Source: Candidatus Pacearchaeota archaeon (GTDB lineage: Archaea > Nanobdellota > Nanobdellia > Pacearchaeales > GW2011-AR1). Taken from it: a DNA stretch of 57,484 nt. Below are positions 1-57,484 of the stretch, one piece after another (within the stretch, counting starts at the first letter, position 1; each line of letters starts with the position of its first letter). Location of the stretch: NCBI GenBank assembly GCA_023139205.1, contig JAGLOA010000004.1, forward strand, positions 1 to 57,484, read 5' to 3'. Both the position numbers and the translations under genes were made by a program. The notes under the pieces are model-generated. The model was given only the letters and a program-made list of their open reading frames with translations. It was not told where the DNA came from and did not search any database.

Positions 1-57
1 ATTTATAAAATTAATGAAATAAAAATCTTTATAATCTCCTTACATTTCTCTCTAACT

Positions 58-945
58 ATGCCTACTCAAGACACATCAGAAATAAGAGAAAAAATAATAT
101 CAATATTAAATAGAAGAGGCCCGAGTCTTCCAGTTCACATTGCAAAAGAATTAAATTTAAGTATGCTTTTTGCCTCAGCATTTTTATCTGAACTTCTCTC
201 TGAAAAAAAAATAAAAATAAGCAACATGAAAGTTGGAAATTCTCCAGTTTATTTCATCTCTGGACAAGAACCCAAATTAGAAAATTTCTCCCAATACCTC
301 AAAAGCAGGGAAAAAGATGCATTTATTTTATTAAAAGAAAAAAAATTTCTAACAGACCAAGAACAAGATCCGGCAATCAGAGTTGCCTTAAGAGCAATAA
401 AAGATTTTGCAGTTCCATTTAAAAAAAATGAAGAAATTTTTTGGAGATACTTAACAATTCCAGAAACAGAAATAAAAACAGAAGAAAAGGTAGTTCCGAT
501 TACACCTCCTGAAAAAATAGAACCTATCTCTCAAGTAAAAGAAACAAAATCTTTAGAAGAATTAAATATTTTTGACAAAACAAGAGAAAATCCTCCTAAA
601 AAAACTAAAACAATAACAAAGAAGAAAACATCTAACAAAAAAAATGAAAAGTTTTTCAATAAAGTAAAAGAATTTTTAACAGAAAAGCAAATAGAAATTG
701 TAGATATAGAAAATTTTAACAAAGAAGATTTAATTTTAAGAATAAAAGAAAACAATCAAGAAAAACTCTTAATAGCATTTAATAAAAAAAGAATAAGAGA
801 AGAAGAAATAATAAAAGCATTCAAAAAATCCCAAGAGTCTAATTTAAATTATGTAATTCTAAGTTTAGGGGAACCTCTAAGAAAATTAAAATGCTTAATA
901 AAAGCATTAGAAAAATTAGAAAAATTAGAAAAAATAAAGGACTAA
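58..945 (+). CDS. hypothetical protein with possible N-terminal winged-helix domain
   Basis: 295-aa ORF; N-terminus (GPSLPVHIAKELNLSMLFASAFLSEL) has helix-turn-helix-like spacing; K/E-rich linker. Confidence 0.6.
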   Translation: MPTQDTSEIREKIISILNRRGPSLPVHIAKELNLSMLFASAFLSELLSEKKIKISNMKVGNSPVYFISGQEPKLENFSQYLKSREKDAFILLKEKKFLTDQEQDPAIRVALRAIKDFAVPFKKNEEIFWRYLTIPETEIKTEEKVVPITPPEKIEPISQVKETKSLEELNIFDKTRENPPKKTKTITKKKTSNKKNEKFFNKVKEFLTEKQIEIVDIENFNKEDLILRIKENNQEKLLIAFNKKRIREEEIIKAFKKSQESNLNYVILSLGEPLRKLKCLIKALEKLEKLEKIKD

Positions 946-1118
946 TTTTCTTCTAATTTTCTTACAAGAGTCTTCTCAGAATCAATATCGCTTTCTAAAT
1001 CTCTAGGAATAACATAACCCTCAGAGTTTTCACCCCACATTACCTTTATTCCAGGCATTTCCAAGTATTGGTTATCCATTTTACTTCTCCCATTTATTTT
1101 CCTATATTGGTTATCCAT
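942..1118 (-). CDS. small hypothetical protein (58 aa, or 45 aa from the second ATG at 1079)
   Basis: Manual translation MDNQYRKINGRSKMDNQYLEMPGIKVMWGENSEGYVIPRDLESDIDSEKTLVRKLEEN*; GGAGA SD-like motif before both ATGs; below the ORF-track cutoff. Confidence 0.45.
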   Translation of the reverse strand: MDNQYRKINGRSKMDNQYLEMPGIKVMWGENSEGYVIPRDLESDIDSEKTLVRKLEEN

Positions 1119-1202
1119 TTTTTTCTTCTCCTATTTAATTAACCAGCCAAGCCAGGCCCTTACTCCCCTCAAATAAAACCTTAGAAATAAAAGCCCACAA
1201 CC

Positions 1203-1274
1203 TTAGTACTGGACTTTAAGAGCTGAAGCTGATTTAACAACATTCGAATTGGTTAAACTAGCCACTAAACTCAT
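1203..1274 (-). CDS. putative 23-aa leaderless peptide
   Basis: MSLVASLTNSNVVKSASALKVQY*; TATA-like ATATTTAAAT about 25 nt upstream of the ATG on the minus strand. Confidence 0.25.
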   Translation of the reverse strand: MSLVASLTNSNVVKSASALKVQY

Positions 1275-1337
1275 AACCAATTAAAGAAAAAGGAATTTAA
1301 ATATCTTTCTAAAATTAAGAATAATGTATTCGGCATA

Positions 1338-1347
1338 GACATATGTC
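1338..1347. promoter_or_regulatory. palindrome GACATATGTC, candidate transcription factor site
   Basis: Perfect 10-bp palindrome about 70 nt upstream of the rps17e ATG; same motif at 57473-57482. Confidence 0.3.
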
Positions 1348-1413
1348 CTACCCAGATTATACACTAAAATTAAGAATAAAAAGTTTTAAAAACAAAGTAA
1401 AACAAAATTTAAC

Positions 1414-1605
1414 ATGGGAAAAATAAAAACAAACTTAATCAAAAGAACAGCAAAGAACCTCTTAGAAAAAAAGATAGAATTCAGTGAAAATTTTGAAAAA
1501 AATAAAGAGATCCTAAAAGACACTATGCCGAGTAAAAAAATTAGAAATCAAATAGCAGGATTTTTATCTAGATTCAAGAAAAAAGAAGAAAAAATTAACT
1601 TATAA
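1414..1605 (+). CDS. rps17e: 30S ribosomal protein S17e
   Basis: MGKIKTNLIKRTA...FSENFEKNKEIL...PSKKIRNQIAGF matches the S17e signature. Confidence 0.9.
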   Translation: MGKIKTNLIKRTAKNLLEKKIEFSENFEKNKEILKDTMPSKKIRNQIAGFLSRFKKKEEKINL

Positions 1606-1670
1606 GCAATTAAAAGCAAAAAAGAATTCTAACTAAGAAACTTTTTAAATCCAATAATTCTACTAACCTT

Positions 1671-1743
1671 GTCTCTGTAGCTCAGGGTTTAGAGCGCGGC
1701 TCTCATGAGGCCGAGGTCGAGGGTTAAAATCCCTTCAGAGACA
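1671..1743 (+). tRNA. tRNA with CAT anticodon (elongator Met or Ile2), atypical T-loop
   Basis: Cloverleaf: GTCTCTG/CAGAGAC acceptor, GCTC/GAGC D-stem, CGGCT-CTCATGA-GGCCG anticodon arm, GAGGG-TTAAAAT-CCCTT T-arm. Confidence 0.8.
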
Positions 1744-1851
1744 TTTCCTCGACCGAGAAGAGGTCGCGAGGTTATTGAACAGCGACAAATTTCTAAGATT
1801 AATAACGTCTTTTCGATGACTGAGTCAGAGTTAAAATCTCCTCAGAGACAT
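1723..1851. mobile_element. short structured insert flanked by duplicated tRNA-CAT 3' end
   Basis: GTTAAAATCCCTTCAGAGACAT (1723-1744) vs GTTAAAATCTCCTCAGAGACAT (1830-1851), 20/22 identical; hairpins in between. Confidence 0.6.
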
Positions 1852-1906
1852 CTCAGATTAAATTTAATCATCATAATTCTTTTAAATTATAAAAAGATTT
1901 AAAAGC

Positions 1907-2305
1907 ATGATTAAATGGTTTAAGAAAAAAAGAATTACTTCATGGGTAATAACCATTCTAATCGCAATAGAGATTTTTTATTTTTCCTCAATCCCTGGAA
2001 ATACTTTGGCAGGAACCAGTGGAGGAAATATCTAGATTTCAAGAACATATCATTTCATTGTATTTTTTCTATTTAGTTTTTTCCTTTTTGCAACAATAAA
2101 TAAAAACAAAAAAATAAAAACAAAACATCTTTTAATTGTCTTAATAATTTCAATAGCATACGCAATCTCAGATGAAATTCATCAACTATTTGTAACTTTT
2201 AGAAATTTCAGTATTAAAGATATTTTAACAGACACTCTTGGAATTTTTTCCTCAATAATAATTTATTCTCATATAAATCAAAAAACACTTAAACAACCAT
2301 CTTAA
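1907..2305 (+). pseudogene. VanZ-like membrane protein with in-frame TAG at codon 43
   Basis: Frame 1907-2305 reads through to YAISDEIHQLFV.FR.FS..D...D.LG (VanZ-like motif); single TAG at 2033-2035. Confidence 0.7.
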
Positions 2306-2636
2306 CTTTATCTCCTTTTTTTCTGGGGATAATATGAAAATGAAAATGTTTCACAACTTGACCTGCTACCTCAAGATTATTATTAATCACATTAAAACCT
2401 TCAGCTTTCTTCTCTTCAATTAACTTTAAAGAAGTTTTTTTAATACAATCAATTAACTCTGAACCCAAACTACTTGGTAAATCCAGAATATTTTCAAAAT
2501 GTTTTTTAGAAATAATTAAACTATGCCCTTCAACAATCGGACTAGCATCAGGAATAGAAAAAAAATTATCATTTTCATAAATTATTTCCCCAGAAGCTAT
2601 TTCCCCCTTAACTATCTTACAAAAAACACAATCCAT
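2289..2636 (-). CDS. HIT (histidine triad) family hydrolase
   Basis: MDCVFCKIV start and AGQVVKHFHFHIIPR triad. Confidence 0.92.
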   Translation of the reverse strand: MDCVFCKIVKGEIASGEIIYENDNFFSIPDASPIVEGHSLIISKKHFENILDLPSSLGSELIDCIKKTSLKLIEEKKAEGFNVINNNLEVAGQVVKHFHFHIIPRKKGDKVKMVV

Positions 2637-2701
2637 TTAAATAAGAATAAAAAATACTTTAAAAAAATTTAGATTATAAAAAAATAAAAAAGAGAATTCT
2701 A

Positions 2702-2908
2702 CTATCTTCTTTTTTTCTTAACAGCTTTTCTCTTTGCAGGCTTTCTCTTAACTGTCTTTCTTGTTACTTTTCTCTTAACAGTTCTTTTTACAGGTTTCTT
2801 CTTTTTTGCCACAACAGATTTTTTCTTAGCTGCTTCAAGTTTTTTAACTTGGTTCTTAAGAGATCTTATCTTAATATCAAGCTGTTTTGGTGTTCTAGCT
2901 TTTGCCAT
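2702..2908 (-). CDS. small, highly basic Lys/Arg-rich protein (histone H1-like composition)
   Basis: 68 aa with repeated KRTVKRK/KRKAVKK-type units. Confidence 0.6.
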   Translation of the reverse strand: MAKARTPKQLDIKIRSLKNQVKKLEAAKKKSVVAKKKKPVKRTVKRKVTRKTVKRKPAKRKAVKKKRR

Positions 2909-3012
2909 TTTTCACCTCTCTTTTTAATTAATTAAAACAAGAAACTAATATTTAAAAACTCTTCGGTGTGAAAAGGATTAAAAATTTTAAAAAAGAAAAC
3001 AGCTTCGACAAA

Positions 3013-4683
3013 TTACTTTGTTCTTGTATGGATTAATTTTCCAAATTTTTCAAAATTAATTTCTTCTTCAATTAATTTTTTCAAAACTTCTCTAAGATCA
3101 GAAATTTTAACACGAATTTGTTGAGTTGTATCACGAAATCTTATTGTGACATCTTTCTTTTTATCTGAATCCCCGTCAATAGTTATACAATAAGGAGTTC
3201 CTATTTCATCATTACGCGCATATCTTCTTCCAATACTTCCAGATTTATCATAACAAACATTCCAATCTTTTTTCAATTCATAAACAATATCCTCTGCGAT
3301 CTTTTCAAATTTTTTCTGTTTGATAATTGGAAATACTGCTGCTTTTATTGGAGCAAGTTTAGCAGGAATTTTTAAAACAACATTTTTTCTTTTTTCATCA
3401 TAACAATATGAATTTGCTAAAACAGCTAAAAAAATTCTTTCCATCCCAAAAGTTGGTTCAATAACCCTTGGCAAAACTTTTTTTCCATATTTCTCGTCGA
3501 ATATTTCCAAATTTTGTTTGCTTTCATCTTGATGTTGAGTTAAATCAAATTGTCCCCTATTAGCATTCCCTGCAACTTCTTTGCTTCCAAAAGGATATTC
3601 ATAATCAATATCAAAAGTTGCAGAAGAATAATGGGAAAGTTCATCTTTAGTATGTTCTCTAATCTTAATATTATTCAAATTCAAACCTCTAAACCACAAA
3701 ATTTGTTCTGCAAGCCAATAAGCATGCCACTCTCCTAATTTATTTTTTTCTAAAAGTTCTTTTATTGTAATTTCTTTTAAATCTTGCTTTCCTTTATTTT
3801 GAGTTTCTTCGTCTAAAAATTTAAATTTACAATTTAAATGCCTAGAAGTTAATAAATCACATTTTTTTTCTTCAGGATTAATAAAAAATTCAAACTCTCC
3901 AATATGAAATTCCCTGCTCCTAAATAAGAAATCTCTTGGAGCAATCTCATTTCTAAAACATCTCCCAATTTGTGCAATTCCAAAAGGCAATTGCATTCTG
4001 GAAGTTTGCTGGACTAATTTAAAATTCATAAACATAGATTGAGCAGTTTCTCCTCGAAGATATGATTTAACAGACTCCAAAGCTCCAATAGTTGTCTCAA
4101 ACATTAAATTAAAATCACCTCTAACCTCATAATCTCCACCACACTCACATTTAACTTTCCCTTCCTCAGATTTATCAATCTTTGTCGCTTTTTTACATTT
4201 TTTACAAACAACAGCAAGATCAGAAAAATTTTCTAAATGTCCTGAAGCTTTCCAGGTTCGAGGATGAGAAATAATACTCGCCTCAATTCCAACAACATTA
4301 TCTTTTTTCCTCACAAAAAAATTCCACCAATTATCTTTAATATTCTTAAACAACTCTATCCCAAAAGGACCAAAATCCCAAAAACCAGAAAACCCCCCAT
4401 AAACATCACTAGATCTAAAAACAAATCCTTTTCTTTTACAAAAACTAGCTAAATCTTCAATTGAAATTTTCTCTCTCTTTAGTTCAACAACAGATTTATC
4501 CACAGAATTTTTTGTTTCTTCTTTTCTCCCCTCAAGAATATCTTTTGCTTTTTTCTCAGCTTCTTTTTTTTCTTTTCCAAGATAAGCAAGAGTTTTTGTT
4601 TTTACTTTTCCTTCAACTCTTTTATTTTCATTAAGATAATAATAATCATTCCCATGAATTTTTTTCTTAACAACAAAAGCCAT
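3013..4683 (-). CDS. glyS: glycyl-tRNA synthetase (alpha2 type) with extra N-terminal domain
   Basis: KRKGFV...YGGFSGFWDFGPFG, LRGETAQSMF, GIAQIGRCFRNEI.PR.FLFRSREF, VIEPTFG, GSIGRRYARNDEIGTP; start placed at ATG 4683 (MAFVV). Confidence 0.95.
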   Translation of the reverse strand: MAFVVKKKIHGNDYYYLNENKRVEGKVKTKTLAYLGKEKKEAEKKAKDILEGRKEETKNSVDKSVVELKREKISIEDLASFCKRKGFVFRSSDVYGGFSGFWDFGPFGIELFKNIKDNWWNFFVRKKDNVVGIEASIISHPRTWKASGHLENFSDLAVVCKKCKKATKIDKSEEGKVKCECGGDYEVRGDFNLMFETTIGALESVKSYLRGETAQSMFMNFKLVQQTSRMQLPFGIAQIGRCFRNEIAPRDFLFRSREFHIGEFEFFINPEEKKCDLLTSRHLNCKFKFLDEETQNKGKQDLKEITIKELLEKNKLGEWHAYWLAEQILWFRGLNLNNIKIREHTKDELSHYSSATFDIDYEYPFGSKEVAGNANRGQFDLTQHQDESKQNLEIFDEKYGKKVLPRVIEPTFGMERIFLAVLANSYCYDEKRKNVVLKIPAKLAPIKAAVFPIIKQKKFEKIAEDIVYELKKDWNVCYDKSGSIGRRYARNDEIGTPYCITIDGDSDKKKDVTIRFRDTTQQIRVKISDLREVLKKLIEEEINFEKFGKLIHTRTK

Positions 4684-4726
4684 TGATAAATTAGGCACTA
4701 CGAAGTATTTAAATTTTTTGATAGAA

Positions 4727-4799
4727 AGCGGAGAGTGGGACTCGAACCCACGAAAATTCGCTCTGCAGGCGAACGCAGTAGCCGCTGTGCCACCTCCGC
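4727..4799 (-). tRNA. tRNA-Cys(GCA)
   Basis: Minus-strand cloverleaf GCGGAGG...TTCGC-CTGCAGA-GCGAA...GTGGG-TTCGAGT-CCCAC-TCTCCGC-T. Confidence 0.93.
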
Positions 4800-4912
4800 A
4801 TATCTAAAGATTAAGAATTCTATATTTAAAGGTTTTTAGTCACAATTATTCAACTCTTTTTTCATTTTAACTTAACATTTATTATTGCTACTTTTTCTCT
4901 CATTAGAAAGTA

Positions 4913-5562
4913 TCACTTCAATTTTAATGATTTAAGCAATCTCGGCTTTGATAAACCTTTTTTTGGATGCAAATCCCACTCCATAAATTCTATCTCGTTT
5001 ACACTAAATTCTTCAAAGGAATAATCTCGATATCTCTTCTCTATTTCTTTAAACAAATTTGAGGGATTGTTTTTGAAAAATGTTGTAGAAATATGAGGAA
5101 CAAAACCAAATTTTTCTTTAAGACTAAATTTTTCTAAAATTTTTTTATTTAGACCATAGATAGCTTTGTTAGGAGAATAAACTTGTGCAAAGATTAGTGT
5201 TGGAAGATGATTCAAACCATTAATAGCTAACTCAAAAGAAGAAGTTTTATCACAAATTTTCTTTAACCCCCTTCATATTTTTTTTGGATAATTTTATTAT
5301 AATTTTTATTCGCTATCTCTAAACCTGAAACTGTAATATGATATCTTTCTTTAAAAATAAACTCGTTATTTGGGAATTTTCTTTTTAGTTTTTTAATTAA
5401 AAAATCTATATTTGAAATAATTTGTTTTGGGAGAGGAATACTTACCCCAAAATAATAACCTTGATTTTTTGGGAAGGGTTTAACCATAAAGGATTTTTCA
5501 GGATCATTGCATGAATCCCAAATTTTTTGGAATTCTTTTTTTTGATTCATTTTAAATTTCAT
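4913..5562 (-). pseudogene. 2H phosphoesterase / 2'-5' RNA ligase-like gene split by a frameshift
   Basis: Upstream ORF has YHITV and downstream ORF has PHIST (the two HxT/S motifs of 2H enzymes); frames join at a G5 run near 5267-5271. Confidence 0.65.
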
Positions 5563-5636
5563 GCCCCCGACAGGATTTGAACCTGCGACCTACTGCTTAG
5601 AAGGCAGTCGCTCTATCCAGGCTGAGCTACAGGGGC
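5562..5636 (-). tRNA. tRNA-Arg(TCT)
   Basis: GCCCCTG...ACTGC-CTTCTAA-GCAGT-AGGTC-GCAGG-TTCAAAT-CCTGT-CGGGGGC-A. Confidence 0.95.
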
Positions 5637-5674
5637 CTACCAAATTAAAGAACAAGAACCTATTTAAAATCTTT

Positions 5675-6571
5675 CTATTCGACCTCAAAATCATCTAAAT
5701 CTTTAGCTACAAAAGAATTTTTGAAAACTTTTTTTGCTTCATCCAAAATTTTTTTAAAATTATTCTCATATCTTTGACTTATATGAGTTAAAACAAGTTT
5801 TTTTGATTTAGATTTTTTGGCAATTTCTCCAGCTTGTGTTGAAGTCAAATGTAAATGTTCTTTAGCCTGATCCTGCAAATCAGAACCAAAATTTGACTCG
5901 CAAACAAGTAAATCAGAATTCTTTACAAAAGGAACAATCTCCTTGTTATCTAAAGTATCTAAAACAAAAGAAATCTTCTTGTCATCTTCTTTAAAAGTTA
6001 AATTCTTTACCAAATATTTTTTTCCCTCATAAGAAATATTTTTTCCTTGTTTTAACTTTTGCAACAAAGGACCTAAAGGCAAACCAGATTTTTTCAATTT
6101 GTTCTTATCAATTCTCCTCTGACCTTTTTTCACAAAACAATAAGCATTACACGGAATCCCATGCTTCATTTTTTCAGATTCAAGAAAAAAATCATCTGTT
6201 TCAAAAAATTTCCTATCAACCTCTTCAACAAAAATCTTATAATTTTTCTTAAAACCAAAAACTCTCAATAAATCTTTCATAAAAAGTTTAGTTCCTTTTG
6301 GACCATAAATAAAAAGAATTTTATTATAACCGCTTAAAGCCAAAGTAGACAATAAACCAGGTAGTCCTAAAACATGGTCTCCATGCAAATGAGTAATTAA
6401 AATCCTAGTTATCTTACAAGGATTAAGTCTGGCTTTTCTAAATTGCCTTTGAGTCCCTTCCCCGCAATCTACTAAAATATTCTCTTCATTATAAGTCAAC
6501 AAAATAGCTGAATGATTTCTTTTAGCACTTGGAATCTGATCTGCAGTTCCCAAAAAATTTATCTTTATCAT
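5675..6571 (-). CDS. rnz: ribonuclease Z
   Basis: FLGT...RN, LVDCGEGTQRQ, THLHGDHVLG, HLHLTS, LTHISQRY; start moved to MIKINFLG at 6571. Confidence 0.93.
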   Translation of the reverse strand: MIKINFLGTADQIPSAKRNHSAILLTYNEENILVDCGEGTQRQFRKARLNPCKITRILITHLHGDHVLGLPGLLSTLALSGYNKILFIYGPKGTKLFMKDLLRVFGFKKNYKIFVEEVDRKFFETDDFFLESEKMKHGIPCNAYCFVKKGQRRIDKNKLKKSGLPLGPLLQKLKQGKNISYEGKKYLVKNLTFKEDDKKISFVLDTLDNKEIVPFVKNSDLLVCESNFGSDLQDQAKEHLHLTSTQAGEIAKKSKSKKLVLTHISQRYENNFKKILDEAKKVFKNSFVAKDLDDFEVE

Positions 6572-6670
6572 AAAAGAAAAAAGATAAACTGATTTATAAT
6601 GTTTTCTTAAAGTTCCAACTAAAAATAAAACATCAGAATTATACCTAGCGAAAATCAACAGGCACAACGC

Positions 6671-6925
6671 TTATTCAGTTTTCTTTAATGCAGTAGATGC
6701 AGGAGAAATAAAAATAATTGTATCTCCTCTTAAAAAAGTCAATCCAAGATTTCTTTTTATTTCATTGTTTTGCATTTCTTTCACATTATCCAACACTAAA
6801 TTAATGTGGATGTCAAAAGCCAACAAAGTTCCAACAAACTGTTTGTCACTTTTCAAATGCACTAAAACTTCTTTTCCCTTAGACGTATTCAACAAATCCA
6901 AAGGACGTTCAATTCCATTAACCAT
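6671..6925 (-). CDS. Sm-like archaeal protein (SmAP/Lsm)
   Basis: ERPLDLL...GTLLAFDIHINLVL...FLRGDTIIFISP. Confidence 0.92.
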   Translation of the reverse strand: MVNGIERPLDLLNTSKGKEVLVHLKSDKQFVGTLLAFDIHINLVLDNVKEMQNNEIKRNLGLTFLRGDTIIFISPASTALKKTE

Positions 6926-7015
6926 AATTTAAACTTGTATAAACTCTTTATAAATATTTCGTCAATAGAAAGTTATTTAAATAAAAAATAAGCTTTCTTA
7001 ATAAGGTAAACAAAA

Positions 7016-7375
7016 ATGAACAAAGGAAGAAAAGTATCTGGAGGGAAATACATTAGAAACAGAAAAAAGAAATCCTACGAAACAAGAGGACAAAAGAAAG
7101 TCACAAAACTTGGGGAAGAAAAAAGAAAAACAAAAAAAGTAAAAGGCGGAAATAAAAAAACCTACTTACTTCAATCAAAATTTGTGAATGTTAAAGAAAA
7201 AAACAAAACCTCAAAAACAGAGATAAAAAATGTTTTAGAAACTCCTTCAAATAGATTCTTAGCAAGACGAAACATAATTACAAAAGGAACAATTATTGAA
7301 ACAGAACTTGGAAAAGTTAAAATAACAAACCGTCCAACCCAGGAAGGGAATATAAATGGTATCCTTGTTGAGTAA
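7016..7375 (+). CDS. rps8e: 30S ribosomal protein S8e
   Basis: KVSGGKY...NIITKGTIIETELGKVKITNRPTQEGNING. Confidence 0.93.
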   Translation: MNKGRKVSGGKYIRNRKKKSYETRGQKKVTKLGEEKRKTKKVKGGNKKTYLLQSKFVNVKEKNKTSKTEIKNVLETPSNRFLARRNIITKGTIIETELGKVKITNRPTQEGNINGILVE

Positions 7376-7513
7376 TCTCCATCGATAAAAAATATTTCTT
7401 TAAAAAAATACGAAGAATTTTACTATTAAATCATAACTATGAAAACCAAAAGGTTTTTAAAAGGAAAACCTTTATAAATGTTACGTTAAACTAAAAAATA
7501 GTAAAATTCTAAT

Positions 7514-8437
7514 ATGTCCTTTATAAAAAAATGCCCTGAATGTGGAAGTATAAACATAACATATGATGCACATTTAGGAGAAGTAATTTGCAATGATTGT
7601 GGATTAGTTATTGAAGAAAAAATGGCTGACACAGGAATTGATTTACAGGGAAGATTTGACAAAGATGAAAAAAAAGGAAGAGGTGGAGCACCAATCAGTA
7701 TGCAAAAATTTGATAAAGGTCTCACAACAAACGTAGGAGAAATTTCTGACATATACAGATTAGAACCAAAACAAACAAGAAAATTCTTAAGATTAAAAAA
7801 ATGGCAAGAAAGAGTTTCTACAAGTATTGAAAGAAACTTAAGACTCGCAATGGCAGAATTAAGAGTTATTGCCTCTTATTTACATTTGCCTAATGTTGTA
7901 AGAGATGAAGCATCAAGAATTTATAACTACGTTTTACAAAGAAGTTTGGTAAGAGGAAGAAGCATGGAATCAGTAATAGCAGCTTGTTTATATGCTGCAT
8001 GCAGATCATACAACATCCCCCGAACACTAGATGAAATGGCAACTGCATCAGATGTAGAAAGAAAAGAAATAGGAAGAACATACAGATTTATCATAAGAAA
8101 ACTAGGAATCAAAGTAACTCAAAGCTCTCCTAAAGATTATATCTCAAGATTTTCATCTGTTTTGAAATTATCCCCAAGAACTCAAAACGATGCTTTAAAA
8201 GTTTTAAGACAAGCAGAAGAAGTTGAATTAACCTCGGGTAGAGGTCCTGCAGGAATTGCAGCAGCAGCATTGTATGTAGCTGCTTTAATGAATGATGAAA
8301 AGAAAACCCAAAGAGAAGTTGCAGACATAGCAGGAATAACAGAAGTAACAATAAGAAATAGATATAAAGAATTAATAGAAAGATTAAAGCTAGAAGATAA
8401 AATAAAACAAAAAGAAGTTGAATCTAAAAAGAAATAA
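7514..8437 (+). CDS. tfb: transcription initiation factor IIB
   Basis: CPECGS...GEVICNDCGLV zinc ribbon; RGRSMES, PRTLDE, SGRGPAG, TQREVADIAGITEVTIRNRYKEL. Confidence 0.96.
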   Translation: MSFIKKCPECGSINITYDAHLGEVICNDCGLVIEEKMADTGIDLQGRFDKDEKKGRGGAPISMQKFDKGLTTNVGEISDIYRLEPKQTRKFLRLKKWQERVSTSIERNLRLAMAELRVIASYLHLPNVVRDEASRIYNYVLQRSLVRGRSMESVIAACLYAACRSYNIPRTLDEMATASDVERKEIGRTYRFIIRKLGIKVTQSSPKDYISRFSSVLKLSPRTQNDALKVLRQAEEVELTSGRGPAGIAAAALYVAALMNDEKKTQREVADIAGITEVTIRNRYKELIERLKLEDKIKQKEVESKKK

Positions 8438-8484
8438 ATTCTAATTCTAAAACTTTTTATAGCATAATCTCTAAATAAATTTAA

Positions 8485-8568
8485 GCGGAGATGCTGGAGT
8501 GGTCAAACAGGACAGACTCAAAATCTGTTGGCTTAGTGCCTACGAAGGTTCGAATCCTTTTCTCCGCA
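8485..8568 (+). tRNA. tRNA-Leu(CAA)
   Basis: GCGGAGA...ACAGA-CTCAAAA-TCTGT, long variable arm, GAAGG-TTCGAAT-CCTTT-TCTCCGC-A. Confidence 0.95.
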
Positions 8569-8658
8569 TATCATTTGATTCGAAGCCTTGGGTTTCATTT
8601 GGATGCTAAGCAGACGAATGACGGAGAGTGAAACGACCCACGAATCCTTTTCCTGCAT
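8551..8658. mobile_element. short structured insert flanked by duplicated tRNA-Leu 3' end
   Basis: CGAATCCTTTTCTCCGCAT (8551-8569) vs CGAATCCTTTTC-CTGCAT (8641-8658); hairpin GAAGCC-TTG-GGTTTC in the insert. Confidence 0.6.
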
Positions 8659-8745
8659 TATCTTATCACAGATAATATATTAGAATTTGTCAGTCGCTTA
8701 AATTCAAGGAAGTTTTAAGTGCCTGCATTTGGTTCTCCACCTTGT

Positions 8746-11700
8746 CTACCTAACAGGAGTCCAAAATATATAAACAGGATGTCTATTATCTTTTAAAGAA
8801 ATTATTCTATATGTATAAACATGACACCACTCTTTCTCATATTTGTTTTTATTCTTAGACTTAGGAGAAACTAAGTCATCAGTACACTCTTGTCTTTTTT
8901 CTTTATCAATATTCCGAACTTTCTGACCTTTCTCCACATAATCCATCCAATCAAAAACTTTTGCCAATCTTGTTTCTTTATTAATCCATTTAATAAAAAT
9001 AACATTATGAGGAGCACCTTCACTATGAATGATAGACAACAAATCCCCTGGCTGGATCTGGTCTAATTTATCTCTCTCAGGAAAGTCTTCAAAGTCCGCG
9101 AACTTACAAGCACTTCTCAATTCTACACTCTCAGGAACAGCAAAAATTGAATTTCCAATTACTTCTTTAAATTTAACAAAATCAGTATCTATATTTGCAA
9201 AAGTATATTCCCTGCCAACATTATCTGTATAAACACATCTATGATTAAAACCTAATTTTTTATAAAGAGCCATTACTGCTGAAAAACAATTCTCTCCTCT
9301 TTCTGGAATAACAATTGTTCCTTCCAGTTTTTCAGCAAGTTCTAAAACTTGATTTCCTAAATCCTCCCCAGTTTGATCTTCAGAAGAAGAAGAAGAAGAA
9401 GAAGAAGATTCAACTGAAGAACTTTCTCTTTCTTTTTCTTGTTGCTCCAAATCAAACTCCCTTACCCTTAATTCATATTCATCTAAAATATCATCTTGAG
9501 ACATATCCACAAAAGATTTATCTTCTGGGAGTTCTTTTTTAATAATTGGAATCTTTTTATCCCTCTTTTCTTCTAATAACTCTTTCAACCAAACCATATC
9601 TTTTTCCTTAGTAAAAAGCCCTGTTTTTTTCATCTCTTCATATTCCTTCTCACTTAACATTCCTTCATTATAAATTTTATTAACTAATTCAAAATTATCA
9701 CACCAAGCATATATCCCCCCACGAGTCCTCTCCTTATTCCCACATGCCTCCCCTATATTCTTTTCAATCTGAGACTCAACATCCTTTATAGCTAAATTAT
9801 ATGTCTCTCTATCAATCCCTTCCCTCTCTGTTTGATATTCTTCTGAAGAAGCTTCAATCTCAAGAACTCCTTTTGATTTCATAGTATGCCTACGTTTCTC
9901 TTTTCCCTCTTCATCTATTTTATAACAATAAATCTTAGCATAATACTTTCCAGGATTAAATAAATTAAATGTTTTAGTTCCACCAATAAGAGTTGACATT
10001 CCAAAAATAGTCTCATCTCCAATATCCAAGGGTAAATGAACCTTATTTGAATTAATTTCATATTTTACAATATCACAACCATGCTCAACATTTAAGATAA
10101 TCTTATTATTTTCTTGTTTAAATTCCACAGAATCTATTTTATACGTCTTTAGAGCAGTAATTTTTTCATCTTCTTCTTCAACTTTTTCAGGTTCTTCTTC
10201 CTTTGAAGCTTCTTTAGTAATTCCAGAAATCGTTGGATTAAAGATTACATAAACAGGATGATTTCCTGTTTCACTTATGTCTGTTATCTGATATCCAAAA
10301 ACAAGTTCATTTTGTTCATTTCTCTGCCAACCAAACAATTTTGCAATTCCTTTCCGCTCATCAACCCACTTAATAAAAATAACATTATGACCATTCCAAG
10401 GATCTGAAACAATAGATAAAATATCTCCAGGTTGGATTTTATCATATTTTTGTTTTACATTTACATCTCCAGAATTATAACGACATGTATCGGGATAAAC
10501 TAAAAAAATAGTTTGCTCTTTATCATTCTTAGAAATGCCCATTTCTCTAACATATTTTTTATTGTCCCCAGAAGAATCTTTTTCCCATTCAAGCGAATAT
10601 TTTTTCCCAACTTCATCAGAATAAGAACACACTCCTGCTTCAACTCCTGCTTTCTTATAAACATACATAACAGAACTCCAACAACTAGCACCTTCTGTAC
10701 ATAAATACTCCTTTATGATATCTTTTGCTGCAGAACTCTCATCTAATTCTTCAACAACTCTCAAAACTCTTTGTCTAGGGTCAGTTAATTTCAAAATATC
10801 TTCTCCAATTTCAACTCCTCCATCTCCAACAACCCCTGCATTTGTAAAAATAAGAACAGCCCCTTCATCAAAACCCATTTCATTTAAACTATTTATTAAT
10901 TCAAGAGTGCTTTGAACAGGTTTTTTCCCGTCCCACTTCCCACCTTTAACAACTATTGTCTGAACATTCATCCAATTTTTTTTATCAAAAGACCATTCCC
11001 ATTCATCATTCTTATGCCTAAAATAAAGAGGTGTTGCTCCTTTTTTCCCAACAGTAAAAATTCCTTTATGAGATAACTCAACATTTTCTGTAGATAATTC
11101 TGTACCCCAACTACCAAGCATAGTCTTTCCTTCATCATCCTCAAGAGTTCTTTCTATCAACAAATTTAATCCTTGTTCAAAATTAGGATTTTCTTTTTTC
11201 AATAATTTTATAAATTTTTCATTCTTTTCACCAAAATACCAATCTCTCCATTTTTTATCTTCAACATCCATTTCCTGAATATTTCTCCAAGGTTCCTCAT
11301 CAACATACCATTCCCATCCTTGATTAGAATATTTATAATACAAATTCCCATCAGGTTTCCCATCCTTAAACTCAAACACAAGAGAATTATAATCCACAAA
11401 CTTCTCTTCTTCCTCTTCATCAAAAATCTCTTCTTCATCAATTTCTTCCTCATTAATTATTGTCTTTATCTCTGGCTTTCTAACCAAACCAGCATAAGCA
11501 TCTCCCCTCAATAAATGCAGCCGAGCTTTCTCACTATTATAAAAAACCTTCTCTAAAAGTTCATTTATTAAATCGATTTGCTCTAAACCCTTTTTACCCT
11601 TAATCTTCTCAATTTCATCAAAGAAATCCTTCTGAGAAATATAGCCATCTCTATTTCTTAATACTTCTAAATAATCGTCTGTAACACCATCTAAAACTTC

Positions 11701-14700
11701 CTTTTCTATAGTTGTTACTTCTATTACATCCTTAACACTTTTAGTATCAAGCCAGCACTTTATTTTTTTATCTCCGCAATATCCTACTTCCAACCATCTT
11801 GCTCCTTCTCCTCCTGACTTAGCATCTGTTCCTTTTCCAGGATTATCAGTTGCACAAATCCGTATAATTCCTCTATCGTAAATTGCAGGATTAATCACCT
11901 CATCTGCCCCACCCTGAAGATTAGGAGTCAGCAAACTATAAGCGCTTGCACTTCCTGCAATACATCCTGTCTCTGTCTTAATATTTGTTTCTCCTGCCTG
12001 ACTTGCTAAATACTTATCTTCAACATAATTAACTGCAAAATTAGTTGAAACCTGTTTAAACCCACACTCTGGCTCCTGGTTATTAACCATAATGCACATT
12101 TCCTGATAACCAGAAGGAGCAGTAAAATCCTTTGTCTCAGAAGCATATCCTCCTGACGCAATATAACCAGAATCAACCATTCTTGTTGTTGCAGTATCCT
12201 GATAAAATGAACTCTCTGAACTTCCCTTTAAATAAACCCTGTAATAAACTCCAGAATCTTTTCCTGCATAAATATGATAAAACACTTTATATTGTGAAAT
12301 AGGCGGAACAGTTGCAGATGTAAAAGGCATCTCATCAAATCTTCCATGAAACTGAGTAGGTGAATCTGGTTCTGTCAAAGAATCTAATAAATTTCCTCCG
12401 TCAGGAAAAACCCCGGAAACATAAGACTTGCAAATTTCTCCTCCAATATCCTCTGCACTTCTTGCTTTAAATGCATCATAAGAATTTGCAGCATAATAAT
12501 CAGTAAAATAATTTACAGAATTTTCTGCATTATCCCATGCACTTTGAACTCCTAAATACTCTCCTCCACCGCGAGTATTTTGCCCCATCGCCATTTCCAT
12601 CATTTTAGGAATCATTATTTTCGCAAGAGGAAGTGCCTGCTTCCATAAAAACTCACACATATAAACACTATAAATCTCGTCACAAACCCCAATCATCTCC
12701 CCAGTATCTAAACTATGCTGTAAACAATCTCTATAAGAAGTAAAAATAGAAAGAAACCCATCTACTCCTGCTTTTATTCCAGTAAGACAAACTGGAATAT
12801 AAATCCCCTCCTTAATATTTGGCAAACATAATACAATGCTTCCAATTATTCCTGACTGAACAACATCTTTAACAGGATATGCTCCTCCAAAATCACATCT
12901 GCTTGAAGGACAAATAACAGGGTCGCATACATTAAATAATAAATTACAATCTTTAGGAGACATAAAATCCTGGCACTTCATTTCAGGAATATCCACAGCA
13001 GGATTGCAAACCCTAACATCCTGTCCATTAATTCTTACACTCTTCCCTGAACTTGCTGATTTATATTTCCTGGAAGCTTCCTCAACAGCTTCCTGAGCAT
13101 CTCTTATAACTTTTGACGCATCTCCTGGACTTAAACCTGCAAAAGTATTATATGGCTGTCCTGTCCCAGTATTAATCATCTGACAAATATCATCTCCCCC
13201 TTTATTTTCCTCTATTTCATTTTCTCCAACATTGCACACCCAAAAACTCGTAACTCTTCCAGATTCATCATAAGATTTTATTCCTCCAAAAACAGGCAGT
13301 GTCTGACCCACATAAGCATACCATCCATTTTTCAAATCAAAAGGCACAATCGCAGGAAGCCCCTTATACGGCTCTGTCTCATAATATCTCAAACAAGCAT
13401 AAGACTCTCCCAAAGAAGCTTTGTAAGTATTTTCATAAGAAGTTCTGTCATATTTTTTAAAAGATTTAAATTTTCCAACAATATCTTTTCTTTCTTCCCC
13501 AACTTGAATAATTCCATTTTTAATTCCTTCATAATCATAAACTTTATCGACAATATAATCTCTATTTGCCCTTTCTAAAACAGCAACATATTTTTTTCCA
13601 TTATAAGTAATAATCTCTACAGGATAATTTATTTCCTTACCTTCTTCATTTTTATCTTCTAAATTTACTCCCTCAATCTGATTCGAAACAATAGTCCCAC
13701 CAGAATAAGTTCCTACAATAGAACCCTCCTCCCCATAAGAAGTAACACCTAATTCCAAGTTACTTTTTTTCAATTCTTCTGCAAGAGTTTCTCTTTCAAC
13801 ACTAACCTCTGAAGTTTCTTGTATCTCATAAAGTTTTGAATAAATTCTCGCCTTAGCCAGCTCATTTTTCGGATCATCTTCCAAAATAAAAAAATCCTTT
13901 TTAATATCCCTTAAATCATCCAAATAAAGATATTGATTTTTCTTTTTATTTGAAAAAGCATTATGAATTGTAGAACCTTCTGAAAACTTAATTGATTCAT
14001 CAGGATTATTTGGATTAATCATACCCTCCCCATAATTTTCTAAATCTTGAAAAATCTCAGGACGCAGTCCATCCAAAACTTCATCCTCATCATAAACTTT
14101 TTCACCAAACAATCCTTCAGTAACCCCAACTTCACTTTGTATTTTTTTCATCTTTTCATTTACTTTTTGCATTGCCTTATATTCTACCTCAACATCCTTA
14201 TCAATCTCATCTGCATTATCATTCAAACATTCATCTACAGAATCATAACCATCAGCACAACGTGCATACCATCCTCCTTCACCCCTCATAACTTCTTGTC
14301 TTGCAATTGCCTTTCCCCCAGTATTTGCAAAAAAGTTCTTAACAGTCAACATAGCACCAACACCCAGACAAGCTGTTTTAAGCCCCTTCACAACCTTCCC
14401 AAGATCATCAGAAATCTTTGTCCATTTTTCAATTGTCTCATTCAACCCCTCAATTATCTCCAAAGTTTTTTCAGGAGAAAGTTTTATTGACCTCTTTTCA
14501 ATTCCAATCTTAAAACTAAAATTTGCTTCTGTCCCGGCATTATCAATATTTGAAATAACAGAAACTTTTGCAATTTTTTTCAGATTTATTTTATCCACTC
14601 TAATTTTATATTTATTTTTGCCAAGATTCGCCTCATAATCATCAAGCTTAATTGTTTTAGTAGTTCCAACATTCATTAATTCACCAACCCTTTCTCTAAT

Positions 14701-16719
14701 GCTTAACTTAATTTTTATAGAATCCTCATCTAATTCAATTAATTCAATACTCTCACCTCCTAAAAGAAATACCTCTGCACCTTTCACCAGTCTCTTTGAT
14801 TCACGTATTTTCTTTCCAGTTTTTTCATCCTCTCCAGAAACAAAAACCTCTGCACCATATTCCTCAAAACTCGGCTCATAAATTCCTTCAAAAGAAATTG
14901 TTCTAACTCTCCCATTAATCATAATATTTTCACTTGATATTACAGAACTCGAAAGTTTATACTCATCATCACATAAATTTAAATTTTTCTTAGATTTAGG
15001 ATATCTTTCCTTAAACTCCCCGCATAAATCTATTACAGTTTTTTTCTGGTCCATATCCCATGCAAGTATTATTTTCCTATACAAAGCTTGTTCCCCATAA
15101 GTTATTTCATTAGCTCCATCAATATACTCTTCAGAAGAAAAACTATCCAAAATATTATCATAATCCCTCATTGCTTTTTCATAATATCCTTCTTCACCAA
15201 GTTCTCTATTTTGTGCTCCTGCAAAACCAATAAAATCCATTTCCTTTAAATTTTTCAATTCTTCCACACCTTTCTTCACAAGTAATTCCAACCCCTGAAG
15301 AACTGCCCCCCCAGGAATTAATGCTATTACTCCACGAACAATCATCTCAGTAGTACTCATTTCATTTTTACCAGAACTTTTTTCATAAATCCACCCAACA
15401 GGATAACTCCCGGTTATTAAAAAATTTCCAAAATTATAAAGCCCTCCTCCAGAAACAGAAAATGCTCCCTTCATTAAATTCAATAAAAAATTCCCAGTAT
15501 CCTGTTGAGCAATTTTAGTTAAACCATGTAATCTCTTATAAATTTGTGTATTTTTAAATTCCTCAGAATTTTTTGCAGGACTAACAACAGGGATAATAAA
15601 TTTAGTTCCATCAAAAGTTTCTCCAATATAACCTAAATAAACAAATTTATTTTTCCCCTCAACCTCATACAATTGATCACCAATTCCATAACCTTCTTCT
15701 TTTGCTCCATCAAAATCCAAAATCACTCTTGGGCTAATACTTAAAGAAAAAGCTTTTTCTCCTTTACAACGAATCTTAATTTCCTGAACAAGCCCTTGTT
15801 TTTTTATACTATTTTTTACAACATAACAATTATTCTCCAAAAAATTCTCTTTCTCCTTAACTTCAACAACATCAGAACCCACCCTTAATTTAATTCTTGT
15901 ATCTGGGACTTCAAAACCATTTAATTTTAATTCCAAACCAGCTAAACAATCAAATCCAGGAAGATAAATTTTCTTGGAAGTTTCTCCTTTTTCTAAACTA
16001 ACAGTTGAAATTTTTTTAACATCGTCATAAATTGAAATTACAGCTCCGTCATCATTAATTGATTCTGCTCTCAAATATCCTCTTCCATCCCAAAATCCAT
16101 ATTGAATCTGCTTATCCTCCCACTCTTCATCATTAAGTTCTGAAAGATAAAAACTTGCATCACCAATACCAAAAGCATTTTTAATATCATATTTTATTTT
16201 TGCTGTCAAACGTCCTTCAACATATTCCGGCATTTCTGAAGAATTTTTTTGTTTTTTCAAAACTATAACCACATAACCAATATTATTCAAAACAGGAGAA
16301 TTAAGATTTCCTCTAACACCTAAAGCTGCTTTTGCAGGATGAAACCCCACATCTGAAACAAACTCTCTTGAAAATTCTTTTTCTGGAAAAGAAATACTTT
16401 CAATTGCTTCAACATCAATCAAAGGATTAATTTTTGTTGCACCAAGCTGACAAAACACAGGAACATTTTGCTCTTCAAGCAAATCACTTCTGACAACAGC
16501 AGGAGTGCATCCAAAAGGAGCAATCTGAATAACAAAATCCTGTCCAGCCTCGCACATTGATTTATCAAACTCCTGATATCCCCCCAAGCCAGTTCCTCCA
16601 AAATAAGATGCTCCAAAATTTGTCTCTGTATAAACTCCTGAAATAAATGAACTAGAAAAAATTACTAAAATTCCAACTAACAAAAACATTCCAAAATTAA
16701 TTTTTTTATTTATTTTCAT
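8746..16719 (-). CDS. giant exported protein (2657 aa) with Cys-rich core and two C-terminal NlpC/P60-like domains
   Basis: N-terminal hydrophobic signal; C-terminal repeats CWSSVMYVYKKAG...IQPGDILS...GHNVIFIKW and CFSAVMALYKKLG...IQPGDLLS...PHNVIFIKW. Confidence 0.75.
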   Translation of the reverse strand: MKINKKINFGMFLLVGILVIFSSSFISGVYTETNFGASYFGGTGLGGYQEFDKSMCEAGQDFVIQIAPFGCTPAVVRSDLLEEQNVPVFCQLGATKINPLIDVEAIESISFPEKEFSREFVSDVGFHPAKAALGVRGNLNSPVLNNIGYVVIVLKKQKNSSEMPEYVEGRLTAKIKYDIKNAFGIGDASFYLSELNDEEWEDKQIQYGFWDGRGYLRAESINDDGAVISIYDDVKKISTVSLEKGETSKKIYLPGFDCLAGLELKLNGFEVPDTRIKLRVGSDVVEVKEKENFLENNCYVVKNSIKKQGLVQEIKIRCKGEKAFSLSISPRVILDFDGAKEEGYGIGDQLYEVEGKNKFVYLGYIGETFDGTKFIIPVVSPAKNSEEFKNTQIYKRLHGLTKIAQQDTGNFLLNLMKGAFSVSGGGLYNFGNFLITGSYPVGWIYEKSSGKNEMSTTEMIVRGVIALIPGGAVLQGLELLVKKGVEELKNLKEMDFIGFAGAQNRELGEEGYYEKAMRDYDNILDSFSSEEYIDGANEITYGEQALYRKIILAWDMDQKKTVIDLCGEFKERYPKSKKNLNLCDDEYKLSSSVISSENIMINGRVRTISFEGIYEPSFEEYGAEVFVSGEDEKTGKKIRESKRLVKGAEVFLLGGESIELIELDEDSIKIKLSIRERVGELMNVGTTKTIKLDDYEANLGKNKYKIRVDKINLKKIAKVSVISNIDNAGTEANFSFKIGIEKRSIKLSPEKTLEIIEGLNETIEKWTKISDDLGKVVKGLKTACLGVGAMLTVKNFFANTGGKAIARQEVMRGEGGWYARCADGYDSVDECLNDNADEIDKDVEVEYKAMQKVNEKMKKIQSEVGVTEGLFGEKVYDEDEVLDGLRPEIFQDLENYGEGMINPNNPDESIKFSEGSTIHNAFSNKKKNQYLYLDDLRDIKKDFFILEDDPKNELAKARIYSKLYEIQETSEVSVERETLAEELKKSNLELGVTSYGEEGSIVGTYSGGTIVSNQIEGVNLEDKNEEGKEINYPVEIITYNGKKYVAVLERANRDYIVDKVYDYEGIKNGIIQVGEERKDIVGKFKSFKKYDRTSYENTYKASLGESYACLRYYETEPYKGLPAIVPFDLKNGWYAYVGQTLPVFGGIKSYDESGRVTSFWVCNVGENEIEENKGGDDICQMINTGTGQPYNTFAGLSPGDASKVIRDAQEAVEEASRKYKSASSGKSVRINGQDVRVCNPAVDIPEMKCQDFMSPKDCNLLFNVCDPVICPSSRCDFGGAYPVKDVVQSGIIGSIVLCLPNIKEGIYIPVCLTGIKAGVDGFLSIFTSYRDCLQHSLDTGEMIGVCDEIYSVYMCEFLWKQALPLAKIMIPKMMEMAMGQNTRGGGEYLGVQSAWDNAENSVNYFTDYYAANSYDAFKARSAEDIGGEICKSYVSGVFPDGGNLLDSLTEPDSPTQFHGRFDEMPFTSATVPPISQYKVFYHIYAGKDSGVYYRVYLKGSSESSFYQDTATTRMVDSGYIASGGYASETKDFTAPSGYQEMCIMVNNQEPECGFKQVSTNFAVNYVEDKYLASQAGETNIKTETGCIAGSASAYSLLTPNLQGGADEVINPAIYDRGIIRICATDNPGKGTDAKSGGEGARWLEVGYCGDKKIKCWLDTKSVKDVIEVTTIEKEVLDGVTDDYLEVLRNRDGYISQKDFFDEIEKIKGKKGLEQIDLINELLEKVFYNSEKARLHLLRGDAYAGLVRKPEIKTIINEEEIDEEEIFDEEEEEKFVDYNSLVFEFKDGKPDGNLYYKYSNQGWEWYVDEEPWRNIQEMDVEDKKWRDWYFGEKNEKFIKLLKKENPNFEQGLNLLIERTLEDDEGKTMLGSWGTELSTENVELSHKGIFTVGKKGATPLYFRHKNDEWEWSFDKKNWMNVQTIVVKGGKWDGKKPVQSTLELINSLNEMGFDEGAVLIFTNAGVVGDGGVEIGEDILKLTDPRQRVLRVVEELDESSAAKDIIKEYLCTEGASCWSSVMYVYKKAGVEAGVCSYSDEVGKKYSLEWEKDSSGDNKKYVREMGISKNDKEQTIFLVYPDTCRYNSGDVNVKQKYDKIQPGDILSIVSDPWNGHNVIFIKWVDERKGIAKLFGWQRNEQNELVFGYQITDISETGNHPVYVIFNPTISGITKEASKEEEPEKVEEEDEKITALKTYKIDSVEFKQENNKIILNVEHGCDIVKYEINSNKVHLPLDIGDETIFGMSTLIGGTKTFNLFNPGKYYAKIYCYKIDEEGKEKRRHTMKSKGVLEIEASSEEYQTEREGIDRETYNLAIKDVESQIEKNIGEACGNKERTRGGIYAWCDNFELVNKIYNEGMLSEKEYEEMKKTGLFTKEKDMVWLKELLEEKRDKKIPIIKKELPEDKSFVDMSQDDILDEYELRVREFDLEQQEKERESSSVESSSSSSSSSEDQTGEDLGNQVLELAEKLEGTIVIPERGENCFSAVMALYKKLGFNHRCVYTDNVGREYTFANIDTDFVKFKEVIGNSIFAVPESVELRSACKFADFEDFPERDKLDQIQPGDLLSIIHSEGAPHNVIFIKWINKETRLAKVFDWMDYVEKGQKVRNIDKEKRQECTDDLVSPKSKNKNKYEKEWCHVYTYRIISLKDNRHPVYIFWTPVR
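9383..9408. repeat. (GAA)8 microsatellite encoding a poly-Ser linker on the minus strand
   Basis: Eight tandem GAA units; protein reads VESSSSSSSSSEDQ. Confidence 0.85.
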
Positions 16720-18563
16720 TTAAACAATATCTCCAAATCTTTTTCTTCAAATAAAATATAATTATCCTGAAGTTCTTCAATTGATTTTGGCAAATCCAAA
16801 CTCTCTGCATTTATTTCAATCACATTTGAATCACTTAATTCAGATTCTAAAATATAATAATTTTCTTTTCCTCCTCCAGACAACACCTCTGAAACAATCT
16901 GTTCAGGTATTTCAACATTAAAACATTTTTCCTGAGTCAGACCAAAAAACCCTCCTAAACCAGATTTAGGAACATCCATACATTGCTCATGAGTTGTCTT
17001 ATCTAATTTTAAAGAAGAACTTCTATAAATATAAACCTGAACCTCATACTGACCCTCGCTTAATTCAACAGCTTTTGTATCAGGATAAACAATTGTTTTT
17101 GAAGATTTATCCGAGATAAAACTGATCATTGCATTTTTTTGATAATTCTTTCCATCTAATTTTAATTCAACATCTAATTCATGAAGTTTATCAAGAACAA
17201 TATCAACACTTCCGTCTTCTGTTATGGAATATAAATATTTAGCGTCTTCAAAACCTTCTGCCTTTGCTAAAAGATACCCATTTACACACTGAGGGAAATA
17301 TTCTTCTAAAACTCCGTGTTTTGTTTTTCCAATATTACATGTTGTTCCAAAACATTCATAAGAAATATCTGTTTCAAGAGGATTCAAACTTGCATCATAA
17401 GTGCTAACATCAAGCAAAGTATTTTTATATTTGCACAATTCAGGAAGTCCAATTTCAACTGCACTAACATCCAAAGCTTCTCTTGGTTTATTTCCCTGGA
17501 CTACAATTGCTACAGGAAACTGAAAAATTTCTTCCCCGCTATAAACCTGAATTAAAACAGGATATTTAACATTATAAACAAAATGATATGGCACATAACA
17601 AAAACCTAAAATTCCTAAACCAGGCTGATTTCCAACAGGTTTTGCAATTAAAATACTTTCTTCAGAAGGAGCAACTTCAAAACTACTTGCCCAACTCTTT
17701 GAATTAATAAACATAACATCTGCATCAACAGAAACATCCACAATAAAATATTTATTTTCTTTATTTCTTAAAGAATAATCTCCTCCCTGAACTTTCAAAG
17801 CCAGGGTATTTGCTTCAATTGCTTCTTGCAATTCATCAAAAATTTCACCAGCCTCCCAAGTCACAGGAGAACAAGTTAATTCAACACCATCAACAGGAGC
17901 ATAAAGCCGTAATGTATCCACAGCATAATTCTCTAAAAATAAACTTTTCTGCTCATATTCATAAATTTTTTTCGCAGAATCATAAAGTGTTCCTAATTTT
18001 GACTTAACCACCACTCTGTGAGTTTTAATTAATGCACTATCTTCTTCTTTTTTTACATCTAATCTCATATCTAAACTAACTTCAACCTCATTATCCCCAA
18101 TAATTACTTTTGCCTTTGGTTCCCCATAACTAATTTCAAATCCCTGCTCATAATATTTATCAAACATACATTCAGTTATCTTCTCGTCTATAAATGCTCC
18201 TAGTTGATCTTCCATATTTCTCTTAGAAGGTACCTGTTCTTTCTGAATATTATTTCCAGAAACATAATACCAATAAGGAATAGGATTTCCCAAAAAATTA
18301 AGTTGAGATGAAAAAGGCATATAAGACGAACCATGTTCAAAATCTGGCAGAGAAATATAACCTGCCTGACTTTCTAAAACATCTATCCCTACTAAAGTAT
18401 CCTCTTCTATACAAGATAAAAAACTAGTATAAACCGGCTCTATACTTGCAGGAATTTTTTCAGTAATAAAAGAATTTCTAAATATAAAAAAACCAACAAT
18501 TGAAGAAACTAAAATTATCGCGATGACAATAAAAATTGTTATTTGCCCAGATTTATTTTTCAT
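16716..18563 (-). CDS. class III (prepilin-like) signal peptide protein, 615 aa
   Basis: MKNKSGQ-ITIFIVIAIILV: basic residues, GQ, then a hydrophobic stretch; overlaps the start of the giant ORF by 4 nt. Confidence 0.7.
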   Translation of the reverse strand: MKNKSGQITIFIVIAIILVSSIVGFFIFRNSFITEKIPASIEPVYTSFLSCIEEDTLVGIDVLESQAGYISLPDFEHGSSYMPFSSQLNFLGNPIPYWYYVSGNNIQKEQVPSKRNMEDQLGAFIDEKITECMFDKYYEQGFEISYGEPKAKVIIGDNEVEVSLDMRLDVKKEEDSALIKTHRVVVKSKLGTLYDSAKKIYEYEQKSLFLENYAVDTLRLYAPVDGVELTCSPVTWEAGEIFDELQEAIEANTLALKVQGGDYSLRNKENKYFIVDVSVDADVMFINSKSWASSFEVAPSEESILIAKPVGNQPGLGILGFCYVPYHFVYNVKYPVLIQVYSGEEIFQFPVAIVVQGNKPREALDVSAVEIGLPELCKYKNTLLDVSTYDASLNPLETDISYECFGTTCNIGKTKHGVLEEYFPQCVNGYLLAKAEGFEDAKYLYSITEDGSVDIVLDKLHELDVELKLDGKNYQKNAMISFISDKSSKTIVYPDTKAVELSEGQYEVQVYIYRSSSLKLDKTTHEQCMDVPKSGLGGFFGLTQEKCFNVEIPEQIVSEVLSGGGKENYYILESELSDSNVIEINAESLDLPKSIEELQDNYILFEEKDLEILFK

Positions 18564-18690
18564 TTTTCACCTTTAAACCCAATTTCTCTTTTATCAAATT
18601 TATAATTTCTGTATTAAGATCCTTATGAATAATCTCTTTAAATTTCTCCCAAAGTTTCTCATCTTCTATAAGAAGCAAATATTTTTTCAT
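18553..18690 (-). CDS. small ribbon-helix-helix-like regulator (45 aa)
   Basis: Manual translation MKKYLLLIEDEKLWEKFKEIIHKDLNTEIINLIKEKLGLKVKNEK*; strand-helix-helix pattern; overlaps next gene start by 11 nt. Confidence 0.55.
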   Translation of the reverse strand: MKKYLLLIEDEKLWEKFKEIIHKDLNTEIINLIKEKLGLKVKNEK

Positions 18691-18744
18691 TTAATAAACC
18701 TCTTTTAACAATTATCTCTAATAAAATAAGTATATAAATGTTTA

Positions 18745-18771
18745 TTATTAACTTACTAAGTAAGTTAATAA
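18745..18771. promoter_or_regulatory. perfect 12-bp inverted repeat, operator candidate
   Basis: TTATTAACTTAC-TAA-GTAAGTTAATAA, about 6 nt upstream of minus-strand TATA box TTTATATA (18731-18738). Confidence 0.65.
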
Positions 18772-18828
18772 ATTAGTAACAAAAATTGTTTTTAAAATTA
18801 TCTATATAAAGTCCATTAAAGAACTAAC

Positions 18829-19032
18829 TTAATATGAAAGTTTTTTTCCAGCTCTAAGAGAATTAATTCCTCCAACAATTATCAAAATTCCTCCAATAAA
18901 AAGTATCCAATTATCTATTTTAGAAATAAATTCCGGAAGAGTAATGAAATTTAGAGAAGAATTAATAAAATATGCTCCAAAAACCAGATATGATAAAAAG
19001 AAAATGATCTTAAATTTTTTATCCATTATCAA
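18829..19032 (-). CDS. small two-TM membrane protein
   Basis: 67 aa with two hydrophobic segments. Confidence 0.6.
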   Translation of the reverse strand: MIMDKKFKIIFFLSYLVFGAYFINSSLNFITLPEFISKIDNWILFIGGILIIVGGINSLRAGKKLSY

Positions 19033-19143
19033 AAAGATAAATAAAACTATTTAAACATTTCTGAAAACTTCAAAGAAATTTGTTTAAAATTACATAAAAC
19101 TCTTACCAAAAGGTTTTAAAAACCTAAATTCTCTCATCAAATT

Positions 19144-19458
19144 ATGAAAATTCCAAAGACAACAAATAGATTTTGTCCATATTGTAAAAAGAAAACAGAA
19201 CAAAAAATTAAGCCAATGGGAACAGGTTTTTCAAGAGGTACAATGACTCGCGGTGGTGGAAGAGCAAGAGCAAAACTTAGAGGTTTAGGAGTTGGAATTG
19301 GAAATTTAGGAAAATGGGGCTCAAAACCAGCTCAAGCAAAGCACAAAAGAAAATCCAAAACAACTAAAAAAACAAATATTATGTATACATGTAAAGAATG
19401 TGGAAAATCAAAATATCAAAAAAAAGGAGAAAGAGCAAGTAAAGTTATACAAGAATAA
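19144..19458 (+). CDS. rpl44e: 50S ribosomal protein L44e
   Basis: MKIPKTTNRFCPYCKKKT...KPA...KTTKK...YTCKECGK. Confidence 0.93.
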   Translation: MKIPKTTNRFCPYCKKKTEQKIKPMGTGFSRGTMTRGGGRARAKLRGLGVGIGNLGKWGSKPAQAKHKRKSKTTKKTNIMYTCKECGKSKYQKKGERASKVIQE

Positions 19459-19460
19459 AA

Positions 19461-20033
19461 ATGGCAATAGCAAAAAGAAAAAAAAGATTTTTTGATGTTG
19501 AAATTCCTTTAATAAAAAAGGAAACACAACTTCAAGCATATGAAATCAAAGAATTAGAAGGAAAAACAATCAAATATGATTTAACAAGGATGCTTAGAGG
19601 GAAAAACATGCTTATTAAACTAAAAGTAGTAATAGAAAAAGACAAAGCAAAAGCAATTCCAAAAGAAACAATTATTCTTCCCTGTTTTTTAAGGAGGATG
19701 GTTAGAAAAGGAACAAATTATATTGAAGATTCATTTTCAACAGATTGTAAAGATGCACAAATAAGAATAAAACCTTTCTTAGTTTCCAGGAGAAAAATTT
19801 CTCGGGTTGTTAGAAAAGCTCTAAGAGAAAAAGCAAAAGAAGAATTAATAAAATATGCCAAGAACAAAACTTCAGAAGTATTATTTGATGAAATTCTAAA
19901 AAATCAAATACAAAAACCTCTAAGTTTAAAATTAAAAAAGATTTATCCTTTAGCCTTATGTGAAATAAGAATTCTGAAGGTAGAAAAAGAACTAGAAAAA
20001 CCAACAGAAAAAGAAAGTAAAGATAAAGAATAA
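19461..20033 (+). CDS. rps3ae: 30S ribosomal protein S3Ae
   Basis: YDLTRMLRG...LRRMVRKGTNYIED...LKKIYPLALCEIRIL; follows L44e. Confidence 0.9.
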   Translation: MAIAKRKKRFFDVEIPLIKKETQLQAYEIKELEGKTIKYDLTRMLRGKNMLIKLKVVIEKDKAKAIPKETIILPCFLRRMVRKGTNYIEDSFSTDCKDAQIRIKPFLVSRRKISRVVRKALREKAKEELIKYAKNKTSEVLFDEILKNQIQKPLSLKLKKIYPLALCEIRILKVEKELEKPTEKESKDKE

Positions 20034-20069
20034 GAAATCTTTTAAACTAATTAATTCTAAATAATTTAT

Positions 20070-20141
20070 GCCTCTATAGCTCAGTGGTAGAGCGACTGCC
20101 TTGTAAGCAGTAGGTCGGGAGTTCAAATCTCTCTGGAGGCT
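20070..20141 (+). tRNA. tRNA-Thr(TGT)
   Basis: GCCTCTA...ACTGC-CTTGTAA-GCAGT-AGGTC-GGGAG-TTCAAAT-CTCTC-TGGAGGC-T. Confidence 0.95.
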
Positions 20142-20151
20142 TTTATAAAAA

Positions 20152-20400
20152 ATGTGGCAAGATATTATCATAACAATTTTAGCTTTTTGTTTTAGCTATG
20201 CTTTAATTCCTCAAGTTTATCATGGATTCAAAGAAAAAAAAGGGACAATACATCTACAAACATCAATAATAACTACAATAGGAGTATTTACTTTAAGCGT
20301 TACTTACATTACCTTGGGGTTATTCTTCTCAGCAATAATGATGTTTATTAATGCAGTCTTATGGACAACCTTACTTATCCAAAAAATAAAATATAAATAA
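20152..20400 (+). CDS. PQ-loop / SemiSWEET-like small membrane protein
   Basis: Three TM segments with LIPQV motif after TM1. Confidence 0.7.
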   Translation: MWQDIIITILAFCFSYALIPQVYHGFKEKKGTIHLQTSIITTIGVFTLSVTYITLGLFFSAIMMFINAVLWTTLLIQKIKYK

Positions 20401-20724
20401 TTATTTTAATTTAACCGCAGTTCCATAAGCCAGCATTTCAGCTGCACCCTGCATTATCATTGAAGTCATAAACCTCATTCCAATAATTGCGTCTGCTTTC
20501 AAATCAATTGCCTGATTAACCATCCGGTTATATGCTTCTTCTCTTGAATGAGAAATCATCTCTGTATAAGTTTTTATTTCTCCACCAACAAGATTCTTAA
20601 AACCAGCCCCAATATCTCGCCCAATATTTCTTGCTCTCACAGTATTTCCTTTAACAATTCCCAAAATCTTTACAACATTCTTTCCAGGAACTTCGGTAGT
20701 TGTTGTAACAATTATATTAACCAT
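20401..20724 (-). CDS. YbjQ/UPF0145 family protein
   Basis: GIVKGNTVRARNIGRDIGAGFKNLVGGEIKTY...GAAEMLAYGTAV. Confidence 0.9.
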   Translation of the reverse strand: MVNIIVTTTTEVPGKNVVKILGIVKGNTVRARNIGRDIGAGFKNLVGGEIKTYTEMISHSREEAYNRMVNQAIDLKADAIIGMRFMTSMIMQGAAEMLAYGTAVKLK

Positions 20725-20933
20725 TATTTTTTACCTCCCAGATATTTATTTTTTATCCCCTCTATTTTATCTTCCTTTTTATTAAAAAAAATAAAAAATC
20801 CAATTATCAAAATTAAAATTCCATAAATCAAAATAAAAAAAGAGGTAAAAAAAGAAATCGCAATTAAAATTAATCCTAAAAAAATCATGATTATCCCAGT
20901 TATTGTTCTACTGACTAAGTTCATAAAAAACAA
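20724..20933 (-). CDS. small membrane protein
   Basis: 69 aa, two hydrophobic helices, basic tail. Confidence 0.6.
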   Translation of the reverse strand: MFFMNLVSRTITGIIMIFLGLILIAISFFTSFFILIYGILILIIGFFIFFNKKEDKIEGIKNKYLGGKK

Positions 20934-20976
20934 ATTCTCAAAGGTTAATAAAACTATTTAAAAAATATTAAATACT

Positions 20977-21534
20977 TCAACAAGATTCTCCTTCAACAAG
21001 CTCTGCTTTTCCACCATCAATCAAAATCTTAGCAATCTCTTTAGGAATATTCGCGATTTGTCCCTTTTCAAAACTCATTTTCTTCCCATCTAAATCTACA
21101 AATTCTTCAACATCTTCAACAAAAACAATTAACTCATTTTGTTTAACTTCTTCTTTTCCATTAAGAATCTCACTTATTTTTTTATCTGAATGATTCACAG
21201 ACCTCATTAAATCCTCAAAAAGATCTTTTTCAAAACTAAACATATTCTCAAAATCTTGTTTTGAAATTCCAGTCTCAGTCGCAATTAAAACTAAATTTAA
21301 AATCTTCTTTCTTCTCCTCAACATAATTTCCTTAAAGAGAGTTAAAGCATTTTCAAGTTGTTTTTTAGCTTTTATAACTACATCAGAAAAAACATCTTCC
21401 TCATTTGAAGAAACATCTTTTTTTTCTTTTAAATAATTAGCCACATCTAAAACAAAATTTTTAGGAATTGGTTGCAATTGTTCAGAATATCTTTCTTTTC
21501 TCGCAGCTTCATAAATTTCATTATAAGTTATCAT
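20977..21534 (-). CDS. DNA replication complex GINS family protein (Gins51-like)
   Basis: MITYNEIYEAARKERYSEQLQPIPKNF; RRRKKILNL; C-terminal B domain FVDLDG...FEKGQIANIP...AKILIDGGKAELV. Confidence 0.8.
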   Translation of the reverse strand: MITYNEIYEAARKERYSEQLQPIPKNFVLDVANYLKEKKDVSSNEEDVFSDVVIKAKKQLENALTLFKEIMLRRRKKILNLVLIATETGISKQDFENMFSFEKDLFEDLMRSVNHSDKKISEILNGKEEVKQNELIVFVEDVEEFVDLDGKKMSFEKGQIANIPKEIAKILIDGGKAELVEGESC

Positions 21535-21592
21535 CTTTTAAGCAATAATATCTAATTTTTAATGATTGCTGTGATTAACAAATACAAATTAT

Positions 21593-22000
21593 TTACGCAT
21601 AACCAGAAATCCCAGTAAAATTTCCACGCACTTCTAAATTAAATGTAGTCAAAAATTTATTCAATTCATCAAAAGTCTTCTTATCAATTATTTTTTGGGC
21701 ATACAACTCTTCAAAAACCCCTTTTAAAAAAAGTTTAAAGTCTTTATTAAAAAAAGCTACATTCTTTTCTTTAATTACTTCATTAAAAACACCATACAAA
21801 ATTTCTAAATCAGAATCAAATAAAATCGGATACCTCAACAATAATTTATTGAATTTTGCATCTACTTTTTCAAGTTTTCTTTTAGATATAAAATCTTCTT
21901 TATCCTCTAATAAAGAGGATTCTAATTCTCTTTTTTCAAAATAAAAACTAATAAAATCTCTCATAAATTTTTTATCTTTTTTACTAATCTTTTTTTCCAT
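21593..22000 (-). CDS. hypothetical protein, paralog of 22050-22443
   Basis: Shares FNKDFKLFLKGVFEELYAQKIIDKK..F.ELN.FLTTF.LE with the neighbouring ORF. Confidence 0.7.
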   Translation of the reverse strand: MEKKISKKDKKFMRDFISFYFEKRELESSLLEDKEDFISKRKLEKVDAKFNKLLLRYPILFDSDLEILYGVFNEVIKEKNVAFFNKDFKLFLKGVFEELYAQKIIDKKTFDELNKFLTTFNLEVRGNFTGISGYA

Positions 22001-22476
22001 TTTATCTCACAAACCCAACTTTCTTTAATAATTTCATCCTAAAAGATAATTAAAAGCCCAGACCAGCTCCAGCAGTTTCTCCAGGACCCATTTTACGAGA
22101 CTCTAAATGAAATGTAGTCAAAAATCTATTCAATTCATTAAAAATTTTCTTATCGATTATTTTTTTGGCATACAACTCTTCAAAAACCCATTTTAAAAAG
22201 AACTTAAAAGATTCATTAAAAAAATAACCTTCCCTTTCCTTATCTTTAGCGACCTTATTAAAAACTTTATATAAGAGATTTAAATCCTTAAATAAAAAAC
22301 CATAATTAGGTAACATGCTATTTAATTTTTTATTTGCTTCTTCCAAACTCTTCTTATCTTTGTTAAATTCTGAATCAATACCCTCAAGGTAAGTATTAAT
22401 AAATTCTTCAATAAATTTCCTCTCTTTTTTGTTTTTTTTCCATTTTATCTCACAAACCCAACTTTCTTTAATAATT
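21991..22476. repeat. perfect 43-bp direct repeat of the apgM 3' end, 443 bp apart
   Basis: TTTTTTCCATTTTATCTCACAAACCCAACTTTCTTTAATAATT at 21991-22033 and 22434-22476. Confidence 0.9.
22050..22443 (-). pseudogene. paralog of 21593-22000 with its ATG out of frame through an A8 run
   Basis: ATG at 22443 followed by GA8C; removing one A gives MEKNKKERKFIEEFINTYL..., aligning with MEKKISKKDKKFMRDFISFYF of the paralog. Confidence 0.65.
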
Positions 22477-23686
22477 CTCCTCCAACCATACGCCCCAAAG
22501 TCCCTTTTTTTGCTTCTTTTTCATTAAATTTTTTCTCTTTTGGAATTGAATCATTATAAAATAAAACAGGAACAGGATCTGCTGAATGATTCTTAAGATT
22601 ACAGGGTGTTGAATGATCTGCAGTCACAACAACTTTAATTTTATTTGGAGGAGCAAATTTTCTCAAAAACTTAAAAAAAGTTTTATCAATATACTCTAAC
22701 ATTAACTTCTTTTCAAAAGGTTTATTATCATGCCCAGGAGTATCTGTTTCTTTCAGATGTATGTAAGCATAATCCACGTTTTTATAATTTTTTTTCAAAA
22801 TTTTAATTGAAAACTTACAGGCTTTTGCTAAACCCTCATAAAGATTTGCATAAGCATCTAAATTCCTTAATTTAGGGTATTCAAAAGAAAAATTTTTCAT
22901 ACCACAAACTCTTGAAAAACCAATTTCCAAAGGCATGTAATTAGCTGAAATCCATCCAGCATAGGATTTTAATTTAGGGATTTCAATTCCTGCACCCCTT
23001 ATAAAAAGATAATTCGCAGGCAGCAATCCTCTTTTTTTTCTTTCTTTATTCAAAGGATGTTCATTCAAAACTTCGTGAGCTCTTTCTAAAAATTCATTAA
23101 CAATATTAGCAGAATATTGAGAATTTTCGTCATCATCCAAAGCTTTACAAAAACCAATCTTATCTATCCTTCTAGATTTTCCCTGATGATAAGTCGCATC
23201 ATTACCTAAAATATTATCTGAAAAACCCCCTCTAAAAACTAAAACAGCCCTATGTTGAATTGTTGGTTTAAAAACAAATTCACAGGGAAGCTTTATTTTA
23301 TTCAATGCTTTAGAAAGAACATCTGCTTCTTGATTTGTCAGAGTTCTCCCTACTCTCCTATCAAGAATATTTCCTTCCTCAAAGGAATCAATTGTCGCGA
23401 AATTAACTCTCAAGGCCAAATCCCCTCTTGTCAATTTAATATCTGTACCTCTTACCTCTAATTGTCCTCTTGTACTAGAAATTAAATCATTACCAAAAAT
23501 AGAAACAATTGCCTCATCTGATTCAGGGATAAATCCCGGCCTAACAGAATACAGATATCCCATTTCTCCTCTGGTAGCTAAAAAATCCAGATTAGGAGTA
23601 TATGCAACTTCCAAAGGAGTTTTCTCACCAAATTGCTTACAAGGTAAATCACCTATTCCATCCAAAATAACAAAAATTCCTTTCAT
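22445..23686 (-). CDS. apgM: 2,3-bisphosphoglycerate-independent phosphoglycerate mutase (archaeal type)
   Basis: ILDGIGD...KTPLE.A.TPNLD, PESD, HLKETDTPGHD, TADHSTPC...HSADPVP. Confidence 0.92.
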   Translation of the reverse strand: MKGIFVILDGIGDLPCKQFGEKTPLEVAYTPNLDFLATRGEMGYLYSVRPGFIPESDEAIVSIFGNDLISSTRGQLEVRGTDIKLTRGDLALRVNFATIDSFEEGNILDRRVGRTLTNQEADVLSKALNKIKLPCEFVFKPTIQHRAVLVFRGGFSDNILGNDATYHQGKSRRIDKIGFCKALDDDENSQYSANIVNEFLERAHEVLNEHPLNKERKKRGLLPANYLFIRGAGIEIPKLKSYAGWISANYMPLEIGFSRVCGMKNFSFEYPKLRNLDAYANLYEGLAKACKFSIKILKKNYKNVDYAYIHLKETDTPGHDNKPFEKKLMLEYIDKTFFKFLRKFAPPNKIKVVVTADHSTPCNLKNHSADPVPVLFYNDSIPKEKKFNEKEAKKGTLGRMVGGELLKKVGFVR

Positions 23687-23861
23687 TTGATAAATTTCCT
23701 ATTTAGCGAATGAATACAAAAATTCCCTGTTTTTGCTTTCATTCAAAATAACCTCCAAATCTTTTTGAATGAATGAAAAATCTTCCTCTGGACCTACTTG
23801 GTTGATTTACTTTCATAAATTTAACAAGACTCTCTTCTTTATAAAAATTTATATCTAAGAA

Positions 23862-24533
23862 TTAAATTTTCAAATCATACTCAAAAACTTTATCATAAGG
23901 AATAAACCATTTTATTGCATCCTCTCTAGAAACATTCTCCATAATCTTTCTAAACAAACGAATAGAATTACCATGAGCAGAAATTGCGACATTAACTTTA
24001 TGCTTTTTCATAAAATTCTTCAGATAAACAATAAACTTCTTAACTCTTTTTTCAACATCTGCAAAAGACTCTCCATTTGGTGCCGCAACATCATACCCTC
24101 TATGAATTGCTTCATATTCTTCTTCCCCAAAAAATTTCTCCACTTTATTTCTGAATTTTGGTTCTAAATTTTCAATAGCATCCCCCTCAATTCTCAAATC
24201 ATAAGAACGTTTTCCTATTTTTTCAATAAATTGTCTATGTGTAGTTCCTTCTAAATCCCCATAACTTCTTTCAATCATTCTATCATCAATAATAATTTTT
24301 TTACATTCAGAATGAAATTTTAAAACATAGTTCAAAGTCTGTTTAGAACGTGGTAAACTTGTATGAAAAGCAACCTGAATTTTCTTATCCCTTAATTTCT
24401 TAGATATCTTTTTTGCATCTCTTTTCCCTCTTAAAACTAATCTTGTATGTTTATGCCCACAAAAAAGTCCATTAACATTATAAACAGTTCTTCCATGCCT
24501 AAACAGATAAATCTTAAACACCTTCTTTTTCAT
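23862..24533 (-). CDS. histidine phosphatase family protein, dPGM-like
   Basis: FRHGRT, ERSYGDLEG, APNGESFADV.KRV, ISAHGNSIR. Confidence 0.85.
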   Translation of the reverse strand: MKKKVFKIYLFRHGRTVYNVNGLFCGHKHTRLVLRGKRDAKKISKKLRDKKIQVAFHTSLPRSKQTLNYVLKFHSECKKIIIDDRMIERSYGDLEGTTHRQFIEKIGKRSYDLRIEGDAIENLEPKFRNKVEKFFGEEEYEAIHRGYDVAAPNGESFADVEKRVKKFIVYLKNFMKKHKVNVAISAHGNSIRLFRKIMENVSREDAIKWFIPYDKVFEYDLKI

Positions 24534-24622
24534 AAAACATAAAACAAAAATTTCTTTATAAAAATTTGGATTTCAAAAATCAATAAAGAAAATATTATAA
24601 ATCTCCAAACACTAAAGAAAAC

Positions 24623-25795
24623 ATGTTTAAATTTTTAAAAGATAAAATAGGAAAATGGGCAAAAAAAGTCTCTGAAAAAACAGAAATAAAAGAAAAACCA
24701 AAAGAAATAGAAACTCCTGTAAAAATAAATCTAAAAGAACAGACATCTAAACAAGATTTAGAAAAAGAAATTAATGAAAAAAAAGTTGAAACTAAAAAAG
24801 AAGTTAAAATTCCTGTAAAATTTAATGCAGGAACACATGCATATGAACCAGATTTAGAAAAGTTAGAAGAAATCAAAAAAGAAGAAGAAACCCCCGAACC
24901 AGGAAAAAAAGGATTTTTCAAAAAAATAACTTCAAAAATAAACAAGGTAAAAATTTCTGAAAAAGAATTTGAAGTTTATTCTGAAGAACTTGAAATGTTG
25001 CTTTTAGAAAATAACGTAGCTTTAGAAGTAGCAGAAAAAATGATTAAAGAATTAAAAGAAAAAATAATCGGAAAAGAACTTTTGAAAAAAGAAGTTGAAG
25101 GAGAAATAAAAGATTGTTTCAAAGAAATAATTGAAGAAATTTTAATAGATCCTTTTGATTTAGTTGAAAAAATTAAAGAGAAAATCTCTAACCAAAAAAA
25201 AGACCCTTATGTGATTTTATTTTGTGGGATAAATGGGACAGGAAAAACAACAACATTGGCTAAAATTGCAGATTCTTTAAAAAGTAAAAAAATTTCTTGT
25301 GTAATTGCTGCAGCAGACACTTTTAGAGCAGCCTCAATAGAACAAATAAAAGAACATGGAGAAAAAATAGGAGTAAAAGTTGTGTCTCAAGAATATGGTT
25401 CTGACCCTGCAGCAGTAGGATTTGATGCAATAAAATATGCAAAAAAGAATTTCATAAATTGCGTTTTAATTGATACAGCCGGAAGAATGCACACTTCAAA
25501 AAACTTGTTAAAAGAAATTGAAAAAATTTCAAGAGTCTGCAAACCAGATACAAAAATATTCGTTGGGGAAAGTATAACTGGAAATGATGTTATAGAACAG
25601 GCAAAAAGTTTTGACTGGGAAATTGGAATTGACGGAGTGGTCTTAACAAAAGCAGATATTGATGAAAAAGGCGGCACAGCTTTGTCAGTAGGTTATATAA
25701 CAAAAAAACCAATTCTTTATTTAGGTACAGGTCAGGCCTATGACAAGATAGAACCCTTTGACAAGCAAAAATTCATAGAAAAATTAGGATTGTGA
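24623..25795 (+). CDS. ftsY: SRP receptor FtsY
   Basis: GINGTGKTTT, AADTFRAA, DTAGRM, TKAD.D.KGG, GTGQ.Y; K/E-rich N-terminal region. Confidence 0.95.
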   Translation: MFKFLKDKIGKWAKKVSEKTEIKEKPKEIETPVKINLKEQTSKQDLEKEINEKKVETKKEVKIPVKFNAGTHAYEPDLEKLEEIKKEEETPEPGKKGFFKKITSKINKVKISEKEFEVYSEELEMLLLENNVALEVAEKMIKELKEKIIGKELLKKEVEGEIKDCFKEIIEEILIDPFDLVEKIKEKISNQKKDPYVILFCGINGTGKTTTLAKIADSLKSKKISCVIAAADTFRAASIEQIKEHGEKIGVKVVSQEYGSDPAAVGFDAIKYAKKNFINCVLIDTAGRMHTSKNLLKEIEKISRVCKPDTKIFVGESITGNDVIEQAKSFDWEIGIDGVVLTKADIDEKGGTALSVGYITKKPILYLGTGQAYDKIEPFDKQKFIEKLGL

Positions 25796-25933
25796 ATTTT
25801 TGTGCAGTCTATATGATTTCTCCAGAGGAAATTGGAAATCACCGTTCAGTGTTTTGGGGGAAGGTTCTAAAGGAAACCAGCCGGTTTCTTTTATTTTGAC
25901 AAACAAAAGTTCATAGAAAAACTTGGATTATGA
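25757..25933. mobile_element. 99-nt hairpin module flanked by synonymously recoded copies of the ftsY 3' end
   Basis: 25757-25795 and 25895-25933 both encode FDKQKFIEKLGL*; 34/39 nt identical, all 5 differences synonymous. Confidence 0.8.
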
Positions 25934-25983
25934 AAGACCATCTAAATCTTTAAAAATAAGGGATTTCTTTCAATCAATAGAAA

Positions 25984-26988
25984 ATGAACGATGATGAACC
26001 TCCTGATTCAAGAACGAATTCTCTAGAAAGAAAATTAACAACAATAATAGTCCAAAAAAACACAGAACCTCTACTCTCTCCAAAGATGCTTAAAGGGAAA
26101 TATAGTTCTATTAGAAATCCTGGAGCATTTACTTATAAAGATAAAATTGGATTGCTTTGCACAGTAAGATATTCTTCAGATAATAAATGCAGATTACATC
26201 TAGCATGGAGTGAAAATGGGAAAGATTTTAGTCTTGAAGAAAATCCATTCATAGATTTAGACCCGGATGCACAAGAAGGAGTAGAAGATTCAAGAGTTTC
26301 AAAAATCGGAAAAGAATATTTTATTACATTCACTGCCTATAAAGGGTATGAAAACAAAGCAAACACAACTAGGGTGGGGCTTATAAAAACAAAAAATTTC
26401 AAATCTTTTTTTGAAAGAAAAATTATACTTGATGAGCATAGAAATAATAAAAATTCATTAATTTTTGAGCATGAAGGGACTCCATGGATAATTGACAGAA
26501 AATTTAGAGGGGATGGAAATGATGAATTTTCTCCAGGGGCAAGAATAGCAAGAATAAAAAACTTAGAAAAAACAGAAATTGAAGAATTCAAACCTTTTTT
26601 AATGCCAAGAAAAGAAAAATGGGATAATGCAAGAACTGGTGTAAACACCCCTCCCATAAAAATGAAACATAAAATTTACGGGGATATTTTATTTATGTTA
26701 TATCATGGGGCAAGTAAACAAGGAAACAGATATCAAATGGGATATGTTATATTAGACGGTAAAAACCCAAACAAAATTTTAGAAAGATCAATAGAACCTC
26801 TTCTCTCCACAGAATTAGATTGGGAAATAGGAAGAGGAAAATATCCTGCAGAAGTAGGAAATGTAGTGTTTGGTTGCGGGGCAATTCCTATAGGAAAAAA
26901 CAAAATAAGAGCATATTATTCAGGAGGAGACAGATATCCTGGATTTGCAGACCTAACAATCAAAAACACAAAAATTAAAGAACAATAA
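25984..26988 (+). CDS. GH130-like glycosidase/phosphorylase (five-bladed beta-propeller)
   Basis: RNPGA, GVEDSRV, NNKN, WDNARTGVNTPP, YHG, NVVFGCGA, YYSGGD. Confidence 0.8.
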   Translation: MNDDEPPDSRTNSLERKLTTIIVQKNTEPLLSPKMLKGKYSSIRNPGAFTYKDKIGLLCTVRYSSDNKCRLHLAWSENGKDFSLEENPFIDLDPDAQEGVEDSRVSKIGKEYFITFTAYKGYENKANTTRVGLIKTKNFKSFFERKIILDEHRNNKNSLIFEHEGTPWIIDRKFRGDGNDEFSPGARIARIKNLEKTEIEEFKPFLMPRKEKWDNARTGVNTPPIKMKHKIYGDILFMLYHGASKQGNRYQMGYVILDGKNPNKILERSIEPLLSTELDWEIGRGKYPAEVGNVVFGCGAIPIGKNKIRAYYSGGDRYPGFADLTIKNTKIKEQ

Positions 26989-27058
26989 TCACAAAACAAA
27001 GATTAATAAAAAACCAAAAAGATTAAAAAGGATTAAAGATAGTATTAACTACTATACA

Positions 27059-27658
27059 ATGGCAATAAAAGGAGCTTTTCAAATGGTTGCAGGATACAGA
27101 ATATTCCTTCTTCATAATGATAATATCTCTGAAGTCCACTCTTTCATTAAAGAAGAACATTGTACAGAAAGTGGGATTGAAGAAGAAGTCCTAAATGAAA
27201 AAAGAGGCGAACTAATCCTAATCCTAAAAGACATTAGGGACAGCGATAATCCTGACAGAGTTAGAGGCTTTGTAGACTGTTTATACAACAATTCTACAAA
27301 AGGAGAAAAAACTCCTCAAAACTTATCTGACTTAGAAAGGGGTTACTTTTTAAAATTCAAACAAGATCCTTTCCATAATTACTTAATTATAAAAGAAGGT
27401 GCAGATAATGTATTGTCCTTAAAGGAACAAGCAGGACTATCACTTTCCTTGTTTTGCTCACGTAAAAACATAAACGAAGATTATAAACATCATGAGAATG
27501 ACCTATGTATAAAATGGATAGATGAAAACGGAGGAAAATTCAGTGAAATTTTTAGAGAAAGTTATATAGAAAAATTAAGTAGAAAACCTTACAAAGTTTA
27601 CAAAAATCTTGAAAGGAATATTTCTAAACTTATTGAAAAAAGAAGTCAACAACCATGA
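27059..27658 (+). CDS. hypothetical protein
   Basis: 199-aa ORF filling the intergenic space; no recognised motif. Confidence 0.6.
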   Translation: MAIKGAFQMVAGYRIFLLHNDNISEVHSFIKEEHCTESGIEEEVLNEKRGELILILKDIRDSDNPDRVRGFVDCLYNNSTKGEKTPQNLSDLERGYFLKFKQDPFHNYLIIKEGADNVLSLKEQAGLSLSLFCSRKNINEDYKHHENDLCIKWIDENGGKFSEIFRESYIEKLSRKPYKVYKNLERNISKLIEKRSQQP

Positions 27659-27721
27659 CCATAAAATCTTTTATAACTAAGAAACCCAAAATTTATTAAC
27701 CATACTTTTACTCAGTATTCT

Positions 27722-29089
27722 ATGCTAGAAAAATTAGGAGAAGTTTTAAGAAAAGCCACAGACAAAATAGCAAATGCTATATTCTTAGACAAAAACCTTG
27801 TTGATTCTATAATCAGAGATTTACAAAGAGCTTTAATTGAAGCAGATGTAAATGTTATTTTAGTCAAGCAAATTAGTGATAAAATAAAAAAAGCTGCTGT
27901 AGATGAAAGAATCAAAGGGATAGATAAAAAAGAACACATAATAAAATTATTACATGATGAACTTAAAAAAATTCTTGGAGAATATAAACAGCTAAAATTA
28001 CAGCCAAAACAAAATAAAATTATGCTCTTAGGTTTATATGGAGCAGGAAAAACAACAACAATCGCAAAACTAGGAAATTATTTTGCAAAACGGGGAAAGA
28101 AAGTAGCATTAATTGGATTAGATGTCCACAGACCAGCTGCACCAGAACAACTAAAACAACTTGCAGAAAAAAATAAACTTACTTGCTTTATAGATTTAAA
28201 AGAAAAAGACCCTCTGAAAATTTGGAAAAAATATGAAAAAGAACTAAAAGATTATGATTTAATTTTAATAGATACTGCAGGAAGACACAATCTTGACAAA
28301 GAACTAGTTAAAGAAATAAAAGAATTAGGAAAGAAAATAAAACCAACAGAAACGATTTTAATAATGCCTGCAGATATTGGGCAAGCAGCAAAAACACAAG
28401 CACAAGAATTCAAAGACGCTGTAAATATCTCTGGAGTAATTATTACAAGAATGGACTCAACTGCAAAAGGAGGGGGAGCTTTAACAGCCTGTGCAGAAAC
28501 ACAAGCTCCGGTTTATTTCATAGCAACAGGTGAAAAAATAAATGATCTGGAAGAATTTGACCCTGAACGTTTCCTTTCAAGACTTTTGGGCATGGGGGAC
28601 TTACAATCTTTAATTGAAAAAATAAAATCAGTTACAGATGAAACCCAGCAACAAAAAATTCAAAAAAAATTAGAAGAAGGAAAATTAAGTTTAGATGATG
28701 TTATCGAGCAAGTAAAATCAATGAATCAATTAGGAGGACTTGATAAAATAAAATCCATGATTCCTGGTATGGGAAATGCAAAAATTCCTGAAAATGTTTT
28801 AGGAACTCAGGAAGAAAAAATAAAAAAATGGGAGCACATTGTGAAATCAATGACTCAGGAAGAAAAAGAAAATCCAGAAATATTAGAAAAACAAACTTCA
28901 AGGATGGCAAGGATTGCAAAAGGTTCAGGAGTTCACACAAGCGACGTGAGATCTCTGCTAAAACAATACAAAATGCTTAATGAAATGATAAAAGGTGGAG
29001 CAGATATGGACATGTCACAAGGAATGAGCCAAAAACAAATGATGAAATTTGCAAAGAAATTTATGAAAGGAAAAAAGATGAGATTTTAA
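27722..29089 (+). CDS. ffh: signal recognition particle protein SRP54/Ffh
   Basis: LQRALIEADVN, GLYGAGKTTT, DTAGRH, TRMDSTAKGGGALT, Met-rich M domain. Confidence 0.96.
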   Translation: MLEKLGEVLRKATDKIANAIFLDKNLVDSIIRDLQRALIEADVNVILVKQISDKIKKAAVDERIKGIDKKEHIIKLLHDELKKILGEYKQLKLQPKQNKIMLLGLYGAGKTTTIAKLGNYFAKRGKKVALIGLDVHRPAAPEQLKQLAEKNKLTCFIDLKEKDPLKIWKKYEKELKDYDLILIDTAGRHNLDKELVKEIKELGKKIKPTETILIMPADIGQAAKTQAQEFKDAVNISGVIITRMDSTAKGGGALTACAETQAPVYFIATGEKINDLEEFDPERFLSRLLGMGDLQSLIEKIKSVTDETQQQKIQKKLEEGKLSLDDVIEQVKSMNQLGGLDKIKSMIPGMGNAKIPENVLGTQEEKIKKWEHIVKSMTQEEKENPEILEKQTSRMARIAKGSGVHTSDVRSLLKQYKMLNEMIKGGADMDMSQGMSQKQMMKFAKKFMKGKKMRF

Positions 29090-29128
29090 AAAGATTATTT
29101 TTAAAATTATAAAAAGTTTAATTTTTAT

Positions 29129-29695
29129 TTATGCTTCATATGTTATTGTTATCCAACCCCGATTATAAGGATCATCATATTCTTCAGAATCAAAATTAGA
29201 ATTCTCAAAAAATCCTCCTGTGAATCTACTTATTAAAATACGATTACTAGTAGTATCTCCAATAGATCCACCTTTCGTTAGCTCAACACTATCACCCAAT
29301 AAAATCGGATAAATCCTAGTATTAGCATCATCTCTTATTATAACGTCTATACTTCTAATTTTAAAATAATTAACCCCAAGCCCATGATCAACCCCCGAAC
29401 CAAATGAAGAAACCATATTCCAATCACCAATTTCAATAACTTTTGTTTTCAAAACAATATTATCTGTTTTTATCCCATCATTGAAAACAGCAACTCCATC
29501 AACTCCCCCACTTAAATCAAGTTCTTCAGCACTATGTCCTACAACAGAAGCAGGTCCTCCAGAGTTATAAGCATAAACTCCAACACCAACTACAGCTAAA
29601 ACTCCAATTACAATCAAAGTATAAAACAATCTGTTAGAAAAATTTATCTGAAGTTTTCCTATTTTAATTTTCTTCACCATCTTTATTAAAAACAT
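29129..29695 (-). CDS. membrane-anchored hypothetical protein
   Basis: N-terminal TM (LFYTLIVIGVLAVVGVGVYA) followed by a beta-rich domain. Confidence 0.6.
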   Translation of the reverse strand: MFLIKMVKKIKIGKLQINFSNRLFYTLIVIGVLAVVGVGVYAYNSGGPASVVGHSAEELDLSGGVDGVAVFNDGIKTDNIVLKTKVIEIGDWNMVSSFGSGVDHGLGVNYFKIRSIDVIIRDDANTRIYPILLGDSVELTKGGSIGDTTSNRILISRFTGGFFENSNFDSEEYDDPYNRGWITITYEA

Positions 29696-29712
29696 TAAAG
29701 AATTGTTCTTTT

Positions 29713-30066
29713 TTAAATATTCCTCTCATCTAAAAAATCTTTAAATTCCTTCTTCAACCATTGTTCACATTTCTCTAAATATTTAGGAGAACTCTTTCCT
29801 GAATCATTCAAAATAAATAAATCTTCATTACAACCATAAGGAGATGGAGAACTTTCATAAAGCAAATAAACATCACTTTCTACATGAAATTTTATATGTT
29901 CACTCTTTTCTTTTAAAGAAGGATATGAAACAACCCCTAATTCCCCAGAATTAATTAATTTATTTAACCTTTTTTCTAAAGCCGAATTTGGATTGTCTTT
30001 TGAACCTATATGTCCCTGATAAGCTATAACTCTCTTCTTGATCATATCTCCATTAAATAAACTCAT
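29713..30066 (-). CDS. hypothetical protein
   Basis: 117-aa ORF, no recognised motif. Confidence 0.55.
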   Translation of the reverse strand: MSLFNGDMIKKRVIAYQGHIGSKDNPNSALEKRLNKLINSGELGVVSYPSLKEKSEHIKFHVESDVYLLYESSPSPYGCNEDLFILNDSGKSSPKYLEKCEQWLKKEFKDFLDERNI

Positions 30067-30119
30067 GAATATAAGAAAATAACTAAGTTTTTAAGCAAAT
30101 CCCTATTCAAGAATATATA

Positions 30120-30554
30120 TTAAATTTTTAGCCTTTTTTTAAGAGCTTCTAAGAAAAAACTTGGAATAGATATTGGTTCTTCTTTTGAAACATCAACAAA
30201 AAGATCTTGTGTTTGTGCAGTAAAAACTAATTCCTGAGAATCATTAAAAAACTGAAAATCCATTTGAAAAAAAGGATTCTTAATTTTAGTTATCTTTAAA
30301 TCAACCTTAAAATTATCTCCATACTTCAAAGATCTTCTGTAAGTAAGATCAAAAAATCTTCTCCTTGTATAAGCAATGTTTTTCTCTTTCCTAAAAAATG
30401 CATCACTCCAACCAAACTGCTTTAAAAATTCTGCCCGAACATACTCACAATATTGAAAATAATCTGCATTATTAAGATGTTCATTACGATCGTTTTTATG
30501 AGATACTTCCAAGTTAAAACTACCTTCATAAAGCAATTCCCCTAATTCTTTCAT
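30120..30554 (-). CDS. acyl-CoA thioesterase, 4HBT/YbgC hot-dog family
   Basis: DRNEHLNNADYFQYCEYVR resembles the DxxGHVNNxxYxxYxExxR motif. Confidence 0.8.
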   Translation of the reverse strand: MKELGELLYEGSFNLEVSHKNDRNEHLNNADYFQYCEYVRAEFLKQFGWSDAFFRKEKNIAYTRRRFFDLTYRRSLKYGDNFKVDLKITKIKNPFFQMDFQFFNDSQELVFTAQTQDLFVDVSKEEPISIPSFFLEALKKRLKI

Positions 30555-30642
30555 AATAAATTTGTAAAATAAAAGTTTTTAAGTTTTATTATATTCAAAA
30601 TAAAATCAATAATCTTATAAATAAAAAAGAACAAGAAAAACT

Positions 30643-30849
30643 ATGGAAATAAAAATAATTTTAGAAGAGCAAAAAGAAGGAGGATACACAACTTATGTGC
30701 CTTCTTTGCCAGGATGCACCTCCCAGGGAGAAACAATTGAAGGAGCACTAAAAAACATTAAAGAAGCAATTGAATTATATCTAGAAGCAGATGAAAATGA
30801 ACTTATTATTTACAAAGACAATGTAAAAACAGAAACAATCACAATATGA
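30643..30849 (+). CDS. hicB: HicB family antitoxin
   Basis: EGGYTTYVPSLPGCTSQGETIEGALKNIKEAIELYLE. Confidence 0.9.
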   Translation: MEIKIILEEQKEGGYTTYVPSLPGCTSQGETIEGALKNIKEAIELYLEADENELIIYKDNVKTETITI

Positions 30850-31064
30850 AAATTCCTCAGATTTCTGGAAAAGAATTAATAAAAAAACTGCGTAAATTTG
30901 GTTTTGTTGTGACAAGGCAAAAAGGTTCTCATATAAGATTAGAAAAAAACACTGAAAACAAAACCATCAAAATCACAATCCCCAACCACCAAATTCTCAA
31001 AAAAGGAACTTTAAACCAAATCATTAAATCAATAGGGTTAACTGCTGAGGAAATTTTTTCTTGA
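30846..31064 (+). CDS. hicA: HicA family toxin (mRNA interferase)
   Basis: ISGKELIKKLRKFGF...RQKGSHIRL...IPNHQILKKGTL; ATGA overlap with hicB. Confidence 0.9.
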   Translation: MKIPQISGKELIKKLRKFGFVVTRQKGSHIRLEKNTENKTIKITIPNHQILKKGTLNQIIKSIGLTAEEIFS

Positions 31065-31124
31065 ATAAAATGAGCCAAAAGCAAATGATGAAATTTATAA
31101 AAAGTAAAAAAATTAAGTTTTAAG

Positions 31125-31580
31125 ATGAACCGAAAAGAAAAGTTAGATTGGTATAAAGAAGAATTTGATAAGATTTGTAAAATTATTCACAACAAAAAAG
31201 AATTATCTTATCTTGATTTCTTAAGAATTAGAAATTTTAAATTACAAAATTCTACAATTGAAGAGGAAAAGAATATTAAAGAGATTACATCTAAAGCATT
31301 TGAATTAGCAAAAAAAGATAAAATTGAAGGATCAATAAAAGAATTGCTCAAATTAAATGGTGTAGCCATACCCATTGCATCTACAATTCTTGCTATGAAA
31401 TTTCCAGAAAAATATGCTATAATTGACAGAAGAGTTATAAAACAATTAAACAAACCCGAATGGATGAAAGATTATTTAAAAAATCCAAAAACTTACAAGG
31501 AATATATTTTAGCAATGAGAAAAACCAAACCTATCAATTTATCTTTAAGAGATTATGAAAGGAGTTTATTTGAAAAATGA
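31125..31580 (+). CDS. hypothetical protein with HhH-like motif
   Basis: LLKLNGVAIPIASTIL...YAIIDRRV resembles a helix-hairpin-helix followed by D, as in HhH-GPD glycosylases. Confidence 0.55.
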   Translation: MNRKEKLDWYKEEFDKICKIIHNKKELSYLDFLRIRNFKLQNSTIEEEKNIKEITSKAFELAKKDKIEGSIKELLKLNGVAIPIASTILAMKFPEKYAIIDRRVIKQLNKPEWMKDYLKNPKTYKEYILAMRKTKPINLSLRDYERSLFEK

Positions 31581-32272
31581 CATCACAAAAAAATTGTTTG
31601 CATGTGGCATCCATCGGAGGCAATTAAAAGATGCCACCGTTCAGTGCTTCGAGGAGAGAGCGCGAGAGAAATCAACGGGTTCTCTCGCAGGGTGCAGAAG
31701 CAAAAATAATTCTTTCAGGAAATTCAATCATAAAAGATAGAATAAAAAAATCATACAGAATCCCAGAACTTGATGAAAAAATTAGAAAATTAAGAACTCG
31801 TTCAGAAACAAAACTTCTTACAAAAGCATCTGAAATAATTAATTGTCCTAAACCTCAAGAACTAAAAGAATTTGATAAAATAAAAATGCCTTTTATCGAC
31901 GGCAAAAAACTTTCAGAACATTTAGATAACTTTCCCTTAAAACAACAAAAACAAATTTGCAATCAACTTGGAGAAGCAATTGCAAAACTTCACGACAATA
32001 ATATAATTCATGGAGATTTAACAACATCAAATATGATTCTAAAAAATGAAGAAGTTTATTTTATTGATTTCGGATTAGGATTTATAAGTCACAAATATGA
32101 AGACAAAGCAGTTGATTTGCATTTACTAAAACAAGCCTTAGAAGCAAAACATTTTCAAAATTACAAAGAACTTTTAAAAGAAGTTTTCAAAGCCTATAAA
32201 AAATCCAAAGACTCTAAAATTGTTTTTGAAAGATTAAAGGCAGTTGAAAAAAGAGGCAGATATAAACACTAA
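31577..32272 (+). CDS. bud32: KEOPS kinase Bud32, 5' end interrupted by a structured insert
   Basis: QGAEA, K.RIKKSYR..ELD..IR..RT..E, IIHGDLTTSNMI, IDFGLG, EDKAVDL; ATG 31577 overlaps upstream stop (ATGA) but in-frame TAA at 31625; alternative ATG at 31631. Confidence 0.9.
31592..31688. mobile_element. hairpin module homologous to the ftsY insert
   Basis: TGGCATC/GATGCCA stem, then CCGTTCAGTG, then GCGAGAGAA/TTCTCTCGC hairpin; same layout as 25796-25894. Confidence 0.75.
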
Positions 32273-33019
32273 CTATTTCTTCTTACCCTCAAAAGCCCTA
32301 AGAATTTCTAAAGGAAGTCCTAAAACAACAGTATTGCTTTTATCAGAACTTAAATCATTAAGAGTTTGCAATGTTCTCAAATGTAATGCTCCTGGCGCAC
32401 TTGCAAGAGTTTTCGCAGCTTTTGCCATATCAGTAGCAGCAATTACCTCTCCTCCAGCCTTAATAATCACCGCCCTTTTTTCCCTCTCAGCTTCAGCCTC
32501 TTTCCCTATTGTCCTCTTTAATTGCTCAGGGAGCTCAACATGCTTTAACTCAACTGAATTAACTTTTATCCCCCAAGGATCTGTTGCCTTATCCACAATC
32601 TCTCTAATCCTTTTTGAAACAGAATCTCTCTGACTCAATAACTCATCCAAAGAAACCTCTCCAATAACATCTCTCATAGTAGTCTGAGCTAATTGTGAAA
32701 CAGCATAATTAAAATCCTCAACCTCAAGGATTACTTTCTGAGAATCAACCACCTTATAATACAAAACAGCATTAACTTTAAGCGAAACATTATCTCTTGT
32801 AATAGAATCCTGGTCAGGAACATCTATTACTTTAACACGGATATCAACTCTTCTCCAGGTCTGTATGACTGGGACAACAATCCTCAAACCTGGCTTCATA
32901 ATCCCAACATATTTTCCAAAAGTAAATTTAACTCCTCTTTCATATTCTTTAACAACCTTTAATCCAGACAAAATAAAAACCACAACTAATCCAAGAATAC
33001 CAAATAAACTAAATACCAT
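32273..33019 (-). CDS. SPFH/band 7 (stomatin-like) protein
   Basis: EYERGVKFTFGK...PGLRIVVPVI...QDSITRDNVSL...AQTTMRDVIG...AEAEREKRA...LHLRTLQTL. Confidence 0.92.
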   Translation of the reverse strand: MVFSLFGILGLVVVFILSGLKVVKEYERGVKFTFGKYVGIMKPGLRIVVPVIQTWRRVDIRVKVIDVPDQDSITRDNVSLKVNAVLYYKVVDSQKVILEVEDFNYAVSQLAQTTMRDVIGEVSLDELLSQRDSVSKRIREIVDKATDPWGIKVNSVELKHVELPEQLKRTIGKEAEAEREKRAVIIKAGGEVIAATDMAKAAKTLASAPGALHLRTLQTLNDLSSDKSNTVVLGLPLEILRAFEGKKK

Positions 33020-33069
33020 TCACAAATATAAAATCAGGGATATATAAAACTTATGGGAAAAATTTGTTA

Positions 33070-33182
33070 AATAGCTCCTCCAGGATCCTCGAAGAGGTCT
33101 TGTCCCTCCTTGGGATTCTCGTGCTGGGAGCATTAGCGAGGCAATATCGAACCTTGGTTCGAATCAATAGCCCCACCAGGAT
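33070..33182. mobile_element. short multi-hairpin insert flanked by duplicated tRNA-Gln 3' end
   Basis: Minus strand ATCCTGGTGGGGCTATT (tRNA end) vs ATCCTGGAGGAGCTATT 96 nt downstream; four short hairpins between them. Confidence 0.65.
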
Positions 33183-33292
33183 TCGAACCTGGGTCCCAGC
33201 CTTACTTCAAGCTCCAAAGGAATTGGAGTAATGAAAGATGCAAGCATCTTACTTTCAAAGGGCTGAATACTTGACCACTGTACTATGGGGCT
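33168..33292 (-). tRNA. tRNA-Gln(TTG) with 52-nt intron at 37/38 (33203-33254)
   Basis: AGCCCCA/TGGGGCT acceptor, CAGCC-CTTTGA[intron]A-GGCTG, CCAGG-TTCGAAT-CCTGG; CTTT pairs with intron GAAG as a BHB-like central helix. Confidence 0.88.
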
Positions 33293-33325
33293 ATAATACT
33301 TAAGAAATTATATAATTTATAAGGT

Positions 33326-34117
33326 TTACTCAAACGCCCTTTCATAAAAAAGAGCCCGGTTAATATCTTGTTTTGGAGGGTTAACCCATCTAAAAAAATT
33401 CCTTAATTTAACAGGTTTGTATTTTTCTCCAATTAAAGTTGCTGCAAGTTTATTGTATTCTTCACTTGCATTAGAATTAGGATTATGGATAGTAGAGGGA
33501 GTAAATTCAGACAAAGCTTTCAAAACATTGAGATCATGGGGAATAACTGCCAGAACAGGGACTTCAACTGTTTTCTCAATATCTCTTAAAGAAACTTCAA
33601 ATTTTTTATTATTAACTTTATTTAAGATTAAACCAGTAATTGGTGTTCCTCTTTTCCTTGCATTTCTAACTGCTTTAATTGTAGTCCCCAAAGTAGGATA
33701 ATCAGGAGTAGTCACCACAAAAAGTTCATCAGAAGCCAACATTACTGCCAAAGTCTCATCATTTAAAGCAGGAGAAGAATCAATAAGAATGATATCATAT
33801 TTTTTCTTCAAAAATTTAATTCTATCTTTTAATTTCAAAGGATTTATCTCTTTTCTGTAATACATAGAAGAAGGAATCAAATCAAAATTATCTAATTCAT
33901 GAACAGCCTCGGTAACATTGTTCTCTCTATTCAAAACATGGTGAAGAGTTATCTCAGGGTCAAAAACATTTAAATGCAAACCAAGATTTGGAGCTGAAAG
34001 ATTTCCATCAACTAACAAAACTTTTTTATTAAATCTCGAAAGAGAAGCTCCTAAAGAAGAAACAACAGAAGTTTTCCCAACCCCTCCTTTAAGTGAAATA
34101 ATGCCGATAGTTTTCAC
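33326..34117 (-). CDS. MinD/ParA family ATPase
   Basis: KGGVGKT deviant Walker A, LLVDGNL, IILIDSSP, VTTPD. Confidence 0.88.
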   Translation of the reverse strand: MKTIGIISLKGGVGKTSVVSSLGASLSRFNKKVLLVDGNLSAPNLGLHLNVFDPEITLHHVLNRENNVTEAVHELDNFDLIPSSMYYRKEINPLKLKDRIKFLKKKYDIILIDSSPALNDETLAVMLASDELFVVTTPDYPTLGTTIKAVRNARKRGTPITGLILNKVNNKKFEVSLRDIEKTVEVPVLAVIPHDLNVLKALSEFTPSTIHNPNSNASEEYNKLAATLIGEKYKPVKLRNFFRWVNPPKQDINRALFYERAFE

Positions 34118-34244
34118 TTTAATTTCTCCTGAAATTTTCTCAAGCTAAGAATCTCTATCACCTTTCTCATTAAATCAATAAGCAATTTTTATTTAAATAT
34201 CTTTCATTAGTAAGATTTAAAAGACAAGATTACAACTTAATAAA

Positions 34245-34595
34245 ATGCCAAAAAAAGTTGAAGAAAAAACAGAAGAAAAAAAGAAAGCAAAACCAAAAAA
34301 ACTTTCCATAGCAGAATTTGAAAAAAAAGTAATAGAATTAGTTGGGAAAGGGCTTACAAGTGAAAAAATAGGTGAAGAATTAAAAAAACAGGGAATTCAT
34401 TCAAAAGACTATAACAAAAAAATCTCTAAAATTCTAGGAGAAAAATACATTAACCCAGATTTAAAAAATGTTGAAAACAAATTAGAAAGAATAAAGAAAC
34501 ATTACGAGAACAATAAGCAAGATAAAAGAGCAATGAGAGAAAAAGATAGAATATTTGCACAACTTAGAAAACTAAAAAAATATTTTAAGATTTGA
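34245..34595 (+). CDS. rps15: 30S ribosomal protein S15 (S13e family), short form
   Basis: VIELVGKGLTSEKIG..LK.QG...PDL.N...I.KH...NKQDKRAMR; precedes DHH gene. Confidence 0.8.
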   Translation: MPKKVEEKTEEKKKAKPKKLSIAEFEKKVIELVGKGLTSEKIGEELKKQGIHSKDYNKKISKILGEKYINPDLKNVENKLERIKKHYENNKQDKRAMREKDRIFAQLRKLKKYFKI

Positions 34596-34624
34596 ACTTT
34601 CTATCTAAAAAACTATTTTTAAAA

Positions 34625-35962
34625 ATGGAAAAAGAGGTAAATTCGCTAGAAAGAGAAATAAAATCTGTAGCCAAAAAATTTCTTGAAAAATCCAAGGACA
34701 AAAAAATTCAGGTTATAAGCCACTTTGATACAGACGGCATTACTTCTGCAGCAATAATGATTCAAACCCTCAAAAAATTAGATAAAACATTTACTGTAAA
34801 AATAGTGAAAAGCCTCGAAGAAGAATTAATAAAAAAACTACCAAAAGACAAATTAACTTTATTTTTAGATTTAGCTTCAGGAAGTTTAAACCATATTTCT
34901 GATGCAAAATTAGAAGATGTTTTTATAATAGATCATCACGAAATTATCCAGGAAATTCCCCCAGAAATAAATATTATAAATCCTGAATTAAAAGATAAAC
35001 AAAAAATAAGCGGTTCAAGTTTAACCTATTTATTTTGCAAAGAACTAAATCCAAAAAATCAAGAATCTGCAAAATTAGCAATATTGGGGATGATTGGAGA
35101 TTGTATGGAAAAAGAAATAGATAAACTAAATCATGATATCTTAAATGACGGAGAAGTAAAAAGAAAAAGAGGACTTTTAATTTATCCGTCGACAAGACCC
35201 CTAAACAGAACTTTAGAATATTGTTCTAAACCATATATCCCAGGAGTTACCGGAGACACAAAAGGAGCTTTAGAATTATTAAGAGAAATTGGACTAAACC
35301 CTAAAGAAGGCAAATACAAAAGTCTCATAGAACTGGATGAAAAAGAAATGTCAAAGTTAGTTACTGCAATAATATTAAGAAATCCAAAAGTAAAAAATAA
35401 AGAAATAATAGGAGATATTTTTTTAATAAAATTGTTCAATAAACTCGAAGATGCAAGAGAATTAAGTGCGATGATTAATGCTTGTTCCAGACTAGGAGAA
35501 AGTGGATTGGCAATCCAGCTTTGCATGGAAATTTCAAAAGCCAAGAAAAAAGCAAAATCAATTTATGTCAAATACAAACAATTAATTGTATCAGGATTAA
35601 AATTTGCTTCAGAAACAGAAAAAATACAGGGAGAAGGATTTACAATAATAAACGCTAAAGACAAAATAAAAGACACAGTAATAGGAACAATCGCAAGTAT
35701 TTTATCTTATTCTTCAATTTACAAAGAAGGGACAATTATTATCGCCATGGCATATTACAGCAATAAAATAAAAATCTCTGCAAGAAATGTTGGAAGAACC
35801 GGAAGAAATGTCAGAGAAATTTTAAACAAAGTTGTGAATGAAATAGGAGGAGAAGTTGGAGGTCATGAATTTGCAGCAGGAGGCATGATTTCTCAGGAAA
35901 AAGAACAGGAATTTATTAATCTTCTAAAAAAGAATCTTGAAATAGAATTAATTAAAGTTTAA
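34625..35962 (+). CDS. DHH family phosphoesterase (RecJ-like)
   Basis: SHFDTDGITS, LDLASG, IIDHH, GMIGD, SARN, GGHEFAAG; start placed at MEKEV. Confidence 0.9.
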   Translation: MEKEVNSLEREIKSVAKKFLEKSKDKKIQVISHFDTDGITSAAIMIQTLKKLDKTFTVKIVKSLEEELIKKLPKDKLTLFLDLASGSLNHISDAKLEDVFIIDHHEIIQEIPPEINIINPELKDKQKISGSSLTYLFCKELNPKNQESAKLAILGMIGDCMEKEIDKLNHDILNDGEVKRKRGLLIYPSTRPLNRTLEYCSKPYIPGVTGDTKGALELLREIGLNPKEGKYKSLIELDEKEMSKLVTAIILRNPKVKNKEIIGDIFLIKLFNKLEDARELSAMINACSRLGESGLAIQLCMEISKAKKKAKSIYVKYKQLIVSGLKFASETEKIQGEGFTIINAKDKIKDTVIGTIASILSYSSIYKEGTIIIAMAYYSNKIKISARNVGRTGRNVREILNKVVNEIGGEVGGHEFAAGGMISQEKEQEFINLLKKNLEIELIKV

Positions 35963-36552
35963 CTGTATTCATTCTACAAGGGTAAAACTTATAAAAGTTT
36001 CTTATCTCTCAGAGGGATATGGGAATAGTAAAATTATTGACTGGAAAAACATTAAAAAGACATTTTACAGAAGATCCAGGAAATATTAAAGAATTTTTTG
36101 AAATGGTAAAAGAAAAGGGAGAAAAAGATGTAAATGCGAATATAATTGAATATCCAAACCAAACATGGGATATGTTTGATTATAAGATGTGTCCAAGCCA
36201 TCAGAATTGCATAAGGACAAAATATCAATCTTCAACAATCGAATTTATCAAACATGAAAACTACAGCAATCTTGTAGAACCTGTTGAAAATTATAATGGA
36301 ACTAAATATAATATAAAAAGAGGCGATGTTATTAAACATTTTACAATTGAGGAAAAGGATTATTACTCAAAAAAATTTCCAGAACTAAAAATAACACTAC
36401 AAAAAGAGAAGGAAATCCGAGACTCAATTAAAGAACTTACTGAATATTATGAAACTCCCCCAATAAAATTTAAAGGGGTAGAGGATTTCTTTAATTAATT
36501 ATTTATTGATCTTCTAAAAAAGAATCTAGAAATAGAATTAATCAAGGTTTAA
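35911..36552. mobile_element. single-gene insert flanked by recoded copies of the DHH gene 3' end
   Basis: 52-nt copies at 35911-35962 and 36501-36552, 48/52 identical; FINLLKKNLEIELIKV* vs FIDLLKKNLEIELIKV*. Confidence 0.8.
36019..36498 (+). CDS. hypothetical protein (cargo of the DHH-end insert)
   Basis: 159-aa ORF lying exactly between the two DHH-end copies. Confidence 0.65.
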   Translation: MGIVKLLTGKTLKRHFTEDPGNIKEFFEMVKEKGEKDVNANIIEYPNQTWDMFDYKMCPSHQNCIRTKYQSSTIEFIKHENYSNLVEPVENYNGTKYNIKRGDVIKHFTIEEKDYYSKKFPELKITLQKEKEIRDSIKELTEYYETPPIKFKGVEDFFN

Positions 36553-36592
36553 ACACAATAATCCTTAAAAATCATCTTTAATTAAAAAAAGC

Positions 36593-36961
36593 ATGATAAA
36601 TCGTTTAACAATTGATGAATTAGAATTAATCGTAGAGAATGTAGAAAAGTGGAGACTTGGAAAAGATGATTTTTTTCTTGTTGGTTCATTAGAAAATGTA
36701 AAGATAAAAGCAAAACCAAATACAAATTTTACTCCTTCTTATATAAGGATAGAAGCAATATCTACAAAATGGCCTTATGGAAACTTGGCGAGTTATAGTT
36801 CACGATTTGATGATAGAACCCACCAAAAAACAAATGATGAAATAAGAATTGATAGAATTTACTCGAAAATTGAAAAAGCTTACGAAGAACAAAAGAAATT
36901 GGCTATAGAAAACTCTATCTCTAAAACAAGAGATTTAGTGAGAAAACTTCAAGAGAATTAA
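36593..36961 (+). CDS. hypothetical protein
   Basis: 122-aa ORF, no recognised motif. Confidence 0.55.
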   Translation: MINRLTIDELELIVENVEKWRLGKDDFFLVGSLENVKIKAKPNTNFTPSYIRIEAISTKWPYGNLASYSSRFDDRTHQKTNDEIRIDRIYSKIEKAYEEQKKLAIENSISKTRDLVRKLQEN

Positions 36962-37018
36962 TTCTTTTATTAAAGAAGTAATCAATAAATTTAAAACCCC
37001 AAATTATCTCTTCTTTTC

Positions 37019-37726
37019 ATGACAAATTTAGAAGTAGGAAACATTGTTTTATGCACTGTAGATAGAGTAGTTGGAACAATTGTATTTGTAAAAATAGAAG
37101 GAAATGGTGAAGGAAGCATAATTATGAGCGAGGTTGCTCCTGGAAGAATTAGAAATTTAAGAGATTATATTGTTCCAAAGAAAAAAATAGTTTGTAAAAT
37201 TCTAAGAATTTTAGGAGACAGAATAGATTTATCATTAAGAAGAGTTACACTAAAAGAACAAAAAGAGCTAAAAGAACAATATAAACAAGAAAAAGGATAT
37301 GCAAGTATTTTAAAAAGGGTTTTAGAAGATAAAGCAGAAAAAACAATTGAAGAAATAAAAAGCCAAGAGAGATTATACGATTTTATAGAAGAAGCAAAAG
37401 AAAATCCTACAAAATTAGAAAAAATTTTAGGGAAAGAAGATTCTGATAAAGTATTAGAAATTTTAAAAAACCAAAAACAAAAAAAAGTAATTCTAAAAAA
37501 AGAAATATCTCTAACAACAACCAAACCAAATGGATTAAAATTAATAAAAGATCTTTTAAAAGATATAAAAAATATTGAAATAAAATATATTTCTGCAGGA
37601 AAATATTCCTTTAAAAAAGAAGCTTCTGATTTAAAAAAAGCAGACAATGAATTAAAAGAGATTTTCAAAGAAATAGAAAAACAATCAAAAAAACAAGGTG
37701 TTAATTTTAGTGTGATTGAAAAATGA
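37019..37726 (+). CDS. eif2a: translation initiation factor 2 alpha subunit
   Basis: S1 domain with SEVAPGRIRNLRDYIVPKKKIVCKILRI...IDLSLRRV; YISAGKY; followed by nop10. Confidence 0.88.
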   Translation: MTNLEVGNIVLCTVDRVVGTIVFVKIEGNGEGSIIMSEVAPGRIRNLRDYIVPKKKIVCKILRILGDRIDLSLRRVTLKEQKELKEQYKQEKGYASILKRVLEDKAEKTIEEIKSQERLYDFIEEAKENPTKLEKILGKEDSDKVLEILKNQKQKKVILKKEISLTTTKPNGLKLIKDLLKDIKNIEIKYISAGKYSFKKEASDLKKADNELKEIFKEIEKQSKKQGVNFSVIEK

Positions 37727-37845
37727 AATTAAGAAAATGTGCAAAATGCAATAATTACACACTAAAAAATAAATGTCCTAAATGTAATGAAAAAACTTCT
37801 GATGCTCACTACAAATTTTCAAAGATAAAAAACGTTTCTAACTAA
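37723..37845 (+). CDS. nop10: H/ACA RNP protein Nop10
   Basis: Manual translation MKLRKCAKCNNYTLKNKCPKCNEKTSDAHYKFSKIKNVSN*; CxxC..YTLK..CPxC; conserved position after eIF2alpha. Confidence 0.8.
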   Translation: MKLRKCAKCNNYTLKNKCPKCNEKTSDAHYKFSKIKNVSN

Positions 37846-39058
37846 ATAAAGTTGATTGCTGTTCTCCTAATAAAGCTTCTCCATATTCTCCATCATAACC
37901 AGGTTTTACTTTTATTTTTTGTTGCCTGTTTTTTATAATTAAATTTGCTAGTTTATCGTCGACATTTTCGCTTAATAATTCCTCTTTTGAAACATTTAGT
38001 AAAATATTAAATTCATTTTCAAATTCTTTTATCAAATTATTATAAACATCCCAAACTTTTTTACTTTGCATATTAAATCCAAAACATAAAGAAATTATTT
38101 CATGTAAAGGTAAAAGCTTGTGGAAAGGTTTTTCGTTTTTTGCTTTAAATCCAATAGGATTTTCTGCAAGTTGTTCTACCCTGTTATCCACTCCAATTGT
38201 TAAAGGTTTTTTACAAACAGGACAAATCCCATTAAGCTCTTTTGTTTTTTCAGGGCTGCAAGAAAAATTACAATTTCTATGCCCATCCCAATGATACTTT
38301 CCATACGCAGGTTCTGTTTCAATTGTTCCAATAAAATCATTTCCCCTAATTTGTTCTATAATCTCTTTAAATGAATCACATTTCTTAAAAATCGTTGCTT
38401 CTCTTCCTAATCTAAAAGGCCAAAAACTATGTGCATCTGAAAAACTTACAATAGCTTTATTTTCTAACTCCTTTATTCTCCAGTTCATTTCAGGGTCAGA
38501 TGAAATCCCTGTTTCAATTGCATGAACATTTTCAAATTGCTCCTTAAAACATTCCTTTAAACTATCAAAACCAGACATACTCCCAAAAACTCCAAACCAG
38601 GGGGTCCAAATATGCGCAGGGATTATTTCAATCTCAGTTGATATTTTCATCATCTTTCTAACAAACTCGTCTCCAGGAAGCTTAAAAATAGGCCTGCCAT
38701 CATAATCTCGCCTACCTTGAGTATCTAAATAAGAATTAATTTTCTCAGCAATTTCAATACTTGGGACCAATAAAACCAAATGAATTCTTCTGCCTCTTCC
38801 TTGAGTATACATCAAAGAAATCTCCCCAGTAATTATAAAAGGGAAATCATTCAAATAATAAAATCCTTTCCCATTACTCTTAAGCTTTTTTATTTCCTCC
38901 AACCAAACAGGATGAGTAAAATCTCCTGTTCCCAACAAATTAAGACCCTTAATCTTTGCCCACTTAGCTAAGTTTTCAAAATCGATATTTTTACTGCATG
39001 CTCTGGAAAATCGAGAATGTATATGAAAATCCCCAATCATCCAATTTTTTATATCCAT
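37838..39058 (-). CDS. PHP-domain protein with zinc finger (TIGR00375 / endonuclease Q-like)
   Basis: GDFHIHSRFSRACS, GTGDFTHP, PAHIWTPWFG, ETGISSDP, SFSDAHS, GKYHWDGHR.C, CPVCKKPLTIGV, PGYDGEYG. Confidence 0.85.
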   Translation of the reverse strand: MDIKNWMIGDFHIHSRFSRACSKNIDFENLAKWAKIKGLNLLGTGDFTHPVWLEEIKKLKSNGKGFYYLNDFPFIITGEISLMYTQGRGRRIHLVLLVPSIEIAEKINSYLDTQGRRDYDGRPIFKLPGDEFVRKMMKISTEIEIIPAHIWTPWFGVFGSMSGFDSLKECFKEQFENVHAIETGISSDPEMNWRIKELENKAIVSFSDAHSFWPFRLGREATIFKKCDSFKEIIEQIRGNDFIGTIETEPAYGKYHWDGHRNCNFSCSPEKTKELNGICPVCKKPLTIGVDNRVEQLAENPIGFKAKNEKPFHKLLPLHEIISLCFGFNMQSKKVWDVYNNLIKEFENEFNILLNVSKEELLSENVDDKLANLIIKNRQQKIKVKPGYDGEYGEALLGEQQSTLFS

Positions 39059-39090
39059 AAATATTTAGAAACAAATTAAGTTAAATAATT

Positions 39091-40497
39091 TTACTTTTTT
39101 ATTTTCTTAAACAAAAACCATCCTCCAACAATCAAAATCACAATTCCAAGGATAATCCATAACCAAATGAGACTACTTTTTTCTTCGTCAAACTTTCCAA
39201 TATCCTCCTCTTCTTCAACTTCTCCAGTTGTTGCTGAACTTTCTTCCTTATCAGATATCTCTTCATGAATCTTTTGTATAGTTACATTTGCCTTATTACT
39301 TTCAATTGAATTCAAAAGAACATAAACATCATAAAACCCATCATTTGTAACATCTACCTTTGAATCTTCCCCAATACTTAAGATTACTTGAATTGGGTTA
39401 CTTGAAATATTTATCGTTGCTGTTGTTTCTGTCAATTTTATGATTCCAACATGATGATAAGCACTTTCAACCTTAATCTTTACTTGATTATTCATAGCAA
39501 GCTCCTTTGTATAACCTTCTTCAAATTGCTCATCATTTATAACATAAGTTTTTGTCCAATAAGATTTTGTGGAAGATTCTGTTGTACTACTCTTTATATT
39601 CCCCACAGTATAAGAAATTGAAGAACTCCCTGAATTGCCTGCATTATCTGTAACAGTACATGTTGCTGTATAACTACCTGTATCAGATGTTGAAGGACTT
39701 GCAGTATAAGAAGTATTACTAACTCCAGAACCTACATCTGTACCAGAACATGAACATGTAATTGTTTCTGTAGCATAAACAGAAGTAGGAGAACAACTAA
39801 AAGCGACTATTGGTACTGTTGTATCCACCCAAACAACATAATATGAAAGATTAACCCCTACACTATTAACAGTATCATTTGCCCAAACATCAATTGAGTG
39901 ATTCCCATCAGCCAATCCAGTAAGATTTAATTGAGTTGTGTTACACCACCCATTAGAAACCATGACCGTCTCATTTGTTCCATTAACATCAAATATACAA
40001 CCACTATTTTCCACTCCAGAAAGTGCATCACCAACAGAAATATTTACTGTTAAAAGTTCTGTATTTTTCTTGTAGGTTATATTATTATATCCAGAATTTG
40101 TCCAGTTTACTAATGGAGCAGTTGAATCAACATACATAGAAACATTTGTAGTAGAATTTATTGCTATTGCAGTCCCATTTAGAGCTTCAATTGTAAAGGT
40201 ATAATTTGCCTCAGTAGTATTAGACCAAGAATAACCAAAATTACTATTATTCTTTTCTGTTCCACTTACATAATTATCATTCATCCAGATGTAAATTGTA
40301 TAATTTGCTTCAACATCTCCTCCACCTGGGGTCCAGTTAACTGTAAAAACCCCTTCATCATAAAGAGATGTTACATTTTGTTCTATTATTAAATCAGTAG
40401 GTGCTGCAGCAGCAGCCAAAACAAAATAAATTGAAAGGATTACTCCTAGTACAATTATCCCAACAAGAAATAGTCTTAAAAACCTTTTATTCACCAT
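39091..40497 (-). CDS. secreted, C-terminally anchored surface protein with Ig/FN3-like repeats
   Basis: Signal peptide, Asn/Thr-rich beta domains (VDSTAPLV, VDTTVPIV), Ser/Thr linker, C-terminal TM and basic tail. Confidence 0.75.
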   Translation of the reverse strand: MVNKRFLRLFLVGIIVLGVILSIYFVLAAAAAPTDLIIEQNVTSLYDEGVFTVNWTPGGGDVEANYTIYIWMNDNYVSGTEKNNSNFGYSWSNTTEANYTFTIEALNGTAIAINSTTNVSMYVDSTAPLVNWTNSGYNNITYKKNTELLTVNISVGDALSGVENSGCIFDVNGTNETVMVSNGWCNTTQLNLTGLADGNHSIDVWANDTVNSVGVNLSYYVVWVDTTVPIVAFSCSPTSVYATETITCSCSGTDVGSGVSNTSYTASPSTSDTGSYTATCTVTDNAGNSGSSSISYTVGNIKSSTTESSTKSYWTKTYVINDEQFEEGYTKELAMNNQVKIKVESAYHHVGIIKLTETTATINISSNPIQVILSIGEDSKVDVTNDGFYDVYVLLNSIESNKANVTIQKIHEEISDKEESSATTGEVEEEEDIGKFDEEKSSLIWLWIILGIVILIVGGWFLFKKIKK

Positions 40498-40505
40498 TTT
40501 TCACT

Positions 40506-43500
40506 TTATTTCCTCCTCCTAACAAAAATTCCTAAAAAAATAATTCCAGCTAAAACGAAAATTCCAAGAATAATCCATAACCAAATTAAATTGCTTTTTT
40601 CTTGCATTTCTTCACCTTTAGCAATCTTTTCTTTTTCCTCTTCTTCTAAAATTGTTTCTGGTGTTACTTCTTCATAAAGAGACTTAATTGTAAATTCTGC
40701 TTTATTTGATGTAGAATTTATACTATCAAGGGTAACACTTAAATCATAATAATTATCTTCTGAAACTTCAAATCTTCTTGTATCTCCTATACTCAATGTA
40801 GCTATTTGAGGTGTTGAAGAAATATTAATCTTAGCAGTAGTGTTTGTCAATTCAATTAATTGAACATGATGGGTCTTATTTTCTACTTTTAATCTAAACC
40901 GACTATTTACAGGTATTGCTTTTGTATAACCTTCTTCAAATTGCTCATCACTTATAGTAAATGTGGGTATAGAAGATCCACCTCCGGAAGATCCACCTCC
41001 GGAAGAACTATCTGCAGGAGGGGTCGTAGCAGGCACACTTATTGTATAACTAGAAAAGCCTAATGAAGTCGGAATCTTACAATTAGTCTGAGAAGAATCT
41101 CCAGAACAACTTGAATAAGATTTAACATCTGAAGAATTACTTCCATCATCCGCTGCCCATGTTAAAGTATTGCTTGCACTATATGCCACAGGAAAAGACA
41201 ATTCAACAGAATCTCCAGAGCCACCCATTCCCAAATCACTAAGAAGAAAATTCCAGGCCTTTGTTGAAGAATTCATTCCTAAAATTTCATTGTCTGTATC
41301 AGCAATAAAAGCTCCGTCTAAACTTAAAGTCTTTGGTTTATACAAATCAGCCCCGACAAACTTAAAATGCATATCTTCATAACTAACAGTAATATTCATA
41401 TTTTTAGTTTGGGAAGTATTTGTCTTTATACCAATATCATAAGTATTAGTACTTGAATTATCATAATAAGTAAAATTCCCCGCATAAAGAGTACTGCCAT
41501 CTCCTGCAGTAATATTAACAACATAACCATCTGGTAAATCAATTCTAAATATAAAATTCTTATTTTGTTTTCTTGTTGTAAAATTCAAACACTTTGAAAT
41601 TCCGCAGTTTCCAGAAGGGTCGCAAACTTTCACCTTATAATAATAAGCAGTATTATTAATTAAATCAAATCCTAGGGTATCATTATTTAAATTAGCCCGG
41701 TGAAATGGTTTATAATCATCAAAACTAAAACCAATGTCCCCAAGATCATCTATATTTGGGGTTACATTTAAAGCACAAGTTGAACTTGTGTTATAGAACA
41801 TCAGAGAACCATTTGCAGGCTCATCTGTGTCATAAATTATAATTGCAGAGTCAGCCATCTTCTCAACCTTGCTAAACATTACAACAGGCGCTTTATTGTC
41901 ATTTGTATCAATTATAAAATTAAATGCTGTTCCGCTACCAACACATGCAGGACTAAATATACATTTAGGGTCAGCACAATCAGCATATCCATCACTATCA
42001 TCATCTACTCCGTTTTTGCAATCTTCAAACATTTGTGCCCCAAACTTCTGAAAACTCTTACACTTCGGATCTTTAATCATTGGATTAGAACAATCTACAA
42101 AATCAAAATCAATTGTTCCTGGAGTATAATAAGCAGGTCCTACTTCATCTGCACCATCTCCCTCCCCTGTTCCATTAAAACTCACTGCAAAAACCCTCAT
42201 AGGTTCTGTTATATCAAACAAATTAAAATTTTCCAAGGTTTCTTTTTCTATTGAAACAAATGGAGAACCCATATTAGAAGTAAAACAGGTAAACTTTTTA
42301 TCATCTGTAATAAACACATTTGTTGGAGCCCATTGCCATTCATTATTTGAATTTTGAATACACACATATAATTTTTTTGTTGTTTCTATACTTCCAGTAT
42401 CAGTATTATTTCGCACAAGATAATCAATATAAAATTCATAATTAGGATAACCTAAAGAAACTTCATTTGAATCAGTAGCATTACAATGACTCAAAGAACT
42501 TGAATCTCCGTCAGTATCTAAATACCACCTAAATCTTGTTGCATTTATCCCAATTCCAGAAGAAATAGTTTCTTGTCCGGGAATAGAAATAGGATAACCA
42601 TTACAAATAGCAGCATCTGTAATATTATAAACGCCGGTTCCAAATCCATAAGCATTATCTGTAACCCTCATTCCAAAACCCATAATATCTACATAACCAG
42701 AAATACCTGCTTCAGCACCTCCAAGATTATTATCACTATCCATACCAAGCATAACTGGCTCCCCTTGCATTTCACCAACTAAATCATAATTTCCTTTAGG
42801 ATCGCACCAACCATCTGGTTCATCTGCACTAAGATTATTATCCACACTAGTATCATTAAACCAAGTACAAGTATAATTATTCAACAAACAAGCAGTCATA
42901 TTTCCATCATATTGCATACAGCCAGTTACACCTCCACCACCACCTCCCATAATGTCAAAAAATTCAGGCATACACATATCAGTAGTATTTCTCCATTCAC
43001 AAATTCCACTTCTATTATCACTTGTACAAGCAGATTCATTTACATCCTCGCTAAAACAAACAGGTTCACAAATTTGTTCGGACGCAAACCATGTGCAATT
43101 CCCATTTGCCTGACAGCCACTTACATTTCCATCCATTGAAATACAATCTGCAAAAAGATAATAATCACAAAAACCACTAATAGAACCACCAGGATTAGTC
43201 CAATTAACCCAAGAACAATTTCCAGTACAACTTTCCTCAGAGCCAATATTCCAGCAAGAAGCACTATCTATTTTTGAGATATTAACATCACAAAAACCAG
43301 AACCAAAATCCACACTTGACTCATTTGTGCATCCTGGTTGAGCACCACACCCAGTTAAATTTCCATCCCACTGCCAGCAAATTTCTCCAGGCATACCACA
43401 ATGCCCGTTTGGTTCCCAGGTATTATTTATCCAAGTGCAATTAGTATTTCCAAAAGCAATTGCTGCTTCACAAGCTGTTTGATCATCATCATACATAGCA

Positions 43501-45725
43501 CAATCACCAAAACTTGAACCTCCGCAAGCCATATCAAAACTACAATCAGGATCTGCACAATCAATCATCCCATCCTTATCATTATCTGTTCCGTCAAAAC
43601 AAATCTCTCCGTCAAAATTATTCGGCTTGCACAAAATATTAGTTGCATCCCACATACAATCAGTAGAACTTGCAAAACAGGATTGAGAATCATAACAGCT
43701 AAAACAATCTGTATCACAGACTTTTTTGTTTTTAGAAACACAAGAACCAGTTGCTAAAACACTTCCAGTCATATTTGTATCATTTACCCACTTACAACTT
43801 GCAGAACTTGAAAGACAAGAACTATATGCATCCAACATCATTCCACAATCATTACAATTTATCTGGCAGTCTCCTGCACCATAACTCATTTCTTCCGGAT
43901 AATCACACCAACCCAATTTATTAGGAGAATTTGTATCAGTTGTCCATCTACAATATCCTAATGCAGAACCAACACAAGCAGCTTCTGCCAAAGTCCCATT
44001 ATTTTCCCAGGCTCCACCACTTGAATTAAATTCACAAGCCCAACAATCAGAATCACAACTACCTTTATTTGCTGCTGCTGTTCCAGTAGATAAATCAAAT
44101 AATGCTCCTTTCTCACACCATTGATCTTGTTTTAAAATTCCATTATCCAAATAATATTCTTTCATCCATGTTCCTCCAGCAGCAATACAAGAATACTCTG
44201 AATTAATTATTTCATATTCCTGTTCATTACTCCCTGTTCCAGAACCAGAACCAAAAACAGCATTTGAATTAAATGTGCAATTTTTAATAATCGTAGAAGA
44301 ATTATCCCATTTACAAGGCATCATATATTCTTCCCACAAACTCTTACATAAAGTATAATTATTTTTTGCATCAGGATGTTCACAAAACATAACAGGCGGA
44401 ACTGCTTTTTTTTCAGAACTTGTTCCAGCAGCACAATAACTTCCAGTTACATTAACAGAACTATTCCAGACACAATTTGGCAAAGGTCCGTAATTGCAAG
44501 CACTTTTTATTTGAATATCTGAACAAACTAAATTAGCAGTATTATTTGCATTAGTATAAATTTGAGAATCCCAAGAATCATGTCCCTCACAATACCCAAT
44601 TTGTTTATTATAACAAATATTATTATCTGAAGAATTATCTACCCCATAATTTCCTGTCCCTGTAGCACAATAAGCACATCCAGTTATATTCCCACAAACT
44701 AAAGGTTGATTATCTGCAAACCAGCAATGAGCTTCTCCACCAAACATAAATGCTCCTCCACCATCAGTAATAGTTGGCATTTCACAAGCTGTTCCATTCC
44801 ACCAACCACCAGTTCCCATGCAAGAATCAGTATCATCAAAAAACATAAATCCTCCTCCACCCATATCTTGGCAAGTACCACTTTCATTAGTACAAGGCAT
44901 CATCATTTGTGTTTTTAACATATTACAAAGAGTATGATTATCACCTGCTTCATTACACATTTTTGAATAACAACAACCAGCAGGATCAGGACACCAAAGA
45001 TCATCTGTTTTATTTACATAAGTACAAAGTCCTGCAAAAACTCCCTCAGACATACATTGAGATTCATTACCATCATAAGTCCAACAACCTTTTTGTTCAC
45101 AACAACCAATATCATTTATAGTTGCAAAAGAATTCTCAATTAAAGCATCACCCAAGGTTTTTATCCAGCACCATGGATTTTGATTTTGATCATTTGCTTT
45201 CCATTCACAAGTAGCAGTATTCGCACTACTTGCACATTGTCCTCTATCTCCATCATATTGCCAACAACCACTTGCAGCCCCACCAAAATTATCGTCGCCC
45301 ATGGCATTCCAATCTCCATAACAGGTTCCATTCATTTCAAAAGAAGTTCCATTTTGATAATAATTTGTAGCAGGAAAACCATTCCAAGTACAATTTAAAG
45401 TTCCATCATTTGTTTCACAAATATTTTGGCTTGTTGCATCCCACTGCCAACACATTTTTTCTAAACAACAATAACTAGAATAATCAGAACTACACATACA
45501 ATCAAAAGAAACATTATCACTATTATATCCATATATAGTTTCCACACCAGCAACATTATCAGAAGTTACAACACAACCTGCAGCAACACAAGAATCTGGA
45601 GTCCCTCCATTTTGTGCTCCATATTGATAACAATCAATCCATGCAGAAACAAAATTTAAACAAATTAAAATAGAAAATACTAAGAATACTAATAACAAAA
45701 ACAATTTAGATTTTTTCCTCACCAT
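40506..45725 (-). CDS. giant Cys-rich surface protein (1739 aa)
   Basis: Signal peptide, repeated CWQ(W/Y)DG units, CxDGxDNDxDGxxDCADPDC motifs, C-terminal TM; anchor domain shared with 39091-40497. Confidence 0.75.
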   Translation of the reverse strand: MVRKKSKLFLLLVFLVFSILICLNFVSAWIDCYQYGAQNGGTPDSCVAAGCVVTSDNVAGVETIYGYNSDNVSFDCMCSSDYSSYCCLEKMCWQWDATSQNICETNDGTLNCTWNGFPATNYYQNGTSFEMNGTCYGDWNAMGDDNFGGAASGCWQYDGDRGQCASSANTATCEWKANDQNQNPWCWIKTLGDALIENSFATINDIGCCEQKGCWTYDGNESQCMSEGVFAGLCTYVNKTDDLWCPDPAGCCYSKMCNEAGDNHTLCNMLKTQMMMPCTNESGTCQDMGGGGFMFFDDTDSCMGTGGWWNGTACEMPTITDGGGAFMFGGEAHCWFADNQPLVCGNITGCAYCATGTGNYGVDNSSDNNICYNKQIGYCEGHDSWDSQIYTNANNTANLVCSDIQIKSACNYGPLPNCVWNSSVNVTGSYCAAGTSSEKKAVPPVMFCEHPDAKNNYTLCKSLWEEYMMPCKWDNSSTIIKNCTFNSNAVFGSGSGTGSNEQEYEIINSEYSCIAAGGTWMKEYYLDNGILKQDQWCEKGALFDLSTGTAAANKGSCDSDCWACEFNSSGGAWENNGTLAEAACVGSALGYCRWTTDTNSPNKLGWCDYPEEMSYGAGDCQINCNDCGMMLDAYSSCLSSSASCKWVNDTNMTGSVLATGSCVSKNKKVCDTDCFSCYDSQSCFASSTDCMWDATNILCKPNNFDGEICFDGTDNDKDGMIDCADPDCSFDMACGGSSFGDCAMYDDDQTACEAAIAFGNTNCTWINNTWEPNGHCGMPGEICWQWDGNLTGCGAQPGCTNESSVDFGSGFCDVNISKIDSASCWNIGSEESCTGNCSWVNWTNPGGSISGFCDYYLFADCISMDGNVSGCQANGNCTWFASEQICEPVCFSEDVNESACTSDNRSGICEWRNTTDMCMPEFFDIMGGGGGGVTGCMQYDGNMTACLLNNYTCTWFNDTSVDNNLSADEPDGWCDPKGNYDLVGEMQGEPVMLGMDSDNNLGGAEAGISGYVDIMGFGMRVTDNAYGFGTGVYNITDAAICNGYPISIPGQETISSGIGINATRFRWYLDTDGDSSSLSHCNATDSNEVSLGYPNYEFYIDYLVRNNTDTGSIETTKKLYVCIQNSNNEWQWAPTNVFITDDKKFTCFTSNMGSPFVSIEKETLENFNLFDITEPMRVFAVSFNGTGEGDGADEVGPAYYTPGTIDFDFVDCSNPMIKDPKCKSFQKFGAQMFEDCKNGVDDDSDGYADCADPKCIFSPACVGSGTAFNFIIDTNDNKAPVVMFSKVEKMADSAIIIYDTDEPANGSLMFYNTSSTCALNVTPNIDDLGDIGFSFDDYKPFHRANLNNDTLGFDLINNTAYYYKVKVCDPSGNCGISKCLNFTTRKQNKNFIFRIDLPDGYVVNITAGDGSTLYAGNFTYYDNSSTNTYDIGIKTNTSQTKNMNITVSYEDMHFKFVGADLYKPKTLSLDGAFIADTDNEILGMNSSTKAWNFLLSDLGMGGSGDSVELSFPVAYSASNTLTWAADDGSNSSDVKSYSSCSGDSSQTNCKIPTSLGFSSYTISVPATTPPADSSSGGGSSGGGSSIPTFTISDEQFEEGYTKAIPVNSRFRLKVENKTHHVQLIELTNTTAKINISSTPQIATLSIGDTRRFEVSEDNYYDLSVTLDSINSTSNKAEFTIKSLYEEVTPETILEEEEKEKIAKGEEMQEKSNLIWLWIILGIFVLAGIIFLGIFVRRRK

Positions 45726-45814
45726 CTTTTTATTATATATATTACAAGATATGCTTTATAAATGTTTTTTTTTTAATTCAATAAATTTATAAATAAAATT
45801 TACAAAAAGATTTA

Positions 45815-46264
45815 ATGGAAGAAAAAACTTTAGTCTTAATTAAACCAGATGCTATGGTGAAAAAATTAGCAGGAAGTATAATTTCTGATTTATATAATTT
45901 AGATTTAAAGATGATTGGTTTAAAATTAGTAAATGTTCAAAAAGAACTTGCAGAACAACATTATAAAGAACACAAAGAAAAACCATTTTTCTCAAAACTC
46001 GTAGATCATATTACAGGGCAGTTGCATAATCATGAAAATGTTGTAGCAATCGTTTATCAAGGAGAAAATGCAATTCAAAAAATAAGAAATGCTGCAGGAA
46101 AAACTCACCCTGAAGAAGCAGATTCAAAAACACTTAGAGGGAAATATGGAAGGTGGCATAGTAAAACAGATTGTTTTGAAAATGTGATTCATACATCAGA
46201 TTCTCCAGAATCAGCAGAAAAAGAAATAACTCTTTGGTTTAACGACGATGAATTAGTTGAATAA
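45815..46264 (+). CDS. ndk: nucleoside diphosphate kinase
   Basis: EKTLVLIKPDA, G.T.PEEA...TLRG.YG, NVIHTSDSPESAEKEI.LWF. Confidence 0.95.
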   Translation: MEEKTLVLIKPDAMVKKLAGSIISDLYNLDLKMIGLKLVNVQKELAEQHYKEHKEKPFFSKLVDHITGQLHNHENVVAIVYQGENAIQKIRNAAGKTHPEEADSKTLRGKYGRWHSKTDCFENVIHTSDSPESAEKEITLWFNDDELVE

Positions 46265-46271
46265 TTCTAAG

Positions 46272-49200
46272 TTAATATTGTAAAATAGCTTCTCCAGTAA
46301 TTTTTTCTTTTGACTCCCACACTTCTTTTTCTTCTTTTTTATCTTCGTCCTCAAAATCTTCTCTGTCTTCTCCTTCCATTCCTTTTTTCATCATCATAGA
46401 AAAAAATGTTTTAAATAAAGTTTTAACATCTTTTTTAGCTTCTTCGGGATAAACTTTTGCAGAATTAATTATAGCATTAACTTTAAAATACATTTTTATT
46501 CCATTAGTTATTTCTTTTATTTTTTGAAGAGGTCTGGCTCTTCTATCCCAAGGAGGAGATTCTATCTCTGCCCCCCTCATTTCTTTTTCCATAACATAAA
46601 TCATATCATAAATTTTTTCAAAATCAAGTTCTATTCTAACATCTTCTTCTGGAACTTCCTCAACCAACATTGGCTCCATTTTTAAGATATCATCTTCATT
46701 AACCTGCACATACAAATTAAAAACAACCTCATCAGTTTCATAATCTTTAAACTGAACAACTGCATTAACATTTCCCCCATACTTCTCTGAAATTTTTCTT
46801 ATCTTTTTCATAAACCCTTTATCTTGTTTTATCATCTCTCTTTCTTCTTCAGTAGGACCCTCTTGATTTCCTCTTTCCATTTTTTCTTCTGGAGATCCTG
46901 GAAACTCATGATTTTTCATTGATTGTTTCATTTCATAAATAATAAATTTTTTAGGGGGGAAAATCCAGACTTTCATATAAGGTGAAATAATTTTATGTTC
47001 TCCTTCTAATCCGGGAATTTTTACTGTTTTTACTTCTTCCCAATATTCCAAACTTCCAAACTCTGTTTCATAATTCATACTTATTAAATTATATTCGGGG
47101 AGCTCATTAATTCCGAGGCATTTCATTCTTTCTGCAGTCTGTCTTTGATTATCAACATTATTCCAATATAATTCATAGATTCCACTTTGTGCTTGCTCCC
47201 AATCTTCTGCAGAATTAGCTAAATATTTTTCAAAAAACCATGCAACAAATTCCTGATTAAATCCTTTTTCAAATTCTTTTCTTTGCTTTCTCAAATTTTC
47301 TAAATCATACTTACACCATTCAGCTTCCCCTCCTGAATAATATTTTGTTTTTAATGGTTGAATTTTATCAAAAGGATTTCCCCATCCATTAAACCAAATA
47401 AATCCCTCTGTTTTTCCCTGACTAGTTCTGCAAGATCCCCCTGCCATAAAAACTCCTTTCTCCTCTTTATGTTCTTCTTGCTCTTGCTCAAATTCCTTCC
47501 ACCAATCTCCTCCTTTCATACATTTCTCAACACAATCCTCTTCAGCTTTACAAGAACCTTCACACTTTCTTTGCTCTTCATCCACATTACAGTCCAGCTC
47601 TTCACCACAAGATTCACGAATACATTTTTCTATACAAGGTCTGCTACAATCTTTAGCACATCTTTTCTTATCCTCTTCTCTTCTTTCTTTCTCATCTCTT
47701 TCTTGTTCTTTGTCTTCCCTTTCTCTTCTCTCTCCTTCTTTATCCTCCCAATTCTCATCAGATTTTTCTTCATCAAAAAATTCCTCATGTTTTTCTTCTT
47801 CATCAAAATTCTCTTCAATTACATCGCCTTCTGTTTCATCAAGAAAATTTTCTTCAACATCATCTGCACCATCAGATTCATCCCCTTGTGAAGAACCATC
47901 ATCACTTTCTCCTTCATCAAATGATTCTGATGCACCTTCTCCTGCAGTATCTCCTCCATTATCACTTCCTTCATCAACTGTGGCTCCTGTAATCCTGCCT
48001 AAAATTGCCCTAAAAAAATTAAAAATAATTTCTCCTGTTACTGGTGCTGATTCTTCTATATTTTCTTCTTGTTCCTCTGGCTCACTTTCTTCTACTTCTT
48101 CGACCTCTTCTTGTTCTTCTGCAGGTTCCTCGAATCCTGATTCCTCAATTTCTTCTGCTGGTTCTTCATCCACTCCATCTTCTATAATTTCTCCATCTTC
48201 AGATTCCTCACTTATCTCGTCTCCAAGAACTATTTCTTCAATTTCAGAATCTTCTGCCTCAATCACCTGAGGAATTGTAACACACTTCCCATTACTGCAA
48301 ACATCATTTTCTCCCCCACAATCTCCTCTTACTGAACATTCTTCCCCAACAATTTCATTTTCTACAATTTCAACTTCCACAACTCCTTCAATAACTTCAT
48401 CAGACACTTCACAATCAACTCCTGTTTCTCTCCATAAACCATCAATACATTTTTCAGCAACTATTTGCTCTCCTGAATCGCAATTTTTTACTTTTTCATC
48501 CCCATCCACGCAATCTGACTCTCTGCATTCAGATAACTCAATTAACATGCATTTACCCTCGATACAATCTGCTTTTCCGCATAAAGGCTGAATACAATCT
48601 TCATCAAACTCACAATCATCCTTCTGCACAATACAAACAGGCTCCATAGGACAACCATTTTCATCTTTACCGCTAAATATAACTTTTCCAGAACAATTTA
48701 TTGCAGAATATTGAGGGCAAAGAGAACAATCCTCGGCACAAGTTTCTATTGTCTCATTTTCCTCACAAATATGATTCCCACAAATAGTTTTTATTTTTTT
48801 CACAAGCTCTTCTTTAACTTTACATTCCCCTGCAATGCAATACAATTCCAAAATCCCTTCTCTAGTTTGATTTCCTTCTTCTAAAACAACAGTTGTTTTT
48901 CCGCAAAACTTTCCCCCGCATTGCTTATCATCACAATCCACTTTCTCATCCTCATTATCATCTATATTGTTATCACAAATCTCTTCTCCAAACTCCTTAA
49001 ACTCCTCAACAAGCCTTTTTTCAAATTCTACCTGGGTAAAATAAGATTCTCTTTTTTCATAGCCAGAAAAAAGATTAAGATAAAATTGTTTTCTCTTTTC
49101 ATAATTTTCTTTTCTCAATTTCTTTTCCATTTTCTTTTTTGCCTGCTCCTCTTTTATCCATCCATAATTATCATAATCATCCATAAGCCATTCTATCTTA

Positions 49201-50480
49201 TTTTCATTAATCATCATATTTCCAACAAGAGTATTCTCAACTACAACATTTGTTTGAGTGTCTTCTTCGCCAATTGTGTTTTCAACTATAACATCATCCT
49301 GACTATTTCCTTCAACAACTTTATCCTCAACTACTCTCTCTTGATTTCTACTTCCTTCAATTATTTTTCCAGCATTATTATCTCCTCCAAACATATTATC
49401 AATTTGCTCCCAAACATCATTTGATTTTTGATTCCATGCATCATTTATCACCCAGATTTCTTGTTTTATCCCACTAATTTTTTTCCATTGTCTTTCATCT
49501 ATTGCCTGCTTATATTCATCTAATAATTCCGTAATCCTCCTCTCAAACCCTCTAAAATCCATATTTTTAAATTGCTCAGGAGATATCATCTTCAAATCCC
49601 CTTCTTCAATTTTAATCCCAAAACCTCTTCCTTCTAACCATAAATCAAGATTAATCCAGTTCCATTCACAATCATCACACATTTCCAATCTTGCAATTAC
49701 CTCAAACTTATCTCCTTCATAAAAATCAATTTCCTGGACAAGAAGTTTTTGAGTCTGCCTTTGATTTTCAGAACCAAAAATAGCTTTCATTAAATCTTCA
49801 CATTTTCCCTGATTCTGCCTAAAATAATTTTCAAATATTCTTTCAGCATTCACACTCTCTTTCGCTAATTTATCCCCATTTCCACGCGACGAATCAGAAT
49901 TAAAAATCTGGGCAAGAGTTTGAATATTCTTTATTTTTCCCTGAATATCTAATTGCTCTTTTGGTTTTTTAAATTCAGTTTCAAAATCCAGTCTATAAAT
50001 TATATCTTTTTCAGTAAATTCTTTTTCTTTAAAATTTTGTTCCTCTTCTTTAAATTTTTCTTTATCTTCAAATTCCTTTTTCATAAAAACAGAAGGCCAC
50101 GCATTAAGTCTTATTTGAATCTTTTTTCCGTCGAAAATTATTTTTTTCCAAACAGGCACATAACTACTAAGTCTTGTCTCATGCTCTAAACCATCGACCC
50201 AAACCCATTTTGTTTGTTCATTTGACTCTCCTAAAATTGATTTAATTTGATCCTGCTTTAAAATTCCCCCATGCTCTCTCTCAGTAGCACCTAAAATTTC
50301 ATTTAAACTTTGCCTGACAGCACTTGTATAAACCAAAAGCTGAACATAATTTATATTTCCTATCTCATATTCTTCAGCATAATAAGTAATTTTTTGCATT
50401 TCATCGTCAACAAAATCAGCAGAAATAATTGGAAAAAGAAATAAAATTAACAAAAATAAAAATACAATCACCTTTTTCAT
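46272..50480 (-). CDS. giant exported protein (1402 aa) with Cys-rich and long acidic regions
   Basis: Signal peptide; EICDNNIDDNEDEKVDCDD, ICGNHICEENET...CAEDC; extended E/D-rich segment. Confidence 0.7.
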   Translation of the reverse strand: MKKVIVFLFLLILFLFPIISADFVDDEMQKITYYAEEYEIGNINYVQLLVYTSAVRQSLNEILGATEREHGGILKQDQIKSILGESNEQTKWVWVDGLEHETRLSSYVPVWKKIIFDGKKIQIRLNAWPSVFMKKEFEDKEKFKEEEQNFKEKEFTEKDIIYRLDFETEFKKPKEQLDIQGKIKNIQTLAQIFNSDSSRGNGDKLAKESVNAERIFENYFRQNQGKCEDLMKAIFGSENQRQTQKLLVQEIDFYEGDKFEVIARLEMCDDCEWNWINLDLWLEGRGFGIKIEEGDLKMISPEQFKNMDFRGFERRITELLDEYKQAIDERQWKKISGIKQEIWVINDAWNQKSNDVWEQIDNMFGGDNNAGKIIEGSRNQERVVEDKVVEGNSQDDVIVENTIGEEDTQTNVVVENTLVGNMMINENKIEWLMDDYDNYGWIKEEQAKKKMEKKLRKENYEKRKQFYLNLFSGYEKRESYFTQVEFEKRLVEEFKEFGEEICDNNIDDNEDEKVDCDDKQCGGKFCGKTTVVLEEGNQTREGILELYCIAGECKVKEELVKKIKTICGNHICEENETIETCAEDCSLCPQYSAINCSGKVIFSGKDENGCPMEPVCIVQKDDCEFDEDCIQPLCGKADCIEGKCMLIELSECRESDCVDGDEKVKNCDSGEQIVAEKCIDGLWRETGVDCEVSDEVIEGVVEVEIVENEIVGEECSVRGDCGGENDVCSNGKCVTIPQVIEAEDSEIEEIVLGDEISEESEDGEIIEDGVDEEPAEEIEESGFEEPAEEQEEVEEVEESEPEEQEENIEESAPVTGEIIFNFFRAILGRITGATVDEGSDNGGDTAGEGASESFDEGESDDGSSQGDESDGADDVEENFLDETEGDVIEENFDEEEKHEEFFDEEKSDENWEDKEGERREREDKEQERDEKERREEDKKRCAKDCSRPCIEKCIRESCGEELDCNVDEEQRKCEGSCKAEEDCVEKCMKGGDWWKEFEQEQEEHKEEKGVFMAGGSCRTSQGKTEGFIWFNGWGNPFDKIQPLKTKYYSGGEAEWCKYDLENLRKQRKEFEKGFNQEFVAWFFEKYLANSAEDWEQAQSGIYELYWNNVDNQRQTAERMKCLGINELPEYNLISMNYETEFGSLEYWEEVKTVKIPGLEGEHKIISPYMKVWIFPPKKFIIYEMKQSMKNHEFPGSPEEKMERGNQEGPTEEEREMIKQDKGFMKKIRKISEKYGGNVNAVVQFKDYETDEVVFNLYVQVNEDDILKMEPMLVEEVPEEDVRIELDFEKIYDMIYVMEKEMRGAEIESPPWDRRARPLQKIKEITNGIKMYFKVNAIINSAKVYPEEAKKDVKTLFKTFFSMMMKKGMEGEDREDFEDEDKKEEKEVWESKEKITGEAILQY

Positions 50481-50518
50481 AAATTAATTAGAAAAAACCT
50501 CTTAATAAATTTTGTCTT

Positions 50519-51535
50519 TTAAACCTTATCAACAATACCTGCTTCAGTTACAAAATAAATCGCTTCATTGTCAGGTAAATTAGGGCTATCAATTAATTTA
50601 GAAACTCTTGAACCTTGTTTCCCTCTTCTCAAATACATTCGATAAGTAGAAGCGTGCCCCACAATATTCCCCCCAATAGCTGTTGTAGGATCTCCAAACA
50701 TCTGAGCAGGATTAGCCATCACCTGATTAGTCACATAAACAGCTAAATTATAAGTTTCAGCTAATTTCATTAAATCATGCATGTATCTGTTTAATTTTTG
50801 CTGCCTGTCTGCTAATTGTCCTCTTCCAGCAAACTCTGCCCTAAAATGTGCAGTTAAAGAATCAATTATCATTAATTTAATTGGCTCTCCAGATTTTATC
50901 ATTTCAGTAACTTTCTCTAACAAAAGCATTTGATGATCTGAATTAAACGCTCTGGCCACAAAAATATTTTTCAAAACTTTTTCAGGATTTGCTCCCATTG
51001 CTTCTGCAATTTGTTTTATTCTCGCAGGCCTGAATGTTCCTTCTGTATCAATAAAAACACACTTCCCATTTGCACCTCCTTTTTCTAAAGGCAACTGAGT
51101 ATTAACTGCTAAAGTTAAACCCAATTGAGTTTTCCCAGAACCATAAGCACCAAACGCTTCAGTAATGGACCTGCTTTCTATACCTCTTCCCCCCAAGAGC
51201 TCATTCAAATTTTTACTTCCAGTTGTAATATAACAAACATTCGAACGTTTTTTTTCAAACTCAAGACCATCAGTAAAACCCAATTCCAACATATTTCTGG
51301 CAGCCTGAATAGCTTTACGGGCAACAGCAGGACTCACACCAGCAGCATCGCCAATTGAAGCAGGACTTGAAACAGCCAAAGCCATTAAATCAAAAATTCC
51401 TGCAGACTCTAATTTCGCAGCAACAGCAGGACCAATGCCTGGCAAATCAGTTAATTCAAGTTCTCTTTTTGGTTTAGATTTTTCACCAGAAACAGCATCT
51501 TCAGTAATCTCTTTTGTCTCTTTTTTAATTGCCAT
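50519..51535 (-). CDS. radA: DNA repair and recombination protein RadA
   Basis: LTDLPGIGP HhH, ITTGS, TEAFGAYGSGKTQ, IDTEGTFRP.RI, IDSLTAHFRAEF.GRG.LADRQQ; start placed at MAIKK. Confidence 0.95.
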   Translation of the reverse strand: MAIKKETKEITEDAVSGEKSKPKRELELTDLPGIGPAVAAKLESAGIFDLMALAVSSPASIGDAAGVSPAVARKAIQAARNMLELGFTDGLEFEKKRSNVCYITTGSKNLNELLGGRGIESRSITEAFGAYGSGKTQLGLTLAVNTQLPLEKGGANGKCVFIDTEGTFRPARIKQIAEAMGANPEKVLKNIFVARAFNSDHQMLLLEKVTEMIKSGEPIKLMIIDSLTAHFRAEFAGRGQLADRQQKLNRYMHDLMKLAETYNLAVYVTNQVMANPAQMFGDPTTAIGGNIVGHASTYRMYLRRGKQGSRVSKLIDSPNLPDNEAIYFVTEAGIVDKV

Positions 51536-51594
51536 ATATATAAGGAACAAAAAGTCTCTCTTTATAAAGATTATTTGGCTCTTAGATATATATC

Positions 51595-52053
51595 TCAAAC
51601 CATACTAAAAATTTTCGAAAATAACAAGAAAAAATCAAGTAAAATAAAAGAAAGAAAAACAAAAGATTCTATTCTTCCCCCCGACTTAATAAAACCCTTA
51701 ATCTTAAACTCAAAAGGCCAAAACATCTTTATTCCTTGTTTTGTAAAACAATCAACAACCAAATGCAAAAAATAACCAATAAAAAATCCCAAACCAAATT
51801 CACCTGTTAACCAAAACAAAATTCCTCCGAAAATTAAAGCAAAAAACAAACTATGCATAATTCCTCTATGCTTGCTAAAAGAAGTTAAAACCCTTGAAAT
51901 AAATCTTTTCCCAAATTTAGAATTATAAGAATCTAAATCAGGGATAAAAGTTGCAATTAAAATTCCTAAAACAAAAACATAACTAAAATCAAAATAATTC
52001 ATTAATAACAAAGAAACAAAAATCGCAATTGCTAAATGAGTTCTATTTAACAT
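51595..52053 (-). CDS. metal-dependent hydrolase, YdjM-like membrane protein
   Basis: RTH, IPDLD, HRGIMHSL, GYFLHLVVDCFT.QGI..FWP. Confidence 0.82.
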   Translation of the reverse strand: MLNRTHLAIAIFVSLLLMNYFDFSYVFVLGILIATFIPDLDSYNSKFGKRFISRVLTSFSKHRGIMHSLFFALIFGGILFWLTGEFGLGFFIGYFLHLVVDCFTKQGIKMFWPFEFKIKGFIKSGGRIESFVFLSFILLDFFLLFSKIFSMV

Positions 52054-52084
52054 TTCTAAAAAAAACTAAGAATTGTTTTTATAA

Positions 52085-52753
52085 TTAACCAAAGAGATTT
52101 CTAAACCAACTCAAGACTCTTTTCCAGACACTTCCATGGTCCCCACAAACATTATTAATACAAAGATCTTTTGTGCACTGATAATCAAATTCACACCTCT
52201 CCCCTTCGGTAAGTAAAGGATTTACAACCCCCTCTTCACTACAATATTCTCCAAAACTATAAGAAATCTCAGTATCTACTTCCTCACAGATTCCATCACT
52301 ACAATATTCAATGCTAGTATTATGACCTCCAATTTTTTCTCCAACATCATAACAAACTTTATTTCTCTCACATTGTGTTTCATCGCAAAAAGGAAAAGGG
52401 ATGCCATCAACACAAGCCCCATCTTCACACAAAATACATCCATCTTCAGGACCATAAGACTCAGAAGCCACTGAATCCCCATAGCAAAAATACTCAATCA
52501 ATCTCCCTGCCTTTAATCCATCTACAATACAATAATCAGTAACATTAATTATTTCTTCCTCTATCCAAATTTTTTCCCTTTGTTCATTCCAAGCCTCCTG
52601 ACCAGTCCCCCATTTCTTACCAATAGCCTCCCCTTTATTGTAAATATCTTTCCCTCCATCAGAATTAATACAAGTTGCAGAAGAAACAAAAGAAAGAAAC
52701 GAAATTAAAATAAAAGAAACAAATAAAACTCCAAAAATTAAATCCCTTTTCAT
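52085..52753 (-). CDS. secreted Cys-rich protein with CxDSDGG-type module
   Basis: Signal peptide (MKRDLIF...), CINSDGGKDIYNKG, EYFC, WKRVLSWFRNLFG tail. Confidence 0.7.
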   Translation of the reverse strand: MKRDLIFGVLFVSFILISFLSFVSSATCINSDGGKDIYNKGEAIGKKWGTGQEAWNEQREKIWIEEEIINVTDYCIVDGLKAGRLIEYFCYGDSVASESYGPEDGCILCEDGACVDGIPFPFCDETQCERNKVCYDVGEKIGGHNTSIEYCSDGICEEVDTEISYSFGEYCSEEGVVNPLLTEGERCEFDYQCTKDLCINNVCGDHGSVWKRVLSWFRNLFG

Positions 52754-52811
52754 TTTAATACAAATAAAAAACACTTTTTAAATCTTAACATATGATCCTC
52801 TAAATTAGAAA

Positions 52812-55800
52812 CTAAACAACATCAAACTCCCAACTAGCACTCTTCTCCAAAAATTCTACATAAACTCTATACTCTCCTGCCTCATTCACAGAAACATTCA
52901 TATTATTAAACCCAGCAAATATTTGATTTCCCAAATTATCTTCTCCAATATCTAATTTTATAAGACCCTTTACAGGAACAGTTATTTCCTGATTAACTGG
53001 AGTTAAATAATCCTGCCATTCTTCTGCTTTTTTCTGAATTTTTATAATTAAATTTCCTAATAAATCTTCACCACCAGTATTAACTATTTTTGATTGAAGT
53101 CTTGGTTGAGGGGCTCCTAAACCACAATCATAACAACCTGTACGTTGTAAATCATGTTGAAACATTGACCAATCACTGCTAGTTTCTTCTCCTTCAATTT
53201 CCCAAAGATATAAGTCCACTCCCAAATCATCTAAATTCTCATCAGCTGAAGCTGCAAACTCAATTTTACCATCATTATCAATATCTTCTATTTGAAGGAT
53301 GTTAGAATGATAAAACTCAGAAATTGGAAGGGGGAATCCTTCTAAAAGAGACCCATCATTCTTGTATCCCAAAACCCCTAAATGCGAAGAAGTGAAAATC
53401 TCCTTCACCCCATCTCCAGTAATATCTTTTGTTACAGAAGAAAACCCTCCTTTTTGAGACCCACCCCAATTGAAATAATCGCTTCCATCAGAATTAAAGA
53501 TTCTTAAAGATAAAGATAATAAAGATTTTTTCATTGCCAAAATTTTAATTTGCCCATTATCTTCTAAATCAGATAAAGTTATCCTGCCCCCATAATTACC
53601 CTCTTTATACCATTTTAAAAAACCATCATTTTCTAACACAAAAAGACCTCCATAACCCCCAAAAATAATTTCATCCTCATCATCATTATCTATATCTCCC
53701 ACAACAGGGACCCCAAAACAAACCTCATATTCATACTCTCTCGACCACCCAGCTACAGTAGTACCATCATAATTATAAACCTCTACTTTTGTTTTTCCAA
53801 CCTGAGGATCAACAATTACAATTTCATAGTCAAGATCATCATCGAAATTTCCTATAGCAAGAGAAGGAAGAAATGCAGACCCCCCCAACAAAGGGGATAA
53901 AGGAATATTTATTTGTTGCAAATCATCAACTATAACAAAACTTTCTTGACATTGAATAATAATTTCATTTTTTCCATCTCCTTCAAAATCAAAAACAATT
54001 ATTGAATTCTCCATAAAATTGCAATTTTCTATTCTTAATTCATATTTTTTATTTCCTAAAAAATCATATCCATAAATCATTGTTTCATCATCATTTAGAA
54101 CAAATTGAACTAATATTTCATCTTTATTATCTCCATCTATATCTGCTATTGTTATTGGAGAATCACTTAACCACTCCCTACCTTGTATCTCTTCAAATAT
54201 TATGCGAATAGGCCATCCAGAAACTTCTAATCCATTCTTTTTAAAAGCATGAATTTTTCCAAGTTCTTGTTTACCAGTTCTCTCTAAAAAAAGCACTTCT
54301 TTTTCTCCATCATAATCTACATCATAAAATTGAGGTGCTAATTCCCCTGGATTATTTATTTCTCCATCTTCACCCAAGGAAATTGAGTTTAATCTTATTG
54401 GCCAGCCTTCTTCTAATTTAGAACTTAAATAAATATTTTCTATGTATTCTTCAAAATAAGAACCAGAAAATTCAAAAGTTAAAACCAAACTATAAAACCC
54501 ATCTTCTAACAAAGAGGTGTCCCAAATTGCAAAAGAATTGTCAATTATATTTATCCCTATCGGGCCTAAGGAAACTCCATCCTCCCCAAAAATATCAACA
54601 GAATAAAAACCATACTCTAAATTTTTTATTTCTACTTTTATATCAACTAAATCCCCTGCTCTATAAACACCATTATTAAATGGCTCTATAATTTCAAGGT
54701 TATCTACCTTAAAAATCCCAAAATCAATACTTTGTTCCCCTCCAGAATCATAAACAACCAACTTAATCTCATATCTCCCATCAACCAAGTTTAAAGCATC
54801 AAAATCCTTACACAAAATACCCTTTTCAATTATCTGACTTCCACTACAAATTAAATCCCAATTAATAGTTCCTTCTTCTCCATAAAATAATTCATAAGAA
54901 CTAAAACCTTCTCCCTTTGATGTTCCATAAATATCCATTAAAACAGAGGGCTCATAATTAATTGGGGCTAACTCGGCAACAAGCGGTCTTCCAGATTGAA
55001 CAGCTTTCAGAATATCAACTCTTCCCTGTCCTTGTTTAATAATTCTCTCATCAAGATCAACTCCAGTATTTCTCAAAGCCATTTTAATTTCATCAGGACT
55101 CCAATCTGGATTTTTCTGTTTTAACAAAGCAACAGCACCTGCAACATGAGGTGTTGCCATACTTGTTCCTGAAATTGCGATATGCTCATTGTCAAAACAT
55201 TTTCTGTCATCCCAAGCAGAATCATATTGTGCAGCACAAATATCAACTCCAGGAGCAACAACATCTGGTTTGATTATAGCTTTTTCATTTCCTTCATCAT
55301 CTTCCCAAATTACAGGACCTCTGGAACTAAAACTTGCCATATTATCAAAATCATCAGAAGCACCGACAGTAATTGCTTTCCTTGCTGTTCCAGGACTCCC
55401 AATTGTTTGCTCACCAGGTCCAGAATTTCCAGCAGCAACAACAGCAACAACACCTGCACTAACAGCATTATCAATTGCTTGAGATTGAGGATCATCTGGG
55501 TCTCCATAACCTCCTAAACTTAAACTAATAACATCAACACCATCTAAAACTGCTTTTTCAATTCCTAAAATTACCAAAGCAGAAGAACCAGATCCCTGCT
55601 CATCCAAAACCTTATAAGCATAAATTTTTGCATCAGGAGCAACGCCCTTAAGAATTCCATTTCCAGAAGCTATTCCCACACAATGTGTTCCATGACCATG
55701 ATCATCCAAAGGATCATTATCCCAATTAACAAAATCATAACCTCCAACAACTTTGCACCCAACTCCAAAACAACCTCCTAAATCCTCATGAGTATAATCT

Positions 55801-57410
55801 ACTCCAGTATCAATTATCCCAATAGTTACACCTTTACCAGTTAAACAATCTTTTCCAGAAACAGAACAATCACTTCCATCTTCATCCAACTCCCAAACAT
55901 CGTCGGCATTTATCAAAGGAACAGAATCCATCAACAAAGTTTTAACTTCATAATTTGGATGAATCTTTTTCACTCCACTCACTTTTTTAAGTTTCTCTGC
56001 TTCTTGTCTTGTAACCTCCAAAGCAATTCCATTAAACACATTTTCATATTCTCCAAGAAAAACTAATTCACTACTTCCAATTACATTTCCAGTAATAAAA
56101 TTGTTTTTTCCTAAAACTCGTAAAACCTCTCTCTTAAAATTCTCTTTATTATTTTTTATTTTAGCTATTTCACTTTCTAATTTATCCTGAACATTTGAAG
56201 GAAGAACAGGCTCTAATGCTTTTGGCAAAAGAACTGCTACAGCTTGAAAAAATAAATTATCTTCATTCTCTTTTGCTTTTTTATCTAACTTATTTTTCTT
56301 AACTAAAATAGGATCATCTTTAAGTTCAATGATATAACCTTTAAAATTTGTTGGTTCTGGTTCAAAACCTCCCTTGGTTAGGACATTTATCCCATCCCCT
56401 CCCACTTTATTAAGAACATAAGTCTCTTCATCTTGTATATCACTTACTACAAATCCAGTAATTCCTTTCTCCACATCTTTAATTCCACTTTCAGGAGGAT
56501 CTGTTAATTTTATTTGTTCTCCAACAATATAAGAATCATTTAAAGTTGCAATTGAAATAATTAGATTAATTTCTGGTTCATTAACACAAATTCCCTCAAG
56601 ACAACCATCAGGACATTCATAATCATGCATAACACATTTCCCTTCTTTACAAAAAATTTCTCTTAACCAACCATCATGTAAACCACCAACAATGCATCCA
56701 TCAACCAGCTCTCCACTTGAATCTAAACAAGTTCCTTTTTCAGGATAATTAATCCCTCCATCAGAATCTGTGCAAGTTATATTTATCTCAGGAATACAGG
56801 CTCCATCATTACAGCCATTTGGACAATTTATGAAATTAACACCAGGTCCATTTTCACTGCAAACTGCTTCTGCTATATCTCCATTTGTTTGACATTGATC
56901 TGTTTCAGAAATAATCTCACCTACCAGCAACCCATAACCTGAAGCAGTGCCTTTAACATAAATATTATTTCCTCCATCAGAATCTGTGCAAGTTATATTT
57001 ATCTCAGGAATACAGGCTCCATCATTACAGCCATTTGGACAAATATACCCTTTATGAGCATCTGATAAAGAAGATTTACAATGATATTCCACAATATAAC
57101 AATCTTCTCCTTCACATGAAGAAACCTCCTTATCCCTATCACTAATTATACTTCCTGAACCAGAAATTTCTGGATTATATATGCAATAATCCCAACTTAT
57201 TATTCCATGATCTGCATAATTAGAATTATTATTTATTCTATAACCTTTAATATAAATATCATCTCCTAAATCAGAATCAATACATTCTCCTTCTACAACT
57301 TTCCCAGTTATCTTTCCCAAAAAATCAGAAAACCACCCAGCAGAAATTAAAGATAAAGACAAAACTAATATTAAAGATAAACAAAGAATAAATGTTAAAC
57401 CTCTTTTCAT
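52812..57410 (-). CDS. secreted S8 subtilisin-like serine protease with Cys-rich N-terminal repeats and FG-GAP-like C-terminal repeats
   Basis: IIDTGVD, HGHGTHCVG, AAGNSG, GTSMATPHVAG catalytic motifs; CTDSDGG repeats; DIDGDNKDEI/DIDNDDEDEI repeats. Confidence 0.92.
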   Translation of the reverse strand: MKRGLTFILCLSLILVLSLSLISAGWFSDFLGKITGKVVEGECIDSDLGDDIYIKGYRINNNSNYADHGIISWDYCIYNPEISGSGSIISDRDKEVSSCEGEDCYIVEYHCKSSLSDAHKGYICPNGCNDGACIPEINITCTDSDGGNNIYVKGTASGYGLLVGEIISETDQCQTNGDIAEAVCSENGPGVNFINCPNGCNDGACIPEINITCTDSDGGINYPEKGTCLDSSGELVDGCIVGGLHDGWLREIFCKEGKCVMHDYECPDGCLEGICVNEPEINLIISIATLNDSYIVGEQIKLTDPPESGIKDVEKGITGFVVSDIQDEETYVLNKVGGDGINVLTKGGFEPEPTNFKGYIIELKDDPILVKKNKLDKKAKENEDNLFFQAVAVLLPKALEPVLPSNVQDKLESEIAKIKNNKENFKREVLRVLGKNNFITGNVIGSSELVFLGEYENVFNGIALEVTRQEAEKLKKVSGVKKIHPNYEVKTLLMDSVPLINADDVWELDEDGSDCSVSGKDCLTGKGVTIGIIDTGVDYTHEDLGGCFGVGCKVVGGYDFVNWDNDPLDDHGHGTHCVGIASGNGILKGVAPDAKIYAYKVLDEQGSGSSALVILGIEKAVLDGVDVISLSLGGYGDPDDPQSQAIDNAVSAGVVAVVAAGNSGPGEQTIGSPGTARKAITVGASDDFDNMASFSSRGPVIWEDDEGNEKAIIKPDVVAPGVDICAAQYDSAWDDRKCFDNEHIAISGTSMATPHVAGAVALLKQKNPDWSPDEIKMALRNTGVDLDERIIKQGQGRVDILKAVQSGRPLVAELAPINYEPSVLMDIYGTSKGEGFSSYELFYGEEGTINWDLICSGSQIIEKGILCKDFDALNLVDGRYEIKLVVYDSGGEQSIDFGIFKVDNLEIIEPFNNGVYRAGDLVDIKVEIKNLEYGFYSVDIFGEDGVSLGPIGINIIDNSFAIWDTSLLEDGFYSLVLTFEFSGSYFEEYIENIYLSSKLEEGWPIRLNSISLGEDGEINNPGELAPQFYDVDYDGEKEVLFLERTGKQELGKIHAFKKNGLEVSGWPIRIIFEEIQGREWLSDSPITIADIDGDNKDEILVQFVLNDDETMIYGYDFLGNKKYELRIENCNFMENSIIVFDFEGDGKNEIIIQCQESFVIVDDLQQINIPLSPLLGGSAFLPSLAIGNFDDDLDYEIVIVDPQVGKTKVEVYNYDGTTVAGWSREYEYEVCFGVPVVGDIDNDDEDEIIFGGYGGLFVLENDGFLKWYKEGNYGGRITLSDLEDNGQIKILAMKKSLLSLSLRIFNSDGSDYFNWGGSQKGGFSSVTKDITGDGVKEIFTSSHLGVLGYKNDGSLLEGFPLPISEFYHSNILQIEDIDNDGKIEFAASADENLDDLGVDLYLWEIEGEETSSDWSMFQHDLQRTGCYDCGLGAPQPRLQSKIVNTGGEDLLGNLIIKIQKKAEEWQDYLTPVNQEITVPVKGLIKLDIGEDNLGNQIFAGFNNMNVSVNEAGEYRVYVEFLEKSASWEFDVV
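56755..57042. repeat. perfect 72-bp direct repeat inside the protease gene
   Basis: 56755-56826 equals 56971-57042; encodes CPNGCNDGACIPEINITCTDSDGG. Confidence 0.9.
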
Positions 57411-57472
57411 AAATCAATTATAAAAAGAATCTATTTAAAGTTTATCCAAATCTCTCAATTGTGCAATCTACT

Positions 57473-57482
57473 GACATATGTC
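57473..57482. promoter_or_regulatory. palindrome GACATATGTC, candidate transcription factor site
   Basis: 63-72 nt upstream of the protease ATG; second copy at 1338-1347. Confidence 0.3.
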
Positions 57483-57484
57483 GT

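Follow-up and report, generated by a model that had tools for sequence, protein, structure and literature searches.

Gene ends duplicated around small inserts recur across a DPANN archaeal lineage

What leaves a conserved archaeal gene intact and yet places behind it an insert and then a second copy of its own end? The question is raised by a stretch of 57,484 nt from Candidatus Pacearchaeota archaeon (GCA_023139205.1 JAGLOA010000004.1:1-57484; the whole of the DNA analyzed, here called the window), whose host is a Pacearchaeota/Woesearchaeota-like DPANN archaeon with a small genome. The initial annotation had reported seven conserved genes built in this way, and direct repeat alignments located all seven, at or near where it had placed them. 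Below, T denotes the repeated terminal segment, T1 the copy that ends the gene, T2 the orphan copy beyond the insert, and T′ the beginning of T copied in inverted orientation. The tRNA sites are organized as follows.

1670-1744, + strand: tRNA-Met(CAT), intact; T1 is its final 25 nt, 1720-1744 (ARAGORN, Rfam, alignment)
1745-1826, + strand: tRNA-Met mini-insert, 82 nt, with a 60-nt core (1766-1825) in dispersed family F (sequence comparison)
1827-1851, + strand: tRNA-Met T2, orphan 3′-end copy (alignment, p<0.001)
8485-8568, + strand: tRNA-Leu(CAA), T1 at about 8551-8568 (ARAGORN, alignment)
8569-8640, + strand: tRNA-Leu mini-insert, 72 nt (sequence)
8641-8657, + strand: tRNA-Leu T2, orphan 3′-end copy, a 12/12 core with one indel after it (alignment)
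33168-33292, - strand: tRNA-Gln(TTG) with canonical intron, T1 at 33168-33184 (Rfam)
33089-33167, - strand: tRNA-Gln mini-insert, 79 nt (sequence)
33072-33088, - strand: tRNA-Gln T2, orphan 3′-end copy, 15/17 identical (read off sequence)

At tRNA-Met, T1 and T2 match at 22 of 25 nt (shuffle p<0.001), and T2 is a fossil, since its T stem no longer pairs. Other members of family F were found in L004, L007, L023, and L099 (83% identity over 60 nt to L004:1685-1744). The tRNA-Leu copies share a 12/12 core (8551-8562 versus 8641-8652) within about 17 nt that align with one indel (p<0.001), and the insert between them starts with GATTCGAAGCCTT, which is complementary to the T arm (p=0.005). A default ARAGORN run missed tRNA-Gln because of its intron, and Rfam located it. 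Its insert has an ortholog at L011:3588-3639 (85%) and a start in common with L021, and a further partial copy of the T arm lies at 33147-33158 (11/12, p=0.012). Protein-coding genes make up the remaining sites, listed here together with a second copy of the element found at ftsY, which lies inside bud32.

22445-23686, - strand: apgM (sequence)
22433-22476, - strand: apgM T1, comprising the last 29 nt, the stop codon, and the start codon region of a downstream small gene (repeat search)
22034-22432, - strand: apgM cassette, a frameshifted small-gene paralogue (sequence; site spanned by ENA contig L168 from another sample)
21990-22033, - strand: apgM T2, a perfect 44-nt second copy heading an intact 135-aa small gene, 21593-22000 (repeat search)
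24623-25795, + strand: ftsY (sequence)
25757-25795, + strand: ftsY T1, final 12 codons plus stop (alignment)
25796-25894, + strand: ftsY insert, 99 nt, an E element, with T′ at 25796-25809 and a two-hairpin core at 25809-25894 that has a run of T at its end (covariance-model match, 77 bits; covariation)
25895-25933, + strand: ftsY T2, orphan end copy (alignment)
27722-29089, + strand: ffh (sequence)
29023-29089, + strand: ffh T1, C-terminal coding end (alignment)
29090-31068, no single strand: ffh cargo, 2 kb, with 188- and 117-aa hypothetical ORFs, a 4HBT thioesterase, and HicB plus HicA (Pfam)
31069-31123, + strand: ffh T2, diverged orphan end (alignment)
31600-31688, + strand: further E copy, within the 5′ end of bud32, which encodes a RIO-type kinase (covariance-model match, 52 bits)
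34592-35962, + strand: DHH/GAN-like gene (sequence, Pfam)
35911-35962, + strand: DHH T1, final 16 codons plus stop (alignment)
35963-36500, + strand: DHH cassette with ORF159, 36019-36498 (sequence)
36501-36552, + strand: DHH T2, orphan end copy (alignment)

The reading of apgM needs a correction: the repeat is 44/44 identical, and the site holds a tandem pair of diverged small-gene paralogues, at most 84% identical, each with a perfect 44-nt T and the apgM-adjacent one frameshifted. Logan contigs break inside this 44-nt repeat and therefore neither confirm nor contradict the site. The ftsY copies are identical at 34 of 39 nt, all five changes being synonymous, and the insert opens with T′; homologous inserts were recovered from L003, L004, L005, L018, L041, L057, L076, and L077. 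At ffh the match is 27/28 (29023-29050 versus 31069-31096), followed by a degenerate tail that still reads MSQKQMMKFIKSKKIKF to a stop codon, ending in KF and the stop. The DHH copies agree at 48 of 52 nt, with three synonymous codon differences and one non-synonymous, and ORF159 has a single homologue, 58% identical, which in L088 likewise follows DHH.

Chance was estimated from order-3 Markov shuffles of the window, counting direct repeats no more than 3 kb apart. Shuffled windows contained no repeats scoring ≥25 and 0.02 per shuffle scoring ≥20; the window itself has eight scoring ≥25, four of them on gene 3′ ends. Among tRNAs of related genomes, 17/116 have a copy of their 3′ end 47 to 440 nt downstream, compared to 2/116 in the upstream control. 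The initial view of the sites as insertion scars rather than random tandem duplications is supported. Duplications at ftsY were also found in at least 12 other species (L003, L004, L005, L009, L018, L027, L041, L057, L076, L077, L122, and L148), and among relatives gins51 is also used at its 5′ end, bud32 at either end, and ffh at its 3′ end. Unrelated targets number at least 14 in total, with both 5′ and 3′ gene ends in use. Other samples, assembled independently in ENA, show the same arrangements, and three Logan run assemblies do so for the DHH site. The arrangement of gene end, insert, and orphan copy is real, far above chance, and lineage-wide.

Empty alleles exist in relatives, in agreement with the initial annotation. 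DHH adjoins eIF2alpha directly in L003, L017, L018, L021, L024, and L028; ftsY adjoins ffh in L010 and L019; and L003 and 10 others have an unbroken bud32, whose insertion site is filled in L007 and L076. Near-identical contigs, among which neither an excised circle nor an empty/occupied polymorphism at strain level was found, all share one structure. In other lineages, cargo homologues are found beside the matching anchor gene: L088 has that of ORF159, L006 that of the thioesterase (after ffh), and L021 that of the small gene. L034 has a fully matching 51-nt T with a diverged piece of bud32 behind it, and L067 carries 5′ and 3′ orphans of tRNA-Tyr.

Across sites, T is 11 to 52 nt long. Its left edge varies within a single target (tRNA-Gln, 13 to 19 nt; tRNA-Thr, 13 to 22 nt; gins51, 11 to 42 nt), and its right edge falls 0 to 2 nt beyond the tRNA end in 16/16 tRNA cases, where T runs from within the T loop through to the 3′ end (13 to 25 nt). 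Mini-inserts measure 47 to 190 nt, in line with the earlier observation that cargo can be tiny (here down to 47 to 150 nt), and larger inserts are single- or few-gene cassettes.

The sequences of T1 and T2 evolve in a coding-like, concerted manner. Pairs differ at 76 synonymous and 14 non-synonymous codons, a ratio that agrees with the initial view of both copies as selected gene ends; a neutral simulation yielded an expectation of ~77 non-synonymous differences, with none of 5,000 runs as low as the 14 observed. The two copies have lineage-specific residues in common that are encoded by different codons, and concerted evolution of the pair was seen in L076 and L077. Change that is nearly all synonymous and concerted argues for continuing recombination between the copies. 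Differences between the copies at the e14 insertion in icd of E. coli are synonymous as well.

The ftsY insert belongs to E, a dispersed family of 83-nt, two-hairpin elements of which a covariance-model search returned 113 copies in 0.7 Mb, with covariation at 13/14 base pairs. The only Rfam 15 matches in the window were tRNAs, and a permissive scan of 25700-25990 yielded no hit below E=2. The consensus ends of the element, TATGCGATTTC... and ...GGGTTTCTTTTA, are not inverted repeats, and one of them is exact: where E precedes T, the junction is E-TTTTA/T. T′, at the opposite end of the element, always corresponds to the first 8 to 14 nt of T. Duplication of T is absent from about 50 of 65 evaluable copies, and E therefore also moves or persists by another route; otherwise the duplication is 11 to 48 nt, and T-E-T-E-T arrays were found in L007. 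Elsewhere E adjoins tRNA, 16S, and ORF termini, lies in frame in bud32, and makes up complete canonical introns at nine metagenome tRNA loci (tRNA-Lys, Thr, Ser, Phe, and Leu; 85 to 134 nt; position 37/38), a BHB-intron result that concerns tRNAs of relatives and not the seven window sites. These introns are always the reverse complement of E, in a single orientation, and are bracketed by exon-intron pairing. The tRNA-Met and tRNA-Gln inserts belong to dispersed families other than E, and one family can occupy differing targets with a local T at each (tRNA-Thr and tRNA-Val in L043; F at tRNA-Met in the window and tRNA-Gln in L023). A search of viral contigs found no E, no autonomous relative was found alongside the 113 copies, and in no case does an ORF split the element. 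The membership of mini-inserts in dispersed structured families, one of which doubles as tRNA introns, and the occurrence of the pattern throughout the lineage rather than in this window alone were not part of the initial annotation.

Pfam searches of the window's main non-overlapping ORFs (to ~615 aa, four giant ORFs aside) and of cargo from five relatives found no integrase, other recombinase, transposase, reverse transcriptase, or Cas1 domain, which upholds the earlier remark that the window lacks an integrase. Likewise, no integrase was found adjoining any of the 113 E copies. RadA is encoded in the window, at 50519-51598.

We favor, with confidence that stands about level with our doubt, a reversible process of Campbell type in which an insert carrying T recombines with a chromosomal gene end; for its catalyst we can name candidates only. 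Incoming DNA would bring its own copy of T and recombine within the short terminal T (13 to 52 nt) of a conserved gene, producing the order gene-T1, insert, T2, old neighbor, with the gene intact; recombination of T1 with T2 would precisely remove the insert again. Inserts would be of two kinds, namely, nonautonomous mini-elements of 47 to 190 nt from dispersed families (E at ftsY, F at tRNA-Met, and others at tRNA-Leu and tRNA-Gln) and cassettes of one to a few genes from relatives that have that cargo beside the same anchor gene. Ongoing recombination, whether through gene conversion or through repeated excision and reinsertion, may couple the copies and so expose the orphan to indirect purifying selection. 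An element-encoded enzyme would not be needed, since host homologous recombination (RadA) or a recombinase acting in trans from elsewhere could serve.

Campbell-type recombination is consistent with the empty sites, the cargo homologues at the same anchors, the concerted change of T1 and T2, the T-E-T-E-T arrays, the failure to find an enzyme, and an apgM T that is 44/44 identical although the paralogues are not. The 16/16 tRNA right edges would be expected if identity is kept solely where the gene needs restoring, or if donor and recipient are homologous. However, a tRNA T of 13 to 25 nt is short for RadA-type homologous recombination and starts in the T loop, a classic tyrosine integrase site; plain homologous recombination predicts neither the exact E-TTTTA/T junction nor T′ beside hairpin 1; most E copies lack the duplication; and near-identical contigs show no empty/occupied polymorphism. 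Homology-anchored recombination with DNA of relatives, which the initial annotation had named as its alternative, is the better fit for the gene cassettes, whose homologues lie by the same anchor gene. Homology-facilitated illegitimate recombination and Campbell-type single crossover are described in Acinetobacter and pneumococcus. These processes share with our sites one junction in conserved homology, cargo that is a relative's neighbor of the same gene, and independence from a dedicated enzyme, but they leave the exact E/T junction and T′ unexplained, and we know of no description in which they generate terminal duplications repeatedly and across a lineage.

A rather unlikely competitor is classical site-specific integration, in which a tyrosine or serine recombinase from elsewhere in the genome or from a helper element would act in trans on T-containing, attP-like sites, the mini-inserts being CIME-like or satellites and the cassettes decayed integrative elements. 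The extent of T in tRNAs, from T loop to 3′ end with a right edge 0 to 2 nt past it in every case, resembles known integrase attB sites, the arrays in L007 would follow from repeated integration at a single site, and the exact junction at the TTTTA end of E fits as well. Yet such an enzyme would have to act on 14 or more unrelated targets, some at 5′ and some at 3′ ends, with a left edge of T that varies for one target, and no integrase was found in the window, the cargo, or next to E, which was not found in viral contigs either. Gene-end integrative elements (tycheposons, pNOB8/SSV-type, and e14) share with our sites the terminal direct repeats flanking an insert beside an intact gene, the partial tRNA copies that mark successive integrations, and the empty sites in relatives. 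They differ from inserts of 47 to 150 nt without an integrase in window or cargo, from such a breadth of targets, and from variable left edges and dispersed structured mini-insert families with T′. Precedents exist in the tycheposons of Prochlorococcus (preprint), where partial tRNA copies flank integrase-free cargo, and in Caldiarchaeum subterraneum, where a 1.8-kb recombinase-encoding element in one tRNA leaves an orphan fragment and has been associated with the gain of introns (Sugahara et al. 2012, PMC3293823). The latter model of tRNA gene disruption matches the tRNA-Tyr orphans of L067 and the occurrence of E as both intron and insert; unlike that element, E is 83 nt, noncoding, and multicopy, and protein genes are also targeted.

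Integron-like capture, the mechanism that the initial annotation had preferred, did not hold up. Integrons also place small, mostly single-gene cassettes, including toxin-antitoxin pairs, beside fixed sites, but we found no intI or other integrase domain in the window, no attI or common attC-like recombination site, and no single platform array; the cassettes are scattered over seven loci, the repeat is the local gene end, and 5′ ends are used too.

We can speculate, while thinking it unlikely, that E and its sister families are target-programmed, with T as a direct copy and T′ as an inverted copy providing a guide or homology for entering and leaving gene termini enzyme-free; in an anticodon loop the same bracket would make a spliceable intron. 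If so, E would still be generating new tRNA introns in archaea, as well as in-frame insertions in proteins.

Quite improbable, in our estimation, is a staggered-cut or target-primed transposition, in which a mini-element, as a DNA or RNA copy, would enter between nicks 13 to 50 nt apart, T being a long target-site duplication and T′ arising if the new strand loops back on itself to copy target sequence near the primer. Variable T lengths, the presence of the same families at different targets with a local T each time, the consistent match of T′ to the first 8 to 14 nt of T at the opposite element end, and one exact end beside a terminator-like run of T that could represent the 3′ end of an RNA all accord with this process. 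However, orphans dead on arrival should decay neutrally and those observed are coding-like, T also brackets gene cassettes without a mini-element, one nick would be needed exactly at the tRNA end in 16/16 cases, most E copies have no duplication, and searches for a reverse transcriptase, Cas1, or transposase came up empty. A diversity-generating retroelement was rejected, as the window has no reverse transcriptase and the differences are third-position synonymous and of all base types. A casposon or other Cas1-type system was likewise set aside, with no Cas1 domain and a T of 11 to 52 nt rather than the fixed duplication of 14 to 15 bp that such systems make at a tRNA or EF-2 3′ end.

Insertion as RNA-level elements is very unlikely, even though the reverse complement of E forms whole, canonically positioned introns at nine tRNA loci, T′ takes the place of the exon-pairing segment of those introns, and removal of E from bud32 would give an N terminus colinear with relatives. 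E occurs in either orientation relative to host genes. At ftsY a stop codon precedes E, so splicing would not put T2 in reading frame, and T1-T2 distances of 138, 161, 134, and 142 nt do not keep the frame constant. The helix bracketing the ftsY insert in L004 pairs perfectly (12/12) without bulges, and inspection of bud32 in the window revealed no 3-4-3 motif, so neither gene shows a strict BHB motif. In the window's bud32, an insertion of 87 nt separates codon 8 from the Q of QGAEA, and the three copies known at this site (87, 81, and 84 nt) are each a multiple of 3 and can be read in frame, which favors translation over splicing.

Local tandem duplication with divergence, or assembly chimerism between two strains, is extremely improbable and already contradicted for six of the seven sites: apgM is formally a tandem duplication of T plus a small gene, and Logan contigs do break in its repeat, but its T is 100% identical against paralogues of at most 84%, most inserts are unlike flanking DNA, structures recur in several samples (the DHH site with two assemblers), and the pattern is found in dozens of unrelated MAGs and metagenomes.

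A MITE or IS derivation was not supported for E, which lacks terminal inverted repeats and whose duplication is absent or 11 to 48 nt, not fixed and short. Rickettsia palindromic elements, REP/BIME, and Correia elements are short, structured, high-copy dispersed repeats with no recognizable transposase. They resemble E in form, with no sequence relationship expected, and share with it a tolerance of insertion in RNA genes and, in frame, in ORFs (for E, in bud32); E differs from all of these in its missing terminal inverted repeats, its one exact end, its role as complete tRNA introns, and the subset of copies within 11- to 48-nt gene-end duplications. The E copy in bud32 constitutes an eighth insertion in the window, one without a duplication.

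The window, ENA metagenome scaffold ZHAN22-2_SAMN18200495 scaffold_316, has a G+C content of ~30% and encodes the archaeal proteins eIF2alpha, S8e, S3Ae, TFB, GINS, RadA, and a DHH-CID/GAN-like nuclease (hereafter DHH). Its nearest ffh genes, at 83 to 84% amino acid identity, belong to MAGs labeled Pacearchaeota, Woesearchaeota, or Nanoarchaeota; its source is a DPANN archaeon. All seven gene-end duplications that the initial annotation had claimed from sequence alone, at tRNA-Met, tRNA-Leu, apgM, ftsY, ffh, tRNA-Gln, and DHH, were confirmed. Each has the arrangement T-X-T, in which the gene's own end (T1) is followed by an insert (X) and an orphan second copy of that end (T2). The window contains eight direct repeats scoring at least 25 within 3 kb, four of which fall at apgM, ftsY, ffh, and DHH 3′ ends, the other four being paralogous genes or protein repeats; order-3 Markov shuffles of the window yielded no repeat at this score. 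A significant second copy of the 3′ end was found 70 to 110 nt downstream of three of the six window tRNAs (Met and Leu, P < 0.001; Gln, P ~ 0.01), and none was found downstream of tRNA-Cys, tRNA-Arg, or tRNA-Thr. The DHH arrangement was also recovered from another ENA sample and from three Logan assemblies of separate runs. A second sample carries the ftsY and ffh structures, and a small contig from yet another sample spans the apgM tandem, where Logan contigs break within the 44-nt repeat. Because the structures recur across samples, and with a second assembler in the case of DHH, an assembly chimera was rejected and an assembly artifact is excluded for practical purposes.

The T-X-T pattern is lineage-wide. 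Among tRNAs of relatives, 17 of 116 have a copy of their last 13 to 22 nt located 47 to 440 nt downstream, compared to 2 of 116 in the upstream control of the same test, and identity ends 0 to 2 nt past the tRNA end in all 16 evaluable cases. The comparison set comprised 80 loci around ffh, one genome per related species (L-numbers denote loci or contigs from related genomes or metagenomes). A copy of the ftsY end lies ~95 to 120 nt downstream in L004, L005, L041, L057, L076, and L077; the distance is 37 nt in L027 and 1.1 kb in L009. The ftsY insert is present in L003 and L018 with a more diverged second copy of the end, and metagenome loci L122 and L148 likewise carry it with a duplicated end. 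Other targets are the 3′ ends of ffh (L058) and bud32 (L005 and L026) and the 5′ ends of gins51 (L007, L026, L028, L041, L076, and L077) and bud32 (L034). The gene order GINS-apgM-ftsY-ffh-bud32-ParA-DHH-eIF2alpha is conserved, and content varies in every gap of this block. Empty sites, which the initial annotation had proposed to seek in relatives, do occur: DHH lies within 30 to 60 nt of eIF2alpha in six species, where the window holds the cargo gene ORF159, T2, and ORF122, and ftsY abuts ffh in L010 and L019.

The proposal that both copies are selected as gene ends was supported. Across 15 T1/T2 pairs, 76 differing codons were synonymous and 14 nonsynonymous, compared to ~77 nonsynonymous expected under random substitution, and none of 5,000 simulations was as low as observed. 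At the 5′ end of gins51, whose orphan copy is untranslatable as GINS, the synonymous bias holds as well. Lineage-specific residues are found in both copies but with different codons (Arg as CGT/AGA in L057 and as AGA/AGG in L027; Thr as ACA/ACT in L018), and each of the sister species L076 and L077 has a T1 similar to its own T2, both copies differing from those of the other species. A diversity-generating retroelement was rejected, as the differences are synonymous and not adenine specific. A dead duplicate would not evolve in this way. The simplest reading is ongoing recombination between T1 and T2, through gene conversion or repeated precise excision and reintegration, which would place changes in the orphan under the selection that acts on the gene. 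On this criterion, the ftsY, DHH, and apgM sites of the window look live, and the orphans at tRNA-Met, tRNA-Leu, tRNA-Gln, and ffh, marked by indels, a T stem that is broken, or degeneration of the tail, look like fossils.

Some inserts are cassettes of one to five genes. The window cargo comprises ORF159, a frameshifted paralogue of the small gene downstream of apgM, and two unknown ORFs with a thioesterase and HicAB, while cargo in relatives includes a P-loop kinase-like protein, membrane or secreted proteins, and unknowns. A defense role for the cargo was not supported by PADLOC, which returned nothing beyond a weak HicA match. An ORF159 homologue (58% identity) follows DHH in L088, a thioesterase homologue follows ffh in L006, and a small-gene homologue follows apgM in L021. 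At apgM, the 44-nt T is perfect, whereas the two paralogues are at most 84% identical, and in L034 a diverged bud32 fragment comes after a 51-nt T that is likewise perfect. Since cargo homologues sit beside the same anchor genes and T is perfect where paralogues have diverged, these are the marks of recombination with related-lineage DNA anchored in a conserved gene end. The cassettes fit better the alternative offered in the initial annotation, homology-anchored recombination with the DNA of relatives; the integron-like system that it had put forward is an analogy that fails the integron's defining tests.

The mini-inserts fall into dispersed families. Over 60 nt, the tRNA-Met insert has a core that matches a module in L004 at 83% identity, with further relatives in L007, L099, and, between two copies of a tRNA-Gln end, L023. 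The tRNA-Gln insert is orthologous to an insert in L011 and has its start in common with L021, and in L043 one element lies behind both tRNA-Thr and tRNA-Val, flanked in each case by the end of the local tRNA. Inserts at ftsY in different species share homology and belong to a family termed E, which had no match in Rfam. A covariance model built from 14 copies gave 41 matches in relatives, and 75 further loci came from scanning metagenomes for a 24-mer of the E core (113 copies in all from relatives and metagenome loci). E is ~83 nt long, ends in TTTTA, and consists of hairpin 1 (GCGATTTC-N14-GAAATCGC, its loop containing GGAGG) joined by a conserved linker (CCGTTCAGTGTTTTGAGGAAGTTCAAAA) to hairpin 2 (GAAACC-NNN-GGGTTTC). 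Compensatory changes occur in 13 of its 14 base pairs and 96.7% of cells pair, far above shuffled and slid controls alike. The consensus frame is open, but 1-nt indels between copies break it; the conserved feature of E is its structure, not a reading frame. Against a promoter role for E, its last 30 nt, inspected by eye, seem to lack the TTTTTAAA-type box that precedes the window's own tRNAs.

The TTTTA end of E forms an exact junction in every context, while the opposite end is variable. Every E-type T-E-T insertion at protein genes carries, immediately 5′ of hairpin 1, an inverted copy of the first 8 to 14 nt of T, here called T′ (12/12 matching in L004). At gins51, T′ covaries with T (GCAGCTTC with GAAGCTGC; GCTGCTTC with GAAGCAGC), and T′ sits where the exon-pairing segment lies in elements that serve as tRNA introns. 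T′ is secure only at protein-gene targets; its assignment at tRNA sites is ambiguous, since TTCGAA in the T arm is palindromic.

At nine metagenome loci, the reverse complement of E makes up essentially the whole of a canonical-position tRNA intron. These introns measure 85 to 134 nt, interrupt tRNA-Lys, Thr, Ser, Phe, or Leu, and hold E in a single orientation throughout, with the TTTTA end against nucleotide 37. Because of this intron length, default ARAGORN misses the tRNAs in L090, L099, L107, L114, L123, L132, L133, L134, and L150, which were detected only with long introns allowed, and tRNA counts in such MAGs are probably underestimated. E also adjoins tRNA 3′ ends (L094, L139, L144, and L159), a tRNA 5′ end (L103), and, in ~17 cases, a start codon; T is duplicated in only ~12 of 65 evaluable copies. 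One copy (L146:5998-6080) lies on the strand opposite a 16S rRNA gene, flush with the 3′ end of that gene. At L066:1-262, L100:1940-2054, and L147:3456-3609, two to four copies are arrayed head to tail; some of these arrays are at contig ends, and they may be real or reflect assembly collapse. At L067:4399-4748, tRNA-Tyr is flanked by a downstream orphan of its last 20 nt and an upstream orphan of its first 15 nt, the latter directly behind a copy of E and followed by a 74-nt insert with a promoter-like TTTAAAT box.

In the window, L007, and L076, E also interrupts bud32, lying after codon 8 and before the Q of QGAEA, while the gene is uninterrupted in L003 and ten other species. The window features are as follows.

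31577-32272: bud32, encoding a RIO-type kinase; the called start is the ATG at 31631, inside E
31600-31688: second copy of E in the window; covariance-model score, 52 bits

The ancestral start and first 8 codons lie at 31577-31600, upstream of the called start, and without the 87-nt insert the N terminus aligns colinearly with those of relatives. The three inserts measure 87, 81, and 84 nt, and two are open in frame; the window copy has a stop and then an in-frame ATG one codon on. This looks like tolerated translation rather than splicing.

We favor, with about even confidence, a Campbell-type recombination in which incoming DNA carrying T would recombine with a chromosomal gene end, the insert being lost again through recombination between the two T copies. 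Such a process would account for the anatomy, intact genes, arrays, and empty sites, as well as for the T edge at the gene end, cargo origins, and coupled T1/T2 evolution. It offers no explanation for T′, for the exact TTTTA junction, or for the way a mini-element gains T for a new target. A site-specific integrase acting in trans is possible though unlikely. No recombinase was found among cargo genes in the window or relatives. A search for an autonomous parent of E likewise found no E halves split by an ORF and no E in viral contigs. Target-primed or staggered-cut insertion with fold-back appears quite improbable. We doubt even more strongly that the inserts are RNA-level introns; E does form tRNA introns, but no bulge-helix-bulge motif was seen at ftsY or bud32, and the bud32 inserts are of in-frame length. 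Read-through or frame-constant bypass from T1 to T2 was also rejected, as the distances of 138, 161, 134, and 142 nt keep no constant frame. Duplication or artifact is hardly credible.

DPANN genomes are tiny, almost without intergenic space, and have few recognized mobile elements; their gene content nonetheless varies between conserved core genes. Rickettsia palindromic elements offer a likeness in their in-frame insertions. Other near likenesses are integrative elements that replace the end of their target gene, tycheposon islands, in which integrase-free cargo is flanked by partial tRNAs, and an integrating element of Caldiarchaeum that leaves a tRNA fragment and an intron (PMC3293823). 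Unlike these systems, the elements described here are miniature, lack an enzyme gene, use many unrelated targets at both gene ends, and carry an inverted target copy, and E doubles as a tRNA intron. We found no description of E or the T-X-T pattern in the literature on DPANN. The pattern shows how essential genes can gain and lose DNA at their very ends without harm, and it connects integrative-element scars, dispersed mini-repeats, and tRNA introns, which are usually treated apart. If E truly seeds introns, the long-standing question of archaeal tRNA intron gain becomes directly testable. Orphan gene ends and E copies can also serve to flag insertion hot spots and errors of annotation, exemplified here by the bud32 start called inside E and the intron-bearing tRNAs missed by default ARAGORN.

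Several other features of the window and its relatives were observed. L088, which carries the ORF159 homologue, has a free-standing LAGLIDADG_3 homing-endonuclease ORF at positions 603-1520, beside a ParA-like gene. In the window, a VanZ-like membrane ORF (1909-2290) has an in-frame TAG near 2034 and may be a pseudogene or recoded. A perfect 21-nt direct repeat (18955-18975 and 19838-19858) lies between a small minus-strand membrane ORF and the interior of the gene for S3Ae; with a score no higher than the maximum of 100 shuffles, which it equals, the repeat is borderline. Giant ORFs of 2,657, 1,739, 1,402, and 1,532 amino acids with internal repeats (8746-18563 and 40506-57410) occupy much of the window outside the gene-end inserts.

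Follow-up and report, generated by a model that had tools for sequence, protein, structure and literature searches.

Small non-coding inserts ending in tRNA-tail copies behind tRNA genes of Candidatus Pacearchaeota

Introduction

In a contig from a Candidatus Pacearchaeota archaeon (GCA_023139205.1 JAGLOA010000004.1:1-57484), the tRNA-Leu and tRNA-Gln genes are each followed by a short module that begins with the same sequence, forms a hairpin and ends in something resembling the end of a tRNA. What these modules are, and how they came to lie behind unrelated tRNAs, is the question addressed here. The original prediction was that they belong to a single element family, or represent a tRNA-trailer RNA or a ribozyme, and HDV-like theta ribozymes, which occur at the 3' ends of phage tRNAs, were raised as a precedent, although the modules could not be fitted to their fold. 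The whole 57,484-nucleotide stretch that was analysed is called the window.

The ends of tRNA genes are targets for several kinds of mobile element. Archaeal Tn7-like elements found at tRNA genes make 5 bp duplications. Casposons insert at tRNA 3' ends, often those of tRNA-Leu, generate duplications of 14–35 bp, and are found as tandem arrays that share one repeat, in both orientations, and as solo remnants (PMC4779613). The casposase of Aciduliprofundum boonei recognises the T-loop motif TCAAATC in tRNA-Pro, 9–15 bp upstream of the cut, makes a 14–15 bp duplication and integrates short single-stranded oligonucleotides (PMC6614799). In the full-text literature, we found no description of tRNA-tail mini-insertions of the kind reported here in DPANN or other archaea, and no report of casposons from DPANN.

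Methods

The sample was made up of 80 TFIIB-linked loci from GTDB species genomes and the window, giving 81 sequences with 232 tRNAs, 221 of which were evaluable. A distal tail copy was scored where a copy of the last 11 nt of a tRNA, with no more than one mismatch, was present 10–260 nt downstream on the same strand. The Gln family was gathered from loci linked to the neighbouring MinD-like gene, and covariance model R1 was built from seven Gln-family copies. Rfam 15 was searched at E ≤ 10 with positions 8400-8800, 32950-33350 and 1600-1950, and at the gathering threshold with the whole window.

Results

Three modules with one layout

The window consists of AT-rich archaeal DNA (31% GC), and its TFIIB protein is 85–94% identical to proteins from Candidatus Pacearchaeota and DPANN genomes. 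The sequence at 8551-8658 is as originally described. A common layout was found at tRNA-Leu, tRNA-Gln and tRNA-Met (Table 1), in which the tRNA is followed by a few nucleotides, an inverted copy of its T-arm (a'), a core and a direct copy of the tRNA tail. All three tRNAs, of which tRNA-Gln(UUG) was detected by Rfam alone, are complete and pair correctly without their modules. No such trailer is present at the Cys, Arg and Thr tRNAs of the window. The tRNA-Met module (1744-1851) and a fragment of an older tRNA-Leu (8686-8741) had been overlooked in the first reading of the sequence.

Table 1. Positions of tRNA genes and module parts in the window
Feature	Positions	Strand	Basis or remark
tRNA-Met(CAU)	1671-1743	+	ARAGORN, Rfam
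Met module: TTT, a' CCTCGACC, loop, a* GGTCGCGAGGTTATTGAAC, core	1744-1823	+	
Met distal copy of tRNA 3' part	1824-1851	+	
tRNA-Leu(CAA)	8485-8568	+	ARAGORN; Rfam 59.8 bits; complete, correctly paired; proximal 3' end is the functional one
Spacer TATCATTT, discriminator base to insert	8569-8576	+	
Leu hairpin GATTCGAAGCC / TTG / GGTTTC	8577-8596	+	
Leu a' GATTCGAAGCC, inverted copy of own tRNA T-arm	8577-8587	+	Reverse complement GGCTTCGAATC, compared with tRNA GG-TTCGAATC
Leu loop TTG and second arm GGTTTC (a*, decayed direct copy of T-arm start)	8588-8596	+	
Leu insert core, 44 nt	8597-8640	+	Non-coding; no database family
Leu distal copy CGAATCCTTTTCCTGCAT, decayed, from tRNA CGAATCCTTTTCTCCGCAT	8641-8658	+	T-loop position 56 to discriminator +1
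Older tRNA-Leu remnant: motif TCGCTTAAATTCAA, then decayed tRNA-Leu piece AGTGCCTGCATTTGGTTCTCCACC	8686-8741	+	
Gln trailer: TT, GATTCGAACC, AA, GGTTCGAT, core, TTCGAGGATCCTGGAGGAGCTA	33072-33167	-	
Gln distal copy TTCGAGG + ATCCTGGAGGAGCTA	33072-33093	-	2 mismatches to tRNA ATCCTGGTGGGGCTA
Gln core with family hairpins 2 and 3	33094-33145	-	Alignment, pair counts; covariance model R1 66 bits
Gln hairpin 1: TT, a' GATTCGAACC, AA, a* GGTTCGAT	33146-33167	-	
tRNA-Gln(UUG), canonical 54-nt intron	33168-33292	-	Rfam 50.8 bits; orthologues called Gln(ttg)

The Leu and Gln inserts have a common start, TTGATTCGAA, for which there are only two exact matches in the 57 kb, each within 8 nt of the 3' end of a tRNA. 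Its reverse complement, however, is GGTTCGAATC, the conserved T-loop found in both tRNA-Leu and tRNA-Gln, and at tRNA-Met the reverse complement of a' is the Met-specific GGTCGAGG. The shared TTGATTCGAA is therefore a by-product of T-loop conservation and not the signature of a family. Similarly, the resemblance between the Leu and Gln inserts (p ~0.0005 relative to shuffles) is carried by the T-loop-derived start, and comparison of the cores alone gave p = 0.12.

As predicted, each insert ends in a degenerate copy of the tRNA end. The distal copies at Leu and Gln score 24 and 23, respectively, which is borderline when taken alone as the 95th percentiles of shuffles are 19 and 21, and the distal copy at tRNA-Met scores 34, with a shuffle maximum of 21. 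The Met module has the order TTT, hairpin CCTCGACC-GAGAAGA-GGTCGCGAGG..., core, GTCAGAGTTAAAATCTCCTCAGAGACAT, and when the last of these is aligned with the tRNA tail, 24 of 28 positions match and one gap is needed. Any doubt about the decayed copies is removed by homologues in other genomes that have perfect repeats (see below). The decay of their distal repeats shows the three copies in the window to be old.

In the Leu module, a' can pair with GGTTTC (8591-8596) or with CGAATC in the distal copy, the latter closing the whole insert in the predicted fold. The distal copy itself is unable to pair with the 5' acceptor strand. The first ~28 nt of the module, comprising the hairpin and the start of the core, are homologous to tRNA-Leu modules in L039 and L031. 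Contigs from four independent cold-seep metagenome runs contain the Leu module with zero differences, and it is therefore not an assembly artefact. Among the overlapping metagenome contigs, no empty-site allele of the Leu locus was found.

Trimming of the tRNA 3' end by a self-cleaving ribozyme, HDV-like/theta or of another type, would account only for the presence of hairpins and for the position directly behind the tRNA, which is also that of the theta ribozymes. When the tRNA strands of the three modules were searched against Rfam at E ≤ 10, no ribozyme family and no family besides tRNA was found, the rest being chance or unrelated sub-threshold matches, and at the gathering threshold the whole window contained no RNA family other than tRNA for the modules. 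A nested double pseudoknot could not be drawn, there is no conserved catalytic core or other core common to the modules, and the fold z-scores of the modules are ordinary (-1.1, -1.3 and -0.2). Unlike theta ribozymes, the modules end in a tRNA-tail copy. A ribozyme would also be superfluous, since a candidate RNase Z-like gene with an HxHxDH motif is present in the window (5675-6667). Consequently, we consider it extremely unlikely that the modules are ribozymes.

Other RNA classes were also considered. Neither strand of the Leu and Gln modules contains the boxes of a C/D box sRNA (C, D', C' and D, with ~12-nt guides); the only C/D box candidate is antisense to the Met module. Archaeal bulge-helix-bulge (BHB) introns and split tRNAs resemble the modules in occurring in the same lineage, as in the tRNA-Gln intron, and in having segments complementary to a tRNA exon, and intron families reportedly move between tRNAs, an observation attributed to Fujishima et al. 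in 2010. However, the modules sit after the discriminator base, and no part of the tRNA is missing without them. On inspection by hand, no bulge-helix-bulge could be drawn at the family B junctions, where the 3' end of the intron would not be complementary to the exon end, and a BHB intron was rejected. An intron in the T-loop was also rejected. There was no case of a tRNA interrupted in its T-loop for which an intact copy was missing, and orphan tRNA 5' halves were all at contig ends, except for one tRNA with a canonical intron that ARAGORN had overlooked.

Conservation behind tRNA-Gln

The original prediction had proposed a covariance model as a means of checking it, and the outcome that would have counted against it, a model with no further copies and no covariation, did not occur. 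At least seven homologues of the Gln module were found in other genomes (L162, L163, L164, L165, L166, which has two tandem units, L167 and L168), and the tRNA-Gln of L169 is followed by a different module. The alignment of the Gln family supports three hairpins. In hairpins 2 and 3, pairing is kept via double changes at six pairs, with 89.7% of cells paired, and this was matched by 0–1 of 500 shuffles. In each of the other Gln-family genomes, the distal 15 nt (ATCC...CTA), which form the direct repeat, are those of its own tRNA tail. The core in the window contains an additional internal segment relative to other members.

The covariance model built from the Gln alignment recovered two copies on which it had not been trained, L165 and L167. 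Otherwise, in 1.16 Mb, R1 returned only weak matches, to family B modules (E 0.8–4). The family has been kept across genomes in which the MinD proteins are only ~70% identical. As judged from these aligned sequences, the Gln module is a real conserved family with compensatory changes in its hairpins. As R1 finds only Gln copies and misses the Leu module at E ≤ 10, Leu and Gln were rejected as a single family.

Tail copies in other Pacearchaeota

A distal tail copy was found at 22 of the 221 evaluable tRNAs, while three control positions gave a single match in total (one on the opposite strand, none upstream). Orphan copies of the last 15 nt were all downstream (15/15), with 13 at 34–240 nt and two at ~1.2–1.3 kb. 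Perfect repeats are frequent, e.g. in L039, L069, L066 and L022. An exact inverted copy of the T-arm (≥7 nt, in the first 50 nt of the trailer) is present at 16 of 28 module-bearing tRNAs, compared with 7 of 203 others. The general layout is thus a tRNA, 2–12 nt, the inverted T-arm copy, a hairpin-rich core and a direct copy of the last 11–20 nt.

The a' segment mirrors the T-arm of the tRNA that it follows, for example GAATTGAACC for Val, GGGACTC for Cys and CCTCGACC for Met. In many copies, a' and the distal T-loop copy form a 6–9 bp inverted repeat that tracks the host tRNA, and in the minimum-energy folds of the window Leu module, L039 and L022 Arg, the insert is closed by pairing of a' with the T-loop portion of the distal repeat. 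The insert thus has an inverted repeat at its ends, and a direct repeat outside this. In family B the inverted repeat is degenerate, and the consensus fold has only a weak closing stem. As a' follows the T-arm of each tRNA, it is not what a simple element-borne terminal repeat predicts. The direct repeat is 11–24 nt long and starts at tRNA position 54, 56, 59 or 63, and this variability exceeds that expected of a transposase with a fixed stagger. A run of T residues follows the distal copy but not the proximal one, and the insert, which lies upstream of this T-run, is therefore probably co-transcribed with the tRNA.

Filled and empty sites

Filled and empty sites with clean boundaries were revealed when close relatives were compared, namely L030 with L041 (Cys and Arg), L059 with L067, and L022 with L021/L025. 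The tRNA-Gln sites of L161 and L171/L172 are also empty. Cores recur at different tRNAs. A single core family is found after the Arg, Leu, Cys and Met tRNAs in 10 kb of L030, and also after the Val tRNA of L021; another is common to L022 Arg and L066 Cys, and a third to L169 Gln and L027 Leu. In every copy of a recurring core, the repeat matches the copy's own tRNA. Tandem arrays with a common repeat are present at L022 Leu, L005 and L166. Hence, of the proposal of one family at unrelated tRNAs, what holds is that a recurrent class of insert lies behind Leu, Gln, Met, Arg, Cys and Val tRNAs in Pacearchaeota and that true sequence families within it recur at different tRNAs. The Leu and Gln modules of the window are not joined by TTGATTCGAA or by the Gln covariance model.

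L164 and L165, which encode the same MinD protein, differ at 16 positions in the 84-nt module (19%) and at 13 in the other 2.65 kb (0.5%). This indicates that the module has been replaced or turned over, rather than slowly decayed.

In L002 and L005, a 1.2-kb two-gene cassette lies between the tRNA and a perfect 22–24-nt repeat, in opposite orientations. It encodes only a 272-aa AbrB-like/NTase-like protein and a small protein. The 272-aa protein was considered as the mobilising enzyme and rejected, as it belongs to a widespread DPANN family for which adjacency to a tRNA was seen in just 3 of 80 metagenome loci. Since the family is not otherwise linked to tRNAs, the protein is cargo.

Given the same layout at three tRNAs, the directional census, gain and loss, recurrent cores, arrays and the L164/L165 turnover, we conclude that the modules are probably short insertions of non-coding DNA, whether miniature mobile elements or the decaying scars of such elements, located between the mature tRNA 3' end and the terminator. 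Several observations count against this reading. The conservation of the Gln family and its compensatory changes also fit a functional RNA, the start and length of the direct repeat vary, a' mirrors the T-arm of each tRNA, and three distal copies look like original tRNA ends (see below). In addition, no integrase, transposase or Cas1 was found in the inserts or in the 27 window ORFs scanned, and no autonomous partner in the sampled loci or IMG/VR.

The hairpin covariation and the Gln-specific conservation make a functional RNA the serious rival. Here the modules would be structured 3' trailers, co-transcribed with the tRNA, in which the hairpins, together with a tail resembling the tRNA 3' end, have a cis- or trans-acting role, e.g. 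in folding or processing of the pre-tRNA, or they would be released by RNase Z as small RNAs. The orientation relative to the tRNA is invariant, the T-run found only after the distal copy suggests that the module is transcribed, and the Gln family stays at the same tRNA in divergent genomes, with its paired hairpins 2 and 3 and with a distal tail that matches the resident tRNA in each genome outside the window. However, modules are missing from close relatives and from most tRNAs, and the distal tails of the three window copies have decayed. Moreover, cores are unrelated between families, L164 and L165 exhibit replacement rather than conservation, and the fold z-scores are those of ordinary sequence. 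Covarying hairpins are equally expected if they serve in recognition of a mobile element. On balance, a functional trailer RNA is an unlikely explanation.

That there is no element at all is also conceivable, the modules having arisen by spontaneous local rearrangement, in the form of a duplication whose junction contains a short inverted segment, with template switching at the quasi-palindromic T-arm and cores that are filler from elsewhere. The order a-b-(spacer)-a'-a*-...-b is what would be expected from a nick, strand displacement and fold-back, and both a' and a* track the local tRNA sequence. However, such events would not produce core families with conserved hairpins that recur at different tRNAs and in different genomes, nor the burst of one family in L030, and they leave the conservation of the Gln family unexplained. 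We regard this as very unlikely.

A further alternative is that the modules are scars of classical integrase-mediated integration. In this case, the attP of a virus or plasmid would match the 3' part of the tRNA, so that integration supplies a new end and displaces the old one downstream, and later deletions would leave attL, short arms and attR. Archaeal tRNA gene fragments derived from integrated elements are well documented (PMC9897764; PMC3293823), and the repeats span the T-loop (at Met, approximately the anticodon loop) to the tRNA end, like known att sites. At the Arg tRNAs of L005 and L022, Watson-Crick pairing with the 5' acceptor strand is perfect for the distal copy, whereas the functional end includes a U.G pair, and the Met distal copy in the window is closer to the functional L035 tRNA-Met allele (T-stem AGGAG/CTCCT) than to the adjacent gene (scores 26 and 21, respectively). 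As the distal copies in these three cases look like the original, they favour an element that brings its own tRNA end, as attP does, over pure duplication of the target.

However, no insert contains an integrase gene or a fragment of one, and 13 of 15 copies are just 34–240 nt from the tRNA, with two at ~1.2–1.3 kb. One core at four tRNAs within 10 kb of L030, each copy having the repeat of its own tRNA, is difficult to reconcile with a fixed attP, and in L041, a close relative, the Cys and Arg sites are empty. Cargo is found in both orientations, and independent random deletions are not expected to leave recurrent 50–90-nt cores in which hairpins are conserved. Thus, integrase scars are an improbable source of the modules.

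Searches for the responsible enzyme or a parental element were negative. No integrase, transposase or Cas1 was found in the inserts or in the 27 window ORFs scanned with Pfam, where only housekeeping genes were found. No autonomous transposon sharing the module termini was found in 1.5 Mb of loci or in IMG/VR. An origin in a virus or plasmid was rejected after pattern scans of IMG/VR revealed no copy, the lone match, L173, being a chance match in a GC-rich coding region. Tn7-like targeting of tRNAs was also rejected, as those elements make a 5-bp duplication. A metatranscriptome search returned only low-share contigs, which probably reflect tRNA words alone.

Discussion

The events behind these insertions can be sketched. 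With T-loop DNA as its landmark, an enzyme would make a staggered cut across the tRNA tail, and the outcome would be a target-site duplication of roughly 12–15 bp, sometimes longer. In another version of the insertion, one of the two tail copies would be brought in by the element, as with attP. The insertion leaves the tRNA gene intact and adds a second, redundant copy of the tail. The insert would form a 3' trailer of the tRNA transcript that RNase Z cleaves off, and as it would be removed in this way it is presumably harmless to the tRNA.

Several known systems share some of these properties. Like casposons, the modules target tRNA 3' ends, are flanked by direct duplications, form tandem arrays that share a repeat and include cargo in both orientations. 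However, casposons are kilobase-sized and carry Cas1 and PolB, while the modules are non-coding and 25–170 nt long, exceptionally 1.2 kb. The casposon duplication starts 8 bp past the T-loop motif and takes in the last ~4 nt of the tRNA plus flank, whereas that of the modules has its start within the T-loop or directly behind it, spans the entire tRNA tail and is less constant in length.

Elements of the integrase type also leave a partial tRNA 3' copy downstream in the same orientation and an intact functional gene (PMC9897764), and there too the distal copy sometimes looks like the original end. The modules differ from them in lacking an integrase or element body, in having recurrent miniature cores, one of which can lie behind several different tRNAs, and in the inverted T-arm copy at the proximal junction.

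Features of MITEs are evident, in that the modules are short, non-coding and multi-copy, have inverted termini flanked by direct repeats, vary in presence between close relatives and undergo bursts within one genome. Unlike in MITEs, the inverted repeat is T-loop sequence that tracks the local tRNA, the duplication is at least 11 bp and lies inside a gene end, insertion is strictly specific for target and orientation, and there is no known parent transposon.

By analogy only, the a'/a* hairpin, which imitates the T-box, recalls integron attC and CTX phage attP sites, where a hairpin stem imitates a double-stranded target. Integrons likewise hold short cassettes, some of them non-coding, split by repeats, and the two-gene cassette found in either orientation is toxin-antitoxin-like. 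However, no tyrosine recombinase is linked to the modules, the repeats in an array are all the resident tRNA tail, and a simple single-strand exchange is at odds with where the core lies in some families.

A more specific form of the insertion reading would make Pacearchaeota tRNA tails acceptor sites for a Cas1-like (casposase-type) or other integrase that builds CRISPR-like mini-arrays, or would make the modules new hairpin-guided miniature elements with a T-box hairpin that mimics the target. We consider this decidedly unlikely at present. If mini-arrays were being built, the T-loop would correspond to the 'leader', the tRNA tail to the 'repeat' and the 25–110-nt pieces to 'spacers', and the system would be a living analogue of the proposed transition from casposon to CRISPR.

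Insertions that target a tRNA end and are flanked by a repeat are known in kind; the modules would be a new variation on this, and the copies in the window are old and decayed. With approximately one in 10 tRNA genes in the sampled Pacearchaeota carrying an insert, they are a common and previously undescribed trait of a major group of uncultivated archaea. They affect the annotation of tRNAs, through pseudo tRNA ends and long trailers, and they make tRNA tails hot spots for the gain of DNA, the two-gene cassette included. The inserts point to an integration activity that reads the T-loop, and to our knowledge the only characterised enzyme that does so at tRNA ends is the casposase. Casposase is the proposed ancestor of CRISPR spacer integration. 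Identification of the enzyme behind the inserts would provide a compact, site-specific insertion system, which may be a natural intermediate linking the insertion of transposons with repeat-spacer arrays.

Gln modules and the tRNA-Gln gene

The homologous tRNA-Gln modules of two relatives, L164 and L165 (each at 2461-2544 of a locus linked to the MinD-like gene), differ at 19% of positions, while the difference across 2.65 kb of flank is 0.5%. Among the module differences is a compensatory hairpin change. A second, small cluster of differences between these loci lies at ~1400-1499, upstream of the MinD-like gene. The tRNA-Gln(UUG) gene of the window is not called by plain ARAGORN, and allowing introns gives the wrong call, Lys(ttt).

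Features identified in the window and in related tRNA-Leu loci
Feature	Source	Positions	Strand	Remarks
C/D-box sRNA-like candidate	Window	1819-1881	minus	AUGAUGA ... CUGA ... CUGA ... CUGA
Second, older, more decayed tRNA-Leu fragment AGTGCCTGCATTTGGTTCTCCACC	Window	8686-8741		Preceded by motif TCGCTTAAATTCAA
Giant ORF	Window	8746-16719	minus	2657 aa
tRNA-Gln(UUG)	Window	33168-33292	minus	54-nt canonical intron
Very large ORF	Window	40509-45725		
Very large ORF	Window	46275-50480		
Very large ORF	Window	52815-57410		
Two-gene cassette	L005	11159-12400		Between tRNA-Leu and perfect copy of its 3' end
Two-gene cassette	L002	3866-5140		Between tRNA-Leu and perfect copy of its 3' end

Other tRNA trailers

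Antisense to the distal copy of the tRNA-Met end is a C/D-box sRNA-like candidate, which is backed by several sub-threshold Rfam snoRNA matches (SNORD37, E=0.005). The predicted pairing of its D-guide with the T-arm of tRNA-Met would make nucleotide 56 the one positioned for methylation. In relatives, the candidate lacks conservation 3' of tRNA-Met.

In a relative's locus, L041, the tRNA-Arg and tRNA-Val trailers (3612-3633 and ~15970-15995) have ~20 nt in common, TTCAGTTGA[GA]TGAAA[CT]GAAAT, at which a flanking repeat is absent. Within the 44-nt middle part of the window's tRNA-Leu module (8597-8640), GAGAGTGAAACGA is found.

The tRNA-Leu locus

The cassettes behind tRNA-Leu in the TFIIB-linked loci L005 and L002 are in opposite orientations, and the perfect 3'-end copies that bound them are 22-24 nt. 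The larger of the two proteins that they encode (272-293 aa) is AbrB-like plus nucleotidyltransferase-like and belongs to an unnamed, widespread DPANN family; the other is small, at 81-113 aa.

The motif preceding the older tRNA-Leu fragment in the window is also present in tRNA trailers of three relatives' loci (L001, L015 and L027). Together, the fragment and the shared motif suggest that insertions have occurred repeatedly at this tRNA-Leu. The 2657-aa ORF ends 5 nt after the fragment.

Across the window (8485-8568) and the TFIIB-linked loci L001-L080, the anticodon of the TFIIB-adjacent tRNA-Leu varies from genome to genome, being mostly TAG, with CAA, TAA with an intron, AAG, and CAG+TAG tandems also found. 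This variation suggests that the tRNA-Leu gene beside TFIIB has often been replaced.

Follow-up and report, generated by a model that had tools for sequence, protein, structure and literature searches.

It has long been an open question how the bulge-helix-bulge (BHB) introns of archaea, and by extension tRNA introns generally, are acquired and how they move. The evidence on BHB intron gain has been indirect, consisting of intron families shared between tRNAs and of tRNA fragments that lie beside integrated elements, and Fujishima and colleagues are said to have described, in 2010, families of 'transposed' tRNA introns in the Thermoproteales. We know of no DNA-level insertion signatures described for BHB introns, nor, to our knowledge, has any use as tRNA introns been recognised for MITEs or for elements derived from IS200/IS605. 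Insertion with a substitute gene end has a precedent among phages: phage 21 and e14 bring one along when they integrate in icd of E. coli. The BHB introns of archaeal tRNAs have been reviewed (PMC4090602, PMC4033280). Where elements of the pNOB8 or SSV type have integrated in archaeal tRNA genes, fragments of tRNAs and newly gained introns stay behind (Sugahara et al. 2012, PMC3293823), and the nearest precedent for the locus described here is the gain of a tRNA intron, together with a stray tRNA 5' fragment, through the integration of a recombinase-bearing element (PMC3293823). Splicing endonucleases of DPANN archaea that carry extra loops have been linked to increased disruption of tRNA genes (PMC5829648).

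The locus examined for the current report lies in a stretch of 57,484 nucleotides (the "window"; GC content 31%) from a Pacearchaeota-like DPANN archaeon, in which the gene for the SRP receptor, ftsY, is followed by a small structured module and a second copy of its own end. We refer to the module as "M" and to the inserted combination of gene end, linker and M as the "cassette". The element combines features of a mobile BHB intron with those of a miniature integrative element that carries a replacement gene end.

The two ends of ftsY

The features of the ftsY locus are listed below.

24623..25795, forward strand: ftsY (SRP receptor), called as a complete open reading frame of 390 aa, whose end is copy A
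25757..25795, forward strand: copy A, the translated last 12 codons plus TGA, ending exactly at the stop codon
25760..25809, forward strand: hairpin H0, with stems 25760-25762/25807-25809 and 25765-25778/25790-25803 and loop 25779-25789
25796..25809, forward strand: linker x* (ATTTTTGTGCAGTC), 14 nt, complementary to the start of the duplicated segment
25810..25894, forward strand: core of module M, covariance model match of 81.7 bits, E 9e-16
25814-25820/25835-25841, forward strand: hairpin H1 of M, loop ..AGAGGAAATT..
25842-25851, forward strand: invariant motif CCGTTCAGTG of M
25868-25878/25883-25893, forward strand: hairpin H2 of M, after which comes a T-run
25895..25933, forward strand: copy B, the orphan untranslated ftsY end, continuous with the ancestral downstream DNA
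25984..26988, forward strand: GH130 gene (Pfam PF04041), in the same neighbouring position in the relative L002, a synteny that defines the empty site

Homologues of this ftsY have SRP54_N and SRP54 domains and are named FtsY in MAGs of Pacearchaeota and Nanoarchaeota, and the C-terminus F(D/N)KxKFIxxLGL*, conserved in ~115 of 120 of them, is the standard end of FtsY. Copy A (TTTGACAAGCAAAAATTCATAGAAAAATTAGGATTGTGA) and copy B (TTTGACAAACAAAAGTTCATAGAAAAACTTGGATTATGA, 25895-25933) are spaced 99 nt apart in the window, have sharp boundaries, are identical at 34 of 39 positions and both translate to FDKQKFIEKLGL*. Their five differences (G/A, A/G, T/C, A/T and G/A) fall in four codons and are all silent, a change of TTA to CTT among them; the chance that five random substitutions in one copy would keep both the peptide and the stop is ~5e-5. 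A sequence-only reading of this DNA had drawn attention to the duplicated end of 12 residues plus TGA, with its five silent changes, and to a stem TGATTTC/GAAATCA, the CCGTTCAGTG motif and a terminal hairpin between the copies. The coordinates and sequences of the duplication are exactly as it claimed, and the structural elements are real, each being conserved or covarying across the family to which the module belongs.

The syntenic relative L002, whose FtsY is 81% identical and whose downstream neighbour is the same GH130 gene, does not have the 138 nt, and its ftsY stop adjoins directly the sequence found 3' of copy B in the window; 138 nt, one copy of the end plus 99 nt, have therefore been inserted. 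The distribution of the cassette is patchy, for it is also absent from the close relatives L093, L094 and L097 and present at the same junction in L001 and L022, two other genomes. By itself, a pair of similar copies with few differing positions might also be produced by co-assembled strain variants of the ftsY end or by the template and variable repeats of a diversity-generating retroelement (DGR), and we regard an origin of either kind as extremely improbable. A 227-nt region is identical, with zero mismatches, in an independent assembly from a second sample (L099), the window's FtsY protein is identical on six contigs, and the intervening module is a member of a conserved family; because the same architecture is found in the independent MAGs L001 and L022, co-assembly would be a very unlikely explanation. 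The DGR was rejected, in agreement with the sequence-only reading, since the differences are silent and not adenine-specific and no reverse transcriptase (RT) was found on the ORFs at 20977-39055.

Where M lies inside a gene end, the order of parts (as read on the forward strand of the window) is gene, copy A, linker, M, orphan copy B and ancestral flank. Cassettes of this kind occur in ftsY (window, L001 and L022), in the C-terminus of SMC (L013 and L038), in the gene for RNase P p30 (L065), in the 5' end of tRNA-Lys (L005, L011 and L044) and in the 5' end plus promoter of another gene (L019). The duplicated segment, which is found with a subset of the M copies only, is 22-63 nt long, and in each of the three protein families the last base of copy A is that of the stop codon. 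The linker, which can pair with 4-16 nt at the beginning of this segment, is the reverse complement of its first 8-13 nt; its complementarity to copy A beats shuffles in all cassette families but L005 (marginal, p=0.068), and it pairs better with copy A than with copy B wherever the two differ. In the hairpin H0, codons 3-7 of copy A pair with the Leu and stop codons and the linker (14 bp plus 3 bp), the fold of 25760-25909 has z = -3.7, and an H0-type hairpin forms in L001 too. When copy A is left out of the fold, the linker pairs with the start of copy B and thereby closes M; the helix so formed (8-bp stem, 3x2 internal loop, 3-bp helix) does not have the form of a BHB. That a tiny non-coding element is associated here with a replacement gene end, as had been proposed from the sequence, is borne out by the 138-nt insertion relative to L002, by the repetition and structure of the module, and by the recurrence of the design in SMC, RNase P p30 and tRNA-Lys. 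The complementary linker of the cassette, the polarity of the copies as read from L001 and L022, and the main habitat of the module as a tRNA intron on the opposite strand are points beyond that proposal.

Routes by which ftsY expression might reach copy B were tried and rejected. Read-through, frameshift or bypass would have to deal with a copy B that is in frame 0 relative to copy A in the window (138 nt) and in frame +2 in L001 and L022 (137 nt); the ORF of the module reaches copy B in L001 only and is stopped in the window and in L022; and no suitable pairing was found for BHB splicing of the ftsY mRNA from A to B.

The question of which copy matches the ftsY end of relatives that lack the module has no answer in the window itself, where copies A and B are of one allele type, but it has one in L001, whose copy B is identical at 35 of 39 positions to the native ftsY end of the module-less L093. 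In L001 and L022 the two copies differ from each other at 12-13 of 39 positions, with one conservative replacement. The copies A of the window, L001 and L022 are alike at 35-36 of 39 positions, their ftsY bodies being 80-85% identical (for the window and L001, 36/39 and ~85%). Because copy B of L001 resembles the native end of L093 and the copies A are more alike than the gene bodies around them, copy A and the matching linker are best read as travelling with M, and copy B as the displaced native end. When the window differences are polarised with the cassette copy of L001, three of the five fall on copy A and two on copy B, so that the window taken alone would be weaker evidence for constraint on copy B than it appears.

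Differences between A and B, and between the copies B of different genomes, are overwhelmingly silent and include switches of Ser codons from TCN to AGY (P <5e-5 to 4e-4); the exception is RNase P p30 (L065), where three of nine residues differ (P ~0.02). The four SMC copies (A and B from each of L013 and L038) diverge from one another by 21-33%, nearly all of it silent and again with Ser TCN to AGY switches. The SMC bodies of these two genomes are 75% identical, the linker plus M ~89% with compensatory changes in H2, and the homology ends right after copy B. In all six protein cassettes the orphan copies B are complete to the stop, and their differences from genome to genome are like those of coding sequences (P = 4e-4 and 5e-5); their completeness therefore requires either that the insertions be young or that copy B have some function. 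At variable residues, A and B of any one genome are the same (E/E and K/K in ftsY, V/V and I/I in SMC). The duplicates at tRNA-Lys are near-identical, non-coding flank included (22/22 and 23/24), as are those of L019, and these look more like a locally generated target duplication.

The module family and its habitats

One sequence pattern retrieved 18 copies of M in DPANN MAGs and 68 metagenome loci, and an alignment of 18 copies gave an 82-position core; the covariance model likewise has 82 positions. A search with such a model, which the sequence-only reading had suggested, yielded ~78 matches of at least 57 bits, and the family occupies ~57 distinct genomic contexts in MAGs of the Pace-/Woesearchaeota type and in metagenomes, with two copies in the present 57-kb window and up to three within 1.1 kb (L025). 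The core is 82-85 nt long and consists of H1 (GCGATTTC/GAAATCGC, loop ..GGAGGCAATTA), the invariant CCGTTCAGTG, the sequence YTTNGAGGA, and H2 (AAAAGAAACC-AGCG-GGTTTCTTTT). Both hairpins covary, with double compensatory changes at 8 of 17 base pairs in the 18-copy alignment. As to the strand of a functional RNA, cells with G-U and with A-C pairs number ~10 vs 8, which favours neither strand. A search of the window and 37 loci at Rfam 15 gathering thresholds matched tRNA and rRNA only and gave no match for M, an E-value search of 25600-26100 returned chance hits at most, and full-text searches of the literature found no description of the element. Inspection of both strands by eye found no C/D-box, H/ACA or k-turn motifs and no UGAUGA/CUGA arrangement. 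A module-encoded peptide was rejected, the reading frame differing between contexts (ogt vs bud32).

The largest class of M copies consists of canonical introns at position 37/38 of tRNA genes (Glu, Met-CAU, Gly-GCC and others), in which M is inverted relative to its orientation in the window's ftsY. Rfam tRNA matches span M in L010, L048, L052 and L071, and tRNA-Met and tRNA-Gly genes that hold M could also be read by eye; ARAGORN missed the intron-containing tRNAs, and several of the tRNA-Met and tRNA-Gly genes were recognised by neither ARAGORN nor Rfam. The far end of the intron supplies a 4-nt partner for the anticodon loop (CUUU/AAAG, CCCA/UGGG, UUGC/GCAA) with 3-nt bulges, as judged by eye. 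Two other tRNA introns were noted in passing. A tRNA-Gln(UUG) gene in the window (33168-33292, reverse strand), which ARAGORN missed and Rfam found, contains a canonical intron, ~52 nt long and not related to the module. The tRNA-Lys behind the cassette of L011 (1283-1453, reverse strand) also holds a canonical 98-nt intron (GGGCGATTTCGAAACACCTCGATGAAACCGC), a diverged relative of the module at 22.9 bits with the covariance model.

In other copies the precise end of M (..CTTTTA[T/A]) abuts exact gene boundaries. M lies at 5998-6079 of L067, where the 16S SSU gene ends at 5995, at the 3' end of a tRNA in L021, L059, L025 and L073, at tRNA position +1 in L061, and against the ATG of eS1, of TBP and of a KH-like gene, the spacing being constant at these start codons and at tRNA +1. 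At the stop of FtsZ in L006, L033, L050 and L035 the first bases of M, on its other strand, form the TAA (..AG|ATAAAAG..); these four FtsZ genes end ...MSDLGIEV(L/W)(R/D). No motif common to the flanks at the precise end was found across contexts, and the tRNA-intron and boundary copies show no gene-end duplication of the cassette kind. In L024 and L054 a conserved right flank (TGTAGAC.C..AGG.TTGCT...AGCTACCTTT.TTCTTCCTCA) abuts the precise end; here an unannotated gene for a structural RNA, encoded on the other strand, may have its end.

The window holds a second M copy, and two further genomes have M in frame and free of stops within ogt/MGMT, just ahead of the PCHRV active site.

31601..31689 of the window, forward strand: second M copy, sub-family H1 GGCATC/GATGCC, covariance match of 59 bits
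582-708 of L060, reverse strand: M in ogt, a 127-nt variant
2144-2209 of L007: M in ogt, the first ~55 nt of the module

The second copy, recognised by an exact CACCGTTCAGTG at 31640 beside a hairpin with compensatory changes, sits in the 5' end of a gene for a Bud32/RIO-type kinase (ORF 31631-32272; Pfam RIO1, Pkinase), to which it supplies GGAGG-N10-ATG, with the GGAGG at 31616-31620 and the ATG at 31631 that now opens the kinase ORF. A seemingly older ATG at 31577, which overlaps the stop codon of the preceding gene, is separated from the kinase ORF by a TAA within the module; it is already in the same frame, so that removal of the copy says nothing on the frame of bud32. No duplicated gene end accompanies this copy, and its flanks, TTGTTTGC and GCAAAAAT, are able to pair across the module. 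BHB-like pairing was not visible for the ogt copies of L060 and L007, which may be translated as insertions of 17-42 aa. Elsewhere in the window, two adjacent small ORFs on the reverse strand (21593-22000 and 22050-22346) share a stretch of 141 nt at 84% identity and appear to be tandem paralogues with no Pfam match.

Tandem or nested copies of M are found at ~5870-6100 of L044, where the tRNA-Lys 5' end is present in triplicate and a decayed module lies between the repeats; at 484-693 of L068, where two copies follow the 3' end of the 16S gene; at 1897-2054 of L035, where two copies are fused; and at 2443-3545 of L025, where three copies lie within 1.1 kb beside tRNA genes. Such arrangements suggest repeated insertion at the same sites.

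A proposed mobile cassette and the alternatives

Our preferred reading, to which we give a probability of about 0.6, is that the 138-nt ftsY cassette belongs to the non-autonomous mobile elements, homing into conserved genes and carrying a replacement terminus with it. The cassette, made up of the recoded last 12 codons and stop (A), the 14-nt complementary linker and the two-hairpin M of 82-85 nt, would have been inserted 39 nt before the original end of ftsY, which was thereby displaced downstream and is no longer translated. M itself would be a non-autonomous mobile element of DPANN archaea of the Pace-/Woesearchaeota type, its commonest form being the tRNA intron at the canonical position, in which the linker would provide the 4-bp central helix of the BHB splice motif. 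Insertion into an essential, conserved gene would be harmless because the cassette brings its own gene terminus. Passage of the cassette between lineages, possible because the host genes are conserved, might come about by Campbell- or att-like recombination in the short core at the start of the duplicated segment, and it is because of such movement that A and B would be independently evolved alleles with mainly silent differences. Copies of M would persist where they can be removed (the tRNA anticodon loop), between genes, where they are read through in frame, or where they come with a spare terminus. Residence in highly conserved genes (ftsY, SMC, ftsZ, rRNA and tRNA) fits a homing-type spread. 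No recombinase, transposase or RT was recognised by Pfam on the ORFs at 20977-39055 (~4.8 kb upstream and 13 kb downstream), which argues that the element is non-autonomous. Against the preferred reading, neither a circular or excised form nor a polymorphic empty site was seen in the window's own population, the assemblies of which are identical, the analysis brought up no candidate enzyme, and the variable residues shared by A and B within a genome are not predicted by simple import from a foreign donor. The completeness of the orphan copies, the exact coincidence of the end of copy A with the stop, the presence of the linker, for which the reading gives no source, and the near-identical duplicates at tRNA-Lys and in L019 also count against it.

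The duplications might instead be products of primary transposition with a long target-site duplication, an explanation that we consider rather unlikely. M would enter at staggered breaks 22-63 nt apart, fill-in would duplicate the target, and snap-back synthesis at the free end of M would copy the adjacent flank in inverted form to give the linker; only duplications that span a gene terminus would survive, and later allelic recombination with module-less relatives would refresh A or B. The linker is indeed an inverted copy of the flank beside the precise end, the duplicated length varies, the duplicates at tRNA-Lys and in L019 are identical or nearly so into the non-coding flank, both window copies are of the same allele type, and insertions at the same sites are tandem or nested in L044, L068 and L035. 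Transposition alone leaves unexplained a silent divergence of 25-35% with switches between Ser codon families, and it gives no account of a linker that matches A and not B in L001 and L065, of a copy A that ends exactly at the stop in three families, or of the tRNA-intron and boundary copies that lack such a duplication. Alternatively, both ends might be in use, splicing endonuclease and ligase removing M or the segment from A to B from some ftsY transcripts, with B translated from spliced mRNA and A from unspliced mRNA and purifying selection acting on both. The retention of frame and stop by B in six of six cassettes, its silent evolution between genomes, the variable residues that A and B share, the role of M as a bona fide BHB intron in tRNAs and the ability of the linker and the start of B to close M are what this proposal has in its favour. 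We hold it to be highly doubtful: M in ftsY is inverted with respect to the tRNA introns, the closing helix (3x2 internal loop, 3-bp helix) is not a BHB, joining A to B would need the starts of A and B to pair mutually, the frame of B relative to A varies (138 vs 137 nt), and the unspliced mRNA already encodes the full protein.

The module may also supply expression signals. Hairpin H2, which has A- and T-runs on its flanks, resembles a bidirectional terminator, and GAGGAAG-TTCAAAAG is a putative outward promoter, the sequence GAGGAAG-TT(C/T/A)AAAAG lying ~29 nt from the right end of M, which is the distance of the TTTAAAA/TTATAAA boxes of window genes. M might accordingly be mainly a domesticated, portable intergenic signal, whether bidirectional terminator plus outward promoter or small RNA gene, with the duplications as incidental scars. 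The runs beside H2, the TATA-like box distance and the constant spacing at which M abuts tRNA +1 and the ATG of eS1, TBP and the KH-like gene all agree with such a function, which is compatible with mobility and no alternative to it; as the main explanation it is improbable, since it does not account for the tRNA-intron habitat on the other strand, the in-frame ogt copies or the design of the cassette.

Relation to known elements and significance

Like archaeal BHB tRNA introns, most copies of M are at tRNA position 37/38, the tRNA copies have a 4-bp central helix between the anticodon loop and the far end of the intron with 3-nt bulges, and one intron sequence family is found in several different tRNA genes. 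Unlike such introns, M is an 82-nt element of strongly conserved sequence that occurs outside tRNAs as well, on either strand, at gene boundaries and in protein genes, where it comes with a duplicated gene end and no evident BHB. The family as such thus includes copies within tRNAs, on the transcribed strand and at 37/38, whereas the ftsY copy lies past a stop codon on the opposite strand and does not form the two 3-nt bulges and 4-bp helix that the tRNA copies show by eye.

With integrative elements that carry a replacement end the cassette shares an inserted substitute terminus with mainly silent differences, a displaced native end that stays behind as an orphan direct repeat (20-60 nt), conserved target genes and the tRNA 5' fragment that is left; as in att duplication, a direct repeat of the terminus flanks the insert and the copy on the element restores the gene. 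It is unlike them in that the whole M element is ~100 nt and has no integrase, in that its targets are many, each with its own replacement end, and in that its target-complementary linker forms a hairpin with that end. MITEs and the palindrome-associated elements derived from IS200/IS605 resemble M in being short, non-coding, multi-copy and non-autonomous, and M has hairpins near both ends, one precise end, tandem or nested copies and many non-coding copies per genome. Terminal inverted repeats, a short target duplication of fixed length and a conserved target tetranucleotide (for IS200/IS605, a motif of 4-5 nt abutting one end) are lacking in M, and no association of M with TnpA or TnpB was seen. 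Homing introns, inteins and free-standing homing endonuclease genes likewise reside at conserved sites of essential genes, are found in some close relatives and not in others, and the coding sequence at their flanks shows silent differences between alleles with and without the element. M differs from these in having neither an endonuclease ORF nor a self-splicing ribozyme, and in duplicating its flank instead of simply replacing it.

One conserved 82-nt sequence inhabits three kinds of site, namely the anticodon loops of dozens of tRNAs, the exact boundaries of genes, and protein genes that are essential. Its copies in protein genes leave footprints that can be read in the DNA: the terminus is duplicated, the linker is inverted and one end is precise. 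Cassettes of this kind create apparent duplicated gene ends and long tRNA introns, by which gene and tRNA callers are misled on DPANN genomes. The spare end would be a minimal way for a selfish element to inhabit essential genes in the absence of intein, ribozyme or nuclease. More speculatively, and with the odds in our estimate somewhat against it, the canonical tRNA introns of these DPANN archaea might be copies of a DNA-level mobile element whose linker is written from the target or pairs with it in guide-like fashion, and by which anticodon loops, gene boundaries and, with a recoded terminus, the ends of essential genes have been colonised. If true, this mobile-intron reading would provide the first concrete mechanism, and a tractable model, for the origin and spread of archaeal introns of the splicing-endonuclease type.

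Follow-up and report, generated by a model that had tools for sequence, protein, structure and literature searches.

The analysed window is a 57,484-nucleotide stretch of a Candidatus Pacearchaeota contig (JAGLOA010000004.1, assembly GCA_023139205.1), read on the forward strand. The end of ftsY and the beginning of bud32 each carry a copy of a hairpin element that consists of a first hairpin (P1), a conserved single-stranded core and a terminal hairpin (P3). The features are listed below, with dup1 and dup2 denoting the two versions of the ftsY end:

25757–25795, + strand: dup1, the last 12 sense codons of ftsY (encoding FDKQKFIEKLGL) and its stop codon, continuous with the gene body
25796–25812, + strand: spacer of 17 nt from the ftsY stop to P1
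25813–25892, + strand: copy 1 of the element, delimited by the covariance model
25813–25842, + strand: P1 hairpin of copy 1, pairs 25813–25820/25835–25842, loop UCCAGAGGAAAUUG
25843–25864, + strand: single-stranded conserved core of copy 1, CGTTCAGTG-TTTTGGGGGAAGG
25869–25892, + strand: P3 of copy 1, terminator-like, with A-tract/stem 25869–25878, loop AGCC and stem/T-tract 25883–25892
25895–25933, + strand: dup2, the displaced second ftsY end, encoding the same peptide as dup1
31577–31603, + strand: ancestral bud32 start (MTSQKNCLH), its ATG overlapping the stop of the ORF 31125–31580 (ATGA)
31604–31687, + strand: copy 2 of the element, delimited by the covariance model, 84 nt inserted behind codon 9 of bud32, also found in L292
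31604–31611/31630–31637, + strand: P1 of copy 2
31638–31659, + strand: core of copy 2
31662–31670/31680–31688, + strand: P3 of copy 2, GC-rich and without a T-run
31631–32272, + strand: present bud32 ORF, its first 19–20 residues (MPPFSASRRERERNQRVLS) encoded by the element

Both look-alike hairpins are true copies of a previously uncatalogued structured repeat of about 80 bases. Using a covariance model trained on 25 family members, only these two copies scored high (77.2 and 70.7 bits), at the positions where an earlier sequence-only reading had placed them. The rest of the window reached at most 16 bits, the next-best match being the terminal hairpin of copy 1 on the reverse strand. CACCGTTCAGTG occurs exactly twice in the 57 kb; even allowing for 2 mismatches, the expected number is 0.54. 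The terminal hairpins described in that reading are real, as are its three compensatory changes in stem 1, which in fact comprises 8 bp (arms ATGATTTC/GAAATCAC in copy 1 and GTGGCATC/GATGCCAC in copy 2). However, the upstream motif AATT..T(G/T)TGCA, thought to be shared, turned out to be locus-specific, as it is missing from the bud32 orthologue in L292 and from most other copies. Likewise, the tRNA-trailer modules, proposed to be the same family in the opposite orientation, gained no support from the model and share a different short motif.

Scanning the whole window against Rfam 15 at gathering thresholds returned tRNAs only. At E<=10, the two element regions gave only chance matches of about 13 bits to unrelated lncRNA, snoRNA and wcaG models and none to ribozyme or riboswitch models, in agreement with the sequence-only reading, which had recognised no Rfam family. 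The family is widespread in DPANN archaea, with at least 70 distinct copies from metagenomes and from MAGs of Woese-, Pace- and Nanoarchaeota. The model gave 75 matches, 74 of them distinct. In three collection scans, members were detected in DPANN only; two pattern matches in viral contigs were rejected, neither having the element architecture. Near-identical units occur at unrelated loci and in separate genomes.

A unit measures about 78 nt and runs in the order P1, core, P3. P1 is an 8-bp hairpin whose sequence is free and whose pairing is conserved, and the near-invariant core (CCGUUCAGUG-YUUNGAGGAR) is single-stranded. P3 is composed of an A-tract, a hairpin and a U-tract, with 10 covarying base pairs followed by T4–T5. 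Additional hairpins of variable length are tolerated at two points only, within the P1 loop and before P3. The ends of the element (5' GYGRYWTC, 3' GGTTCTTTTTA) are not complementary. Among the 74 distinct sequences, 97.2% of the cells expected to pair did so, compared with 83.3% in shuffles (0 of 500 shuffles reached the observed value), and double-sided changes were found in 17 of the 18 pairs. Sliding the pair partners left only 40–61% paired. Since G·U combinations outnumber A·C by 47 to 11 and pairing reaches 97%, the + strand is the folding strand. The alignment supports a selected, strand-specific secondary structure, formed by the + strand either as RNA or as single-stranded DNA. Such selection had been proposed from the two window copies; the family extends far beyond these two, and the covariation persists in the larger alignment.

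The element behaves as an insertion, since filled and empty orthologous sites exist, and empty orthologues were found for both genes in which inserts had been suspected. The ftsY site is filled in the window and in L124, L127, L142 and L246, and empty in L136, L133, L114, L115 and L117–119. At bud32, the site is filled in the window and L292 and empty in L201 and L061. Here, copy 2 carries a Shine-Dalgarno sequence (GGAGG, 31616–31620), an in-frame TAA (31625–31627) that blocks the old start, and the ATG now used (31631), so that the element now provides both the SD and the AUG of bud32. In silico removal of 31604–31687 yields an N-terminus like those of insert-free orthologues, which start MKTIAQGAEA and MMKIIQQGAEA. 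L292 contains the same insertion with the same redesigned P3, compensatorily rebuilt from AAAAAG/CTTTTT to GCGAGAG/CTCTCGC; the Bud32 proteins of the window and L292 are 65% identical, yet core and P3 differ at one base. This near-identity, together with the G·C-rebuilt P3, looks like selection for function rather than decay of junk.

Elsewhere, copies lie in intergenic regions with the 3' end flush to the neighbouring gene, in frame within proteins, or in a tRNA intron. A site 5' of Gins51 is filled in L028, L110, L201 and L304 and empty in the window and L032. In-frame, stop-free copies interrupt the unrelated conserved genes for MGMT, RsmB/F (in a linker), Kae1 (in the tail, in reverse orientation) and, in L292, Bud32, whereas the window bud32 copy differs from the other intragenic copies in having one in-frame stop. 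As this sample was drawn from predicted proteins, it is skewed toward open reading frames. The MGMT copies of 78 nt lie between NPYGY and VPCHRV and form a graded series with remnants of 51 and 12 nt and homologues without insert. Judging from lengths that are multiples of three and from in-frame erosion, the inserted peptide (AISSEAIRNRRSVIRGDSKRTSGFFL) is predicted to be kept in mRNA and protein. In a tRNA-Glu gene, the 89-nt intron is the element in reverse orientation. Tandem arrays also occur. Direct repeats of 15 and 8 nt flank the copies in L270 and L249, respectively, most copies having none; at least seven gene-end cases show repeats of 22–55 nt with a spacer. The protein and tRNA-intron copies go beyond the sequence-only reading, as do the 3'-end rule and the synonymous recoding described below.

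The 3' end of the element lies 0–5 nt from a gene boundary, while distances on the 5' side are variable. Relative to the 3' end, the boundary was a tRNA start at +2/+3 (6 cases), the 3' end of a reverse-strand tRNA at +1 to +4 (5 cases), a convergent stop codon at −1 to +5 (8 cases) or an ATG at +3 (at least 5 cases), and the 3' flank was conserved gene sequence in every case. A TTCAAAAAG box precedes the abutting tRNA or start codon by 22–29 nt; the TATA boxes of the window's own tRNAs end near −22/−23. P3, with its G+C-containing hairpin between an A-tract and a U-tract, resembles an intrinsic terminator in sequence. Going by position alone, P3 and its U-tract would terminate transcription in both directions, and the TTCAAAAAG box could substitute for a displaced promoter.

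Near gene ends (ftsY, SMC, Gins51 and tRNA), the element occurs together with a recoded version of the end that it displaced. Four or five different essential genes share the layout [gene body][dup1][8–32 nt spacer][element][0–2 nt][dup2]. At ftsY, dup1 is arranged identically in L124, L127, L142 and L246. In the window, dup1 and dup2 differ at six positions, all six synonymous, and throughout the five genomes the displaced ends are open and change chiefly at third codon positions. Recoding extends to switches between codon families: the two gene-end copies of L246 use CGT and AGA for Arg, and those of L259 (SMC) use TCA and AGT for both Ser codons. The 17-nt ftsY spacer is homologous across the five genomes; TGAATTTTTG, which begins within the ftsY stop codon, is an inverted repeat of CAAAAATTCA within dup1, and this helix is retained at three orthologous loci, in L127 via G·U pairs. 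In the Gins51, SMC and tRNA cases, a stretch of 6–9 nt directly before P1 is the complement of the beginning of the duplicated segment. Such flank complementarity is restricted to duplication-bearing copies, and the ftsY case lacks it. A template/variable repeat pair of a diversity-generating retroelement was rejected, given that dup1 and dup2 differ by synonymous changes of all base types, not by adenine-specific ones; no RT domain was detected among the window ORFs scanned. Independently of the two copies, a 2-kb insert in the window is bracketed by two copies of the srp54 end.

We think it probable that both hairpin sequences represent a mobile repeat of DPANN archaea that is non-autonomous and hairpin-structured, in the general class of MITE, REP and RPE. 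The element would spread as DNA, by a structure-dependent and probably single-strand mechanism supplied in trans, and its present distribution would reflect survival where it is harmless. Once resident, it would be transcribed together with the host gene, and the loop GGAGG with the AUG of P1 could serve as a start site. On landing near the end of an essential gene, a recoded version of the cut-off end may come along from another lineage or rescue the gene. A search for an HUH/RAYT or integrase partner had been suggested by the sequence-only reading; the surroundings (several kb) of about 57 loci showed no recurrent transposase, integrase or reverse transcriptase, and no transposase or integrase was found among the window ORFs scanned. 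Since no transposase partner was found, the mechanism of mobility is only inferred. Besides this lack of a recurring enzyme, the absence of terminal inverted repeats and of a constant target-site duplication (repeats measure 0, 8, 15 or 22–55 nt) counts against a mobile repeat, as do the pairing and core of orthologous copies, kept across large host divergence. In addition, the open displaced ftsY ends are not easily explained by a single old insertion or by neutral decay.

Some of these observations would suit a functional structured RNA under host-level selection, such as a cis-acting leader or trailer, sibling small RNAs or a small ribozyme. A conserved cellular machine would then recognise P1, the loop GGAGG, the core and P3, and the copies would mark regulated genes rather than mobility. 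The core is invariant over three phylum-level DPANN groups, covariation is strong with a strand-specific G·U bias, variable-length hairpins are confined to the two permissive points, and orthologous copies are kept beside ftsY, Gins51, bud32 and MGMT, with the rebuilt bud32 P3 common to two distant genomes. Complementarity between P1 loop and core even allows a P1-pseudoknot-P3 layout recalling pistol-type folds, but neither covariation nor energy lends this pseudoknot significant support, and ribozyme and riboswitch models did not match even at E<=10. Relative to the host genes, copies are found in either orientation (in Kae1 and the tRNA intron, among others), and they lie in frame within catalytic or linker regions of unrelated proteins, the flanking genes share no functional theme, and orthologous sites are both filled and empty. 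We regard a host-selected RNA as rather unlikely. It is highly improbable that the element is a small intron that the archaeal splicing endonuclease with RtcB, or a hairpin-triggered pathway like the SOS splicing of animals, would cut out of mRNAs and pre-tRNAs. Such excision would render insertions into essential genes harmless and make the downstream duplicated gene end a real exon. In animals, hairpin-forming transposons are indeed excised from mRNA in an RtcB-dependent manner (PMC12779559), a precedent for this reading. One copy constitutes an entire tRNA-Glu intron at the canonical position, the MGMT copy directly precedes the catalytic PCHR motif, a position at which 26 extra residues look harmful, removal of 84 nt restores native bud32, and the downstream ftsY and SMC ends evolve as coding sequence. 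However, the length of every intragenic copy and remnant is divisible by three (78, 51 and 12 nt, and 84 nt in bud32), and all are open save that in the window bud32, a signature of translation, not splicing. P1 and P3 occupy the extremities of the insert, from its very first base to its very last, which precludes a bulge-helix-bulge with the exons, and the predicted folds of ORF copies contain none; an archaeal BHB intron was thus rejected for them. Splicing is also unneeded where the upstream gene-end copy has its own stop, and reverse-orientation copies could not use the same RNA fold. The tRNA-Glu copy lies within a canonical intron whose helix is supplied by the tRNA itself; an ordinary BHB intron, either receiving the element as an insertion or consisting of it, can account for this case.

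In another explanation, a homing system encoded elsewhere, site-specific or RNA-guided, would use the element as its recognition or guide module; it could be a guide-RNA scaffold, an IS200/IS605-like guide-plus-hairpin end or the remnant of an integrase att arm. Gene end, spacer and element would home as one unit into the same conserved gene end of naive genomes, with the recoded end as rescue copy and the wild-type-matching flank as target. This accords with the repeated gene-end layout at four or five essential genes, with synonymous recoding that includes Ser and Arg codon-family switches, with the constant conserved gene sequence at the 3' flank and with the srp54-end copies bounding the 2-kb insert; the pre-P1 complementarity at Gins51, SMC and tRNA recalls the IS608 guide 5' of the hairpin foot. 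If true, homing would explain why both gene-end copies appear selected at the protein level, why nucleotide identity between them is avoided and why the 3' flank is always conserved gene sequence. Yet no recombinase or nuclease partner was identified near the copies, most copies lack duplication and flanking complementarity, and the latter is missing at ftsY. Moreover, a U-run separates the scaffold from the putative 3' guide, and unit circles of 120–140 bp are implausible as double-stranded substrates. We thus judge a homing module very unlikely. In its boldest form, the element would be the structured module of a natural 'cleave-and-rescue'-like homing system, or else a tiny archaeal intron of a new class, a proposal to which we give scant credence. 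A recoded gene end, spacer and hairpin RNA may together invade an essential gene at its conserved end; the recoded copy would preserve function, while the displaced wild-type-like copy or the 6–9-nt pre-P1 complement may match naive alleles for an RNA- or structure-guided nuclease or recombinase encoded elsewhere.

DPANN archaea rank among the cellular organisms with the smallest, most compact genomes, of which the mobile and non-coding part has hardly been described. An abundant structured repeat missing from RNA-family libraries provides an annotation marker for them, all the more as the translated element now inflates or splits gene calls (MGMT, bud32, RsmB, Kae1 and ftsY). As a mobile repeat, it would be an archaeal counterpart of the in-frame selfish elements of Rickettsia and a concrete route from mobile sequence to tRNA intron. 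It also suggests that a mobile module can deliver ready-made transcription stop, start and ribosome-binding signals in DPANN genomes. The recoded duplicates of essential gene ends suggest that archaea have a recombination or homing process yet to be characterised.

Among known systems, integrative elements that replace gene ends (such as e14 or phage 21 in icd, and tRNA-targeting archaeal elements) are bracketed by gene-end direct repeats, of which the incoming, synonymously diverged copy is the functional one. The present insert is similar in these respects, but the bracketed DNA is about 100 nt without integrase, and one module serves many target genes. With IS200/IS605-derived palindromes and attC sites, the element would share recognition of a folded single strand with variable sequence, fixed structure and a favoured strand; its hairpin loop comes in different lengths, as does the variable part of attC, and guide-like complementarity directly 5' of the hairpin foot resembles IS200/IS605. 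In contrast to both, there is no TnpA/TnpB or IntI nearby, its two hairpins are mutually unrelated, R/L boxes and cassette arrays are absent, and the long flank duplications are foreign to either system. An integron attC site was rejected on account of the two independent hairpins with single-stranded core, without cassette arrays or an intI-like neighbour. Like MITE, REP, BIME, SPRITE, Correia and ERIC sequences, the element is small, non-autonomous, multicopy, mainly intergenic and probably co-transcribed with its neighbours; some of those also resemble rho-independent terminators, carry promoters or cluster in tandem. Unlike them, it has no terminal inverted repeats, no fixed target-site duplication or cognate transposase/RAYT was seen, and its conserved part is the single-stranded core, not the stem sequence. 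Small size, multiple copies, non-coding nature and presence/absence polymorphism are classical MITE traits that the element shows; its 5' and 3' ends, being non-complementary, do not form the terminal inverted repeats of a classical MITE. Rickettsia palindromic elements (RPEs) integrate in frame into ORFs (PMC10969869). The comparison is one of features, not of sequence: the present host is archaeal (DPANN), the unit measures about 78 nt versus about 100–150 nt, and two hairpins with an invariant single-stranded core replace one long palindrome. Strand-specific G·U pairs, a terminator-like U-tract end at gene boundaries and recoded gene-end duplicates further set it apart. Still, both are short, hairpin-forming and multicopy without mobility genes of their own, and both lie in frame in unrelated housekeeping ORFs, where they would be read as an extra peptide, as well as in RNA genes and intergenic DNA (PMC10969869).

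The sequence-only reading had singled out two look-alike segments in the window, one directly 3′ of ftsY and the other at the 5′ end of bud32, as sharing a conserved, covarying hairpin. This observation was confirmed. The two copies of the element lie in the following surroundings:

24623-25795, ftsY
25813-25892 (+), copy 1 of the element
between ftsY and srp54, a GH130 gene, then an ORF without Pfam match (27059-27658, 199 aa)
27722-29089, srp54
3′ of srp54, three ORFs on the reverse strand
between these three ORFs and the 151-aa ORF, a HicB/HicA pair
31125-31580, 151-aa ORF without Pfam match
31604-31687 (+), copy 2 of the element
31631-32272, bud32 ORF

Public genomes and metagenomes were scanned for the conserved core, and a covariance model was trained on 25 family members. 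The model gave 75 matches among 66 sequences and exactly two copies in the window (77 and 71 bits), where the next-best match (16 bits) falls on the reverse strand of the copy 1 terminal hairpin. Within the window, CACCGTTCAGTG is confined to the two copies (0.54 matches with at most two mismatches expected). The core scans led to many low-GC contigs, those with a name being MAGs of Woesearchaeota, Pacearchaeota and Nanoarchaeota; the viral contigs scanned held no family members. High-GC pattern matches were discarded as chance, many being a coding motif of ABC-F ATPases. Such an ABC-F type stretch (…GACACCGTTCAGTGGTTGGAGGAATA…) on Bacteroidota-like contigs accounts for the non-member loci L015, L019, L020, L027 and others. 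The consensus unit of about 78 nt is built as follows:

P1, an 8-bp stem, mostly GUGGYAUC/GAUGCCAC or GCGAUUUC/GAAAUCGC, with a loop containing YCGGAGGCAAUUA
core, CCGUUCAGUG, then YUUNGAGGAR
A-rich stretch, UUCAAAA
P3, about 10 bp counting the A- and U-tracts, with loop ARCG and 3′ terminus UUUU(U)A

In a divergent subfamily (L041, 11903-11999; L003, 4321-4415; L012, 446-540; L142, ~550-680) the core reads C..CMGCG-YCGRAAAGGAAGG, while P1, loop and P3 are kept. This subfamily retains the GGAGGCAAUU loop, and where its outer P1 pairs turn from GUG/CAC into GCG/CGC, the GUG of the linker turns into GCG as well.

Searched against Rfam at gathering scores, the whole window returned tRNAs only, and at E ≤ 10 the two element regions gave only chance matches of ~13 bits. 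One 125-nt tRNA match, at 33168-33292 (-), is missed by ARAGORN at default settings and contains an intron of ~50 nt with no relation to the element. This gene and a tRNA-Leu share the trailer TTGATTCGAA(G/C)C..GG with a GAACC/GGTTC-type hairpin (8575-8590 (+), 33152-33167 (-)). The kinship once suggested between these trailer modules and the element, in opposite orientation, was not borne out, as the trailers go undetected by the covariance model.

Secondary structure was assessed in an alignment fitted to the model, which brings some bias favouring structure; even so, the margin is large, with standard pairs filling 97.2% of pair cells (74 distinct sequences) versus 83.3% in shuffles (0 of 500 reaching the observed value). 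Double-sided changes were found at 17 of the 18 pairs, partner-shifted controls were 40–61% paired, and pairing was already evident in the first nine sequences under a MAFFT-only alignment. Since G·U pairs outnumber A·C pairs 47 to 11, it is the + strand that folds, either as RNA or single-stranded DNA. The covariation first noted between two copies persists in this larger alignment, and the element fails membership in every Rfam family. Additional hairpins occur at two points only, the P1 loop (L033, L068, L084, L095, L127) and the core-P3 interval (L061, L097). Complementarity for a loop-core pseudoknot reaches up to 12 bp; in most copies it does not exceed that of shuffled cores, and the variable position N shows no covariation. 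A small peptide gene (GGAGG, 10 nt, AUG; MPPFS...) was rejected, as most subfamilies lack the AUG (GAAATCGC, GATACCAC) and the stem covaries. A riboswitch or leader was likewise rejected, the downstream genes (tRNAs, RNase J, eS1, Gins51 and others) having no common theme.

The element is an insertion. At the ftsY 3′ site it is present in the window, L124 (FtsY identity 86%), L142, L127 and L246, and the site is empty in L136, L133, L114, L115 and L117-119; at the Gins51 5′ site L028, L110, L201 and L304 carry it, whereas L032 and the window (20977-21534) do not. The bud32 copy of the window has a counterpart in L292, but the site is empty in L201 and L061, whose Bud32 N-termini read MKTIAQGAEA and MMKIIQQGAEA, respectively. 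Copy 2 is an 84-nt insertion (31604-31687) behind bud32 codon 9. Removal of these 84 nt yields MTSQKNCLH|QGAEAKII, in agreement with the insert-free orthologues, from an ancestral ATG at 31577, which shares bases with the stop codon of the preceding ORF. When the insert is present, the ancestral frame meets a TAA at 31625, and the current ORF opens with the loop GGAGG (31616-31620) and an ATG at 31631 in the 3′ strand of P1. In copy 2, paired substitutions have removed the T-run of P3. This redesigned P3 recurs in L292, where core and P3 together differ from copy 2 at one base although P1 is changed at 5 of the 8 pairs and Bud32 is only 65% identical; the likeness of the 3′ half is due to nucleotide-level selection or to its recent transfer. 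Copy 1 shares its strand with ftsY and starts 17 nt past the stop codon. It has a canonical P3 and T-run and a core that is canonical except for GGGG replacing GAGG.

Elsewhere the element lies within coding sequence. Among the 120 closest MGMT homologues, about 25 have an insert, AISSEAIRNRRSVIRGD(SKRTSGFFL), between NPYGY and VPCHRV, which is the translation of the element from its first base through its final TTA. Other homologues have at this point the canonical five residues or a four-residue remnant (YGFSSGGDV), and these states therefore form a series of 78, 51, 12 and 0 nt, in frame throughout. A genome scan aimed at MGMT loci recovered insert-free MGMT genes only. The NP...PCHR segment of DPANN MGMT is an insertion hot spot: eight homologues (P0017, P0026, P0044, P0058, P0060, P0082, P0083, P0098) have other, unrelated inserts of 14–25 residues there, and in P0098 (L308, 1501-1872) a duplicated KNPY flanks the insert. 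In the linker of an RsmB/F methyltransferase (L264) the element stands in the MGMT reading frame, and the C-terminal tail of Kae1 in L249 contains its reverse complement, likewise in frame. Among the peptides that the element is predicted to encode are AISSEAIRNRRSVIRGDSKRTSGFFL and MPPFSASRRERERNQRVLSQ. One might instead suppose that an intron-like element is removed from the RNA, for which RtcB-dependent 'SOS splicing', acting on hairpin-forming transposons (PMC12779559), offers an attractive analogue. However, insert lengths that are strictly multiples of three, together with erosion that stays in frame, favour translation. The element did not pass the defining tests for an attC site, a BHB intron or a DGR repeat.

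A tRNA-Glu(UUC) of L235 (contig CAYITA010000069.1) has an 89-nt intron in the canonical place (ARAGORN i(39,89)) that consists almost entirely of the reversed element (2396-2484 (-)), a concrete case of a tRNA intron built from a mobile repeat. Tandem arrays with a period of ~88 nt were found in L005, L007, L073, L084 and L090. The sole clean candidate for a target-site duplication is a 15-nt direct repeat (ATGTTAGTTAAATTT) immediately bordering the element on both sides in L270 (5786-5900). No transposase, integrase or reverse transcriptase recurred within several kb of ~57 loci, nor were such domains found among the window ORFs examined; the recurrent neighbours at those loci are Gins51 (10 loci), a phosphoglycerate mutase, eS1, ftsY and bud32.

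Inserted copies follow a boundary rule, a gene boundary lying 0–5 nt from the element 3′ end:

same-strand tRNA start (Asp, Leu, Gly twice, Val, Glu), at +2 or +3, 6 cases
opposite-strand tRNA 3′ end, at +1 to +4, 5 cases
convergent ORF stop, at -1 to +5, 8 cases
same-strand ATG, at +3, at least 5 cases

In several convergent cases the terminal TTA of the element is the TAA stop itself. Distances on the 5′ side are variable (12–60 nt). The tRNA genes of the window have TTTTAAA boxes with ends near -22/-23, and in copies abutting a tRNA or ATG, TTCAAAAAG of the element occupies -29 to -22. Judged by position, the 3′ module may act as a substitute promoter for near-leaderless transcripts, and the hairpin, with tracts on both sides, as a putative terminator in either direction.

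Several essential genes share one invariable layout, in which the gene body and its contiguous end (dup1) are followed by a spacer of 8–32 nt, the element, 0–2 nt, a displaced second copy of the gene end (dup2) and an unrelated flank:

ftsY 3′ end, 39 nt, five genomes
SMC 3′ end, ~42 nt, L259
Gins51 5′ end, opposite strand, 30–55 nt, four genomes
tRNA 5′ end, opposite strand, 22–24 nt, L208 and L243

In the window, the displaced 13-codon ftsY end (25895-25933) begins 2 nt beyond copy 1. The two duplicates are identical in L201, L304 and L208, and in other genomes they differ mostly at synonymous sites: all six differences are synonymous in the window ftsY, and 13 differences over 39 nt in L124 cause one amino-acid change. 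Arg is CGT versus AGA in L246, and for both Ser codons of the L259 SMC one duplicate uses TCA and its counterpart AGT. Lineage-specific residues are common to dup1 and dup2 in L127 and L246, and the five ftsY loci show no mutual relatedness 3′ of dup2. Directly 5′ of P1, the Gins51, SMC and tRNA loci have 6–9 nt that are reverse-complementary to the start of the duplicated segment; at ftsY the spacer instead pairs with mid-dup1, a helix that L127 keeps by G·U pairs. A long-range helix between the dup1 start and the core, seen at three ftsY loci with one compensatory change, was rejected as a general feature, being missing at other host genes. As a general explanation of dup2 conservation, a small ORF extending from the stop of ftsY across the element to dup2 was dismissed; it is open in L124 only, and frameshifts or stops interrupt it in the window, L127 and L246.

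The simplest reading would be that a unit of gene end, spacer and element was acquired from another lineage and displaced the resident end. Alternatively, an in-frame insertion may have been rescued later by recombination with an intact foreign allele. Either way, only part of the apparently coding-like evolution of dup2 across the five genomes would be accounted for.

A second, distinct repeat (TTTCTACCAYTGTAGTTTCTTTTTTCTAAAAAGAAACCC) lies upstream of the element in L208 and downstream of it in L067. In L208 it adjoins another duplicate of the tRNA 5′ end; the site has therefore been struck serially by different elements. The srp54 3′ end (MSQKQMMKF...) is also duplicated in the window (29024-29089 and 31070-31125), the second copy being diverged and shorter (MSQKQMMKFIKSKKIKF*). 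The two copies bracket a 2-kb insert with the three reverse-strand ORFs, one of them a thioesterase, and the HicB/HicA pair. This is the gene-end-replacement pattern of the element sites, but with a junction that lacks the hairpin element. The ORFs at 31125-31580 and 27059-27658 adjoin the inserts; the former has the displaced end of srp54 on one side and the insertion in bud32 on the other, and it overlaps both by ATGA or TAAG-ATG.

The description that fits the element best is that of a new mobile repeat, DPANN-wide and structured in a strand-specific manner, whose resident copies have probably been recruited to mark gene boundaries and, in the case of bud32, to provide a start site. Its closest analogues are the Rickettsia palindromic elements, which have integrated in frame into many unrelated ORFs (PMC10969869). 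The displacement of a resident gene end, as proposed for the element unit, resembles that by gene-end-replacing integrative elements. MITE/REP-type repeats, terminator-like ones included, bear a looser relation to the DPANN element, and classical MITEs have TIRs and a fixed TSD, whereas the DPANN element lacks TIRs and showed no TSD of fixed length.

Follow-up and report, generated by a model that had tools for sequence, protein, structure and literature searches.

How is Bud32 made from a gene that is broken after about eight codons by a GC-rich insert of 87 nt? The question is raised by the bud32 locus of the window, by which we mean the whole stretch of 57,484 nucleotides analysed here. Bud32 is a member of KEOPS, the complex that makes the universal tRNA modification t6A. 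The window is AT-rich, with a GC content of 31%, and positions 31595-31712 are among its strongest GC islands, peaking at 60% GC and comparable to its tRNA genes. At this island, ATG 31577 overlaps the stop codon of the preceding gene (TGA 31578-80 of ORF 31125..31580), the frame opened by this ATG ends at TAA 31625, and ATG 31631, which shares the reading frame of ATG 31577, opens an ORF for Bud32. A first-pass annotation of this DNA had described both the overlap and the stop followed by an in-frame ATG, and both are borne out. It had offered two explanations for them, namely that the insert is an mRNA intron or that it donates a new N-terminus.

Bud32 is intact downstream of an insertion at its start

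The best protein matches of the 213-aa ORF are Kae1-associated kinases (Bud32) of Pacearchaeota. The protein has Pfam RIO1 and Pkinase matches, carries the GAEA, HGDLTTSN and DFG motifs of the RIO-type kinase fold and keeps all invariant Bud32 residues, and the solved Bud32 homologues 2VWB, 3EN9 and 8UNK are matched at E about 1e-31. Compared with the bud32 gene of L138, which is free of the element, the body of the gene has a dN/dS of 0.185, showing that it is under purifying selection. Four independent assemblies, made from different samples, agree exactly on the sequence of the locus with its in-frame TAA, and we therefore reject assembly error as the source of the in-frame stop.

The number of residues ahead of the GAEA motif is 6-11 in 104 of 120 Bud32 relatives. 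The closest relatives, P0003 and P0002, both lack the insert and start with MTSQKILCQGAEAKII and MTQKILCQGAEAKII, and the two closest homologues (81% identity) begin with MTSQKILCQGAEA and MTQKILCQGAEA. Given the starts of the element-free relatives, we conclude that bud32 natively starts with the five MTSQK codons that precede the GC island and that the gene has suffered an insertion. DNA comparison with L138 and L139 delimits the residual native 5' end (Table 1), to which AG at 31689-90 would add the rest of the Gln codon preceding GAEA. The first-pass annotation had proposed looking for an MPPF-type N-terminus in relatives without the element. The result is negative, since their starts are of the MTSQK type, which shows an insertion and is silent on splicing versus donation.

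The boundaries of the insert were set by comparing about 30 copies of the element in different host genes. The 5' boundary lies 2 nt ahead of helix P1, and the 3' boundary is ...CTCTCGC, ending at 31688 because the sequence that follows is host-specific. The element call is based on a covariance-model match at 31593-31690 (101.5 bits) together with the family alignment. Deleting 31602-31688 yields MTSQKNCLQGAEAKII, equal in length to MTSQKILCQGAEAKII of P0003, and restores the conserved product. Thus, the earlier observation that removal of 87 nt restores a Bud32 start stands, but the segment 31592-31678 that had been proposed for removal is just one option among several, since every 87-nt deletion within 31592-31688 restores the frame, and the family comparison places the insert at 31602-31688. 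Likewise, the reported complementarity between GCGAGAGAA (31662-70) and TTCTCTCGC (31680-88) is perfect, but TTCTCTCGC is the 3' arm of the element and not the start of a second exon.

Table 1. Features of the bud32 locus, in coordinates of the window
Feature	Position	Strand	Description
Upstream ORF	31125..31580	+	151 aa, without Pfam family; TGA 31578-80 overlaps ATG 31577-79 (ATGA)
Residual native bud32 5' end	31577..31601	+	ATG ACA TCA CAA AAA AAT TGT TTG C; MTSQK as in P0003 and P0002
Mini-ORF	31577..31627	+	16 codons, MTSQKNCLHVASIGGN*; TAA 31625-27, 3 nt ahead of ATG 31631
Flank pairing	31597..31698	+	TTTGCAT (31597-603) with GTGCAGA (31692-98); window and L099 only, not a family feature
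Element	31602..31688	+	87 nt: AT, P1 hairpin and P2/P3 pseudoknot; phase 1 of Gln codon C|AG
P1 hairpin	31604..31637	+	GTGGCATC (31604-11) pairs with GATGCCAC (31630-37); 8 bp
Bud32 ORF as translatable from the genome	31631..32272	+	213 aa; residues 1-19, MPPFSASRRERERNQRVLS, element-encoded
P2	31638..31677	+	CGTT (31638-41) pairs with AACG (31674-77); optional C31637-G31678; 4-5 bp
P3 hairpin	31662..31688	+	GCGAGAGAA (31662-70) pairs with TTCTCTCGC (31680-88); 9 bp

The insert belongs to a family of elements in DPANN archaea

We scanned genome and metagenome collections with the motif AGGARAGWGCGCGAGAGAAA and obtained about 30 non-identical copies at about 20 distinct insertion sites. The true copies all lie in AT-rich DPANN contigs, labelled Pace-, Woese- or Nanoarchaeota, and matches in GC-rich contigs were judged to be due to chance. 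Within the window, neither exact or 3-mismatch searches nor blastn-short revealed a second copy; a covariance model added further divergent copies to the family, including a second one in the window, at ftsY. A weak match of the model at 38935-39025 on the minus strand lies inside an ordinary coding region and was dismissed. Our search of the literature found no description of such elements in DPANN, and the family of mobile elements is apparently undescribed so far.

The sites inside ORFs are bud32, the middle of PCMT, two sites in DNA polymerase B and the N-terminus of a metallophosphoesterase, and the aligned mid-ORF copies of the element come in lengths of 83, 84 and 85 nt. Copies in bud32 always split the Gln codon (C|AR) ahead of GAEA. 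Other copies stand directly ahead of the start codons of SRP54, PheT, aEF-1beta, S3Ae, Spt4 and further genes, and those next to tRNA genes have a variant core, which we call type B. When about 33 copies were inspected, all but one (L051:653-752) were found to be in sense with the host or adjacent gene; L051 holds nested or inverted copies. The conserved element sequence ends directly at the start codon in the 11 copies that precede one, and in L103 it ends 1 nt before the 5' end of a tRNA gene.

Several comparisons bear on mobility. The same position in bud32 is occupied in L031 and L040, both GTDB species representatives whose Bud32 proteins are about 70% identical to that of the window, and bud32 genes with the element at the same codon have 55-71% protein identity overall. 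The 3' 56 nt are 96-98% identical, though the neighbouring GAEA codons differ at every third position, and constraint on the element therefore acts on nucleotides. Across hosts and frames, cores share 80-98% identity with the window copy, compared with 72-77% for the bud32 CDS. The nearest bud32 gene (L138, 82% nucleotide identity) is without the element, and more distant bud32 genes have it. Of the two sites in PolB, L098 has the element at site 1 but not at site 2, and L133 has it at site 2 but not at site 1. Two copies within one MAG are more alike than copies at the same host site from other genomes. Thus, these structured elements appear to be mobile.

The ends of the element read AT-GYGRC... 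and ...CTCTCGC, and no terminal inverted repeats were found at them. Flanking repeats are either 0-3 nt long (CA/GCA in bud32) or 11-36-nt duplicates of gene ends, with no target-site duplication of fixed length; the mid-gene copies have a repeat of 2-3 nt at most. Insertion of the IS200/IS605 type was rejected, as a constant 4-5-nt motif 5' of the element is absent. A non-systematic look at neighbouring genes showed no recombinase gene adjacent to any copy, and inserts of only about 70-100 nt make an element-encoded integrase impossible.

The element has a covarying hairpin and a pseudoknot

A structural alignment of 24 copies defines the three helices listed in Table 1. P1 has compensatory changes at six of its eight pairs and is 99.5% paired across the 24 copies. 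P2, first noticed in L040 as CCTTT/AAAGG, has compensatory changes at two of four pairs (CG, GC, UA and UG types), and its 3' strand lies within the loop of P3, so that P2 and P3 form a pseudoknot. P3 is near-invariant among the 24 copies (zero compensatory changes, one G-U and eight unpaired cells) and is fully compensated in the ftsY copy of the window, where it reads TAAAGGAAA/TTTCTTTTA. In all, 97.4% of the alignment cells pair, none of 500 shuffles reached the observed covariation score, and slid registers came nowhere near it. An additional internal helix, GUGCU/AGCGC, was discarded because its variable positions, as read from the alignment, show no covariation.

The P1 loop of the window copy is 18 nt long and holds both GGAGG (31617-21) and the in-frame TAA. 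P1 loops of the family carry GGAGG or (A/G)AGGTG, motifs that are complementary to the usual 16S 3' end. The window loop is the family consensus GGAGGCAATTAAAAG and is identical to that of L095; the in-frame TAA thus results from the consensus loop being read in the bud32 frame. The loop of the orthologous copy in L099 has diverged and has an open frame.

Searching 31400-31900 against Rfam 15 at E <= 10 gave no match except a chance sRNA match outside the element, and searching eight loci that carry copies gave tRNA and 5S matches only and no element family. Hammerhead, twister, pistol and HDV-like ribozymes were dismissed, as their core motifs are absent by eye and they gave no Rfam match.

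Host reading frames are preserved through the copies

The host frame is kept in all 15 aligned mid-ORF copies, at five sites (bud32, PCMT, two in PolB and the phosphoesterase). Length differences occur even between orthologous copies, and the set amounts to at least eight independent trials of phase. Six of seven non-identical bud32 copies are open from the upstream ATG through the element; the window copy is the sole bud32 copy with an in-frame stop, and 14 of the 15 mid-ORF copies are without one. We do not take stop-free frames as evidence of translation, since frames often stay open by chance, as 19 of 27 do in the copies directly adjoining start codons. The inserts are 27-29 aa long, are rich in R, E and S and lie at loops or N-termini, and those in PolB and PCMT map as 27-31 additional residues to 2-residue loops of solved PolB (2JGU) and PIMT (1JG1).

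Among the type-A copies that abut a start codon, seven of nine have an ATG-initiated uORF crossing the element. These uORFs start 98-107 nt upstream and end 4-19 nt past the host ATG, which is the layout expected for termination-reinitiation. The idea of a small conserved protein encoded by the element was abandoned because the copies are read in different frames.

The element probably supplies a new Bud32 N-terminus

Given the family and its frames, we consider it probable, at roughly 60%, that the element stays in the bud32 mRNA and that restart at ATG 31631 gives Bud32 an element-encoded N-terminus. According to this model, the element would have inserted into the Gln codon preceding the GAEA motif, and in most relatives translation would run from the host ATG in frame through the element into Bud32. 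In the window, ribosomes coupled from ORF 31125..31580 by the ATGA overlap would translate the 16-codon mini-ORF, terminate at TAA 31625 and restart at ATG 31631, 3 nt downstream of the stop and within the 3' strand of P1. The product would be an active Bud32 with its first 19 residues, MPPFSASRRERERNQRVLS, taken from the element, and the extension would presumably be tolerated, with the VLS of the element standing in for the native I/L-I/L-x ahead of QGAEA. An extension at this end is structurally plausible, given that the Bud32 N-terminus of M. jannaschii is fused to Kae1 (2VWB, 3EN9). The donated N-terminus that the first-pass annotation had likened to Rickettsia palindromic elements fits these data, as a family-consensus loop with an in-frame TAA is followed 3 nt later by an in-frame ATG.

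Some features speak against retention. ATG 31631 is part of the 3' strand of a GC-rich 8-bp stem. The sequence GGAGG lies 9 nt upstream of it, but may not work as an SD, since SD-like motifs are rare in the genome; only 4 of 34 genes in the window carry one, which weakens any case for GGAGG as a proven SD. If read-through is the norm, the in-frame stop makes the window copy depart from it. The 25-nt upstream remnant has kept the exact phase of the body in spite of the intervening 87 nt, something that reinitiation does not call for. Pairing between the flanks is possible both for the window copy (7 bp) and for that of L099 (6 bp), with P about 0.01. Finally, the ftsY duplicates described below, which differ only synonymously, are hard to explain unless the element and one copy are sometimes absent from RNA or DNA.

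Some copies are flanked by duplicated gene ends

In the window and in L016, ftsY is followed by a divergent element and then by a second copy of its last 11 codons and stop. In these two species the duplicated ends differ at 6 of 36 and at 11 of 36 positions, and all of the differences are synonymous. A comparable arrangement is seen at tRNA genes, where the tRNA is followed by the element and then by a repeat that spans the T-loop to the discriminator. Such direct repeats of the tRNA 3' part are 10-21 nt long and occur with type-B copies only (L091/L094 for Gln, L113 for Val, L115 for Leu, and L132), and the tRNA-linked elements carry a segment antisense to the repeated sequence. The bud32 copy has no direct repeat of the tRNA type. 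Together, the duplicated ends and the antisense segments suggest either that the integrating unit carries with it a duplicate of the end of the host gene or that some form of precise excision takes place, and they keep the excision hypothesis alive.

Excision and other readings

Excision of the element from the bud32 pre-mRNA as an intervening sequence, followed by RtcB-type ligation, is in our judgement unlikely. It could take two routes: a broad-specificity splicing endonuclease acting on a relaxed hBH would remove 81 nt (31610-31690) and leave MTSQKNCLHVAGAEA..., and cleavage guided by structure instead of a BHB, at the base of each of P1 and P3, would remove 87 nt (31602-31688) and leave MTSQKNCLQGAEA.... 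The latter gives a Bud32 N-terminus exactly as long as in the element-free relatives, and the upstream ATG and about eight codons stay in phase with the body. The sense orientation of all but one of about 33 copies and the covarying fold suggest action at the level of RNA, the tRNA-Gln intron of the window organism implies that splicing machinery is presumably present, and both copies of the duplicated ftsY ends are apparently under coding selection. The flanks of the bud32 copy can form the helix TTTGCAT/GTGCAGA (P about 0.007). An hBH candidate can also be drawn, its central helix being 4 bp and its outer helix 7 bp long, and DPANN epsilon2 endonucleases are described as accepting relaxed motifs (PMC5829648, PMC12397907). 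However, the other family members show no such pairing between flanks (mean 3.1 versus 2.6 bp), and a conserved exon-exon closing helix was on these figures rejected as a family feature. The hBH candidate is common to the window and L099 only, its central helix competes with P1 and P3 and must break both (best fold -27.4 versus an MFE of -37.7 kcal/mol), and its product is without the near-invariant Gln. We also searched for BHB motifs, defined as two 3-nt bulges with a 4-bp helix between them and flanking helices at both splice sites, using a scanner that recovers the canonical 52-nt intron of the tRNA-Gln gene of the window (33168-33292, minus strand). In 37 copies, canonical motifs were neither enriched nor conserved in position, with 36 matches near the 3' end versus 35.2 in shuffles, which upholds the earlier remark that the bud32 junctions have no clear BHB; relaxed in-frame candidates in the window numbered 16 versus 9.4 ± 4.0 in shuffles, and scanning the tRNA- and ftsY-linked copies gave no consistent motif. 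Preservation of frame in every mid-ORF copy would be needless for an efficiently spliced intron, and the copies abutting start codons carry uORFs that run through them. With no canonical BHB, the frame kept in 15 of 15 copies and six of seven bud32 copies open, the mRNA-intron alternative of the first-pass annotation is not supported. We hold a broader version to be quite unlikely, in which these compact modules of hairpin and pseudoknot make up a novel class of intervening sequence in archaea, cut out precisely from RNA or single-stranded DNA by a structure-recognising and BHB-independent activity and moving with a copy of the adjacent host gene end. It would explain the synonymous-only divergence of the duplicated ftsY ends, the pairing of antisense segments with duplicated host sequence and why junctions fall exactly at start codons and at the ends of tRNAs, and it would have the 87 nt removed from bud32 at least part of the time.

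Alternatively, the fold might not be primarily selfish but might serve the host at the starts of genes as a module acting in cis, either as RNA or as single-stranded DNA. It could, for instance, enhance translation or coupling by exposing an SD-like loop, or mark the RNA for processing, and bud32 would still be translated from ATG 31631. The P1-loop motifs fit the 16S 3' end and are otherwise rare in the genome, the element sequence ends directly at the start codon in 11 copies and 1 nt before the tRNA in L103, and orientation is strongly sense-biased. We nevertheless find this improbable: the same module occurs in the middle of PCMT and of PolB, at places that call for no start, close relatives differ in whether they have it, and the gene-end duplications and the nested or inverted copies of L051 look like insertion events. 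Least credible to us, and very unlikely, is that bud32 is a young pseudogene or is expressed by recoding, either through read-through of the TAA or through hopping from AAT 31622 to AAT 31670. The TAA is indeed in frame, and for hopping there is a matched in-frame AAT 48 nt downstream, with the stop directly after the take-off codon, a layout that superficially resembles T4 gene 60. Against these readings stand the intact body with its low dN/dS, the presence of all invariant residues, the identity of the sequence in several samples and the in-frame ATG 3 nt after the stop. Several ORFs near bud32 also use TAA as their ordinary stop, and relatives carry the same element without the stop or the arrangement of matched codons.

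Comparison with known systems

Functionally, the closest analogue of the family is the Rickettsia palindromic elements (RPEs), which lie in frame inside unrelated and often essential protein genes and add a hydrophilic peptide at positions compatible with the fold (PMC10969869). Like RPEs and other intragenic MITE-like repeats, the element is short, structured, multi-copy and in frame in unrelated genes. In contrast to RPEs, its hosts are DPANN archaea, it has no Rfam match, it is shorter (83-85 nt), and it has a covarying hairpin and a pseudoknot instead of a long palindrome and is without terminal inverted repeats. Unlike RPEs, too, nearly all of its copies are in sense, many end exactly at start codons or adjoin tRNAs, some are flanked by 11-36-nt duplicates of host gene ends, and its translation is deduced from frame.

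The cbf5 BHB introns of Crenarchaeota, which are patchy among relatives (PMC2738675), offer a second comparison. Like them, the bud32 insert is short, GC-rich and structured, lies in an archaeal RNA-modification gene, is patchily distributed and restores the protein when deleted. It differs in having no BHB at its junctions, in a family that keeps the frame in every mid-ORF copy, that also occurs outside ORFs and that is found in DPANN and not in Crenarchaeota.

The duplicates of host ends (tRNA T-loop to discriminator; the last 11 codons of ftsY) are reminiscent of att sites at tRNA 3' ends, integron attC and CTX-type attP, as are the conservation of P1 in structure over sequence and the fixed orientation. 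In contrast to such sites, the insert is about 70-100 nt long and has many targets, and no recombinase gene was seen adjacent to it.

Termination-reinitiation coupling operates in archaea. The ATGA overlap with the upstream ORF, the TAA-AAG-ATG arrangement and the uORFs ending 4-19 nt past the host ATG all resemble it, with the difference that the proposed coupling path in bud32 would cross a mobile element. By the tests that define them, the family belongs neither to the BHB introns nor to the classical MITEs, and we class it with the in-frame intragenic repeats, as an archaeal form whose fold and junctions are unusual.

The bud32 case presents an essential gene of a minimal DPANN genome surviving colonisation of its start. 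If the element is translated, the family would be an archaeal counterpart of RPEs from which proteins gain insertions; excision, on the other hand, would amount to a new intron or mobile-element mechanism. In either case, it is a concrete testable system for translation start and coupling in uncultivated DPANN archaea. The element misleads gene callers, and Bud32 products in the protein database vary in their starts. The N-terminus expected without retention is MTSQKNCLQGAEA... (or MTSQKVLSQGAEA...), and that expected under reinitiation is MPPFSAS....

Duplicated gene sequence beside copies of the element

We used a covariance model of the element's fold, which identified a divergent second member of the family in the window (see table). 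The ftsY stop codon lies immediately 5' of this copy, and the last 36 nt of ftsY (25760-25795, + strand) are duplicated 3' of it (25898-25933, + strand). DKQKFIEKLGL* is encoded by both copies of the ftsY end, and all six of the differences between them are synonymous (6/6). The same layout of ftsY end, element and duplicate is observed in another genome (L016:531-710), with 11 differences, all synonymous. Another locus (L051:650-1500) contains three element copies within 850 nt. One of these, antisense to a gene whose product begins MITYNDIYEA, has as its flank a perfect 29-nt duplicate of the start of this gene. Another lies directly 5' of the first copy's ATG.

Features in the window and at related loci
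Feature	Location	Strand	Detection
Divergent second family member	window 25796-25897	+	covariance model, 29.5 bits, E 7e-6
Three minus-strand ORFs including a 4HBT thioesterase; hicB/hicA; ORF151	window 29090-31576		
tRNA-Gln(TTG) with 52-nt intron	window 33168-33292	-	Rfam and BHB scanner
Type B group	L091:1904-2070, L094, L113:1610-1770, L115, L132, L136; L103:816-850; L118		

Gene content around the copies

The gap between SRP54 and bud32 in the window is approximately 2.5 kb. This stretch is missing from the nearest relative, L138, in which the SRP54 stop codon abuts the bud32 ATG. A GH130 gene and ORF199, located between ftsY and SRP54 in the window, are likewise extra, and an element copy borders each of these two extra blocks.

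tRNA genes

The tRNA-Gln(TTG) intron is in the canonical position and has a textbook BHB; ARAGORN missed this gene, which was detected by Rfam and by our own BHB motif scanner. The presence of a BHB intron implies that the organism possesses a splicing endonuclease and ligase. Type B copies of the element, which have CTTGGTG as the P3 loop, lie directly 3' of tRNA genes, and beyond them the 3' part of the tRNA is repeated over 10-21 nt. These copies contain a segment antisense to the T-arm, and the 5' end of tRNA-Gln lies 1 nt beyond the end of one copy in the group.

Other inserts and duplications in bud32

Different GC-rich in-frame inserts of 16-49 aa are found at other positions in bud32 of related archaea (L001:~700-865, encoding P0053; L072:~2830-3000; and the homologues P0050 and P0027). 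The L001 and L072 inserts, compared as DNA, produced no covariance model match; P0050 and P0027 were examined as proteins. These inserts may represent further families of the same kind. The bud32 gene of L005 (~2930-3030; P0091) has an N-terminal duplication, SKLIAQGA...SKLIAQGA, which may be the footprint of a lost element. Its copies have synonymous-site differences in 8/8 codons and a spacing of only ~24 nt.

Translation signals

Across the window, an SD-like motif lies 3-12 nt upstream of only 4 of the 34 long ORFs, A/T-rich sequence precedes most starts, and ATGA overlaps join several genes, suggesting that leaderless initiation or coupling is the norm here. The bud32 element has AAT-TAA in its P1 loop (31622-31627), and a second AAT lies in the same frame 48 nt further downstream (31670-31672). 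This AAT pair resembles the take-off and landing codons of translational bypass, an arrangement that is probably a coincidence.
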